From Azolla caroliniana (lineage: Eukaryota > Plantae > Polypodiophyta): DNA of 64,000 nucleotides. Positions 1-64,000 of the stretch are shown piece after piece. The stretch lies in NCBI GenBank assembly GCA_043228905.1, contig JBHGNT010000006.1, positions 7,874,001-7,938,000 on the forward strand. Direction: 5' to 3'. The first letter of the stretch is position 1, and every line of letters starts with the position of its first letter. The notes under the pieces were generated by a model that saw only the letters and a list, made by a program, of their open reading frames with translations, was not told the DNA's origin and searched no databases. A program made the position numbers and the translations under genes.

Positions 1-2223
1 TTTTTCCAATGCCTTCATAAGCTTTTGTGCATCTCCTAAAGTATTTGCAAAAAGCACTACATCATATGCATATAGCAAAAGCATAATCACAACATTCCCA
101 ATGGCAACTTCTTCAACACATTCTTCCTTTGCAAACTTGGTAACCATTTCTTCCAATTCATCAATGCATAGACCAAATAGTGTTGGTGAGAGTGGGCATC
201 CTTGCTTAACGCCAATAGTGCTTTTGAAAAAATCTAAAAGTTTATCTCTCATGCGCACACAACATATAACCTTCTCATAAATTCGGGAAATTGCAAGCAT
301 ATATTCACTTGGCACCTCAAGTTCTTCCATTCGCCTCCAAAGATGCTCACGAGGTACCATATCAAAAGCTTTCTTGAAGTCTACAAAGCAACAATATAAA
401 CCTTTACCTCTAAGGCGACTTTCCTCCATTAATACTCGAAGGGTGATAAGGTGATCAATGGTGCTATGGTGTTTCCGAAAGCCAGCTTGTCCATAAGCTC
501 TCTTACCACTTTTTTCAGCCCATACTCTTATCTTTGATTCCATTATACATCCAAATAGTTTTGCCATTAATGAGCCAACCATGATGGTTCGATAGTTGTT
601 TACATTATTTATATCTTCACCTTTATGTAAAGGTTTGATCCAATTTGTAGTCCAATCGTACGGCATACCATGTTGCAATGCATCATTAAACATATCGCTT
701 ATCCATATATGTGCTTCCTTTCTCGTCCATTTGAGCATTTCAGCCTTTATACATTGAAGATCGCTTGCCTTTCGAGAGGCCAATTTCTTAAGTCCTATGC
801 ATATATCTTCAATTGTAAAGAAGGGAGGCATATGTGAAAGAGAACCATAACACGTCATCTTTCCGGCAAGAGATAACTCATATAAATTCTTACAATGCAT
901 AGACAAGTCGTGAAGAGTTAAGTCACCATAACTCTCAACACGTTTTCCCTTTAGATTTCCCCAAAATTTAGCACATGCATGTGCTTTCTCTTGCGTTTGG
1001 ATAAATTGTTGAGTAACTTCCCATATTCTTCTCTTTCTTTGAATAAGCCTTTTATACTCATACAAATGCTTTTGGTAATTCTCTTTATCCTTAACTACGT
1101 CCAAAACCATAAGGCACTTTCGAGCTTCATGACATTCTTTATCAAACCATTTTTTCCTAAGTTTCTTGGTGCATTTCCAAGATGTGCGGTTGGTCGAAAA
1201 ACATTTGTTTGTACATGAGAGAATGACTTTCTTGAAAGCTTCCCATTTGCATTCTAGTGTGGCACCATGTTGTATCTTTGTCATTTGTAACATATCCTCA
1301 ACCATCTTGGAGTACATGGGTGCTCGCTTAAGGTTCATGCTCAAGTGCGGTTGTTTATTATCTTCAATAGCCTTCTCACAATCAAACCTATGCATACATT
1401 TGAGATCAATACATAAAGGCCTATGATCGGATTCCGGTGTCCATTCACCAAGTGAGAATTTATGTATACGATCCAAAATACATTCGGAAAGTAGCACATA
1501 GTCAATCACACTATTTCCGTTGTGTTTTCTACATGTAAAACCATTAGTGTTGGGTCATAAGGAAATACCATTTGCAATAAGCAATCCAGTACTATTGCAC
1601 ATTTGTAGGAGTAACTTCCCAAATTGGTCTGGATCTTTTTCATCGCTAGAAGAGCGGTTATACATTTGCATATCCTCTTGCATCCTTGAGATATGTGGCA
1701 TGAAAGATTCTTGTGAATCAAGTTGGAAACTTCTTGTACGAGCATTCATGTCACCAAAGACAATAACTTCCCCTTTGGATTTGAAATAAGCAATATCATC
1801 TTTTAGATTGGCAAACGGTTGATCTTTATCCAAACAAGCATAAAAGTTAGAATCTTGATGAGGAATGTAACATCCAACTACAAAAGTGGGCAAATCATTA
1901 GGTGTTTCTATTTTGAGCCATATGTAACATTTATTTTCATCATTTTTTATGATTGACACATATTTCTCTATTTCCTTCTTAATCAAACATGCCACCCCTC
2001 CTTGTCCTCTTCTTTGTCTTGTATTTTTCTTCCATATCAAAGAGTGTACATTATAGTTTCCTAAACCTTGAATCCTTTGAGTATCATGCTCCCATGTTTC
2101 AACAAGAAGTGTGATACCCGAGTCATCGGTGAACTCCTCTATGCCAAATCCCGCATTCCATGAGTATCCATTGCAATTCCAAAAGCATAGTCGTAAAAGG
2201 TGTGGGTTAGTCTCATAGATCAC
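1..2223 (-). pseudogene. LINE ORF2 (AP endonuclease + reverse transcriptase), interrupted by stops
   Basis: ORF 1555..2223 has APE motifs (WNCNG, ETW, YIP, GDMNAR); RT motifs read by eye in 60-620. Confidence 0.85.
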
Positions 2224-2229
2224 GTGTCC

Positions 2230-3099
2230 CTATTTGCCTACATTTCCATCTTTAGGCACATCCTTAACCTTGTTTTTCAATCTTTCTTCATATGCTTTAC
2301 GACGAGCATTTTGTTGTGAGATAGTACGATCTTCACTCAAAAAGCGTTGTGTACCTTTGAGGTATACCCAACTATTTTCGAGTATGATCCGCCGCTTTGT
2401 ATCATCTGTCATTGTGCATACAATAGGCCTTTCTCTGGAGCGAGTAACACCATGTTTCCCAACTCAGTGTGCGTCATATACATTCACATCTGACATCCCA
2501 TAATGCATGCTAAAAAATTCACCAATGGCCTTTCCAAGGGATGCACATGTTTCCATACTCTCTTCTTTAATCCCACGGACGACAATGTTCTTTGATCGTC
2601 GTTCACGTTCTTTCAATTCTCGAACATCTATGCTTTCTATATTCTTCTCTTGATGCATCACATGCATATTAGATGAGTTTGATAGCACATCCCCACCACA
2701 TACATCGGCCCATGACTTCGTTGTACATACATTTTTCATCTCACTTACATCCCGCCTCATCGTGTCCAATTTTTCTTCTTTTAATGCTTCCTTTAACTCA
2801 ATCTTGTTAAGGCGCTCATTTGTTTCAAAAGAAGCTCTTTTACATTCTTGAATCTCTTCTTAAAGTTTTGCAACCACTTGTTTAAGACTTTCATTCTCAA
2901 TGACAACACTTTGGAGCTTAGTATTCTCTTTCATTAACGTCCTAATCTCTTCACCTTGCTTGTTTATGGTTTCTTGAAGAGAAATCAAGTGACTCATAAG
3001 CATTTTGTCCATTGCATTAGAATCGAGATTTGTTGGTGATCTTGGCTCATTATCAATCATACCCCCGAACTTTGCGGCGGTTTTACGAGTATTTGCCAT
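2230..3099 (-). pseudogene. LINE ORF1 (coiled coil plus L1-transposase/RRM-like region), fragmented
   Basis: ORFs 2860..3099, 2464..2769 and 2230..2412; coiled-coil heptads and ERERRSKNIVVRGIKE ... LKGTQRFLSED motifs typical of LINE ORF1 proteins. Confidence 0.7.
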
Positions 3100-3348
3100 T
3101 GTAGGGACAAACCCTACAGGAAAAGAGAGACAGAGAGGGAAGGAGAGAGAATGTACCTTTCACTCAATTTAGGGCTTCAAAATCTACCTTCCGTTTGAGG
3201 AACCGTGGGGCAAAGATGGCTGCGGATGAAAAGGCTCATAACTTCTCGCCACGGTAACGGAATTCAGTAAATGGACATTCTTTAGAAATCTCTCTCAAAG
3301 AGCTTTCCAACGAGCTATAGAATGTAGAAAACGATGGCTGGAGTGAAC

Positions 3349-3352
<4 letters not shown>

Positions 3353-3380
<28 letters not shown>
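3353..3380. repeat. (GA)n microsatellite
   Basis: Directly visible. Confidence 0.95.
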
Positions 3381-3385
<5 letters not shown>

Positions 3386-3389
3386 CCAG

Positions 3390-3490
3390 ATGGATGTAGC
3401 TCAGTTGGTAAGGTTGCCCAATGGAGACCAGGTGGTCATGGGTTCAACCCCTACATTCCACAGTGGCATCTAGTGAATTAAGATATATAT
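3390..3490 (+). other. tRNA-derived module (SINE-like head) with Pol III A and B boxes
   Basis: A box TAGCTCAGTTGG (3397-3408) and B box GGTTCAACCC (3441-3450) at tRNA-like spacing; cloverleaf imperfect; ends in (AT)n. Confidence 0.7.
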
Positions 3491-3492
3491 AC

Positions 3493-3493
<1 letters not shown>

Positions 3494-3540
<47 letters not shown>
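3494..3540. repeat. (GA)n microsatellite
   Basis: Directly visible. Confidence 0.95.
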
Positions 3541-3542
<2 letters not shown>

Positions 3543-3613
3543 AATGGAGACCAGGTGGTCATGGGTTCAACCCCTACATTCCACAATGGCATCTAGTGAA
3601 TTAAGATATATAT
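3541..3613 (+). repeat. 5'-truncated duplicate of the tRNA-like module (B box only)
   Basis: CCAATGGAGACC...GGTTCAACCC...GAATTAAGATATATATA is near-identical to ~3418-3491. Confidence 0.85.
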
Positions 3614-3629
3614 AAGAAGTATATAATAG

Positions 3630-3705
3630 AGAGGTGAGGAAGTTGGGTTTCGAACCCAGAACACAGTGCTTGTAGTGCTAACAACTTACCACTAGGGTAA
3701 GGTAA
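3630..3705 (-). other. Second, different tRNA-like module on the minus strand
   Basis: Reverse complement reads TACCCTAGTGGTAAG (A-box-like) ... CTGGG TTCGAAA CCCAA (T arm with B box). Confidence 0.55.
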
Positions 3706-5895
3706 TTACGATAAAAAAAAAAGAGAGAGAGAGAAGGAGAAGGAGAAGAGAGACAAATAGAGAGGAACAACTATTTGCCGCTAGAGCAACAATGCATCCA
3801 TTCCTTCTCATTTTCCCGAAATAGATGAAAAGGAAGGAGACAAAGAAGAGAAATAGACAGAGATAGAGATAGATAAGTGGTGTACATAGAAGAAGAAGAG
3901 GCAACATTGACATAATTGGGCAAGTGCTACAACAACATTCTTCTTCGACGGCAAGTTCGAATGTCATCTTGTCTATTCTAGGTTAATTATCCTCCTATTA
4001 TTTTCCTTTTCCTTCTAATTGGGGCATAATATATATGGAAGGGATGGATGAATGTATAAATGAGAGACAAATATAGAGTAAGAGAGGAGAAAGAGAAGAT
4101 GAAGTTATTTTGAAGAAACAAAAGATTGGCATTAATAATACGTATGAGGGGGATATAGATATGATGCCAAGACCATCACATGCACATGTTATGGGAGAAG
4201 GTGAGGAGGAGAGGAATGCTCAATATTGGGATGTAATGCATGTAGTTGACAATGAAGCACTCCATGAGATTTTACCGGACACTATAGATATGGTGGCCAA
4301 TGTAGAAGAGGATGAGATTGTAGAGGTGGAGATGCCACGTAGAGAAATTTTAAAGGTGTTTTCCATGTTTCATGAGAGAGGCATTATTTGCTTCTTTAAA
4401 GGGAAAAATCCTTTAGTAAATTGGGTGGCGCAATGGCTAAATGCAATGATTGGTTGAAATAGTGTGCAAGATGTGTATAAAGGTTCACGCGGGTTTTTCC
4501 AGGTCATTTTTCGAACCAAAGAACAACGAGATAGATTATTATCATGTCTGCCAGTCTTTTACAATAATATTTTAGTCTATATTGTCCCTTGGAGGACACT
4601 AGTAGAGTTTTAGGAAATTTTGAAACAAGAGTGTCCAATATGGGTGGAGGTAGAGTGAAAATTTCCTTTTTTATGGCCTATAATTCAAGGTGTAATGGAA
4701 CAATTGGGAAAGGTGATAGTAGCCCCAAATGCCAAAGCATATAATAGATATAGGTTATGTATTCTATGGAATACAACAAAAAAGAGACTTTTGTGGCTAA
4801 ACATAAAAACTAAGGAGATGAGGTCATTCCATTGCAAATTGCATTGGGGATCATTTGTTGGTCATTGCTGCTAATGTGGTGGTTTGGGCCATTTCATGGC
4901 AGAATGCCAACAAACATGGGCAGTGGAGGTGACTAATAATTCACATGGTGACGAGTTAATGCCAGAGTTTGTACTAAATGATAATGAGGTGCTGAGAAGT
5001 AAGGAGGCAAATGTGGAAAAAGGTAAGAGTGTCGTTATTTTGGAACATAATGACAAAGATATTGAAGAAAGAAGAAAAGATTTAATGGATGAGGATGGAT
5101 CTGGGATTAAGGTGACCTCTAAGGTAAATCATCCAAGTTACCAAAAAGATAGTTTATGCACATCATAGGGTGGAGAGGGGTAGTTCCTCTAGGGATCCTA
5201 TGGGGTTATCACATGCACATAATTATGATCAATTGAAAGGAAGGTCAAAACTATGGCAAGGGTCACAGTATAAACAATCTAATCAAGGAACAAAACCTTT
5301 CAACCTTAGGTTTGAAAAGAACGATAAATCAATTTACCATTAGAAAAACAAAATTGGAAAAGAAATAGTTCATGGGGTACAATCATATCCACCAATAATC
5401 ATCGACGATCTCTGCAAAATGCATTTGCAGTCTTAAGTGATTATTTCAGTGATATACCAAAGATATTTGCACAACGGGAACATGAATAGGCCAAGAAGCA
5501 ACATAATTAGTGAGTGATGAAGATAGTCACATGGAATGTAAGGGGAATTGTTTCTTCGTCCAAGTAGTATGGTATGTGGAAAAGTATTTTTAATAGTCAA
5601 TAGGATATATTATGTGAAGTAGAACATAAGGAGCATGCTAAGGCTGGGTCTTTTTTTTCATCATAAGCAATATAAGGTTTTTTATGCTAGAGTCAATGGA
5701 GGGACTTATTCCGGTGTAATGCTTATTGTAAGGGATAGTTTGCAACCAATACTGGTTCAAAGAGATGTCCGTGGTCGGTTCTTGGTGCTTGAAGTTAATT
5801 AGGAAGGGAAACAGATTTGGGTGATTGGTATTTATGGATCAAATGTTGCAAGGAAACATTTGGATCTTTGGAGATGTTTAAATCAAGTTTTACGT

Positions 5896-6583
5896 CGTCG
5901 CGTTGTTACGCGCGTGCGTGGAGAACAAGGCGGGACCACTGGGGTCTTGGACCGAGGAATAGGTGTGGAAGCGAAAGGAGAGAAAGAGAGAGTCACGCTC
6001 ACACGCGTACAGACAAAGAAGCGCGCGGGAACGCAACCCAACAACACAAGAGACACAGGTTGAGCACGAGATAGGGTAAAAAAAGACGCGTAAATAAATA
6101 TATGTATGCAGACGACTCGAACGGTTACAGCCGATCAGGTCGGCGAGACGGGTGCCGACGCCTGATCACCCACGCACACAGGGGAGCAAGATGGAGATTC
6201 TATCGGAAGCACGCAGGCGTTCCACGGAGCAGAATCAGCCTCTCGAGAACCTGCGCCAAGAAAGCTATGGAGAACGACAGAGGAGAAGAGCTCGGTCCCA
6301 GTCCGACAGCACTTCGTCCCCTCTAGCGCGCGATATCCTCTCTCCCCCGTCTCCCTTTCTTTTATAGCTCAAGGAGGGAGGCCGTCTTGCCCGTTTACAT
6401 CACATTAATTCTCTGTCCTTTCGGACAAAGATACTCCTCGATTCTCCCTATAGAATATTGCTACCTAGGATCTAACCCTTGCGCCTACCTATCTACTTTA
6501 CGACAAGGGACGTGCCCACGTGTAAGGGCCGATTCACACACATTATACACGGTTTGCGCCTGCGGACGGTTTTCTTCACGACA
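5896..6583 (-). repeat. 3' LTR of W1
   Basis: (C)GTCGCG...CACGACA; near-identical to 12299-12986; adjacent PPT-like GGTTAGGTGGGGGCGGA on -. Confidence 0.93.
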
Positions 6584-6659
6584 TCCGCCCCCACCTAACC
6601 GCGCATCCACCGGTATGCGCCAAAATTGGGTTGCTACGAGAGAAAACCGATCCTTGCTT

Positions 6660-9600
6660 TTATTCCTCGTTTACCGGTTCATCCTCCGCCTCGGGCTGCT
6701 CGTCGTCGTTGTCCATGCCTCCTAGCCCCGGCTCCCCGTCGTGCTGTTTCTTGAACGCTTTGATCCTCTTCCCCGCTACCAGTATCGCCATTCTCGTATC
6801 GTCGAGCTCCGCGAGATGGTATGTCCCATTGTCGTTGGCGCCTGTTACTACGTAAGGCCCGAACCACTTCCTCGCAAACTTCCGCGTGGCCCTGTGCTGA
6901 TTGTCGAGGCTGCTGTCGTAGAATAGCACCCAGTCGCCTTCCTTGATCTTCCTTGGCCTGGACCGGTGTGTTCGGTCGAACCGGGCTTTGTTCCTTATCC
7001 TCGCTACCCGAAGTTTCTCCGCGGCTTGCTCTACGTCCTCCGGCCTCCGCTCGAGCTGTCGAATCCGCGCCGCCAATAGTTCCTCTCGGCTCATCTCATC
7101 CCTCTAGTCCACCGTGGCCCACGAGGAGATCGTTCGCTCTGTTGGCATGATCGGCTTCTGTCCGAACATCAGCTCGGCCGGCATGAACCCGGTTACCGAA
7201 CTGTGCGTAGTCCGGTCCGCCCACAAGGTATAAGGTAGCAGCCGTGGCCAGTCCTCGACTCGGCCTCCGCACGCCCGTACTAGCGCTTTGACAATTGGCC
7301 CGTGTCCGCGCTCCACCTTCCCGTTCACCTCCGGATTGTACGCTGTGGTGAGCGAAAGTTTGACTCCTAGCCGGTCGAACATCTCTTCGGCTTCTTCTGC
7401 GTCCAACTTGCCACGGTCAGCCATGATCTTCCCTACGCACCCGTATCGGCATACTACGTCCTCAATCAAAAACCGGCATACGGCTGCCGTCGTCTTGTTC
7501 TGCAGGGCTCGGCCTTCAACCTGGTTCGTTAGATCTTCCCGAGCCAGCACCAGATACCGCATCTGTCCTACCCCCATTGGCATCGTCACCAAATCCACCA
7601 TCCACTTGAAGTGGACGGTCGGAGGGTAGGTCGGGTGAAGCTCGTCCCGGTGTCGGATCATGGAGTGCATCTGGCAGCTTTCGCAAGTCGTCACGAACCG
7701 ATGCACGTCCCGGTATAGTCCCGACCACCAGTACTTTCCCTTTAGCTTTTCGAACGTGGCCCACGTTCCACGGTGTCCAGCCCACGGGCTATCGTGGTAC
7801 GCCGCCAGCAAACCCTCATGTTCCTCCTTCGCCACCACTCGAAGCGGGATGCCGTTCCTCTTCTTCGGGTGCTTCCAGATGTATCCGTCCCGGAGAAAGA
7901 ATCGGTAGGCTTTCTTCCGAATCCGGTTGGCCTCGTCTGTTGTCCATGCCGCGTCCGGTGTCATTGTTTTCAGGAACTCGCCGATCTGCAGCCACTCCCC
8001 GTCGTACTTGCTCTCGTCGAAGTCGTTAAGCGTCGGAGAGCATTCCCCGTTGGTTGTCACGTAAGCCGCCTCGAAGAAGTCCACGCCGACTTCCTCGTCC
8101 TCTGAAACCATGCCGCCGTTGTTTTCGAACCTCGCCCTTGAAAGCATGTCGGCCATGGCGTTGTCTTTCCCGGAAATGTGTCGTATTTCCGGATTCAAGG
8201 ACTTGATGTACGCTATCCACCTGAGCATTTCCAGGTCCGGCGTCGTGCATCCGAAAACCATGCCAAGAATTGGCAGGCAGTCCGTCTCGATAATTACCTC
8301 TGCCCCGATCAGGTAGTCTTTATTGGCCTTTACCGCCGAAACGATACCCCAGAGCTCGCGTTTAACCTGGGCGTATCCTCGCTGTCGCTCGCTGAGGACC
8401 TTCGCACCGAACCGGATCGGGAAACGCATGCCATCCTCGTCCTCCTGGTTGACGACCCATCCAATCCCAGTCGGACTCGTATCTACCGTTACGTAAATTG
8501 GAGTGCTCTTTCCGTAGACAGCCTTTCGGAGTGCCGGAGCCGCGGCAAGTGCTTCCTTCATCTTCCGGACAGATTTCGTATGCTCGTCTTTCCACTCGAA
8601 TCTTCGCCCCTTTTTCAGCAACCCATATAACGGCTCCGCGACGTGAGCGTAATGCGGGATCCATATGTGGTAGAACGCGCACGCTCCTAAGAACCTCTGA
8701 ACCTCCGTGACCGAGCTACAGTCGTCCTTCATCGCGGAGATGGCTTCTACCTTAGCCGGAGACGGTTTCCGGCCGTACGACCCGCATAGGTGTCCGACGA
8801 CCATGATCTCTGCTTGCCCGAAGGCCGATTTTCCCCCAGAGAAGGTGAGCCTCGCGCCCTCCAACCTCTATAGCACCTTCTCGCAGTCATCGATGTGCGT
8901 CGCCACGAATTTCCGGCACCCGTTCGGTCCGATCGTTTCGTCCCTTTCCTCCACCGGGCATCCCTTGATCGGGACGTCATCCAGAAACGGCATGGTGATG
9001 TCCGAGATACAATCCCTCAGCACCTTGTTCATTGCGTTCACCATGTGAGCCACCGAGTTCATCCCTCCTTGCGGTAGGGTACACATCCGTACTAGGCCGA
9101 GAGGAGTTCGCATTGTCGTGATGTCTCTGCTTTCTATGGCTAGCTGGAACTGATTGTACCCCGAGTAGAGATCACCGACTGAGTAAATCGACCTTCCAGC
9201 GAAGGCCTCTGCGAACTCGTCTATTGTTGGTCCGATCCCTGCGTTTCGAATGGTCACCTTGTTGACCGGCTACAGGTCTTGAATAAAGCGCAGCGTGCCA
9301 TCCTTCTTCAGCACGGTAAACCACCGATTCGAGTATGGGGCACTCGATGGTTCGAGGATTCCCATTTCGACCTTCTGCTTTAACAGCTCCATCAACTTCG
9401 GGATGTGAGCTCTGGGTACTGGAATCGGTTTGAGACTCCACGGCACATGCGGTACCGTGAATATCACCATCGGTTCCACGACTGTCGGGTCTACGCACCC
9501 GATCTCCTTCGGTGAGAATGCGAAAGCCTTCCCGTGCCTTCCGAGCATTCCCCGAAAACGGTCCTCTTCCGCCAGCAGTAGGAAGCCCCCCCCACCGATT

Positions 9601-10151
9601 TTGAGGTCGTGTAGCGTTATATCGGTGAATGTGTGTCCTATGCGGGCCGGATTTCGTAAACTCGGGTCCGACACAACCCCCTTTATTTGCAACTCGCTGC
9701 CCTCCGGCAAGGGAGCCGCGACTGGCCTCACCTTCCGGTCCACAGTCTTGTACCTCGTGTCCACCCGGGCCGTCCGACCCGACTCGAGCCCTCTACTAAA
9801 GTCCGCGATGACTTCGTACATCCTTTCCGAACATACCGGAATCGTCCGGTCCTCTTTAAGGACCCCTCCGACTACCTCTCACAGCTCCCCCAAGGTATCG
9901 TCGAAAGAGACCGCCTCCACGGCTCCGTTGATTTCCTCTCCAAGGTCGAGGACGCCACATGCCCGAAGTCGCTCCTCCGCCCTTCTCTTCTTCCGTCCAA
10001 CAACGTCAACTATCGTACACCCTCCCTTGTCGGAGAACCAAAATTTCCTATTTATAGTACAGGGTTTCTTCGCTATCTTGCACTTGTGGGGTTCTCCGGG
10101 AGTGTCCGGACTATCGCGGCCCCACGCCTTGATAGTCCTCTTCAAAAATCC
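6660..10151 (-). pseudogene. pol: W1 pol (RT, RNase H, integrase), same frame but broken by TAG stops
   Basis: ORFs 9879..10145, 9270..9821, 8868..9257 (LPQG...FLDD), 7104..8864 (RH; HHCC; D,D,E) and 6660..7094 (GPY). Confidence 0.92.
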
Positions 10152-12255
10152 TCCCGGCTTTCGCCCCCGAGGGTCTCGCGGTTCCTCTCATGGTTTGGTC
10201 TCACCGTCAGGAACTGGACCGAGTGAAACCCATCCTGGCTCTTGACCCTCGCATAGGCCGAGCCGTTGTCCAGCACCTTGGTCTCCATCCGTGCTGCCGT
10301 GATGTATGGTTCTCCTAGTATAACCGGATGTGAGGACGTCTCCTGCACGAAGAAGTGCTGGTCAATCTCGACATCGCCGATCTTTACTCGTACATTCGGG
10401 CAGGCTCCATGCAGTTCTTCGGTGGCACGCGTCGCTGCCTGTATCTTCCACCCGTGCTTGCTGTTGATCGGCCATTTCCCCTTCTTATAGAAGTCCATGG
10501 ACATCAAATTGATTTCTGAACCGTGGTCCACCAACGCCACCACCGGTTCATGAACATCTCCGATCTTCACGGGGGTCTCCGTGGTCGCTCTGGCCCAGTG
10601 TGGCCTCGAATAGTGGCTCTCCGCCAACTCGTCTTCCAGCGCCATGTCCTCTATGTGCGTCGTCCGCACCTCCACCGACTTCTTCGGTTCTGTCTCCGTC
10701 GACAGCCTCTTCCTCTTCACCAAGTCTACGATGGAGTCGTGGAACTCCTTCTTGGCGATCCCGAGCACTTCCCTCAGCGACAGTTTCACCTTGTTGTCGA
10801 GGATTCGTTCTTCCAGGACCTTTCGCAGGTCCGTAGATCTTTCGATTTCTGTGCCTAGCCGGTACCCGCCCTTCTTGGGATTATCCTGGGCGCCGGATGC
10901 ACCGGCCTCATTCCGTCTTTGCCCGAATCGAGTGTCATATCGTTGCGAGGGCCCAACCCCTCCGGATTTTCCTACTCGCTTGTCCTCCACCAGAGCCTCG
11001 TAGTTTTGACAAGCGGCTTTGACGAAGCCCGTCTTTTCTTCCACCGGGTTACCTCCCGGACCCGTTTTTTCGCGCGGTCCACCTCTTCTTTCCTCAGCCG
11101 TGCGCCGGCGAGGCCTTCCAGCATCGTCGGCCAGAACCCGGCTTTGTTCGTCTTCGGGGTCTCGCCTCCTCCGACCCGAATACCAACCGACGCCGAGTAG
11201 TGGACGGTCTCCGCGTGACGAGCCGCCGCCTCCCCCATCAGCCTTTTCATACCCCCTCGCCTGACGTTCAGGTTCAGGGCCCTTCGGGTTTCGCTGGCGT
11301 GCAACCGACCGTTCCACAGGTACACCACGTTGCTTCTCATCGCCTCGGTGAAGTCCCCGCAGTCCTTTCGGATGTGCCCAACCGTGTCACAGCACATGCA
11401 CCTGTTTTCAGCTAGAGGTCGTCGGTCACGGGCCTGTTCGCCACCATCCCTCCGTGCCTGGGCGATCTGGAGATCCCTTACCATCCGTGTCAGCTCCTCC
11501 AGAACTACTCCCCCGTACGAGCCATTGACCATGCTGGTTGAAGCCGACCCGGTCTCGAGCCAATCTCGGGTCTCTTCCCTTCACGTTGGTGGTGTTGGCT
11601 CGAGCTTCCTTGCTGCAACGGAGCCCGCCCCTGTCGATCCTTTGTCAGCCCATTCACTCCATTTGTCGAAACGGCCACAAACCCTTTTCACTACGGCCCA
11701 GTCGGCCGTTAGCCCGTCATCAGTCTCCAATAGGAGGCTTTCCTGCCCCCGATCCCGCTCGTCAACCGACTTAACAAACAATAGGACACGTCTTGTGTCC
11801 AGAACGGTCCGGTCAAGCACCGAGAGGCGCGCAAAGCGTTCCTGAAACTCATGAAGGAGCACTGACGCGTTCCTTCCTTTGTCGGGGGTCTCCACCCACT
11901 CCATGAAGTCCCGCTTCGAAAGTTGAAGCGCATCTTCAAGCCCGTATCTTTCGAGGAGCCGACCTTCGAACTCCTCCCAGGTCCGGCTCTCGTCTCGTAC
12001 CTCGAGCACCTCCGTATGGATACCCGGCATCGCCACTCGAGGGAATCCGGCTAGAGGCCTCTCTTCCGGAATGTCCCTCATTACCATCTCAGCCCGGTAG
12101 GACGCCAAGTAGCTCGTGGCATCCTTCCCACTAAACCGGCCGATCGTACCGACAACCGCCTCGATAGCCCTATCAAGGGCGCCGGTGCCTTCGCGAGCAC
12201 TCACTATACGGTCCACAGCCGAAGCCATGGCTTCTGCGAGGTCCGACCCCCTCAT
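10142..12255 (-). pseudogene. gag: W1 ORF1 gag-protease, disrupted
   Basis: ORFs 11581..12255, 10972..11532 (CMCCDTVGHIRKDC knuckle) and 10142..11317 (ALVDHGSEIN ... VILG protease), ending ESREDF*. Confidence 0.88.
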
Positions 12256-12276
12256 CTTCTACTCCTCTGCCGCCTG

Positions 12277-12294
12277 TTCACGGCGGGTTCACCA
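12277..12294 (-). promoter_or_regulatory. PBS complementary to tRNA-Trp (17/18)
   Basis: Minus strand TGGTGAACCCGCCGTGAA next to the 5' LTR. Confidence 0.8.
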
Positions 12295-12298
12295 AAGA

Positions 12299-12986
12299 TG
12301 TTGCGTTGTTACGCGCGTGCGTGGAGAACAAGGCGGGACCACTGGGGTCTTGGACCGAGGAATAGGTGAGGAAGCGAAAGGAGAGAAAGAGAGAGACACG
12401 CTCACACGCGTACAGACAAAGAAGCGCACGGGAACGCAGCCCAACAACACAAGAGACACAGGTTGAGCACGAGATAGGGTAAAAAAAGACGCGTAAATAA
12501 ATATATGTATGCAGACGACTCGAACGGTTACAACCGATCAGGTCGGTGAGACGGGTGCCGACACTTGATCACCCACGCACACAAGGGAGCAAGATGGAGA
12601 TTCTGTCGGAAGCACGCAGGCGTTCCACGGAGCAGAATCAGCCTCTCGAGAACCTGCGCCAAGAAAGCTATGGAGAACGATAGAGGAGAAGAGCTCGGTC
12701 CCAGTCCGACAACACTTCGTCCCCTCTAGCGTGCGATATCCTCTCTCCCCCGTCTCCCTTTCTTTTATAGCTCAAGGAGGGAGGCCGTCTTGCCCGTTTA
12801 CATCACATTAATTCTCTGTCCTTTCGGACAGAGATACTCCTCGATTCTCCCTATAGAATATTGCTACCTAGGATCTAACCCTTGCGCCTACCTATCTACT
12901 TTACGACAGGGGACGTGCCCACGTGTAAGGGCCGGTTCACACACATTATACATGGCTTGCGCCTGGGGATGGTTTTCTTCACGACA
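12299..12986 (-). repeat. 5' LTR of W1
   Basis: TG...CA; pairs with 5896-6583; TATA (CTATAAAA) on -. Confidence 0.93.
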
Positions 12987-14567
12987 ACGTCATGGAAGAT
13001 TAGGTTTTTTGTTAGAGAATTTTAATATGTGTTCTGAGGTAGGCCAATCTACTTCGATGCATGGCCTAATGGATGCTCCCGAATGAGAGGTATGGGATTT
13101 GTTTATCATGGAGGTCTCAAGGTATGATGCATGGACTTGGATCAATGGAAATGATGTTGGTTATATGTTTCAATCGGCACAATATAGATCAACGTGGAGT
13201 AGATTGGATCGTATTTATATTATGCACGATGACACATTCTTGCCAAAGTTTTTTGACTATGCAAGTGTATAGGGGAATTGGATCATCAGATCATTTCCCA
13301 GTTGTTTTGGAAATCACATGTCATCAAAATGTGGATGGTTTTAGAATTTTATTGGGAAGACAACCATTGAGATTTAATTCATCTTTTCTTGGACATGATA
13401 AGTTTAAACATGGTATGGGACAATTGGTGGGGGAGTTTACAAGAGAAGTTAATGTCTACGGTGTTTCGTCATGGGATATTTCTCTTTCCAATATTCAATG
13501 ATTTACACGATATTATGGAATTTATCAAGCATCCATCCGTAATCAAAAGAAGAGTTTATTACAACACTTTCTAGATAGACCTAATGCATTGTTGGTAAAA
13601 CTTCCATCTGATGATGTGTTGTTGGATATTCAAGAGACATCGTCTCAAGCCTTGCAAGTATTCGAGGTTCGTAGTTATCAACAATCACGAGTGATTGCTA
13701 TGAAAAATGAAGTACATGATCACAACTGTAATTCACATAATTTTTACCATGGGTTGCATGGATCTCATCCTAGAATGAATGTGGTAAGTGTAGAGATTGA
13801 TGGAACTTTTAATACAAACCCACAAGTGATTATTGATAATTGCATTAAACATTTCATTAATCTTTTTGGGCAAGATTGTATTTTGAATGATGACATAAAA
13901 CAAGCGCGATCGATATTATTTAACTTAGTCAAGGTGAGTGGTGGGCAACATGTCATGATTGCATTGGAGGAGGATATAAAGGAGGAGGTGGAATATGTAT
14001 TGTCACATCTTGGAGTTGATAAAAGTCTGGGTTGGGATGACATTACGAATGAGTTTTTTAAAGCCTTTGCACCAGAATTCAAAGCCCCTCTAACAATGAT
14101 ATTCTAAGAAGTGTGGAGTTCGGGCAAAATGCCTGATTCATGGAAAGTTGGTATTGTTAAACTTATACCAAAAGTTGCATCTCCTATGTCTTTTGCCCAA
14201 TGGATACTGATATCATTAATGGGTGGGATGTATAAGGTTTTTGCCAAAGTAATTGCAAATAGACTTCAAAAGGTATTGTCGCCTGTGGTCCATCCAATGC
14301 AATATGAGTTTATTGAGGGAAGGGATGACTTGCATAATATTTTGAATGTGCAAGTGGCAGTGGATTATGCAAAGGAATCCAAGCAACAAATTGTAATGAT
14401 ACTGTCAGGAGCAGTACTAAGACAGAGAAGTACTATCAGGAATAGTACTAAAACAGAGATGGAATTAGTACTAAAAGATGAGGATTAGTACTAAGGGAGG
14501 TGTAGAACTCTCGAGGGAAGGAAAGAGTGAGAGAGAGAGAGAGAGAATGAGGATAACAAAAGATATA

Positions 14568-15504
14568 GGAATGGGCTATTTGCCCCCTCCTCCCCCCCCC
14601 CCCCCAAAAAAAAGAGGCGTAGTTACTCTTCCTTCTTTCTCTTTCTTCTTCTTCTTCCTCAAGTTTCCAATCAATACTGTGGATTCCTTTTTCTTTTACA
14701 TGATGTCTTAGGCGATGGGGAGGGTCGGTGGTGGCTGCTGGGTGCCGCCACTGGAGGAGGAGGAGGTGTGGGTAGGGAAGCAGCGGCGGACGAGTCCCTG
14801 TTTGTCTTTTGCGAGTATCGTCAGTCAAGCCTAGAGGGTTGCGATATTTTCCCCCATAGTAGCACTTGAAAGTGACTTTTCTATTGTCACTATGCTTATC
14901 CACCACAACAATTATATTTTGAGCACAGAAATGGTCCTTGATAAAACTGATTAGAGCCCCTCTCTCAGTGAAGGTTCTATTGATAATTGAAGTCGAAGAC
15001 GGTTGGGGAGACATGTTGTGAAGCCAAATTGGGGGATTAGCAAAACTACCAGAATTTTGGGGGGAAAAATAGCCAAAATGTTGAGAAGTACCAAAAATTT
15101 GGGGGGCAAAATAACCAAAATGTTGAGGACTACCAGAAATTTGGGGGGCAAAATAGCCAAATTGTTGAGAACGACCAGAAAATTGAGGGGCAAAATAGCC
15201 AAAATGTTGAGAACTACTAGAAATTTGGGGGGCAAAATGGAGGGGACAACTATGTGTTGAGCTACGAAGTGAGAGCTATTAGAGAGCTATCAAAATGTTT
15301 TTTTTTGGGTGAGGGAGGGGAGGAGCCAAGCTATATCAGAGAATGTTTTTCTGTTGGGGGAGGGGAACGAAAATGGGTTTGGGGGGGCCAAAATGGGGGA
15401 AGAACTATTAGAGATTTTTTTCTTTGTGGGGGGAGTTATTTTTTTTAGGGAAAGGTTTTTTTTTTTTTTTTTTGGGGGGGGGAGGGGGGCAAATAGCCCA
15501 TTCC
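14568..15504 (-). mobile_element. Non-autonomous Mutator-like (MULE) DNA transposon inside the chromovirus 3' LTR
   Basis: TIRs GGAATGGGCTATTTGCCCCC / GGGGGCAAATAGCCCATTCC; 8-bp TSD AAGATATA (14560-14567, 15505-15512); absent from the partner LTR; encodes a FAR1/MULE-like N-terminal fragment (FTERGALISF...KCYYGGKYRN...RKRQTGTR). Confidence 0.8.
15045..15238. repeat. 42-bp tandem repeat, ~4.5 copies, each containing the TIR core motif
   Basis: Unit CCAGAAATTTGGGGGGCAAAATAGCCAAAATGTTGAGAACTA; appears as a 14-aa repeat in the ORF track. Confidence 0.9.
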
Positions 15505-15717
15505 AAGATATATTATGTTAAGGGAATATACAATAGTAACTAGGAGGCTTAAGACTAGCGTTGAACCGATTTGGTACGAAATAATGCCTTGTGCCTCCTT
15601 TTATAGTGTTCTCAGGAGTATTCCTGAAGTTTCTAGAATGTTCCAGAGAAATCTAGAATATACATCAATTTTCTATAGTAAAAGTTAAATGAAAATAATA
15701 TTTTTCATATTACAATA

Positions 15718-15780
15718 CATAGCCTAATGGTAAGAGTTCGACCTATGTAACATAAGGTCATAGGTTCGAGCCTTGCCATA
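15718..15780 (+). promoter_or_regulatory. tRNA-like A/B-box module at the U3 edge of the chromovirus LTR (second copy at 21221-21280)
   Basis: TAGCCTAATGGTAAGAG ... AGGTTCGAGCC; present in both LTRs. Confidence 0.6.
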
Positions 15781-15788
15781 TCATGACA

Positions 15789-18700
15789 CTATTCCCCCTT
15801 TAAAACGACGAGTGTCACGAGTCGTTTTGGATTGAGGACCCAGTTTGTCTGGATATTGACGATGAAAGTCTTCAAGAAGAGCCAATCGACTAAATAGTAG
15901 AGCTTGTTGCAAACAATCTTGGAATCGAGGATGGCGGCAACCTCGTACTTAGGTCCATCTTCAAGTTCGATCAGGGGTGGAGGTGGTTTAATACGACTTG
16001 GGATGGTGCTGTCTTGATAGGGTTCTAGGAGAGAACTATGGAACATCGGATGTATCCGTAGCTGCGGAGGTAGATCGAGACGAAAAGCAACATCATTAAT
16101 ATTTCCGATAATACGGAAAGGATCTAATCACATTCTCTATTGGTTTACAGGTACACTCACTGGGACTATATCCTAGCCAATCGACTAAATAGTAGAGCTT
16201 GTTGCGAACAATCTTGGAATCGAGGATGGCGGCAACCTCGTACTCAGGTCCATCTTCAAGTTGAATCAGGGGTGGAGGTGGTTTAATATGACCTGGGATG
16301 GTGCTGTCTTGATAGGGTTCTAGGAGAGAACTATGGAACATCGGATGTATCCGTAGCTGTGGAGGTAGATCGAGACGAAAAGCAACATCATTAATATTTC
16401 CGATAATACGGAAAGGACCTAATCGCCGATAATCCAACTTCTCGAATGGGCGAGTAATCTTGGTGTGTCGTCGTAGTAGCCACACCCGATCTCCAATGTC
16501 AAAACTGGATGGAAGCTGATGACGATCCACGTAAACCTTGTGTGTTTGTTGAGCTTGCTGTAGATGAGTAGATAAATCCGCTTGTATCTTACGTAACCAC
16601 TCCAAACAATCATCTGTACAAGGATTTGTAGGTAACTCTGGGGTTTCAAATACACACCACCGGGGGTGACAACCCGTGTAAGCATAAAATGGTGTCACCT
16701 TTGTCGATGAGTGGACAGAGTTATTATACGCAAATTCGACGAAGTGGAGAATATCCGCCTAGTCATCTTGATGATAGCTTAAAAAGCACCGAAGATACTG
16801 CTCCAGCATTTGATTTGTTCGTTCTGCTTGGTCATCTGTTTGCGGGTGGTAGCCGGAGGAGAGGTTACAAGTGACCTTAAACATTTTAAAGAGATGCTTC
16901 CAGAACTTCGAGACGAACTGGGGTCCACAGTCGTTGATGATACTATCAGGAAGGCCATGATGCCGACATACTTCACGCATGACAGTTTCGACGATTTCTT
17001 CACCGGAGATTTCCTTAATACATGGCAGGAAATGGGCCATCTTCGTATATCGATCTACTACTGTTAAGATCGCATTGAATCCCTCAGAGACTTGAAGATC
17101 TGTGATGAAATCTAGGGCAATGGATTGCCATGGCTTGCTTGGAATTGGTAATGGTTCTAATAAACCATATGGATGATGCCTTGGCATTTTTGCTTTGCAA
17201 CATGTATCACAAGTCCGAACAAAATCTTCGACAAATTGTCGCATATGGGGCCACCAGAATGATCGTTGTACTAAATCTAGTGTTTTAGTACTACCAAAAT
17301 GCCTCGCTGTATATGTGTCATGACTGTTTTGGACTACTTGAAGGCGACAAGTACCATTAGGAACATACAAGAGTTTCTTAAAGAATAGTAATCCATCATG
17401 ACATTCGAATTGTCGATAGTCCGTACCTGGTTGTTGCGATTGTGAACAAGATGCTCGAGAGGGATCAATTTGTGCTAGAATGGCTTGAGCGAAAGCATCT
17501 GTCTTCAAGTCCTCACGTATGGTATCGATAACATGGGAATCCAAGGGCATACCGAAGACTTGCGTTGCTTGTAGTCGTGCCGGTCCCAGGATTACTTGCT
17601 TTTGGTTATCGAAAGCCGGCTCGCCAGGATGCGGTGCTAGATACGAGCGCCGTGATAATGCATCTGCCTTCCCTTGTTGCTTCCCCGGACGATATGTAAT
17701 TTTGAAGTCGAAATGAGTGAGGAATTGGGCCCACCGAGCTGGACGTCAATTTAACACACAAGCATTCTGAAAGTAGGCAAGGTTTTTGTGATCACTGAAT
17801 ACGATGACTTGATGAGAAGACCCCTCTAGAAATTCCTCCATTGTGTAAAAGAGTCCACTATTGCTAATAGCTCCTTATCATGAATTTCATAGTTGATTTC
17901 CGCGGTGTCAAACTTGTGTGAATGGAAAGCCACAGGATGTAGCTTTTCATCATCGCCTTTTTGAGACAGAATGCTACTCAAGGCGAAATCCGACGCGTCT
18001 GCTTCAATGATGAATGGTCTTTCTGGATCAACATGAGCTAAAATAGGAGCTGATGTAAATGCCTTCTTAAGACTCTCAAAAGCCATGTCCACTTCTTCAG
18101 ACCAAACGAACGATTGTCCCTTCCTGGTAAGTTGTGTGAGAGGTAGAACAAGCTTTGAGTAATCCTATATGAACTTGCGGTAAAAATTGGCAAAGCCTAA
18201 AAAGCATTGCACATCTCGCAATGAATGCGGAGTCTGCCACTGTACCACCATTTTGACCTTAGCTGGATCCATGGAGATGCCTTCCGAGGAAATGACATAG
18301 CCCAAAAATTCTACCTGGTTGCACCCGAAACTACATTTTTCCAGCTTTACATAAAGACCATGTTCTCGAAGTTGTTTTAGTACTAACAGTACATGAGAAT
18401 CATGCTCTTCTTGGGTCTTCGAATAAACTAGTAGATCATCCAAATAGATGATAAAAAAACCATCCAAGAGATCTCAGAATATATCATTTACCATGTGCTG
18501 GAAGACTGCTGGCGCATTAGTGACGCTGAATGGCATGATGACCGTATACTCGAAGTGGCCATATCTGGTGCGAAACGCAGTCTTCCATTCATCTCTTGGT
18601 TGGATCTGTACGAGGTTATATGCTCCTCGTAAGTCGATCTTTGTGAAGAACATTGCACCATTGATCTGTTCTAAAAGACTTGAGATAAGGGGAAGTGCAT

Positions 18701-19571
18701 ACCTATTCTTGATGGTGACTTTATTCAATCCATGGTAATCTACGACGAGACGAAGTCATCCATCCTTTTTCTTGACGAAGAAAATGGGTGCGCTGACTGG
18801 AGATTTCGAATGTCGAATGAAACCATTTGCCAAATTCTCCTCTATATAGGCTCGAAGGACTTCTACCTCGGTTGGTGACAAATTGTAGATCGATCCCCAT
18901 GGTGCCTCTTTTCCCGGTTGTAAATCGATGGGGCAATCATATGGTCGATGGTGAGGAAGCGTATTGGCTCGTACTTTATCGAACACATCGGCATCATGAC
19001 GATACTTCTTTGGAAGTTGAATGGTGGACCTCTTTATTGATATTGGAGGGGTTTACTGATATTGCGAAAAGAAACATTTCTTCCTTGCGTCCTTCCTCAC
19101 GCAACTAATGTAGCGAAATGGTTGCAATCTTATGAGTAGATCCTCGGGTTTTTCGACACCGTATTTCTCTTGTTCTCCAATCTATGGCTGGGTTATGTAA
19201 TTCGAACCATGGTAATCCCAAAACAATGGGATGTTCTGGGATACTAATTATATTAAATGATACAACACACACTAAGTTATCTAGGACAATATTAACGGGT
19301 TCTGACTCTTCTATAATATTTTTGGAAGCAATGGGATGACCATCAATGACTACTACAGAGGCTGGACATGGTAGTTTTTTAGGGATATCTAATGAGCTTG
19401 GGCAAAATTCCTATCCATGAAGCAAGAGTTGGCTCTGGAATCTAAGAGTGCTAAGACATGTATTGGAGGAGTACTTTTAGTACTAACCATTACTTGAGCT
19501 AAGAACACATTGCTAACTTGCTTAGAGGAAATAGAATCACTAATGGGCTGCACAGATCTAGGGTTGTCCAA
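15789..19571 (-). pseudogene. pol: Chromovirus pol (PR-RT-RH-IN-chromodomain), fragmented, chromodomain region duplicated
   Basis: ORFs 19389..19571, 18756..18986, 18474..18728, 18165..18467, 17826..18092, 16759..17550, 16096..16698 and 15789..16046. Confidence 0.9.
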
Positions 19572-19735
19572 CCAAACGACTCCTATTTTGGTTGGACTTA
19601 ATCGTTTAACTCTTCTTCTAGTTGACTAAGGATTTCAAATTTGTTTGAAAGGCTTGGGCTATTAGGACTATTAGACACACCTAGAGAAATAGACTCAGGT
19701 TTAGTACTATTAGTACTAGCAGTTATTTGATTTAC

Positions 19736-20740
19736 CTACCTTTTTGGCCGATGGGGGCAGTTCACTGCAATATGCCCTAGTCCACCGCAATAAAGACATA
19801 ATCGATTTGCCCTGCATCGCTGCTTTTCTTCTTCCGATAGTGGTTCGTGACGACATGTGGTGTCGATTTCCATTGGAGTCGGAGTATTTGTTTGAGATGT
19901 ATTGAATGACTTCCTTGGGAAAGGCTTTGCTATGATTGAAGCGTAGGTGGGATCCGATCTTGTCCTTGGCATTTGAAACTGATGTTCTGAACGTCATTCG
20001 AAGAGGCGATTATCGCATCACACCGCACGACTGATTGCTTTTGTCAATGACTTTGGCTCCTCGGGGAAAGTTAAGAGTAAATCTTTAACATCATTACGTA
20101 GGCCAAAAAGAAATTGCTCCATTAGTGCCTGATCATCCTAGGGAATGTCGGTGGCGAGAAGACGGAAATCTGTAGCATAAGTCGAGGCCGGCCGCTCACC
20201 TTGGCGCAATCTTTGGATTTTGTTGATTGCTGTTCTAACACTGTCGGTATCTCCAAAACAAGCTTTAAACTCAGTAATAAACTCTTCGAAATTATTTAAC
20301 AAGGGAGAGCTTTTTTCTAACAGGGGGGCGAACCATGCCAAAGCCGTGGCACTAAGTAGAGTGCCTACTAGTCCCACTCGTGATGGATCGGTGGGATATC
20401 GAGAAGGATGCATTTGAATGACTAATTGTACCTGATTAAGGAATCCTCTAAACTGCGATCAAGTTCCATCGAATTTCATGGGAAGGCCGATCTTGGGTTC
20501 TTTATGAACTCCTTGCGTACTGGGTCCTTGTTGTTGCATTGCTACTATGGTTGCTTCGAGCTTTTGCATGCGTAACACTAGTTCCCCGTGTTGTTGTTGC
20601 GTCTGCTGCTTCTCTAAGGAGATTTGTTGAAGCTCCCCCAACAATTGTTGATTTTCTTGTTCCAATGCGAGAAACTTCTCTTTCAAGCATTGCAACTCCG
20701 AAAAAACGGATTGATATACTTGAGCGCTAACAGTGGCCAT
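19736..20740 (-). pseudogene. gag: Chromovirus gag, fragmented
   Basis: Coiled coil, EPKIGLPMKFDG, LRQG, PTPMEID and CCHC knuckle. Confidence 0.88.
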
Positions 20741-20822
20741 AGTATGAGAGAAAAGAGGAATAAGAGATTAGTATGAAGGGAGGGAGAAGTAAGAAGATAA
20801 AGGAAGAGAAGGAAGGAGAGGA

Positions 20823-20834
20823 AAATCGGTTCAA
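20823..20834 (-). promoter_or_regulatory. Self-priming PBS (Tf1-type)
   Basis: Minus strand TTGAACCGATTT is complementary to the LTR segment at 21064-21075; no TGG-starting tRNA PBS is present. Confidence 0.75.
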
Positions 20835-20836
20835 AC

Positions 20837-21291
20837 TGTCAGGAGTAGTACTAAGACAGAGAAGTACTATCAGGAACAGTACTAAAACAGAGAATGCATT
20901 AGTACTAAAAGATGAGGATTAGTACTAAGGGAGGTGTAGAACTCTCGAGGGAAGGAAAGAGTGAGTGTGAGAGAGAAAGATCGAGAGAGAGAGAATGAGG
21001 ATAACAAAAGATATATTATGTTAAGGGAATATACAATAGTAACTAGGAGGCTTAAGATTGGCGTTGAACCGATTTGGTTCGAAATAATGCCTTGTGCCTC
21101 CTTTTATAGTGTTCTCAGGAGTATTCCTGAAGTTTCTAGAATGTTCCAGAGAAATCTGGAATATACATCAATTTTCTATAGTAAAACTTAAATGAAAATA
21201 ATATCTTTTGTATTACAATACATAGCCTAATGGTAAGAGCTCGACCCATGTAACATAAGGTCATGGGTTCAAGTTTTGCCATATCCTGACA
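20837..21291 (-). repeat. 5' LTR of the Tcn1-like element (455 bp)
   Basis: TGTCAGGA...TCCTGACA termini; matches 14403-15788 once the MULE is removed. Confidence 0.93.
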
Positions 21292-23388
21292 GATACAACT
21301 AGACATCGAGAAGGCATATGATAATGTAAGTTGGTCTTTAATTACTCAACTTATGTCTCATATGGGTTTTGGGGAAAGGATGTCTCGAATATCGTTGTTG
21401 TTGGGATTAGGTGTAGTGTCACACATTATGTTAAATGGTGGAGTTACTAAGGCGATACCATTGAAAAGACCATGTAGACAAGGATGCCCATTGAGTCCAT
21501 TATTATTTGCAATTGATACACACCCGATTTTGGTGAAGATGCATGAGTTGGCAACATCTGGGGAAATAGTGGGATTAGCTCTACCATCAGGAAACAATTA
21601 ATAGCTCAAGCATTGGCTGATGATTCGTTTTTATTTCTCAAAGTAGTACTTGATAATATAGCCAAAGCCATGGAGGTGTGGAATGTGTTCACATTGATGT
21701 CAGGATTACATATAAATATGAGGAAGTCGATGCTTATTAGATGCATTGAAAGTGATCTGGTTGATCTTGGATGGGGTGGCCAAATATTAGATCAAGGAAA
21801 TGTGCGTTGGCACTTAGGTTATCCTATTGGTGTTGATATCTTATTGTCGCAAAATTTGAATTGGATATCGGGGACCATTCTGGACAAATTTATGTATTGG
21901 AGGTCCCAAGCATGACCATTTAGTACCCATCTCAAAGTGGTACAAGCTACAATGATTCCAATTATTTTTTATTTTTTACCATGATTATTGTGGACAAAGA
22001 AATCACTTGATCATTTAGCTTGTTCACTTAAATATACACTATGGAATAAAGAAAGAAAAATTGGTATGAGTTGGATATCATGGAACAATATTTGTACCCC
22101 AAAATGTTTAGGGGGAGCTGCGTTACTAAATTTAGAAGATCATATGGTCGCGCAAAGATTCAATCTTTCGAAAGGTATGTATGTGCATAGGTACCCAACC
22201 TTGGGCAGAAATAATTAGTTATTTTGTGGAAAAGGTTGGTATATATCATGGGAAAATGAGAATTACAGCTTCGTGGTGGTATGTTATTAATAGTACCCAG
22301 GCATTTAAATGTTCGGAATCTATTGTTGTTCAACAATTGGTGCTTTCTTGACAACGATGTTTGAGTTTGTTTGATTGGAAGCCTCCTAAGTGCAAAAAAG
22401 ATATAAATTCCTTGGCAACAAAGGTGTTGGTAGCTTTAAGGATATTACATTGGGATGGAAATCAAAGCCTAAATTCATAGTTCAATTGAATGGCAAGTGT
22501 TAGAGCAAGGATAAAAGATATATGAAATAAGAAAAGAGAGAGAGAAAGAAGGGTACCGATCCACTCGACCACCCCCGAGCAAAGGGATCGAGATGGACTC
22601 GAGCCTTGATCGGCGTCCCATACCACCATTGTGGCGTCGAGTCGTACCTAGTGCTAACACGCTCACTACAAAAGTTGACCCACCACAAGAACAGAGTCTC
22701 GACGTAGTAAAAAAGATGGTGAAATGAGGGTGGTTAGGCCTCATATTTATAACGATACCCAAGCCCCCTAGGCAAGTTCACACTTGGCCTAATGGGTTGT
22801 CTCAATCCCGAGGATTAAAAGTAATCCTCCCCTTCTTTACACTCTCGTTTAACCCTCACACTTATCCACGTGTATAGAATACTATGGTAAATTCTCACCA
22901 CGGGATATTATATGGTCATGCCCGTAACATACTCCCCCTCTTTAAAACATTGCACTCTTCAGAATTCTTTCTCGTACATGTGGTTTAGAAGATAATTCTT
23001 CAGAAGTAACCACAGTTTCAGTTGTAAATGTATTGTTGCCAGAATCTAGAAATTCTTTTAGACGACTTACATGAAAGACTGGATGAATTTCAACGTCATC
23101 GGGAAGAGCGATACAATAGGCTGATGAACCAATCCGTTTGAGGACTTGAAAAGGTCCATAAAACCGTGGTGTTAACTTAGCGCACTTAACCGTAGACAAT
23201 ATCTTAGAATTGTGAGGTACATGTCAAAATACCTTCTATCCAGGGTTGAATACACGAGGTTGCCTATTATGATCGGCATAAAAACGCGCTCTATCTTGAG
23301 CTGTTTTTATACTATCTCGTGCAATTTTCAACATATCTTGCATATCCCAAAGAAAGTTTTGCTAACTTCGCAACTCATCATGATGTAT

Positions 23389-23483
23389 TGTAAAGAACCA
23401 AGAGATGGATTCTTGTGAAGCGGAATGGGTGTGAACTGTGTGTGTGTGTGAGAGAGATAGAGATAGAGAGAGAGAGAGAGAGA

Positions 23484-23531
<48 letters not shown>

Positions 23532-26500
23532 ACGCAAGGTTTTTAAAGGTATATTAACAAAGGAGAAAGACTCAACAATATACAAGGTGGGAGGAGGGTG
23601 CTTTATGTAGTCACCCTCTCTCTTCATTAACTACAAGGCTCATGGAGCATGGGGAATGTGAAAGCTCATAAGTTATGTGTCATAGAATATGATTCTATGA
23701 CTCATACTAAATGCTAGAATACAAAGTGGTGACATAATGGTGACTCTTGACCGTTGAGGTGTCTCTTCACTCTCAAGGTGAGTTCACACACTAGACCAAG
23801 TTGAGCTTGATTCTCAACACGCCCCCTCAAGCTCAAGTCGGGTCGGTTTCAGACGGTATCCGAAATCCGCTTCAACTTGTGTTCTGGAGTCCGCGTCAAC
23901 TCGTGTCGACTCGCATGTATGCGGAGTTGCAGAATCCGTGCTCCAGCTTGCGTTGTGCGTAGTTACGAAGTCAGTGCTTCAGCTTGCGTGCGTAATTGCG
24001 GCCTGTGCTTCGGCTTGCGTCTTTCTTCGCGGATTTGTTGCGTGGTTGCGGAATACATGCGTTATTGCGTAGTGCCTTCAGTACTCCCCCTCAAGCTTGG
24101 CAGGTCAGGGATCGTCAATCCGAGATCGGTCATGAATTGCCATAGCTTGTCTGCTCCTAAGGCTTTAGTGAAGATGTCAGCCGTTTGAAGATTGGTGCTA
24201 ATGTGTTGTAGGTCGACATCACCAGCTAGAACGCGCTCTCGGATGAAGTGATAGTGCACTTCGATGTGCTTTGTCCGCGCGTGGAACACCGGGTTCCGAG
24301 CCAGATAAATACTGCTCATGTTGTCGCAGTAAAGGGGAGTCGGATCCTTGATGGGAACGCCCAAATCCTTCAAAATCCTCTTAAGCCATACGGCTTCACA
24401 TGTAGCTATGGCTGTGCCCCTATATTCTGCCTCTGTACTCGAAAGAGCGACAGTAGGCTGCTTCTTGCTACTCCAGGATATTGCTCCGCTGCCGAGGGAG
24501 AAAACAAATCCGGAGGTTGATCTTCTATCGGCTTTGTAGCCGGCCCAATCAGCGTCTGTGTACCCCTTGAGTCGTATTGGCATTGCGGTTTTGTAGAGGA
24601 TGCCGCAATCCATTGTGCCGCTCACGTATCGTAGAACTCGCTTAGCGCAATCCAAGTGAGTATCACGCGGTGTTTGCATGAATTGGCTAAGGAGACCGAC
24701 CGGATAACTCAGATCAGGTCGTGTGATTGTGAGGTAGATGAGACTCCCGATGAGTTGCCGATACTGAGTCAGCTCACACGCTTTGGTGCCGGAGTTCGCA
24801 TCTAGTTTGAGATTACGATTGAGCGGGGTTGCCATGGATTTGCACTCAGCCATCCCGAACTTGTATAACAAGTTGAGGATGTAGTGCCGTTGAGAGATCA
24901 TGATTCCGGCCGGAGTCCGAATTACCTCGATGCCGGGGAAGTAGTGGAGCTCCTTCATGTCCGTCATCTCGAACTTGTCAGAAAGGAGGGATTTGACTTT
25001 ATTGATTTCGACGAGATGCTCACCTCCAATGACTAGGTCATCCACATATAAAATGATGACGATCCGACTTGCGGAATCACTTCGTATGTAGAGGGAGTTG
25101 TCCGATTTTGACATACGGAAGCCGATTTGATGAAGATATTGCATTATCTTCGAATGCCAAGCACGTGGTGTTTGCTTGAGGCCGTAGAGAGGCTTCTTGA
25201 GTCGGCAAACAACTTTCGGATGGGTGCTCGAGTTGAAGCCGGGTGGTTGTATCATGTACACCTCCTCTTCTAATTCACCTTGTAGAAAGGCGTTCTTGAC
25301 GTCCATTTGATGGAGGTGCCACCCTTTCGCCGTGGCAAGCGCAATTACGGTCCGCACCGTTGTCATCTTTGCCACCGGGGCAAAGGTCTCTTCGTAGTCG
25401 ACGCCATGCGTCTGAGCGTATCCTTTCGCTATGAGTCGAGCTTTGTAGCGGTTTACGGAGCCATCGGCGTTATACTTCACCTTGTAGATCCATCTGCATC
25501 CGATCGCCTTTTTGTGTGGTTAGGTGGGAATGAGATCCCACGTCTCGTTCTTCCGTAGTGCCTGCATCTCCTCGTTCATTGCTTCGATCCATCGCGGGTC
25601 CTTCGCGGCTTCGAAAAAGGTTTCCGGCTCCCGTACTGTTGCTACCTTCATCATAAAGGCGTAATGGTACGCCATATAATCGTTGTAGCCGAATCGGCTT
25701 ACGAGGTTCTTTTCACGAGTGGATCGGCGGAGCTTTTCATTTGCAGAGATGAGGGCTTTCTTTGCTCCGATTGGTACCTCGAAACCGCCGAACTCACTGT
25801 CGAGTGAGTGAGTTGACTCATTGTCGGTGAAGCGATCGTCTTCGTATTCCGCCATTTTCGCCTTGCCTTTGTCCATCTTTGGGCTAGGCCGTGATGTGCT
25901 TTGATCGCTCAAAGGCTCTTGTGGTCCGCTCAGTCGGGTCGTGATCGGACTTTCTTCGAACATGCGCGTAAGATGATCTTCATCCTCTATCTCTTATTCG
26001 GTGGATTCTGGGTCGAGCGGAGTCGGAGGCGAAGTTGTCTCTGGTGCGTACCAAGATGCGGACTCGTCAAAGACGACGTCTCAAATTGATTTTCGAGTTG
26101 AGGGGTTGTAGCACTTGTACCCCTTTTGCTCAAATGAGTATCCTACGAGGATACATTTCTCCGACTTCGGGTCGAGCTTTTGACGCTTCTCGTCGGGGAT
26201 GTGCACGTACGCAATGGAGCCGAATATCCGAACATGTGATAGGTTCGGCTTCTTTCCGAAGAATCTTTCGTGCGGAGTGACCTTGTGCACGCCGGATGTT
26301 GTGCACCAGTTCATCAGGTAGACGGCCGTATTTGCCGCTTCGGCCCAATATGACTTGGGCATGTGCTTCTCGTTCATCATGGCCCGCGCTACTTCGAGGA
26401 TGTGCCGATTTTTGCACTCGGCTACTCCGTTTTGTTACGGAGTGTGTCGACAAGTGAATTCTCGTCGAATTCCTTCCTTTCGGAGATATGTCGTGAAATC

Positions 26501-28566
26501 GTCTGAGAAGTACTCCTTGCCGCCATCCGATCGAAGGCCTCGTACATGTCGACCCGTGGCTTTCTCGACTTCATTCTTGAAATTTTGGAAGTGTCCGAAC
26601 ACTTCGCTCTTTTGCTGCATCGGGTAGATCCAAGTGTGCCTAGAAAAGTCATCGATGAAGAGCACGGAATATCGGCATCCGCCGAATGTCGCCGTTTGGG
26701 CCAGACCCCATACATCGGAATGAAAAATTACGTCGAGTATGCCTTTGCTCACATTCCGCTCCTTCGGGAATGGGTGTCGGTGTTGCTTGCCGAATTGGCA
26801 CGCTTCGCATACACCTTCAATCTCCTTCTCTTTGAATGTCGGGAGTTCGATGACGACTCCTTTCGACTTCATTGCTTTGAGTTTGTTGAGATTGATGTGG
26901 CCGATTCGCTTATGCCATAGATCTATGTCGGAGTCGGCTTTCGTGCTTTTCGTGAACATGGCGGATTTCATCTCGTGCGAATCGAGAATGAACATCCGGC
27001 CCTCTCTTCTTCCGCCTGCGATGATTCGGCCTTCTTTTTCGATGAAGCACCCTTCTTGGTCGAATCGTACTTGCATCCCTTGCTCAACCATTTGGCCAAC
27101 CGAGAACAAATTCTTTGTGATGGTGGATACATGCAAGAAATTTTTAATGTATGTTTGCTTACCTCTTTCGCCAAACGGAACATTGCCGATGTGCCAAATC
27201 GGGTGTGTAGTGTCATCTCCGGTTTCGACATAACCGGGTCGCTCTGGCTCTCGAAGTTCGAGAAACCATTCTTTATGGGATGTCATATGGTTTGAGGCTC
27301 CGGAGTCTACAAACCATACGTCCTCCGGATTGAGGGCACTAGTTGAGGTAGAGGCCGACATAGAGTTTGCTCTATGTTTCATCATGAACATTCCGCCATG
27401 GTCGGAGTTGCGTGTATACATTCCGCCATGATCTTCGTAGTCGGAGTTGTTCCCGTACATTCCGCTATACTCTTCGTAGTCGGAATTGTGTGCGTAATTC
27501 GTGAGTTGTCGGCTTGTGGAAGCCAATTCACGCATCTTCTTTCGGCACTCTTCTTCGTGGTGGCCGAGCTTTCCGCAATATCCGCATTCAATTGCGTTTT
27601 GACGGCTCGGGCCGGAGTGGAAGCTCCCCCTTCTTGTGAAGGTTCCACGTTGGCCTCCGTTTTGCGGCCGAAATTGGGAGTTGTTGTTTTAGGTCGAACC
27701 TCGTCCGCCTTGTCCTTGGCCGAATCGGCCTCTCGCTCGTCCGCGTCCTCTTCCTCCATTAGAGTGCGTGTAGAGCATGTGACCTTCCGACTCATTGCTC
27801 CTTGTACGCACGTGGTTTTCTTCGACCAATAGCATTGATTGGAGCTCGAAGAAGGAGGGAGATTTCTCCCGTGCTAGAACGGCGGTTCGCATCGCGCCGA
27901 ACCGTGGTGCGAGGCCGCCGAGGCATATTTGCACCATCTCATCATCATCTATACTTACGCTTATTGAGCCGAGCGAGTCGCAAAGCTCCTTGATCTTCAA
28001 GGTGTATGTCGTGATGGACATGTCCCTTTGTTGAATGTTGTTCAACTCTTGGCGGAGTTGAAGCTTCCTCACGGTCGTGTTGGCGGCGAAAATCTTTCGT
28101 AGATTTTCCCACGCTTCCTTTAGCGTCTTGGCTTCTCGAATGTAACCGAGCATGTGGTCTTGGCTTGTGGCTTGCTCCCATGTTGCGTATCCGGGAGCCG
28201 CTTCGGCGGGTCGGTCTTCATGCACTCCTTTGATATAGCTCCAATAGCCTTGTCTGACAAGGTATTCATGCATCTTGTACTCCCAAGATGCGAAGTTGTT
28301 TCGATCAAACTTCTTGGTAGGGAGAGCACTCCCCATTTGAGTATTCATTATGTTGATTCTTCTTCTTCTTCTTCTCTCTTCGAATGCGAGCTATGTAGCG
28401 AAGCTATGATAGCGATGAGCCGATTCTTGGTCGTCGGCGTAGAGCACAACACACGATCACGATGAGGCGAATGGGCTAGATCGAGCTACCAAATCGCTCT
28501 GATACCATGTAAAGAATCAAGAGATGGATTCTTGTGAAGCGGAATGGGTGTGAACTGTGTGTGTGT

Positions 28567-28625
<59 letters not shown>

Positions 28626-28916
28626 TATACGCAAGGTTTTTAAAGGTATATTAACAAAGGAGAAAGACTCAACAATATACAAGGTGGGAGGAGGGTGCTT
28701 TATGTAGTCACCCTCTCTCTTCATTAACTACAAGGCTCATGGAGCATGGGGAATGTGAAAGCTCATAAGTTATGTGTCATAGAATATGATTCTATGACTC
28801 ATACTAAATGCTAGAATACAAAGTGGTGACATAATGGTGACTCTTGACCGTTGAGGTGTCTCTTCACTCTCAAGGTGAGTTCACACACTAGACCAAGTTG
28901 AGCTTGATTCTCAACA
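23389..28916 (-). mobile_element. Ty1/Copia element A, full length
   Basis: LTRs 23389-23819 and 28508-28916; TSD TGTAT; PBS TGGTATCAGAGC (tRNA-iMet) at 28496-28507; PPT at 23820-23832. Confidence 0.95.
24062..28348 (-). pseudogene. Copia A gag-pol polyprotein (gag, PR, IN, RT, RH) with stops and frameshifts
   Basis: WFVDSGASNHM, LWHKRIGH, RSDGGKEY, LYVDD, ADIFTKAL; ORF 24062..25480 is an intact RT-RH segment. Confidence 0.92.
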
Positions 28917-29238
28917 TGTATATTAACATCAATTGGGGCTCGTGGCTGAAAACCATACATCAACATAAACGGACTATATCCAGTCGACGTATGCTTGGAG
29001 CTGTTATAAGCAAACTCCAAAATTGGGAGATAACGTTCCCATTTTATTGGTTTTTCACCAATGTATGCTCGAAGCATGTCCTCAATAATTTGATTTACTC
29101 GTTCTGTCTGTCCATCGGATTGAGGATGATTTGTGGAGCTCATGCTCAACGTAGTTTCTAGCTTCTTAAAGACTTGTGTCTAGAAGTCACTAGTAAACTT
29201 TGGATCTTGATTACTCACGATATCCATCGGTAACCCGT

Positions 29239-31355
29239 TGTCGCGATATTCCGCGTACGTGTGTGAAGAAGAGGAGAGTTAGGAGAGACGGAGGGGTGTG
29301 TAAGGCGTGTGGTATCAAAGTGCACTGGGTACAACCGCTCGGCCGTGATTGAGACAACACACCAGATGATCAACAAACAGAATCCAACAATTGATTAGGT
29401 GACGAGGGAATTACAACCGGCTCAGCCGGTCCAAGTTGCGAACTTAGTGAGCACTCACACACACACAACGAACAACGAAATGCAATGGGAGGGGGAGCCT
29501 CTGCCAGGAGCACATGGGCTTCTTGCGTGAGCAGAGGCGTCCGACCTAGGAGAGAAGAGACAAAGAGTACAGAGAGTATAAAGAACGGTGCTCGGTCTCC
29601 CAGTCCGACAACACTTCGTTCTCCCTTCTAGAAAAAACCCTTTTTCAGCCTACTGTCCCCCCTTTTATAGATCAAGGAGGGAGAGGCCATCATAGAGATT
29701 CAATTGACTAGACTATGTATTTAATTCACCCATATCAAAGTTCTTCCATCATGCCGACCTAGCCTAGTCTTAGATTATGTACAAGTTTAAATACAATGTG
29801 CATGTATCCGTGCACGCGGTTGTGCACACGCTCACATCCCCATTTCACCTTGTAGCCGGTTTTCCTCACGACATCCACCCCCACCAAACCGCACATCCAC
29901 CAATATGTGCCGAAAGAGAGAGAGAAAACCGGTCGTTGTCATTTGTCGTCCTCCGGTCCGGCGACCACCCTGCCTTCGTCCGCCCTTTCTGGGTCGTCAC
30001 TTTCGTTTGCGTACTCCGGTCTGGGTCTGACTCGTCCTCGTATCGCTTCTTGAATCATTTGATCTGCTTTCCCGCAACTGGTACTGTCATCCGTGTTTCG
30101 TCGAGCTCCGCGAGATGGTATGTGCTGTTGTCGTTCGCGCTCGTCACCACATAAGGCCCATACCACCTTCTTGGGAATTTTCGTGTTGCCTTGTGCTGGT
30201 TATCAAGGCTGCTATCGTAAACCAACACCCAATCGCCTTACTTGACCTTCTTTGGTCTCAGCCAGTGAGTCTGGTTGAACCGGTCCTTGTTCTTCTCCCG
30301 TGTCGAGTACAATTTCGCCTTTGCCCGTTCCACATCTTCCGGCCTCCGCTCTAGTTGTAGAATCCGTGTCGTCAATAGCTCCTTTCGGCTCATTTCTTCT
30401 GTCTAGTTGATTGCCGCCCACGATGAGATTGTCCACTCCATTGGCATGATCGGCTTTTGCCCATACATAAGCTCTGCCGGCATAAACCTGATCACCGAAC
30501 TGTGCGTAGTTCGCTCCGCCAGAACGCATAAGGTAAGACTAACGCCTTTACGATTGGCCTGTGTTCACTCTCCACCTTCCCATTCGCTTCAGGATTGTAC
30601 GCCGTAGTGAGAGAGAGATTTACCCCTATCCGATCAAACAACTCTTCAGCTTCCTATGCATCCAGCTCTCCCCGATCAACCACGATTTTCCCTACGCACC
30701 CGTATCGGCAGACCACCTCTTCAATCAAGAACCGGCACACGACTGCGGTCATTTTGTTTTGCAGTGCTCGGGCCTCTACCTTGTTCGTCAGGTCCTCTCG
30801 CACAAGCACTAGGTATCGCATCTGTCCCACTCCCATCAACATCGTTACTAAATCCACCATCCATTTGAAATGGACGGTTGGCGGGTACGTCGGGTGTAGC
30901 TCGTCTCTGTGCCTGATCGCGGAATGCATCTGGTAGCTTTCGCAGGTCGTCACGAATTGATGCGCGTCCCGATACATCCTTGGCCACTAGTATTTCTCCT
31001 TCAGCTTTCCGAATGTGGCCCACTTTCCGCGGTGTCTGGCCCAAGGGCTATCGTGGTATGCCGACAACAACGCCTTCTGCTCTTCCCTTCTTATCACTAT
31101 GCGGAGCGGAATGCTGTTATGCTTCTTCGGGTGCCTCCCTATATACCCATCTTGCAAGAAGAACTGATATGCCTTCTTCCGGATCTTGTTCGCCTCATCC
31201 TTTGTACAAGCCGTATCCGGTGTCAATGTCCTCAAGAATCTGCCGATTCGGAGCCACTCCCCTTCGTACTCATCCTCGTTAAACTCTTTCAGTACCAGAG
31301 CGCTCCCTTCCCTTGCCGCTATGCGAGCCGACCCGAAGAAGTCCACGCCGACTTC
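29239..31355 (-). mobile_element. W-lineage Gypsy copy 2 (3' LTR 29239-29873 plus degenerate integrase), interrupted by Copia B
   Basis: TGTCGCG...CACGACA LTR preceded by CCGT; integrase homologous to W1 (HPTYPPTVHFKWMVDL). Confidence 0.88.
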
Positions 31356-34300
31356 TATCGAGAAATTGATGCAGAACTAGATCACAATAAACGAACTACG
31401 CGCTGAAATACGAATTACAGAAGTAAAATGCTAGAAAGACAAGACAAACAAATGTACACAAAGATTTACGTGGAAACCCTAAAATGGGGAAAACCACAGG
31501 TGAACAGAACTTGACTTATACAAATAGTGGATGTACAACACCAAGAGGAATACAACACTCTGTCAAGTGTATCAGCCGCACATGGCTCTTCGCGTCTGCT
31601 GTTACTCACACAGCTATGGCATGGCTCACACTTCTCTCTCTGTCTCTCTCACGCTATATTGCGCACTATGACTTCTGTACACTGTTACACACAGTTAAAG
31701 TTTTCCCTAGTTACATATATACTTACGCAATTTTTCTGGCTATTTACATACGTAGTCCTCATGGGGTGCACACTCAGACTATTTACAAATATAGTCTCCC
31801 GAGTTGGCTATTTACACGATTCCGGTTTCGGTCTCGGTTGAGTCCCTCATCAACTCGGCTCCTCGACTGTCAGCTTTCCGAACAATCGGATCATCCTCCC
31901 ACTGGAGGGACATATTCCCAACAAACTCCCCCTTCACTCCTGTGGGAGGAAATCTATCAGTCCTATATTTTGTCGACAGACTCTGAGTCTATCCATAGGT
32001 AGGTTCTTCGTCAGCATGTCGGATCCATTGTCATCAGTATGGATCTTTTCGAGAGAAAACTCTCCTTCTTCGACTCTCTCCCGTAACTAGTGATACCTTC
32101 TCTGTATGTGCTTGGTCCGGGAGTGGTATGCCGCGTTCTTGGCTAGGTGTATGGCACTTTGGTTGTCACAATGAAGCAAGAACTCCTATTGCTTCATGCC
32201 TAGTTCGGTGAGAAAATTTCTCATCTAGATCAGCTCTTTTCTGGCTTCTACCGCTGCCATATACTCTGCCTCTGTAGTTGACAAGGCTATAGACTTTTGC
32301 AGTCGTGAGTGCCACGACACTGCTCCCCCTGCATAGGTCATCACGCACCCTGACGTGGATCGGCTCGAGTCGATATCTCCTGACATGTCCGAATTGGTAA
32401 AACCTTCCAGCACAGGTTTTCCGACACCATACCTTAGGCACACCCCCGAGGTGCCCTTTAAGTACCTGAGTATCCATTTCACCGCTGCCCAGTGTTCTCT
32501 CCCTGGATTACTCATATATCGGCTTACTGTTCCCACAACAAATGCTATGTCCGGTCTCGTACAGACCATAGCATACATTAGACTGCCGACGGCTGAGGCA
32601 TATGATACCTTCCTCATCTTGGCCTTCTCCTTCTGTCCCTTCGGACACTGCTTCGCATTTAATCTGCAGTTTGTCGGCAACACGGAGCCGACCAACTTTG
32701 CATTCGACATGTTGAACCTCTCTAGGATTTTCATCACATACTTCTGTTGTGACAACCATAGCACCTTTCGAGCTCTGTCTCGGGTTATGTGCATCCCTAG
32801 GATTTGTTTTGCCGGTCCAAGGTCTTTCATGGAAAATGATTTGCCGAAAGCTTTCTTCAAGCTTCCAATCTTCCTTGCATCTTGGCCGACTATCAACATG
32901 TCATCAACGTATAACAAGAGAATAGAGAAATCTCCTTCTTCGTACCTTTTGACGAACACATAGTGATCGGCCTGTGTTTTTTGGAACCGATGTTCCATCA
33001 TGAAGGACTCAAATTTCTTGTACCATTGGCGTGGAGCTTGTTTCAGTCCGTACTAGCTTTTCCTCAGTCGACACACCAAATTCTCTTTCCCTTTTTCTTC
33101 AAAGCCTTTGGGTTGTTGCATGTAGATTTCTTCTTCTAGCTCCTCGTGCAGAAATGCGGTTTTGACATCCAACTGTTCGATCTCTAGGTCCATGCTGGCC
33201 GCTATGCTCAGAACAGTTCGAATCAATGTCATCTTCACAACTGGTGCGAATAATTCGTCAAAGTCGACGCCCTTCCTCTGTTGGAAACCCTTCACCACTA
33301 TGCGGGCTTTATACCTGGGCTCGCTGTCGACTTCTCCAGTCTTGACCTTGTAGACCTATTTATTCCTGAGTGCTCTTTTACCTTTCGGCAGCTCTACTAG
33401 GTCGTAGGTGTAATTCACGTGCAAGGATTCCATCCCTCTTGCATCGCGTTCAGCCACTTTTCTTTGCTCTCGTCGGCAATGGCTTCTTCATAGCACTCCG
33501 GTTCACCATCATTAGTCAAGAGGATGTATTGACTGGCATATGTAGTCGGTGCCTTCCTTTGTCTGAGTGGGTACCTTCGTCCACTCACTGTTGGCTCTAG
33601 TCCGGATGTCTTTGCCCACTCTTCTCTTTGCTTGGGATTCTACTCGTCAATCGCCATCTCTAGGTTGGATAACTCCAACTCATATTCATCAATTGACTTC
33701 AACAGCTCTGCCGACTCTGACTCATAGTCTGTCGGTCTTTTTGACTCGACCGACTCAGATTCGGCTCTGTCGGCCAGTTGTCTCCTTACAGTTACCGGTG
33801 ACGACACACTTGGCCTTAAGTCGATGGTAGTCGAGGTTGACTGGGGAGTCGGTTCTGACTTCTATTGCTTCCAGTCTTCAATTGTCTTGTCTTCTAGAAA
33901 GACTACATCCCGACTTCTCACTACCTTCTTGTCGACTAAGTCCCACAACCGGTAGCCGAACTCATCTTCCGAGTATCCCATGAATATGCATGCTTTCAAC
34001 TTGCTGTCGAGCTTTGACCTCTGATCCTTTGGTACATGCATATACGCCAAACATCCAAACACCCTCAGGTGTTGGTAGCAGACATCCTTCCCTGTCCACA
34101 CCCTCTGTGGGACATGACCCTTTAGAGGTACCGAGGGAGACCTGTTGATCAGATAGACAACTGTGTACATCACCTCTGCCCAATAGGATTTCGGCAGTTT
34201 CGCATGAGAGAGCATGCTCCTTACTCTCTCCATGATCGTTCGATTCATCCTCTCTGCAAGCCCGTTCAACTCTAGGTCTTTGGCACTGTGTATTCAATCC

Positions 34301-36179
34301 GAATACCTTGGCACTTGTAGTATTCCTTGAACTGCCCTTTGTATTCGCCACCGTTGTCGGTTCGGACAACCTTCAGTTTCTGACCCGACTCTCTTTCGGT
34401 TCTTGCCTGGAAGTCCTTGAAAACCGACAATACTTGATCCTTCGACTTCAATACAAAGGCCCATGTTTTTCGATTATAGTCGTCAATAAACGTTACAAAG
34501 TACTGTCCTTCTCGATGCGATGGAGCATCCACATAACACACATCTGTTTGCACTAGTTCCAGTGCAACTTCTCTTCTCCTTCGTGGTCTTGTGTGGAATG
34601 CCGCCCTGTTCTACTTTCCGGCTAAGCAGTCGACACACTTCTCCCGGTGCACACCCGTGACTTCTGGTAGAAGTTTCTGGTCGGCTAGTAGGTGCATTCC
34701 CTTCTCACTCATGTGGCCTAGCCTCGTATGCCATATTTCCCTTGCCGAGTCGGCTGCCATATTTACTTCCGATTTGCATAGTCAGGCATGCATCATGTAC
34801 AATGTGCCTTCTTTCTGTGCTCGGGCCACTATGAGATTTTCTCGGCAGAACTTCCACTTGCCATTCCGAAAACTACCACTGTAGCCTTCGTCGTCAAGCC
34901 TTCCAGTCGATATCAGATTCAATCTGATATCGGGGACGTGTTGAACATCCTTCAATGTCGGTCGACACCCTGTCGACGTCATTAAGCACACACTTCCGAC
35001 TCCGGTTATCTTGCACTCTCCACTATCACCCATCTTTACATAGCCATGATCCCCAGCTATGTAAGTCGAGAAATACTCTCTCGACGAGTAATGTGGAAGG
35101 ATGCGCTGGAATCAATCACCCAAGTGCACTCTTCGCTTGCAAGATTTGCACTTGTCTGTTCATAGATGAACAGAAGTTCCTCATTGCTCGTAGCAATGGC
35201 CGAAGTGTTCTTTTCATCCAGAATTTTCCGAGGTTCGACATTGTTTCTGACACTCTTGTCTTTTCTCATGTGTCGGCAGTCCTTCTGGAAATGTCCAGGT
35301 TTTCCGCAATAAAAGCACACAAGCTTACCTCTGGACTTCAATCTAGCCTGGGTTTTGTCCGTGTGCTGCGGACTTCTTCTTGACCGGTCCCTTCGTCTAT
35401 CCATATGTTGAGTCAGATTCGACTCCGTTTGGGACATGACTCCTTTGTCTTTCCTCCTTGCCTCCTTGTTTAGGATGCTTGTCTTCACCGTCTGTAAAGA
35501 CAAGTTCTCTTCTTGACAGGAGGTGTTGAGAGTAACCACCAGGTTCTCCCAGCTTTCCGGCAGTGTGCACATCAGCAGGATGGCCTGCATTGCGTCATCC
35601 AGGGGAAACTTGGTCGCTGCAAGTTGATTCACATACCCCATGAAAGTGCTGATGTGTTCGACGATGCTCTCACCGTCTTTGTATTTCAGCCGTATGATTT
35701 TTCTCATCAGTGAGGTTCTGTTTAGCGCGTTCTTCCTCTCGTACAGACTCGACAGCTTCTGCCACATCTCGTGGGCATTCGTGTCATTCGCGACATGCTG
35801 AAGGACACTTACATCGACACATTGTCGGATTGTGGCCACCGCCTTCCTATTAAGAAGCTTCCAGTTCGACTCCAATACCCCCTCGGGTATTTTTGCTATG
35901 TTGATTGGTTCGTACAGGTCTTTGACTATGAGAGGGTCTTCCATCTTGATCTTCCAGTCTGCATAGTTCTGTGAGTTTAGAACTATCATACATGGGAAAC
36001 TGCTCACACCTCCTTCCATGCTTGCACCTCAAGCTTTGATACCAGTTTGTCGAGAAATCGATGCGGAACTAGATCACAATAAACGAACTACGTGCTGAAA
36101 TACGAATTACAGAAGTAAAATGCTAGAAAGACAAGACAAACAGATGTACACAGAGATTTACGTGGAAACCCTAAAACGG
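31356..36179 (-). mobile_element. Ty1/Copia element B (Tnt1/Tork-like); 5' LTR interrupted by W3
   Basis: 3' LTR 31356-31923; partial 5' LTR 36048-36179; PBS TGGTATCAAAGC at 36033-36044; gag 35057..36019 with CFYCGKPGHFQKDC; IN; RT LLYVDDML. Confidence 0.92.
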
Positions 36180-37951
36180 TGCCGCGTTGTTACGCGCGTG
36201 CGTGGAGAACGAGGCGAGACCACGGGGGCCTTGGACCGAGAAATAACCGAATCAGAAGAGGGGAAGGAAACTCCCGATATACTTCACAGCACACATTCAC
36301 AGGAGTAGCAGCTAACTCGGAACAATGGAGACAAAACAAATGTAAATGTATATATATAAGTCAAGGAGTTACAACCGGCGAGTCGGCAAGTGATAGGCTT
36401 CGACGCCTGCACACATACACACACACACACTCAGAACGCGGAATGGAGACTCTGCCGGAAGCACTCGGGCATTCCGCAGAGCAGTGTCAGCCTCCTGAAA
36501 CCTCCACAGAACGACGAAGGAGAAGACAAAGGAGAAGAGCTCGGTTCCAGTCCGGCAACACCTTGTCCTCTACAAAATGCGATATATTTTCCTCCCCTAA
36601 CTCTCCCTCTCTTTTATAACCCAAGGAGGGAGACCGTTACTACCCGTTACATCATGTTTATTCCCTATCCTTTCGGACAGAGATACGCATCGATTTTCCC
36701 CCTAATGAATGCGTGCTACCTAGGATTTCACCTTAGTCGACTTGTACCTATCTGCGTACTATACAACAAAACTTGTGCCCACGTGTAAGGGCCGGTTTAT
36801 GCATGTTATACCTGGTTTCTGCCTCGGGACGGTTTTCTCCACAACATCCGCTCCCACCTAACCGCGCATCCACCGGTATGCGCCAAAATTAGACTCTTGC
36901 CGGAGAAGACCGGCCCACGGTTATCCTTCGTCTTCCGGATCGTCATCCATTCCGAGCTGGTCATTGTCGCTATTCGGGTCCTCTGGGTCCGGTTCAGCCT
37001 CTTGCCGCTTCTTGAACGCTTTGACTCTTTTCCCCACCACCGGTACTGCCATCCTTGTCTCGTCGAGCTCCACGAGATGGTAGGTCCCATTGTCGTTAGC
37101 ACTTGTCACCACATAAGGCTTGAACCACCTTCTTGCAAACTTCCACATTGCCCTGTGCTGGTTGTTGAGGCTGCTGTCATACACTAGAACCCAGTTGCCT
37201 TCCTCGATCTTCTTCGGTCTCAACCGGTGAGTCTGGTCGAACCATCCTTTGTTCTTTACCCTTGCCATCCGTAGCTTCTCCGCGGCTCGGTCCACGTCCT
37301 CCGGTCTTCACTCCAGCTGCTGAATTCATGCCGCTAACAGCTCCTCTCGGCTCATCTCGTCTTTCCAGTCCATCGTGGCCCATGAGGAGATTGTCTGCTC
37401 TGTTGGCATGATCGGCTTCTACCCGTACATTAGCTCCGCCGGCATGAACCCGGTTACCGAACTGTGTGTAGTTCGGTCCGCCCACAACGCTGACGGGAAC
37501 TCAACACTCCTTATGCGCACCGCTCGGCCACAACCGAGCTTAGAATGATGCACAGAAAAAAGGGAAATAAAACACGACACAAAGGAGAGAAAAGGGACAC
37601 AGAATGTTTACGTGGAAAACCCCAAACTAGGGGAAAAACCACGGCAGCCCACTGGCTGCAAACTGTCACTATGTAAGAATGTACAATAGTGAGTTCACTG
37701 AGGCAACAACCCCGTGCTCACAGATCTTCGCCACAGGTGGCGGTTACAACAGAGGCAACGACCTCTTTCTCTCTCTCTCTCTCTCTCTGTACACAGTTAC
37801 GCGTTCTCACTTCTTCTTGCACCAACAAGTGAATGACAACAACACACTAAAAGTTTGCCCTAAGTCATATTTATACTAATATGACTTTTAGGCTATTTAC
37901 AAATATAGCCTCGATGGGCTCTCAGAAACATATTTACGAATATGTCTCTTT

Positions 37952-38222
37952 GTCCGGTTCTCACCGGGTCTGTACCATCTGGTTCAATGTAACCGGGTAC
38001 TCCTCATCCGGTCTTCACCGGGTCTGTATCATCCAGCTCTCCGTAACCGGGTACTCCTCATCCGGTCTTCACCGGGTTTGTATCATCTGGCTCTCCGTAG
38101 CCGGGTACTCCTCATTCGGTCTTCACCGGGTCTGTATCATCCGACTCTCCATAGCCGGGTCCTCCTCATCCGGTCTTCACCGGGTCTGTATCATCCGGCT
38201 CTCCGTAGCCGGGTCCACCTCA
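37952..38222. repeat. 54-bp tandem repeat x5 in the Copia C LTR (also 49849-50108 and 50638-50852)
   Basis: Unit TCCGGTCTTCACCGGGTCTGTATCATCCGGCTCTCCGTAGCCGGGTACTCCTCA. Confidence 0.92.
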
Positions 38223-39822
38223 TACGGTTTCGGCCTCGGCTGAGTTTGTTCATCGGCACTGTTCTTCTCCCTTCCCATCCGGAGGGACCTGTCTCCCAAC
38301 AAACTCTCCCTTCACTCCGGCATGGGGTGTCTTACCAGCCCGATCTTCTTCCGGCATGCGTTCAGCTTGTCGGGTGTCAACACTTTGGTCAGAATATCTG
38401 ACCCGTTCTCGGTCGTGTGGATCTTCGTCAGTGCGAACTCCTGGTCATCTACTCTTTCCCGGATCCAGTGATACCTCCGCTGGATATGCTTCGTCCGGGA
38501 ATGGCAGGCCGCATTCTTAGCAAGGTGGATGACACTTTGACTGTCGCAATAGAGTCGGTATTCCTCTTGCCGGATACCGAGCTCTCCGATGAAGTCCTTC
38601 ATCCATAATATTTCCTTGCCGGCTTCCATAGCCGCCATGAACTCCGCCTCCGTGGTTGACAATGCAACCGTCTTCTGCAGCCTCGACTGCCACGAAACAG
38701 CTCCCCCTGCATATGTCATTACATACCCGGATGTAGACCGGCTGGTATCCACATCAGCCGACATGTCCGAATCGGTGAAACCGTCCAGTTGAGGTTTTCC
38801 GGAGCCGAATCGGAGACACATATTTGATGTGCCCTTCAAATACCGGAGTATCCATTTGACCGCGTTCCAGTGCTCCTTGCCGGGATTGCTCATAAACCGG
38901 CTCACCACTCCGACTGCGTATCCTATGTCCGGTCGGGTACAAACCATTGCGTACATCAAGCTCCGACGGCAGAGGCATATGGAATCTACATCATACCCGC
39001 CTTCTTTGCTTTCGTCTTCGGGCTTTGCTTACCGGATAGCTTGCAGTTTGCCGGAAGTGTCGATCCGACCGGTTTCGCTTCTGACATGTTGAACCGGTGA
39101 AGCACCTTTGTCACGTTGTCGAGGTTTTCCTCGCGGATGCATGGAATGAGGCGGAACCTCGGGGGTCCTGTACCAAAGAGCAAGAGAGGAAGGAGAAGAG
39201 ACCCTCTACGCGCGAGCGTAGATCCACAGGGACACGGCCTTTCGACGCAAAGACGCAAGTGGGACAGCGACACAGAAAGACACGAATGTATGTATGTATT
39301 AACAAAGACAAACAACAAGAACACGAAGACAACAAAACCACGAAGTTGGTTACAACCGAACAGGCCGGCGAACAGATGCCGATGCCTGTTCGTAAACGCA
39401 CAGAAAGACAGGAGCAGGTTGGAGGTGCTGCCGGAAGCACTCGAGCATTCCTCAGAGCAGCGCGAGCCTCCCGAAACCTGCACAGAAGGAAGCTATGGAG
39501 TTTGCGAACCAGAGAGAGAGAGAGAAGCCTTTCCACGCAAACCGACAGCACTTCGTCCTCGACTCTCCGCGATCCCCCCCCCCCCTTCTCGTCTCCCTCC
39601 TTTTTATAGGCAAGGAAGGAGCCGTTTCCCCTTTACTTCCTACCCACTAAATCTACCCGCCTAGGATCTTCTATGGACAACATTCGAGAAGAGCCGGTTC
39701 CTACGCTCCTGTGCACCGATTCCGCTTGTGGACGGTTTTCTTCACGACATCCGCCCCCACCTAACCGCGCATCCACCGGCATGCGCCAAATTGAGTTGGG
39801 ACGGAGAAAACCGGTCCAGCCT

Positions 39823-42800
39823 TCATTCCCCGCCCGTCGGTTCTTCCTCGGTTTCGGATCGTTCGTCGTTGCGGTCGAGGCCAACCGGATCCGGCTCGTC
39901 ATCGTGACGCTTCTTGAACGCTTTGATCCGCTTCCCCGCTACCGGTATCTCCATTCTCGTACCGTCGAGTTCCTCCAGATGGTACGTCCCGTTGTCGTTG
40001 GCGCTTTGTACCACGTAAGGCCCGAACCACCTTCTTGCGAACTTCTGTGTCGCTTGGTGCTGGTTGTCAAGGTTGCTGTCGTAGACTAGCACCCAGTCGC
40101 CTTCCTCGATCTTCTTCGGTCGGAGCTGGTGCGTTCGGTCGAACCGGGCTTTGTTCCTCATCCTTGCTTCCCGAAGCTTTTCCGCAACCTGCTCCACGTC
40201 CTCCGGTCTTCGCTCGAGCTGTCGTATACGCGCCACCAGCAGCTCCTCCTGGCTCATCTCGTCTCTCCAGTCCACGGTTGCCCACGAGGAGATCGTACGT
40301 TCCATCGGCATGACCGGCTTCTGCCCAAACATGAGTTCTGCCGGCATGAATCCGGTTACCGAACTGTGCGTAGTTCGGTCCACCCACAACACGTAAGGCA
40401 ACAGCCGCGGCCAGTTCCCGACTTGACCTCCGCATGCCCGAACTAACGCCTTGACGATCGGTCCGTGTCCGCGCTCCACCTTCCCATTCGCCTCCGGATT
40501 ATACGCAGTGGTAAGCGAGAGCTTGACTCCTAGCCGGTCGAACAGTTCCTCGGCCTCTTCGGCGTCCAACTCCCCACGATCAGCCACGATCTTCCCGACG
40601 CACCCGTACCGGCATATCACGTCCTCGATCAGGAACCGACATACGGCCGTGGTCGTTTTGTTCTGAAGGGCTCGGCCTTCCACCTGGTTCGTCAGATCTT
40701 CCCGAGCCAGGACCAGATACCGCATCTGTCCTACGCCCATCGGCATCGTCACCAGATCTACCATCCATTTGAAGTGGATGGTCGGAGGGTACGTAGGGTG
40801 AAGCTCGTCCCGATGCCGGATTATGGAGTGTATCTGACAGCTCTCGCAAGTTGTCACGAACCGATGCACGTCCCGGTACAGTCCCGGCCACCAGTACTTC
40901 CCCTTTATCTTCTCGAACGTGGCCCACGTTCCACGGTGTCCGGCCCAAGGGCTGTCGTGGTAGCCCGTCAGCAGCTCCTCCTGTTCTTCCTTCATCGCCA
41001 CCACCCGGAGCGGGACGCCGTTCCTCTTCTTCGGGTGCTTCCATAAGTATCCGTCCCGGAGAAAGAATCGGTAAGCTTTCTTCCGGATCTGGTTGGCCTC
41101 GTCCTTCGTCCACGACGCATCCGGCGTCATCGTCCTCAAAAATCCACCGATCTGGAGCCACTCGCCATCGTACTTGCTCTCGTCGAAGTCGTTAAGTGCC
41201 GGAGTGCTCGTCCCATCGGCCGTTCCGTACGCTGCCTCGAAGAAGTCCACGCCGACTTCTTCGTCCTCCGAAACCATGCCGCCCTCGTCATCAAACCTTG
41301 CCCTCGAAAGCCTGTCGGCCATGACGTTGTCCTTTCCGGAAATGTGCCATATTTCCGGGTCCAGGGACTTGATGTACGCTATCCACTGGAGCATCGCCAG
41401 GTTCGGTGTCGCGCATCCGGAAACCATGCCGAGAATCGGCAGGCAATCCGTCTCGATAACCACTTCTGTCCCGATCAAGTAGTCTTTGTCGGCCTTTACT
41501 ACCGAAACGATACCCCAGAGTTCGCGTTTAACCTGGGCATACCCTCGCTGTCGTTCACTGAGAACCTTCGCGCCGAATCGGATCGGGAACCGAATGCCGT
41601 TCTTGTCCTCTTGGTTGATGACCCATCCGATCCCGGTCGGACTCGTATCCACTATTATGTATACCGGGGTACCCTTCCCGTAGACAGCCTTCCGGAGCGC
41701 CGGTGCTGCCGCAAGAGCTTCCTTCAGCTTCCGGACCGACTCCGTGTGCTCGTCTCGCCACTCGAATTTTCGCCCTTTCTTCAGCAACCCGTATAGCGGC
41801 TCCGCAACGTGGGCGTAATGCGGGATCCATATGTGGTAGAACGCGCATGCCCCCAGGAACCTCCGAACTTCCGTAACCGAGCTACAATCGGTCTTCATCG
41901 CGGAGATGGCTTCTACCTTTGCCGGAGACGGCTTCCGGCCATAAGGTCCACATAGGTGTCCGACCACCAGGATTTCCGATTGCCCGAAGGCCAATTTCTC
42001 CCCGGAGAAGGTGAGCCTCGCATCCTGTAGCCTTTGTAGCACCTTCTCGCAGTCGTCGATGTGTGCTGCCGCGAATCGCCGGCATCCGTCCGGCCCGAGT
42101 GTCTCATCCTTCTCTTCCACCGGGCACCCCTTGATCGGGATGTCGTCTAGAAACGGCATGGTGATGTCCGGGATGCAATCCCTCAGTACCTTGTTCATTG
42201 CATTCACCATGTGGGCCACCGAGTTGGTCCCTCCTTGTGGCAGGGTACACATTCGCACTAGGCCGAGGGGGGTTCGCATCGTCGTAATGTCTCTGCTCTC
42301 CACAGCTAGCTGGAACTGGTCGTACCCCGAGTACAGATCACCAACCGAGTAAATCGACCTTCCGGCGAAGGCCTCCGCGAACTCGTCTATGGTCGGTCCG
42401 ATTCCTGCATTCCAAATGGTCACTCTGTTGACCGGCTGCAGGTCTTGAATGAAGCGCATCGTTCCGTTTTTCTTTGGTACGGTAAACCATCGGTTCGAGT
42501 ATGGGGCACTCGACGGTTCGAGAATGCCCATATCTACTTTCTGCCTCAATAGCTCCATCAACTTCGGGATGTGAGCTCTCGGTACCGGAATCGGCTTGAG
42601 ATTCCACGGCACATGCGGTACCGTGAATATCACCATCGGCTCCACGATCGTCGGGTCTACGCACCCGATCTCTTCCGGCGAGAACGTGAAGGCTTTCCCG
42701 TGCCTCCCGAGCATTCTCCGAAACCGGTCTTCCTCCGCCGGCAGTAGGAACCCGCCCCCACCGATCTTGAGCTCCCGGAGCGTCCCGTCGGTGAAGGTGT

Positions 42801-43326
42801 GTCCTATGCAGGCCGCATCTCGTAAACTAGGGTCCGACGCAACCCCTCTGATCCGGGACTCACTGCCCTCCGGTAAGGGTGCCGCGACTGGCCTTACCTT
42901 CCGGTCCACAGTCTTGTACTTCGTGCTAACTCGGGCCATCCGATCCGACCCGAGCCCCCGACTGAAGTTCACGATGACTTCGTACATCTCTTCGGAACAT
43001 ACCGGTATCGTCCGGTCTTCGTTAAGGTCTTCTCCGGCTACTTTCCTCAGCATTCCCAAGGTGTCGTCGAAGGAGACCGCCTCCACGGCTCCGCTGATTT
43101 CCTTGTCCGGGCCGAGAACTCCGCACGCTCGAAGTCGCTCCTCCGCCCTTGCCCTTTCTCGGCCAACGATGCCGACTATCATACATCCTCCGTTGCCGGA
43201 GAAGCAGAATTTTCTACCTATCATACAAGGTTTCTTCGGTTTCGGTTCTATCGTACAGCTGTGGGGTCTTCCCCGAGTGTCCGGACTGTCTCGGCCCCAC
43301 GCCTTGGCAGCCCTCTCTAAAAATCC
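39823..43326 (-). CDS. pol: W4 pol (RT-RNase H-integrase), open frame, entered by predicted -1 frameshift
   Basis: Uninterrupted 1133-aa ORF 39823..43224 that extends upstream to the slippery site; FLDD, DTS...RELW...TD, HHCC, D-D-E and GPY motifs; no chromodomain seen. Confidence 0.9.
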   Translation of the reverse strand, partial: GFLERAAKAWGRDSPDTRGRPHSCTIEPKPKKPCMIGRKFCFSGNGGCMIVGIVGRERARAEERLRACGVLGPDKEISGAVEAVSFDDTLGMLRKVAGEDLNEDRTIPVCSEEMYEVIVNFSRGLGSDRMARVSTKYKTVDRKVRPVAAPLPEGSESRIRGVASDPSLRDAACIGHTFTDGTLRELKIGGGGFLLPAEEDRFRRMLGRHGKAFTFSPEEIGCVDPTIVEPMVIFTVPHVPWNLKPIPVPRAHIPKLMELLRQKVDMGILEPSSAPYSNRWFTVPKKNGTMRFIQDLQPVNRVTIWNAGIGPTIDEFAEAFAGRSIYSVGDLYSGYDQFQLAVESRDITTMRTPLGLVRMCTLPQGGTNSVAHMVNAMNKVLRDCIPDITMPFLDDIPIKGCPVEEKDETLGPDGCRRFAAAHIDDCEKVLQRLQDARLTFSGEKLAFGQSEILVVGHLCGPYGRKPSPAKVEAISAMKTDCSSVTEVRRFLGACAFYHIWIPHYAHVAEPLYGLLKKGRKFEWRDEHTESVRKLKEALAAAPALRKAVYGKGTPVYIIVDTSPTGIGWVINQEDKNGIRFPIRFGAKVLSERQRGYAQVKRELWGIVSVVKADKDYLIGTEVVIETDCLPILGMVSGCATPNLAMLQWIAYIKSLDPEIWHISGKDNVMADRLSRARFDDEGGMVSEDEEVGVDFFEAAYGTADGTSTPALNDFDESKYDGEWLQIGGFLRTMTPDASWTKDEANQIRKKAYRFFLRDGYLWKHPKKRNGVPLRVVAMKEEQEELLTGYHDSPWAGHRGTWATFEKIKGKYWWPGLYRDVHRFVTTCESCQIHSIIRHRDELHPTYPPTIHFKWMVDLVTMPMGVGQMRYLVLAREDLTNQVEGRALQNKTTTAVCRFLIEDVICRYGCVGKIVADRGELDAEEAEELFDRLGVKLSLTTAYNPEANGKVERGHGPIVKALVRACGGQVGNWPRLLPYVLWVDRTTHSSVTGFMPAELMFGQKPVMPMERTISSWATVDWRDEMSQEELLVARIRQLERRPEDVEQVAEKLREARMRNKARFDRTHQLRPKKIEEGDWVLVYDSNLDNQHQATQKFARRWFGPYVVQSANDNGTYHLEELDGTRMEIPVAGKRIKAFKKRHDDEPDPVGLDRNDERSETEEEPTGGE

Positions 43327-45449
43327 TCCCGGTTCTCGCCACCGAGGGATTCGCAGTTCCGCTTGTGGTTCGGTCTCACGGTCAGAAATTGGACCGAATG
43401 GCGCCCGTCCTGGCTTTTGACCCTTGCGTAGGCCGAACCGTTGTCTAGCACCTTGGTCTCCATTCGCGCCGCCGTGATGTATGGTTCACCTAATATGACC
43501 GGGTGCGAAGACGTCTCCTGTACGAAGAAGTGCTGGTCAATCTCGACGTCGCCGATCTTGACTCGCACGTTCGGGCAGGCCCCGTGCAGTTCCTCGGTGG
43601 CGCGCGTCGCCGCCCGCATCTTCCACCCGTGCTTGGTGTTGATCGGCCACTTTCCCTTCTTATAGAAGTCCATTGACATCAGGTTTATTTCCGAACCGTG
43701 GTCCACCAATGCCACCACCGGTTCCTGAACATCTCCGATCTTCACTGGGGTCTCCATGGTTGCTCGGGCCTAGTGTGGCCTCGAATAGTGGCTCTCCGCC
43801 CACTCATCTACCAGCGCCGAGTCGTCGATGTGCGTCGTCCGCACCTCTACCGGTCTTTCCGGATCCGTCTCCGTCGACAGCCTCTTCCGTTTCACCAAGT
43901 CTACAATGGAGTCGTGGAACTCCTTCTTGGCGATCCCTAGCACCTCCCGCAATGACAGCTCCACCTTGCTGTCGAGGATCCGTTCCTCTAGGACCTTTCG
44001 TAGGTCCGTAGTCCTTTCTATTTCCGTCCCCAGTCGGTATCCGCCCTTCCTGGGGTTATCTTGCGAGCTGGACCCACCGGCATCGTTCCGTCGCTGCCCG
44101 AATTGGGTCTCGTACCGTTGTGAGGGCTCGGCCGCCCCGACTTTCCCCACTCGTTTGTCTTCTACCAGAGCCTCGTAGTTCCGGCAGGCGGCTTCTACGA
44201 AGCCCGTCTTCTCCTCGACCGGGTCGCTCCACCCGGTTACTTCCCGGACCCGTCTCTCAGCGCGGTCCATTTCATCCTTCCTCAACCGTGTGCCGTCGAG
44301 GCCTTCCAGCATTGCCGACCAGAAACCGTCTTTGCTCTCCTTTCGGGCCTCGCTGCCCCCGACCTGAATACCGGCCGACGCCGAGTAGTGGATGGCCTCC
44401 ACGTGTTGGGCCGCTGCCTCTTCCATCAGTCTCTTCATACCTCCTCGCCCGTCGTTTCGGTTCAGGGCCCTCCTGGTGTCGCCGGCGTGCATCCGGCCTT
44501 CCCACAGGTACACCACCCGGTTCCTCAACGGCTCTGCGAAATCGCCGCAGTCCTTCCGAATGTGGCCGACCTCGTCGCACCACATGCACCTGTTCCCCAC
44601 TGCCGGCCGTCGGTCACGAGCCGGTTCACCGCCTTCCCTTCGAGTCTGGGTGATCTAGAGATCCTTTATCGCCCGCGTCAACTCCTCCAGCGCTGCTCCT
44701 CCGGACGAGCCATTGACCATGCCAGTCGAAGCCGAACCGGTTTCGAGCCATTCCCGGGTTTCTTCCCTTCGCACTTGCGGTGCCGGTTCAAGCCTCCTTG
44801 CTGTGACAGAACCCGCACCGGCCGCCCCGTTGTCAGCCCATTCTCGCCGTTTGTCGAAACGGCCACAGACTCTCTTAACCGCAGCCAAGTCGGTTGTCAG
44901 CCCGTCTTCGGTTTCCAGCAAGGAGCCGACTTGATCCCGGTCCCGCTCGTCCACCGACTTGACGAACAGTAGGACCCGACTCGTATCCAGAACGGCTCGG
45001 TCAAGCGCCGAAAGGCGCGCAAAGCGTTCTTCGAACTCCCGGAGGAGTGCCGACGCGTTTCTTCCCTTGCCGGGGGACTCCACCCATTCCATGAAGTCCC
45101 GCTTCGAAAGCCGGAGCGCGTCGTCCAGCCCGTATTTTTCTAGGAGTCGGCCTTCGAACTCCTCCAAGGTACGGCTCTCCGCCCGCACCTCGAGCACCTC
45201 CGCATGGATGCTCGACATCGCTACTCGAGGAAACCCGGCGAGACGCCTCTCTTCCGGAATGTCCCGCATCAGCATTTCTGCCCCGTAGGACGCCAAATCC
45301 TTCGTGGCATCCTTTCCGCTGAACCGGCCGATCGTACCGACGACCGCCTCAATTGCTCTGACGAGGGCGCCAGTGCCCTCGCGTGCACTCAATATCCGAT
45401 CCACGGCCGAAGCCATAGCCTCTGCAAGATCCGACCCCTTCATCTTTTG
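43317..45449 (-). pseudogene. gag: W4 gag-protease ORF1 with two premature TAG stops (44655, 43770)
   Basis: In-frame ORFs 44655..45470, 43770..44600 and 43317..43757; CMWCDEVGHIRKDC; ALVDHGSEIN. Confidence 0.88.
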
Positions 45450-48400
45450 CTCTTCTGCCGCCTCCTTCACGTCGGGTTCACCAAGATGTCGAGGTTTTCC
45501 TCGCGGATGCGTGGAATGAGGCGGAACCTCGGGGGTCCTGTACCAAAGAGCAAGAGAGGAAGGAGAAGAGACCCTCTACGCGCGAGCGTAGATCCACAGG
45601 GACACGGCCCTTCGACCCAAAGACGCAAGTGGGATAGCGACACAGAAAGACACAAATGTATGTATGTATTAACAAAGACAAACAACAAGAACACGAAGAC
45701 AACAAAACCCGGCGAACAGATGCCGATGCCTGTTCGTAAACGCACAGAAAGACAGGAGCAGGTTGGAGGTGCTGCCGGAAGCACTCGGGCATTCCTCAGA
45801 GCAGCGCGAGCCTCCCGAAACCTGCACAGAAGGAAGCTATGGAGTTTGCGAACCAGAGAGAGAGAGAGAGAAGCCTTTCCACGCAAACCGACAGTACTTC
45901 GTCCTCGACTCTCCGCGATTCCCCCCCCCCTTCTCGTCTCCCTCCTTTTTATAGGCAAGGAAGGAGCCGTTTCCCCTTTACTTCCTACCCACTAAATCTA
46001 CCCGCCTAGGATCTTCTATGGACAACATTCGAGAAGAGCTGGTTCCTACGCTCCTATGCACCGATTCCGCTTGTGGACGGTTTTCTTCACGACAACGTAC
46101 TTCTCCTGTGACAGCCATAATTGCTTCTTTGACCGGTCCCGAATGATATGCATCCCCAGCATCTGTCTTGCCGGACCCAAGTCTTTCATTGAGAAGGTCC
46201 GGTTGAGAGCCTTCTTCAGCATCCGTATTTTGACTTGGTCACGTCCGACGATCAACATGTCATCCACGTAAAGAAGGAGTATCAGGAAGTCGCCTCCTTC
46301 AAACTTCTTCACAAACACGCAGTGATCGGCCTGCGTCTTGTGGTACCCTTGATCGGTCATGAAGGAGTGGAACTTCCGGTACCATTGTCGGGGAGCCTGC
46401 TTCAGTCCGTACAGGCTCTTCTTCAACCGGCATACCAGGTGCTCCTTCCCTTTCTCCACGAATCCTTCCAGTTGCTGCATGTAGATCTCCTCTTCGAGGT
46501 CGCCGTGAAGGAATGCCGTCTTCACGTCCAGCTGCTCTACCTCGAGGTCCATGCTTGCTTCTATACTCAGCACCGTCCGGATGGAGGTCATCTTTACTAC
46601 TGGGGCAAATATCTCGTCGAAGTCCACGCCCTTCTTCTGCTGGAACCCCTTCACCACGATCTTGGCTTTGTATCTCGGGGGGTTGCCGGCATCTCCCGGT
46701 TTCAACTTGTACACCCACTTGTTTCGGAGTGCCCGCTTTCCTTTCCGTAATTCCACCAATTTGTACGTATGGTTCTCATGCAGGGAATCCATCTCATCCT
46801 GCATGGCACTTAACCATTTTCGGCCGTGGGTGTCTTCCTTCGCTTCTTCGAAGCTTTCCGGCTCCCCCTCATCGGTCAGCAGAACATGCTCTGCATCCGG
46901 AAATCTCCGGGGCGCCCTTCTCTCTCTGAGAGGATATCTCCGTCTTCGGGCTTCGGTAACCGGCTCGTCCATCTACTCTTCATCTGAATCCGATTCGGGG
47001 TCTAGGCCGGTTCCGGTTTCAGCTTCCACTACTACTTCTTCAGCCTGTTCGGTATCCTCACCGTAATCGGCTGGTCCCTCGAGTGCTAACCGGTCTCTTG
47101 CCGGTTGGGTCTGCTCATCGTAGAGTCGATCCTTACCAGTCGACTCAGAGTTCATTATCTTCTTCTCTGACTCCCAGTCGGCGAGCGTCTTGTCCTCCAT
47201 GAAGATAATATCTCGACTCCGGAATACCTTCTTGTCGACCGGGTCCCACACTCAGTAGCCGAACTCATCGCCACCGTAACCGAGGAATATGCATGGCCGG
47301 GTCTTTGGATCTAGCTTTCCTCTCCGGTCCTCAGCTACATGCACGTACGCGAGACACCCGAATACCTTCAGATGCCGGTAGGATACTTCCTTACCGGTCC
47401 ATACTCTCTATGGCATGTCTCTGTCCAAGGGTACTGAGGGTGATCTGTTTATCACATATGTCGCCGTCGACAGTGCCTCAGCCCAAAACTTCTTGGGTAG
47501 TTTTGCATGTGCTAGCATACTCCGGACCCTCTCCATTATGGTCCAGTTCATCCTCTCGGCCAGCCCGTTTAGTTCCGGTGTCTTCGGCACGGTAAATTCG
47601 AGCCGGATTCCCTTCGAGCGGCAGTACTCCTCGAACTGCCCCCGGTATTCTCCTGTGTTATCTGCTCGAACCGCCTTCAGCTTCAGCCGGTTTCTCTTTC
47701 CACTCTCGCGTGAAGCTCTTTGAAGACGGATAACACCTGATCCTTCGTCTTCAACGGTGTGGCCCACAGCTTCCGGCTGTGGTCATCTATGAACGTCACG
47801 AAGTACTGCGCTCCGGCATGTGACTTCGTGTCTACCTGACACACATCCGTATGCACCAACTCCAGTGGTGCATTACGTCTCATCGGTGGCCTTGGTCGGA
47901 AGGAGGTCCGGTTCTGCTTACCGGCCAGACAATCAGTGCACTTCTGTAAGTGCACGTTCTTCACTGGAATGAGGTTGTCGTCTACAAGCCTCTTCATCCC
48001 CTTCTCGCTCATATGACACAACCTCTTGTGCCACAGCTCACCGGCAGTGTCGGATGTCACGTTCACTTCTTCCGGGCATAGCCGGGCATTCATCAAGTAC
48101 AATGTGTTTACCTTTCGGGCCCGAGCCACAATCAGGCTCCCTTTGCTGAACTTCATGATGCCGTTCCGGATGCTACCCGTGTAGCACTCATCATCTAGCC
48201 GACCGGCTGATATCAGGTTCAGACAAACTTCCGGAACGTGTTGGACATCCTTCAGCAGCAACTTGCATCCGGTTGGTGTTGTTAGCCACACGTCTCCTAT
48301 GTCGACAATTCAACATGTTCCTTCATTCCCCATCCGGACACAGCCGTGATCACCGGCTGAATAGGATGAGAAGCATTTCCGGTCCGGGGTAAGGTGGGTC

Positions 48401-49645
48401 TACCACCTAGGTCATCTCGTCGCCGGCAAGGTTTATCTCACTCTCCTCGGTGATGAGCATCAACTCTTCTTGACTTGCCGCGATTGTCGTCGTTCCCTTC
48501 CGGTCCGGTCCCCTCCGGTCTTTACCGTTCCGGTCTTAACCGTTCTAGTCCAGGGTTTGCTTCGAATCAGTACCGTCGGTTTCCTTGTCTTTACGGAAAT
48601 GCCAACAGTTCTTTTGGAAGTGTCTCGGCTTGCCGCAATAGAAGCAAGTAGGCCTTCCCCTTGACTTTGACCGTGTCCCCGACTTCTCCCGGTTTTGGGG
48701 ACTACGGTTTCTATGTCTTCCGCGTTCCGATTCGGTAAGAAGCGCTTAGGAGTCGGAGCTCGTATCTTTGTCTTTCCGACGCGCCTCCTCATCTAGCAAA
48801 CTCGACTTTACTCTTGCTAGGGATAACCGCTTTCCTTCCGGCCCGGCGTTGCCCAAAGTGACAACCAACGTCTCCCAGCTATCCGGGAGGGAACCGAGCA
48901 GGAGTAGCGCTAGTACCTCATCGGCAAGAGGTACTTCCAATGACGTTGCCTGGTGGATCAGCCCCTGGAAGGCATTCATGTGCTCCGCCATGCTGGAGCC
49001 ATCTTGGAACTGGAGTCTTACTAGCTTCCGGAATACCGACACCTGATTGACAACATTTTTGTTCTGAAACATTATGCTGATCTTCTCCTAGAGCTAATGA
49101 GCCTTGCTCTCTTCATTGAAGTTGTTGTATAGGCTCATGTCGATGAAGCACCGTATGTACGCCGTTGTCTTCATGTGCATCACCTCCCATATTGTGGCGT
49201 CGATCTTGTCCGGTCTCTTGTCCCCGAACTGAACCGGTAGCCAAAGATCTTTGACCACGAGCATGTCTCTCATCTTCGACTTCCACACTGAATAGTTGGA
49301 GCCGGTGAGGTTGAACATGCCGCCAAACGATTCGTCCATTTTCTGTGTTGTTTCGCTCTGATACCACCTGACGGGAACTCAACACTCCTTATGCGCACCG
49401 CTCGGCCACAACCGAGCTTAGAATGATGCACAGAAAAATGGGAAATAAAACACGACACAAAGGAGAGAAAAGGGACACAGAATGTTTACGTGGAAAACCC
49501 CAAACTAGGGGAAAAACCACGGCAGCCCACTGGCTGCAAACTGTCACTATGTAAGAATGTACAATAGTGAGTTCACTAAGGCAACAACCTCGTGCTCACA
49601 GATCTTCGCCACAGGCGGCGGTTACAACAGAGGCAACGACTTCTT

Positions 49646-49687
<42 letters not shown>

Positions 49688-50157
49688 CACAGTTACGCGT
49701 TCTCACTTCTTCTTGCACCAACAAGTGAATGACAACAACACACTAAAAGTTTGCCCTAAGTCATATTTATACTAATATGACTTTTAGGCTATTTACAAAT
49801 ATAGCCTCGATGGGCTCTCAGAAACATATTTACGAATATGTCTCTTTGTCCGGTTCTCACCGGGTCTGTACCATCCGGTTCTCCGTAACCGGGTACTCCT
49901 CATCCGGTCTTCACCGGGTCTATATCATCCGGCTCTCCCTAACCGGGTACTCCTCATCCGGTCTTCACCGGGTCTGTATCATCCGGCTCTCCGTAGTCGG
50001 GTACTCCTCATCCGGTCTTCACCGGGTCTGTATCATCCGGCTCTCCGTAGCTGGGTCCTCCTCATCCGGTCTTCACCGGGTCTGTATCATCCGGCTCTCT
50101 GTAGCCGAGTTTGTTCATCGGCACTGTTCTTCTCCCTTCCCATCCGGAGGGACCTGT

Positions 50158-50427
50158 TGACGGGAACCCAACGTTCCTTATGCGCGACGCTCAGCCAGTC
50201 TCGAGCTTAGAATGATACACAGAAAACGGGAAATAAAACACGACAAGAAGAAGAAGAGAATACACTGGAGGTTTACGTGGAAAACCCCAAACTAGGGGAA
50301 AAACCACGGTAGCCCACAGGCTGCAAACTGTCACTATGTAGGAATATACAACAGTGAGTTCACTGAGGCACCGACCTCGTGCTCACAAATCTTCGCCACA
50401 GGCGGCGGTTACAACAGAGGCAACGAC

Positions 50428-50459
<32 letters not shown>

Positions 50460-50903
50460 GTACAGTTACGCACACTCTCTATTCTTGCACCAACAAGAAT
50501 GACAACCATTACAACAACAGTAACAACTATAGTAAAAGTTTGCCCTAAGTCATATTTATACTAATATGACTTTTTGGCTATTTACAAATATAGTCTCGAT
50601 GGACTCTCAAAAACATATTTACGAATATGTCTCTTCATCCGGTTCTGACCGGGTCTGTACCATCCGGCTCTCCGTATCCGGGTACTCCCCATCCGGTTCA
50701 TACCGGGTCTGTATCATCCGGCTCTCCATATCCGGGTACTCCTCATCCGGTTCATACCGGGTCTGTATCATCCGGCTCTCCGTAGCCGGGTACTCCTCAT
50801 CCGGTTCATACCGGGTCTGTATCATCCGGCTCTCCGTAGCCGGGTCCACCTCGTACGACACTAATCTTCTCCCTTCCCATCCGGAGGGACCTGTTTCCCA
50901 ACA
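50158..50903 (-). mobile_element. Solo LTR of a Copia C-related subfamily
   Basis: TGACGGG...CCCAACA flanked by TSD CCTGT (50153-50157, 50904-50908); diverged from the host LTR. Confidence 0.9.
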
Positions 50904-53900
50904 CCTGTCTCCCAACAAACGCATAGGGTAAGAGTTGCAGCCAGTTCCCGACTTGGCCTCCACACGCCCGTACTAACGCTTTGACGATCGGCCTATGTCT
51001 GCGTTCCACCTTCCCGTTAGCCTCCGGATTGTACGCTGTGGTGAGCGAGAGTTTAATCCCTAGCTGGTTAAACAACTCTTCCACCTCTTGCACGTCTAAT
51101 TATCCGCGCTCGGCCACGATCTTACCTATGCACCCGTACCGACATACCACTTCCTCGATAAAAAATCGGCACACGGCCACGGTTGCTTTGTTCTGCAATG
51201 CTTGGCCTTCCACCTGGTTTGTCAAGTCCTCCCGAGCCAGCACCAGATACCGCATCTGCCCTACCCCCATCGGCATTGTCACTAGATACACCATCCACTT
51301 GAAGTGGACGGTCGGAGGGTAGGTCGGGTGAAGCTCGTCCCGATGTCGGACTATGGAGTGCACCTGATAGCTTTCGCAAGTCGTCACGAACCAATGCACG
51401 TCTCAATATAGTCCCGGCCACAAGTACTTCCCCTTTAGCTTCTCGAATGTGGCCCACGTCCCGCGGTGTCTGGCCCAGGGACTCTCGTGGTATGCCATCA
51501 ACAATTCTTCCCGTTCCTTATTCTTCGCCACCACTCAGAGCGGGATGTCGTTTCTCTTCTTTGGGTGCTTCCATAAGCTCCCGTCCCGTAGGAAGAATCA
51601 GTACACTTTCTTCCGAATCCGGTTGGTCTCTTCCTTCGTCCACGCCGCGTCTGGTGTCATTGTCTTTAGGAACCCACTGATCTGGAGCCACTCCCCGTTG
51701 TACTTTCTCTCGTTGAATTCGTTAAGCGTCGGAGTGCTCCCCTTTCTTGTTGTTACGTTAGCTGACCCGAAGAAGTCCTTGCCGACTTCTTCGTTTTCCG
51801 AAACCATGCCGTCCTTGTCGTTGAACCACGCCCTTGAAAGCATATCGGCCATGGCATTATCTTTTCCGGAGATGTGCTGTATCTCTAGGTTCAAGGACTT
51901 GATGTACGCGATCCACCTGAGCATCGCCAGGTCTGGAGTCGCGCATCCGGAGACCATACCCAAAATCGGTAGGCAGTCCGTCTCGATGATCACTTCCGTC
52001 CCGATCAGATAGTCCTTGTCAGCCTTGACTGTCGAAATGATACCCCATAGCTCGTGCTTGATTTGGGCATATCCTCGCTGCCGCTTGCTCAATACATTTG
52101 CCCCAAACCGGAACGGGAACTGTACGCTATATTCATCTTCTTGATTGATCACCCACCCGATCCTGGTGGGGCTCGTGTCCACCGTCACGTGAATGGGGAC
52201 TTCCTTGCCGTAAACCACTTTTCGGAGAGCCGGTGCCGCGACGAGTGCCTCCTTCAGTCTCCAGACCGACTCCGTGTGCTCCATCCTCCATTCGAACCGG
52301 AGCCCTTTCTTTAATAACTCGTAAAGCGGCTCCGCAACATGCGCGTAGTGCGGAATCCAGATGTGATAGAACGCACACGCCCCAAGGACCCTTCGGACCT
52401 CCGTGACCGACCCACAATCATCCTTCATCGCGGAGATGGCTTCTACCTTCATCGGGGATGGCTTCCGGCCGTAAGGCCCGCACAGGTGTTCGACAACCAG
52501 GATCTCCGGCTGTCCGAAGGCTGAATTTTCTCCTAGGAAGGTGAGCTACACACTCTCGAGTCTTTGTAGCACCTTCTCGCAGTCGCGGATGTGATCCGTC
52601 ACGAACCTCCGGCAACCGTCGGGCCCGACTGACTCGTCCTTGTCCTCCACCAGACTCCCTTTGATCAGGATGTCATCCAGAAATGACATGGTGATGTCCG
52701 GGATGCAGTCCCTCAACACCTTGTTCATCGCATTCACCATGTGCGCCACCGAGTTCGTTCCTCCTTGCGGCAGGGTGCACATCCGAACTAGGCCGAGACG
52801 AGTCCGCATCGTCGTGACATCCTTGCTCTCTATGGCTAGTTGGAACCCGACCGAGTAGATCGACCTCCCTATGAAGGTCTCCGCGAACTCATCGATGGTC
52901 GGTCTGATACCTGCGTTTCGAATGGTCACCGTGTTGACTGGCTGCAGGTCTTGTATGAAGCGCAATGTGCTGTTCTTCTTCGGCACGATAAACCACCGAT
53001 TTGAATATGGGGCACTCGACGGTTCGAGGATGCCCATCTCCACCTTTTGTTTCAGCAATTCCATCAGCTTCGGGATGTGAGCTCTGGGTACCGCAATCGG
53101 TTTGAGATTCCACAGCACATGCGGTACCGTGAAGATCACCATTGGTTCTACAACTTTCGGGTCGACGCACCCGATCTCCTCCGGTGAGAATGCGGAAGCC
53201 TTCCCGTGCCTCCCGAGCATTCTCCGAAACCGGTCCTCTTCCGCCGGTAGTAGAAAACCACCCCCACTGATCTTGAGCTCCCGTAGCGTTATGTCGGTGA
53301 ACATGTGTCCCATGCTGTCCGGATCTCGTAAACTTGGGTCCGATGCGACCCCCTTTATCCGTAACTCATTGCTCTCTGGCAAGGGTGCCGCGACTGGCCT
53401 CACCTTCCGGTCCACATTCTTGTACTTTGTATCCACTCGGGCCGTCCGATTTGACTCGAGCCCACTACCGAAGTCGGTGATGACTTCGTACATCTTTTCC
53501 GAACATACCGGAATCGTCTGGTCCCCATTAAGGCCTTCTCCGAACACCTCCCGTAACTTCCCCAAGGTGTCGTCGAAAGAGACCGCCTCCATGGCTCCGC
53601 TGATTTCCTCTTCAGGGCTGAGGACTCCGCATGCCCGAAGTCGCTCCTCCGTCCGCTTCTTTTCCCGGCAAACTACGCCGGCTATCGTACAACCACCGCT
53701 GTCGGAGAACCAAAATTTTCTACCATGGTACAAGTGTTTTTGCCTATAGTATATTTGTGGGGTTTTTCCGGGGTGTCCGGACTATCGCGGCCCCACGCCT
53801 TGATAGCCCTCTCTAAAAATCCCCTCGGTTTTGGCACCGAGGGTCTCGCGGTTACGCTCATGGTTCGGTCGCACCATCTGGAACAGGACCGAGTGACGCC

Positions 53901-54675
53901 CATCTTGGCTCTTGACTCGTGCATATGCCGAGCCGTTGTCCAGCACCTTTGTCTCCATGCGTGCTGCCGTGATGTACAGTTCTCCTAGTATCACCGGATG
54001 TGAGGACGTCTCCTGCACAAAGAAGTGTTGATCGATCTCGACATCGCCGATTTTTACTCGTACATTCGGGCAGGCTCCGTGTAGCTCCTCCGTGGTGCGC
54101 ATTGCTGCCCGTATCTTCCACCCGTGCTTGGTGTTGATCGGCCACTTTCCCTTGGACGCCACCACCGGCTCTTGGACGTCCCCGATCCGAACAGGGGTTT
54201 TCGTAGTGGCCCTAGCCCAATGTAGCCTCGAGTAGTGGCTTCCCTCCAATTCGTCCTCTAGGGCCACGTCTTCTAGGTGGGTCGTTCGCACCTCCACCGG
54301 CTTCTCCGGCTCCGGCTCCGGCTCCGTCGAAAGCCTTTTCCGCTTCACCAAGTCTACGATGGAGTCGTGGAACTCCTTCTTGGTGATACCGAGCACTTCC
54401 CTCAGTGACAACTCCACTTTGCTGTCGAGGATCCGTTCCTCCAGGACCTTTCGATCTCCGTGCTCAACCGATAACCGGCCTTCTTGGCCTTGTCCGATGT
54501 GCCGGATGCACCGACATCATTCTGCTTCGTCCCGAACCGGGTCTCATACCGTTGTGAGGGTCCGGCCACCCCGGTCTTTCCCGCTCGCTTGTCTTCCACC
54601 AGAACCTCATAGTTCTAGCACGCGGCTTCCACGAAGCCCGTCTTCTCTTCGACCGGGTCACTCCACCCGGTTACC

Positions 54676-57600
54676 GAGAGAAGGTATCGTGCGCTAGAGG
54701 GGACGAAGTGCCGTCGGACTGGGACCGAGCTCTTCTTTTCTGTCGTTCTCCATAGCTTTCTTTTGCGCAGGTTCTCGAGAGGCTGATTCGGCTCCGTGGA
54801 ACGCCCGTGTGCTTCCGGCAGAATCTCCATCTTGCTCCCCTATGTGCGTGGGTGATCAGGCGTCGGCATCCATCTCGCCGACCTGATCGGCTGTAACCGT
54901 TCGAGTCGTCTGCATACATACAAATACATACATATATTTATATACACACACTAGTGTTCTTATACTCTATCTCTCCTTTTTCTCACCTATTCCTCGGTCC
55001 AAGACCCCAGTGGTCCCGCCTTGTTCTCCATGCACGCGTGTAACAACGCGACATCTTTTGGTGAACCCGACGTGAACAGGCGGCAGAGGAGTAGAAGATG
55101 AGGGGGTCGAACCTCGTAGAAGCCATGGCTTCGGCTGTGGACCGTATAGTGAGTGCGTGCGAAGGCACCGGCGCCCTTGATAGGGCTATCGAGGCGGTTG
55201 TCGGTACGATCGGCCGGTTTAGTGGGAAGGATGCCACGAGCTACTTGGCGTCCTACCGGGCTGAGATGGTAATGAGGGACATTCTGGAAGAGAGGCGTCT
55301 AGCCGGATTCCCTCGAGTGGCGATGCCAGGCATCCATACAGAGGTGCTCGAGGTACGGGCCGAGAGCCGAACCTGGGAGGAGTTCGAAGGTCGGCTCCTG
55401 AAAAAATACGGGCTTGAAGATGCGCTTCGACTTTCGAAGCGGGACTTCATGGAGTGGGTGGAGACCCCCGACAAAGGAATGAACACGTCGGTGCTCCTCC
55501 GGGAGTTTGAGGAACGCTTTGCGCGCCTCTCGGTGCTTGACCGGACCATTCTGGACACAAGTCGTGTCCTATTGTTTGTTAAGTCAGTTGATGAGCAGGA
55601 TCGGGAGCAAGTAGGCCTCCTATTGGAGACTGATGACGGGCTGACGGTCGACTGGGCCGTGGTGAAGAGGATCTGTGGCTGTTTCGACAAACGGCGGGAA
55701 TGAGTTGACAAAGGATCGACAGGGGCGGGCTTTGTCGCAGCAAGGAAGCTCGAGCCAACACCACCAACGCGAAGGGAAGAGACCCGAGATTGGCTCGAGA
55801 CCGGATTGGCTTCGACCGGCATGGTCAAGGGCTCGTCCGGGGGAGCAACTCTGGAGGAACTGACGCGGATGGTAAAGGATCTCCAGATCGCCCAGGCACG
55901 GAGGGATGGTGGCGAACAGGCCCGTGACCGACGACCTCTGGCTGGAAATAGGTGCATGTGGTGTGACGCGGTTGGCCACATCCGGAAGGACTGCGGGGAC
56001 TTCACTGAGGCGATGAGAAGCAACGTGGTGTACCTGTGGAACGGTCGGGTGCACGCCAGCGAGACCCGAAGGGCCCTGGACTTGAACGTCGGGAGAGGAG
56101 GTATGAAAAGGCTGATGGAGGAGGCGGCGGCTCGCCACGCGGAGACCGTCCACTACTCGGCGTCAGCTGGTATTCGGGTCGGAGGTGGCGAGGCCCCGAA
56201 GACGAACAAAGCCGGGATCTGGCCGACGATGCTAGAAGGCCTCGCTGGCGCACGACTAAGGAAAGAAGAGGCGGACCGCGCGGAAAAACGGGTCCGGGAG
56301 GTAACCGGGTGGAGTGACCCGGTGGAAGAAAAGACGGGCTTCGTCGAAGCCGCTTGTCAAAAGTACGAGGCTCTGGTGGAGGACAAGCGGGTAGGAAAAA
56401 CCGGAGGGGCCGGGCCCTCGCAACGATATGAAACTCGATTTGGGCAAAGGCGGAATGAGGCCGGTGTAACCGACGCCCAAGATAATCCCAAGAGGGGCGG
56501 GTACCGGCTGGGCACAAAAGTCGAAAGATCCACGGACCTGCGAAAGGTCCTGGAAGAACGAATCCTCGACAACAAGGTGGAACTGTCGTTGAGGGAAGTG
56601 CTCGGGATCGCCAAGAAGGAGTTCCACAACTCCATGGTAGACTTGGTGAAGAGGAAGAGGTTGTCGACGGAGACAGAACCGGAGAAGCCGGTGGAGGTGC
56701 GCACGACGCACATAGAGGACATGGCGCTGGAAGACGAGTTGGCAGAGAGCCACTATTCGAGGCCGCACTGGGCCAGAGCGACCATGGAGACCCCCGTGAA
56801 GATCGGAGATGTTCATGAACAGGTGGTGGCGTTGGTGGACCACAGTTCAGAAATCAATTTGATGTCCATGGACTTCTACAAGAAGGGGAAATGGCCGATC
56901 AACACCAAGCACGGGTGGAAAATACGGGCAACAACGCGTGCCACCGAAGAACTGCATGGAGCCTGCCCGAATGTACGAGTAAAGATCGGCGATGTCAAGA
57001 TTGACCAACACTTCTTTGTGCAGGAGATGTCCTCACATCCGGTTATACTAGGAGAACCGTACATCACGACAGCACGGATAGAGAACAAGGTACTGGACAA
57101 CGGCTCGGCCTATGCAAGGGTCAAGAGCCAGGATGGGCGTCACTCGGTCTAGTTCCTGACGGTGAGACCGAACCATGAGCGGAACTGCGAGACCCTCGGG
57201 GGCGAAAGCCGAGAGGATTTTTAGAGAGGGCTATCAAGGCGTGGGGCCGCGATAGCCCGGACACTCCGGGAAAACCCCACAAGTGTACGATAGCGAAGAA
57301 GACCTGTACTATAAGTAGGAAATTTTGGTTCTCCGACAATGGAGGGTGTACGATAGTCGACGTCGTTGGCCGGAAGAAGAAAAGGGCGGAGGAGTGCATT
57401 CGGGCATGTGGTATCCTCGGCCCTGGAGAGGAAATCAACAGAGCCATGGAGGCGGTCTCTTTCGACGATACCTTGGGGGAGCTGCGAGAGGTAGTCGGAG
57501 GAGTCCTTAAAGAGGACCGGACGATTCCGGTATGTTCGGAAAGGATGTACGAAGTCATCGTGGACTTCAGTAGAGGGCTCGAGTCAGATCGGACGGCCCG

Positions 57601-59734
57601 GGTGGACACGAGGTACAAGACTGTGGACCGGAAGGTGAGGCCAGTCGTGGCTCCCTTGCCGGAGGGCAGCGAGTTGCGAATAAAGGGGGTTGCGTCGGAC
57701 CCGAGTTTACGAAATCCGGCGCGCATAGGACACACGTTGACCGACATAACGCTACGTGAGCTCAAAATCGGTGGGGGTGGTTTCCTACTGCTGGCGGAAG
57801 AGGACCGTTTTCGGGGAATGCTTGGAAGGCACAGGAAGGCTTTCGCATTCTCACCGGAGGAGATCGGGTGCGTAGACCCAACAGTCATGGAACCGATGGT
57901 GATATTCACGGTACCGCATGTGCCGTGGAGTCTCAAACCGATTCCAGTACCCAGAGCTCACATCCTGAAGCTGATGGAGCTGTTAAAGCAGAAGGTTGAG
58001 ATGGGCATCCTGGAACCGTCGAGTGCCCCATACTTGAATCGGTGGTTTACCGTGCCGAAGAAGGACGGCACGTTGCGCTTTATTCAAGACCTGCAGCCGG
58101 TCAACAAGGTGACCATTCGAAACGCAGGAATCGGACCGACAATAGACGAGTTGGCGGAGGCCTTCGCTGGAAGGTCAATTTACTTGGTCGGTGATCTCTA
58201 CTCGGGGTACGATCAGTTCCAGCTAGCCATAGAGATCAGCGACAACACGACAATGCGAACTCCTCTCGACCTAGTATTGATGTCTACCCTACCGCAAGGA
58301 GGGACGAACTCGGTGGGTCACATGGTGAACGCAATGAACAAGGTCCTGAGGGATTGTATCCCGGACATCACCATGCCGTTTTTGGACGACGTCTCGATCA
58401 AGGGATGCCCGGTGGAGAAAAAGGACGAGACGATCGGACCGGACGGGTGCCGGAAATTCGTGGCGACGCACATCGATGACTGCGAGAAGGTGCTGCAAAG
58501 GTTAGAGGGTGCGAGGCTCACCTTCTCCGGGGAAAAATCGGCCTTCGGGCAATCAGAGATCATGTTCAGACAAAAGCTGATCATGCCAACAGAGCGAACG
58601 ATCTCCTTGTGGGCCACGGTGGACTGGAGGGATGAGATGAGCCGGGAGGAACTATTGGCGGCGCGGATTCGACAGCTCGAGCGGAGGCCGGAGGACGCAG
58701 AGCGAGCCGCGGAGAAACTTCGAGTAGCGAGGATAAGGAACAAAGCCCGGTTCGACCGAACACACCGGCTCCGGCCAAAGAAGATCGAGGAAGGCGACTG
58801 GGTGCTAGTCTACGACAACAGCCTCGACAATCAGCACAGGGCCACGCGAAAGTTTGCGAGGAGGTGGTTCAAGCCTTACATAGTAACAGGCGCCAATGAC
58901 AATGGGACGTAGCATCTCGCGGAGCTCGACGGTACGAGAATAGCAATACCGGTTGCGGGGAAGAGGATCAAAGCATTCAAGAAATGACACGACGGTGAGC
59001 CGGAGCTAGGGGGCATGGACAGCAACGACGAGCAGCCCGAGGTGGAGGACGAGCCGGGAAACGAGGAATAAAAGCAAGGACCAGTTTTCTCCAGTAGGAA
59101 CCCAATTTTGGCGCATACCGGTGGATGCGCGGTTAGGTGGGGGCGGATGTCGTGAAGAAAACCGTCCCCAGGCGCAAACCGTGTATAGCGTGTGTGAACC
59201 GGCCCTTACATGTGGGCACGCCCCTTATCGTATAGTAGATAGGTAGGCACAAAAGTCGAATCCTAGGTAGCAATATTCTATAGGGAGAATTGAGGAGTAT
59301 CTCTGTCGGACTAGGACCGAGCTCTTCTTTTCTGTCGTTCTCCATAGCTTTCTTTTGCACAGGTTCTCGAGAGGCTGATTCGGCTCCGTGGAACGCCCGT
59401 GTGCTTTCGGCAGAATCTCCATCTTGCTCCCCTGTGTGTGTGGGTAATCAGGCGTCGACATCCATCTCGCCGACCTGATCGGCTGTAACCGTTCGAGTCA
59501 TCTGCATACATACAAATACATACATATATTTATATACACACACTAGTGTTCTTATACTTTATCTCCTGCTCAACTCGTGTCTCCTGTGTTGTTGGCCGCG
59601 TTCCCGTGCACTTCTTTGTCTATACGTGTGTGAGCGTGTCTCTCTCTCTCTCTCTCCCTTTTCTCACCTATTCCTCGGTCCAAGACCCCAGTGGTCCCGC
59701 CTTGTTCTCCACACACGCGCGTAACAACGCGACA
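54676..59734 (+). mobile_element. W-lineage Gypsy copy 5, inserted antisense into W3 gag, internally deleted
   Basis: Truncated 5' LTR 54676-55053; PBS TGGTGAACCCGACGTGAA at 55059-55076; gag-PR 55098-57224; pol 57215-59071; 3' LTR 59148-59734 followed by GCGT. Confidence 0.92.
57215..57280 (+). promoter_or_regulatory. Predicted -1 ribosomal frameshift signal (slippery heptamer plus stem-loop/pseudoknot)
   Basis: G GAT TTT TAG; 6-nt spacer; stem GGGCTATC/GATAGCCC; loop GTGGGG complementary to downstream CCCCAC; pol lies in the -1 frame. Homologues at 10086-10151, 43261-43326 and 53757-53822. Confidence 0.8.
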
Positions 59735-60823
59735 GCGTGCAGTCCGCTTCCTCTTTCCTCAGCCTTACGCCGGCGAGGCCTTCCAACATCACCGGCCAGA
59801 ATCCAGGGCCGCTTCTTCCATCAGTTGTTTCATACCCCCTCGTCCGACATTTAAATCTAGGGCCCTTCGGGTCTCGCTAGCATGTAGCCGGAGGACTTCG
59901 GTCACGGACTTGTTCGCCACCGTCCCTCCGTGCTTGTGCAATCTGGAGGTCCCTCACCATCTGAGTCAGCTCCTCCACGAGCCTTTGACCATGCCGGTCG
60001 ATGTCGATCCGGTCTCGAGCCAATCTCGGGTCTCTTCCCTTCGCGCCGGTGGGGTTACCTTGACCTTCCTTGTCGCAACAGAACCCGCCCCCGTCAAGCC
60101 TTTATCGACCCACTCACGCCGTTTGTCAAAACGGCTGCAGACTCTCTTCACCATGGCCTAGTCGGTTGTTAGGCCGTCATCGGTCTCCAACAGGAAGCCC
60201 ACTTGCTCCCGGTCCCTTGCGTCCACCGATTTAACGAACAATAGGACACGACTCGTGTCCAACACGGTCCGGTCCAGTGTTGAAAGTCGTGCGAAGCGTT
60301 CTTCAAACTCCCGAAAGAGCACCAACGCGTTTCTCCCCTTTTCGGGGGTCTCCACCCATTCCATGAAGTCCCGCTTCGATAGCCGAAGTGCGTCATCAAG
60401 CCCTGTTGTCCGCCGGAATAGTAACCGACCAACAAGAGCGTAGGAATAAGAAATAATATAAGAGCATAACGCATGTAAGGGTTCACGCAGGAAGCGTGAA
60501 AGGCTAATAGACCCTGCGTATATAAAGGGCAGAAAACCTCTGATAGAGGGGGCATGTATTTTTGGAATGTAAAGAAGCGTATCGTAATGGAATTCTATCT
60601 TCTCTGAAAGTCTGTGTATAGCTATGGCTAATCTACTGTGTGTCTGGAATACCTGAGCGTGTAATAATGTAAGTGTAACCATTGCTAAGGAGTCGGTTGT
60701 AGTCGTCTCCATTATACGCTGATAGGTTACGGGGAACATTCCCCTACGTATTACGCATAGATGCCCCATTCGTTGTTCCACAATCACTTGGAGGTCTAGG
60801 TCGAAGGACTGACTGAAGACCGT

Positions 60824-61340
60824 TGTCGCGTTGTTACGCGCGTGCGTGTAGAAGGGGCGGGACCATGAGGGTCTTGGACTAGGGAGTAGAGGAGAAAGAA
60901 TAAGACACAAAATGGAAGCTTAGCTCAAGAGGAGGCGAGAAAGAATAAGACAATAATATAGAATAGACGGGGCAAGATGCTCAACAAGTTAGCTTAAGGA
61001 AACACAAACGCTTTACAATGGTGGCCGCCATGGCTGCACCAAACGACTATATGAAAACCCTAAAGGAAAACCCAAGAAGAAAACCCTAACCGAAACCCTA
61101 AAACCGAATAGGAAACCCTCGACCTAAGTGGTATGCCTCTCTCCCTCAAAATAGGCAACCCCTCATAAGTGAACCCTCCCTTCCTTTTATAGCCCAAGGA
61201 GGGAGGGACCTTACAATGTGGGATAAAATTCCCCTCTTCTTTCCACACACCATTCCCTAGTATACACGTGCACATGTTTCACACCACCGATTTGCCCATT
61301 CCACCCCGGTTTCACACTATAGCCGGAAATCTTCACGACA
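60824..61340 (-). mobile_element. Solo LTR of the W lineage (copy 6)
   Basis: TGTCGCGTTGTTACGCG...CTTCACGACA; 4-bp TSD CCGT (60820-60823, 61341-61344); shares the TTTTATAG..CAAGGAGGGAG block with other W LTRs. Confidence 0.88.
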
Positions 61341-62907
61341 CCGTGTTCCTAATCGGTAACACTTTTGGCACGCCGGGTGATCTATGTCTTCTCACAGACG
61401 AGCAACGACGAATGGATGTTTAGCCGCAGACGCCCCAGAGAACCAACACGACAAGAACGACCAATCACACGGTCCGTCACATGCCAGGCAAAGGAATGCG
61501 CGCAGCAGAAGCCTCGGTTCAACGACCTCAATACTACCTGTTGTGATTACAAAGGTGATTCTTCGCTCTCTAAACACTTTGACGATACGCGGGGAGCACG
61601 CTCACCACAGCCACCCTGTGGTCTTTCCCGACCCGCCGTAGCCCCCAACATGGCCTTTGCCTATCCCCGCTTTAACGGTGAAACCGACGCCGCAACCCAT
61701 ATTCGCATGTTCCTTAATGTCTGGAATGCGAACCACATGGCGCAGAGCCTTTCGGAGGCGGTAGCGCACCAGTCGAAAATGACGGAGTTCGGGTTCATTG
61801 GATGGGCGAGCGGCGTTTTGGCATTCACAGATGGACTTACCAGCAATCACAACCTTCGATCAGTAGCAGTCCACTTTCTTGCGGTTCTTCCATCGGAGGG
61901 TTCCACAACGCGAAATCCTCGGACAATTCTACATGATTAAGCAACTGCCGACCAAGATGATCGCAGACTTCAGCTTACGTTTCCAAAATTTACGACGGAA
62001 ACTAGAACGGAGCCCCGCGGAGGACGAGGCTCGAGAGACATTTCTGGCAGCATTACGCCGACCCATCCAGTCAACGCTCAACAACAATAGCGTGAAAGGG
62101 GAAACGACGGATATGGTCATTGAACGAGCGTTACAACTCGAGTTGGACAACGAGGAAGAAAGGTTTTCTATGTCCTCCTTACGACAAGAGTTACCCCAGG
62201 ACGAGGAACGCCACTTTCGTCAAGCAATCCAGTGCACGATTTGCTTGAACTCGGGGCATTCCGTAGTGGAGTGCAACATGCGAATCCACTGCCCAATCTG
62301 CCACTCAAAGGCTCACACAATCCAACAATGCGAATACAATATGTTTAACAGAGCCGCTCCCACAGTCCGCAGCATGGACACAAAGCGTCCCCCACGCCGT
62401 ACTGAACCAAGGCGGCAAGAAGACCGACCATGGTATATGGATTGCAACCCACGGGACGACCGGCACCACCGGAATCGCCGAAATCACAACGATTCCGAGG
62501 AAGACGAACCAGAGGATGAGGATTATCGTGGACATCCGAGTTATGCTAAAGGTGGCCGACGCTATGAGAATCACCGGCTGACAAACAAACGTGGCGGCTT
62601 CAATGGTTATCGTGGGAAGCCGCGTCAATATCGAGATCGTCGGCGTTACGACGAAAGCTTGGGAGATGAGCGACACCAAGAACCACGACGGGACCAACAA
62701 CAACCACCGCGTGCGTTCCGACAAACAAGGCCGGACCGGGAGGAGCAAGTCGCACCAGGGGATCGGCACACACCACCAGGAGCCGAGAAGGGTGAGTCAA
62801 GCATCCATTGTTTTATTTGTCAGCAGCCTGGACATTATGCCACGCAATGCCCAGCACGCAAGAGCAAGGGGCCCGCCGTCAACACGATTACGACGGAAGT
62901 ACAGCAA

Positions 62908-63753
62908 GTCACGACACGCCAGCAAACAAAAACGGTTGATTGGGCTGCGCAAGATGAGATACGACGACAAGCCCAGGCATGGGTGGAAAAAGCAAACACG
63001 ACCAATACAGAGTGCATGTGGAAGGAGTCCGCGAATACGAGGGAGGAAGCAGAGGACGAAGGATTGGTCTCGGACCCCATTTGGCAGGCATTAGCGGGAT
63101 GCGAGATAACGTTAACAATGGAGAAGCTGCTGTAGCTAGTCCCACGCTTCCGTCAGACCATGGAAGAGCGGGTGACGGGCATACCCGGGGTCACGACACG
63201 CCAGCAAACAAAAATGGTTGATTGGGCTGCGCAAGATGAGATACGACGACAAGCCCAAGCATGGGTGAAAAAAGCAAACACGACCAATACAGAGCGCATG
63301 TGGAAGGAGTCCGCGAATACGAGGGAGGAAGCAGAGGACGAAGGATTGGTCTCGGACCCCATTTGGCAGGCATTAGCGGGATGCGAGATAACGTTAACAA
63401 TGGAGAAGCTGCTGTAGCTAGTCCCACGCTTCCGCCAGACCATGGAAGAGCGGGTGACGGGCATACCCGGGGTCACGACACGCCAGCAAACAAAAACGGT
63501 TGATTGGGCTGCGCAAGATGAGATACGACGACAAGCCCAAGCATGGGTGAAAAAAGCAAACACGACCAATACAGAGCGCATGTGGAAGGAGTCCGCGAAT
63601 ACGAGGGAGGAAGCAGAGGACGAAGGATTGGTCTCGGACCCCATTTGGCAGGCATTAGCGGGCTGCGAGATAACGTTAACAATGGAGAAGCTGCTGCAGC
63701 TAGTCCCACGCTTCCGCCAGACCATGGAAGAGCGGGTGACGGGCATACCCGGG
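62908..63753 (+). repeat. 282-bp in-frame tandem triplication in gag
   Basis: Units start at 62908, 63190 and 63472; GTCA microhomology at the junctions. Confidence 0.95.
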
Positions 63754-64000
63754 GTCAGCGTCGCTACAAACCTTACAGATGTTAGCGACGGCCCGCTTGT
63801 AGTGGATCACCACAACCTGGCGATCACATTAATATTACACGGATAGGAAATTTCTGGATGCGTAATCGATGGCGGCTCAAGTGTCAATGTAATTAGCGCG
63901 AAAACTTGCGAGCAGTTAGGCATTTCAGAATGGGAGGCTTGCCCATTCTAGCTCCGAATGGCAGATACTCGCTCAATACGACCATTGGGCTTAATTCGCA

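What the first reader, a model, noticed from the sequence alone, without database searches (positions are those of the whole stretch)
5892..61344. Gypsy lineage W appears to integrate specifically at CpG (ACGN/NCGT) with a 4-bp TSD
Seen: all six W insertions have CG at the centre of the 4-bp flank, with ACG on one strand. The sites are ACGT/ACGT (5892, 12987), CCGT (29235), ACGG (36176), ACGT/ACGT (39113, 46095), GCGT (59735) and CCGT/CCGT (60820, 61341). Three have both TSD copies; three have one flank only. Several hosts are AT-rich and CpG-poor (L1, chromovirus, Copia LTR). The other LTR elements here make 5-bp TSDs with no shared motif. Established: most plant LTR elements give 5-bp TSDs with weak sequence bias, while 4-bp sequence-biased TSDs are known from insect gypsy elements. 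Inference: the W integrase, which shows no chromodomain, reads a CpG step, possibly methylated. That would steer it into silenced TE DNA and help explain the deep nesting.
Basis: partly seen in the sequence, partly recalled or inferred. Interest (0 to 1): 0.85.

Follow-up and report, generated by a model that had tools for sequence, protein, structure and literature searches.

The report
Plant retrotransposon that inserts at CpG
This family of plant jumping genes inserts almost only at CG dinucleotides, most often ACGT, and duplicates four bases of the target, a habit already published for the Phygy group of moss elements to which it likely belongs; whether the CG must be methylated is untested.

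Summary
All six W insertions have a central CG at the stated coordinates, and three show both 4-bp copies. Public reads hold the empty site of one. In public assemblies, 73 of 76 further independent W flanks are NCGN against a 3.4% background. ACGT is favoured (32, expected 4) and TCGA is absent (0, expected 10).

It is not new. Neumann et al. 2019 (PMC6317226) list Phygy, a non-chromovirus Ty3/gypsy clade of Physcomitrella, as 4-bp TSD (100%, NCGN), tRNA-Trp primed, with no extra domain. W matches these features and falls among liverwort and fern relatives. No labelled Phygy sequence was available, so membership is not proven by a tree.

The likely mechanism is sequence readout by the integrase at a sharply bent 4-bp site, a narrowed form of the foamy-virus VYRB consensus. 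Methylation dependence and steering into silenced TE DNA are untested, and three non-W elements nest in the same stack.

What this adds is a sharper motif (VCGB, ACGT first) and a likely wider host range.

The parts
5892..5895 (.). W1 left TSD copy, ACGT
5896..12986 (-). W1, full-length element, 7091 bp; LTRs 5896-6583 and 12299-12986, 96.8% identical; gag and pol broken by stops and frameshifts; host DNA is AT-rich, CpG o/e about 0.46
12987..12990 (.). W1 right TSD copy, ACGT
29235..29238 (.). W2 single flank, CCGT
29239..31356 (-). W2, diverged subfamily: 3' LTR 29239-29873, PPT and integrase end, cut by a Copia insertion near 31357; the rest is inferred to lie beyond the window
36176..36179 (.). 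W3 single flank, ACGG, inside a Copia LTR; the sister Copia LTR reads ATGG at the same place
36180..60403 (-). W3 in pieces (36180-37490, 50918-54675, about 59735-60403), split by Copia C, W5 and another Gypsy; 5' end inferred to lie beyond the window
39113..39116 (.). W4 left TSD copy, ACGT, in the RT/RNase H region of Copia C
   Evidence: empty site
39117..46094 (-). W4, full-length element, 6978 bp; LTRs 39117-39749 and 45487-46094, 98.3% identical over aligned bases
39823..43485 (-). W4 open pol frame (1220 aa stop to stop): RT, RNase H, zinc-binding and core integrase, SH3-like end; no chromodomain, no second RNase H; stop 73 bp before the LTR
45466..45483 (-). W4 primer-binding site, 18 nt, 3 nt from the 5' LTR; exact complement of the CCA-ended plant small RNA listed as miR894; its reading as tRNA-Trp is recalled
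46095..46098 (.). W4 right TSD copy, ACGT
54676..59734 (+). W5, inserted in W3 gag; 5' LTR truncated by a deletion that also removed the left TSD copy; about 1.6 kb of pol deleted; 3' LTR 59148-59734
59735..59738 (.). W5 single flank, GCGT
60820..61344 (-). W solo LTR 60824-61340 (517 bp) with CCGT at 60820-60823 and 61341-61344, inside the LTR of another Gypsy
14403..21291 (-). Control: chromodomain-bearing Gypsy (Tcn1-like, inferred), 5-bp TSD GATAC
23389..28916 (-). Control: Copia A, 5-bp TSD TGTAT
37491..50917 (-). Control: Copia C, host of W4, inserted in W3, 5-bp TSD AACGC

Best explanation
W is a non-chromovirus Ty3/gypsy retrotransposon family, likely of the Phygy group, that inserts at CG with a 4-bp duplication, and its integrase likely picks the site itself by reading the DNA sequence at a sharply bent target, probably without needing a methyl mark. 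Shown: 4-bp TSD; central CG in 6 of 6 window sites and 73 of 76 outside flanks; A>C>G>T at the first base and T>G>C>A at the last (VCGB); no clear preference beyond base 4; no chromodomain. From retroviral work: a 4-bp stagger forces a sharp bend and favours a central pyrimidine-purine step, with T and A disfavoured at the first and last TSD base (PFV consensus VYRB). Inferred: W narrows YR to CG by base contacts, since TA, CA and TG make up 86% of background YR steps but 1 of 74 YR-centred sites. Candidate contact points, untested, are an acidic residue (E or D in 103 of 103 relatives) aligned with PFV Ala188, and a conserved Gln-His loop before the GPY motif. Nesting would follow from TE abundance, CG supply in GC-rich elements and tolerance of insertions there, not from a W-specific homing step.
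For: Flank tally and base matrix (RCGY 45 against 11.5 expected, YCGR 4 against 29.1; both LTR subfamilies, 55 of 57 and 18 of 19). Read depth in 2 of 2 runs carries through the ACGT and falls about 60- to 80-fold after it (semi-quantitative). The Phygy row of Additional file 5 of PMC6317226 reads: 186 elements, 4 bp 100% (NCGN), tRNA-Trp 81%, no extra domain, no extra ORF; the text names Phygy as the only plant exception with a TSD motif. W's named kin are Riccia and Adiantum proteins in one starred clade. The closest solved integrases are Ty3 and PFV. PFV VYRB and its independence from chromatin (PMC4422553). Residue conservation.
Against: No sequence labelled Phygy or Physcomitrium came up in three homologue searches and three cluster look-ups, so membership rests on features. 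W (6978 and 7091 bp) is shorter than the Phygy range (7656-9968 bp). The Trp reading of the PBS is recalled. No integrase-DNA model or assay was run. CG choice is far stricter (96%) than the YR enrichment of retroviruses (about 63% over random), so bending alone cannot explain it, and a methyl contribution is not excluded. The 108 W-type loci come from one series of related assemblies of an unnamed plant.
Confidence: 0.75

Rival explanations
1. The integrase needs or strongly prefers methylated CG, which sends new copies into silenced TE DNA without a chromodomain.
For: Strict CG centre. CG sites in these TEs decay as methylated sites do: 8 of 19 transitions between W1's LTRs are in CG context, paralogous Copia copies read ATGT at the W4 site, and the sister LTR reads ATGG at the W3 site. 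32 of 75 flanks have CpG o/e under 0.6. Phygy into Tcn1 is the commonest repeated nest in Physcomitrella (PMC6911290 passage), and Phygy is enriched at Apopellia centromeres (PMC12885004 passage).
Against: All of this shows that TE DNA is methylated, not that the integrase reads the mark. 16 of 75 flanks have o/e over 0.9. Three non-W elements nest in the same stack. W carries no Pfam methyl-reading domain at E up to 1. ZAM integrase binds a CG-rich target in vitro (abstract). Two literature searches listed no paper showing a methyl-CpG-dependent LTR integrase.
Confidence: 0.13
2. W is a separate non-seed-plant lineage that shares the 4-bp NCGN habit and primer with Phygy without being inside the clade (sister group or convergence).
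For: Size below the Phygy range. Phygy was defined as species-specific from one moss. No labelled reference was found.
Against: NCGN is reported for no other plant lineage. TSD length, motif, primer and domain content all match. Relatives span liverworts and ferns at 58-72% RT-RH identity, so a moss branch is expected.
Confidence: 0.12
3. A host protein that binds ACGT-core elements (bZIP type; recalled) tethers the intasome.
For: ACGT is the top site, 32 of 73.
Against: 41 of 73 sites are not ACGT. The base after ACGT is mixed (G 12, C 9, T 6, A 5). A bound factor would be expected to cover the site, not expose it (inference).
Confidence: 0.04
4. The pattern is an artefact of small numbers or misplaced LTR ends (the CG being part of the LTR).
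For: W1's left end is mutated, and only three window elements keep both flanks.
Against: The empty site holds one ACGT. The same 4-mer lies on both sides and differs between insertions. Internal LTR junctions are followed by the PPT or PBS, not CG. 73 of 76 outside flanks are NCGN against 2 of 11 chance matches.
Confidence: 0.01

Closest known systems
Phygy (non-chromovirus Ty3/gypsy clade of Physcomitrium patens; REXdb, Neumann et al. 2019, PMC6317226)
   Same: 4-bp TSD, NCGN motif, Trp-type PBS (W's amino-acid assignment recalled), no chromodomain, no additional RNase H, no extra ORF, coding region fills the internal part.
   Different: W is about 7.0-7.1 kb against 7.7-10.0 kb. Its host is probably not a moss (nearest named kin is a fern; inferred). 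The motif is resolved here as VCGB with ACGT first, where the paper gives NCGN. No sequence comparison was possible.
TatI (OTA/Tat; same table)
   Same: 4-bp TSD, tRNA-Trp.
   Different: TatI always has an additional RNase H and is about 9 kb; no TSD motif is reported for it. W has a single RNase H and no room for a second.
Selgy (Selaginella; same table)
   Same: Short non-chromovirus, 4-bp TSD, gag-protease and pol in different frames.
   Different: tRNA-Ala primer, about 5 kb, no TSD motif reported.
Prototype foamy virus intasome (PMC4422553)
   Same: 4-bp TSD, central YR step, T and A avoided at the first and last base (VYRB); integrase homologous (E 3.6e-20).
   Different: PFV bias is weak and allows any YR; W is 96% CG. 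W has Glu where PFV has Ala188.
ZAM of Drosophila (PMC2527525, abstract)
   Same: Gypsy-type element with CG-rich target specificity intrinsic to its integrase.
   Different: Six-base CGCGCg consensus; an insect lineage; W shows no clear preference outside four bases.

Membership tests
Phygy | 4-bp TSD | tested here: met
   3 of 3 window elements with both ends, 2 of 2 outside solo LTRs, and the empty site
Phygy | NCGN target motif | tested here: met
   6 of 6 and 73 of 76
Phygy | PBS for tRNA-Trp | tested here: inconclusive
   An 18-nt PBS complementary to a conserved CCA-ended plant small RNA; the Trp identity is recalled; scans for the tRNA gene found nothing
Phygy | Ty3/gypsy order with no chromodomain | tested here: met
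   RT-RH-INT order; no Chromo hit at E up to 1, positive control E 2e-9
Phygy | No additional RNase H and no extra ORF; coding region fills the internal part | tested here: met
   No RVT_3 or RNase_H hit in W4 pol at E up to 1; pol stop lies 73 bp from the LTR; gag starts just after the PBS
Phygy | Length 7656-9968 bp (descriptive; the authors rate size as weak for classification) | tested here: not met
   6978 and 7091 bp
Phygy | Placement in the Phygy clade of an RT-RH-INT tree (the primary definition) | not testable with these tools
   The REXdb FASTA supplement is too large to read; no Physcomitrium-labelled homologue was found; the tree has no Phygy reference and no outgroup
TatI | Additional RNase H (100% of members) | tested here: not met
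Selgy | tRNA-Ala PBS, about 5 kb | tested here: not met
   About 7 kb; PBS read as Trp-type (recalled)
Chromovirus (Tcn1, Galadriel and others) | C-terminal chromodomain | tested here: not met
   the tail after the GPY motif is 63 residues in W4 with no Chromo hit

The most novel reading that the evidence does not exclude
Phygy-type integrases read 5-methyl-CG directly, so that a retrotransposon homes to silenced DNA through the target base itself instead of through a chromodomain; the strict VCGB motif would be the footprint of a methyl-reading intasome.
Probability: 0.13. Interest if true: 0.85.

Novelty: new member of a known kind. Interest (0 to 1): 0.25.

Why it matters
As it stands it confirms, in a second plant and with a background test, the one published case of a plant LTR lineage with a TSD motif, and it sharpens NCGN to VCGB with ACGT first. 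A 96% strict dinucleotide choice is unusual for an LTR integrase and gives a clean system for asking how intasomes read target bases. Since plants methylate CG, the untested question of whether the mark helps or hinders insertion is worth an experiment. If the mark is required, this would be a new way of targeting heterochromatin and a possible tool for methylation-aware insertion.

Tried and rejected
No whole genome is held, so there was no genome-wide logo and no TE or CG background for the host.

Relatives in viral contigs: none. A Physcomitrium- or Phygy-labelled protein: none in three homologue searches (120 rows listed each), one representative search and 30 proteins looked up. The Atlas gave only generic Gypsy clusters.

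Finding the primer tRNA gene: 0 hits in viral and prokaryote contigs.

A methylation proxy from flank CpG depletion cannot be read without a genome baseline, so it is not used as support. The 26-of-76 TE share of flanks likewise has no baseline.

A 5-bp reading of W1 was rejected on the family evidence. Pure YR flexibility was rejected as sufficient (TA 0, CA 1, TG 0 against CG 73). An extended G-box motif is not seen.

Earlier findings: nothing by words or near this place. Same-genome notes on Gypsy elements lacking a PPT do not apply, since W has a G-rich tract before its 3' LTR in 5 of 5 copies checked.

PMC2864245, PMC7466625, PMC8282616 and PMC12810828 (passages) did not tie W to a named element. 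No structure or complex prediction was run.
Full report
Observation. The window is a stack of plant retroelements. Six insertions belong to one Gypsy lineage, W. W1 (5896-12986) and W4 (39117-46094) are full length, W2, W3 and W5 are cut by later events, and 60824-61340 is a solo LTR. W1, W4 and the solo LTR have the same 4-mer on both sides. W5 lost its left copy in a short deletion; the far ends of W2 and W3 are inferred to lie beyond the window. W1's left end is mutated and alone would allow a 5-bp reading. Contigs from 4 of 4 public runs hold the empty Copia site of W4, skipping 6982 bases with exactly 4 ambiguous letters. The three other elements with both ends in view make 5-bp TSDs: TGTAT, GATAC and AACGC.

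Independent test. No genome is held, so I scanned public metagenome contigs for the conserved LTR end. It gave 119 loci of about 220 estimated. I set aside 11 with no W homology, 28 internal PPT junctions, 1 too short and 3 duplicates. Of 76 unique flanks, 73 are NCGN, against 3.4% of 22,085 background positions in the same flanks (P 4e-103). The 11 chance rows give 2 of 11. The exceptions are CCAT, AAGG and AGAT. Base 1 is A48 C14 G10 T4 and base 4 is T51 G15 C9 A1; positions 5-16 show no clear motif. ACGT is 32 (4.2 expected), TCGA 0 (10.1), RCGY 45 (11.5) and YCGR 4 (29.1). Both LTR subfamilies behave alike (55 of 57; 18 of 19). Two loci are solo LTRs with ACGT on both sides. These loci come from one series of related assemblies of an unnamed plant whose LTRs are roughly 67-95% identical to the window's, so they may be the same or a related species. 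In 2 of 2 runs laid on the W4 junction, depth at flank bases 3-5 is 9-11% of LTR depth against about 0.6% for random flanks, then falls about 60- to 80-fold; this is rough, since depths are summed over overlapping contigs.

What W is. W4 has an open pol frame with RT, RNase H, integrase and an SH3-like end. It has no chromodomain (the control element in the window scores E 2e-9) and no second RNase H. Gag carries DUF4100 and is followed by the protease motif in another frame than pol. The PBS is the exact complement of an 18-nt CCA-ended small RNA found across plants (miR894; PMC5846777 passages); its reading as tRNA-Trp is recalled. A G-rich tract precedes the 3' LTR in 5 of 5 copies. Named homologues are Riccia and Adiantum proteins, 58-72% identical over RT-RH, in one starred clade with W (29 rows chosen by me, no outgroup). 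The host is probably a non-seed plant, perhaps a fern (inference).

Mechanism. Shown: 4-bp stagger, strict central CG, VCGB. From PMC4422553 (abstract and sections 3 and 6): 4-bp intasomes bend the target sharply, favour a central YR, avoid T first and A last (PFV VYRB), and do so largely regardless of chromatin; Ala188 and Arg329 make base contacts. W's motif is a special case of that consensus. Bending alone is not enough, since TA, CA and TG are 86% of background YR steps but 1 of 74 YR-centred sites, so base-specific contacts are inferred. Candidates are the E or D found in 103 of 103 relatives at the position aligned with PFV Ala188 and a Gln-His pair (92 of 103 each) in the C-terminal domain; neither was tested, and Ala188 in PFV contacts bases outside the TSD. 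ZAM shows that a Gypsy-type integrase can bind a CG-rich target by itself (PMC2527525, abstract only).

Methylation and nesting. TE CG sites here decay as methylated sites do, but that does not show the integrase reading the mark. The stack runs W2, then Copia B, then W3, which holds Copia C (with W4 inside), W5, and another Gypsy (with the solo LTR inside); three of the nested insertions are not W. At least 26 of 76 outside flanks are TE-like, and their CpG o/e runs from depleted (32 of 75 under 0.6) to undepleted (16 over 0.9), with no baseline. In favour of a TE bias, Phygy-in-Tcn1 nests are common in Physcomitrella (PMC6911290 passages) and Phygy is enriched at Apopellia centromeres (PMC12885004 passages). 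The question stays open.

Comparison with what is known. Neumann et al. 2019 (PMC6317226; passages, section 9, and Additional files 5 and 7 read) state that Phygy elements are the exception among plant LTR elements in preferring NCGN, and tabulate 186 elements: 4 bp 100%, tRNA-Trp 81%, no extra domain, 7656-9968 bp. W works like Phygy in every feature I could test except length. TatI, Selgy and chromoviruses fail on additional RNase H, size or primer, and chromodomain. Membership by phylogeny could not be tested: Additional files 1 and 3 (element table and FASTA) were too large to read and may already hold the ACGT skew, and no labelled Phygy protein was found. I did not see the VCGB refinement or a methylation test in the passages read from 4 of the 18 papers listed for 'Phygy', or in the listings; subscription journals are mostly not covered.

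Verdict. A real and strong signal, already described for the lineage that W most likely belongs to. New member of a known kind; interest 0.25. The methyl-reading version has probability about 0.13 and would rate 0.85.

Noticed in passing
window 37491-50917: Copia C has three LTR copies (37491-38292, 49368-50157, 50158-50917), the last two in tandem, all inside one 5-bp TSD; its LTRs hold a 54-bp internal repeat.
   Followed up: partly
window 31357-36179: Five-level nest: W2 holds Copia B, which holds W3, which holds Copia C, which holds W4. LTR divergence is low throughout (K2P 0.017-0.033 in the four pairs measured).
   Followed up: partly
window 45466-45483 and 55059-55075: W's primer site is the exact complement of the abundant plant small RNA listed as miR894, which could act on these elements.
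   Followed up: partly
window 60405-64000: Another Gypsy-like element, with a different tRNA primer site near 61363 (Arg-type, recalled), a CCHC gag at 61867-63135 and a 282-bp tandem repeat at 62908-63757, hosts the W solo LTR; it may be the family of the same-genome notes on PPT-less elements.
   Followed up: no
window 14403-21291: Chromodomain Gypsy with no tRNA-Met primer site (Tcn1-like, inferred); a 250-bp duplication at 15880-16129 and 16175-16424 repeats the integrase end.
   Followed up: partly
window 54676-59734: W5 sits in the opposite orientation inside W3 gag; L031 and L075 also show W inserted into W gag.
   Followed up: partly
L013 and L056: The same flank follows two different W LTR subfamily ends, which suggests recombination between subfamilies or a mis-assembly.
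   Followed up: no
window 43770-43800 (W4) and the same region of W1: Gag-protease ends at a conserved stop and pol starts in another frame, as for a frameshift or overlapping-ORF design; not analysed.
   Followed up: no
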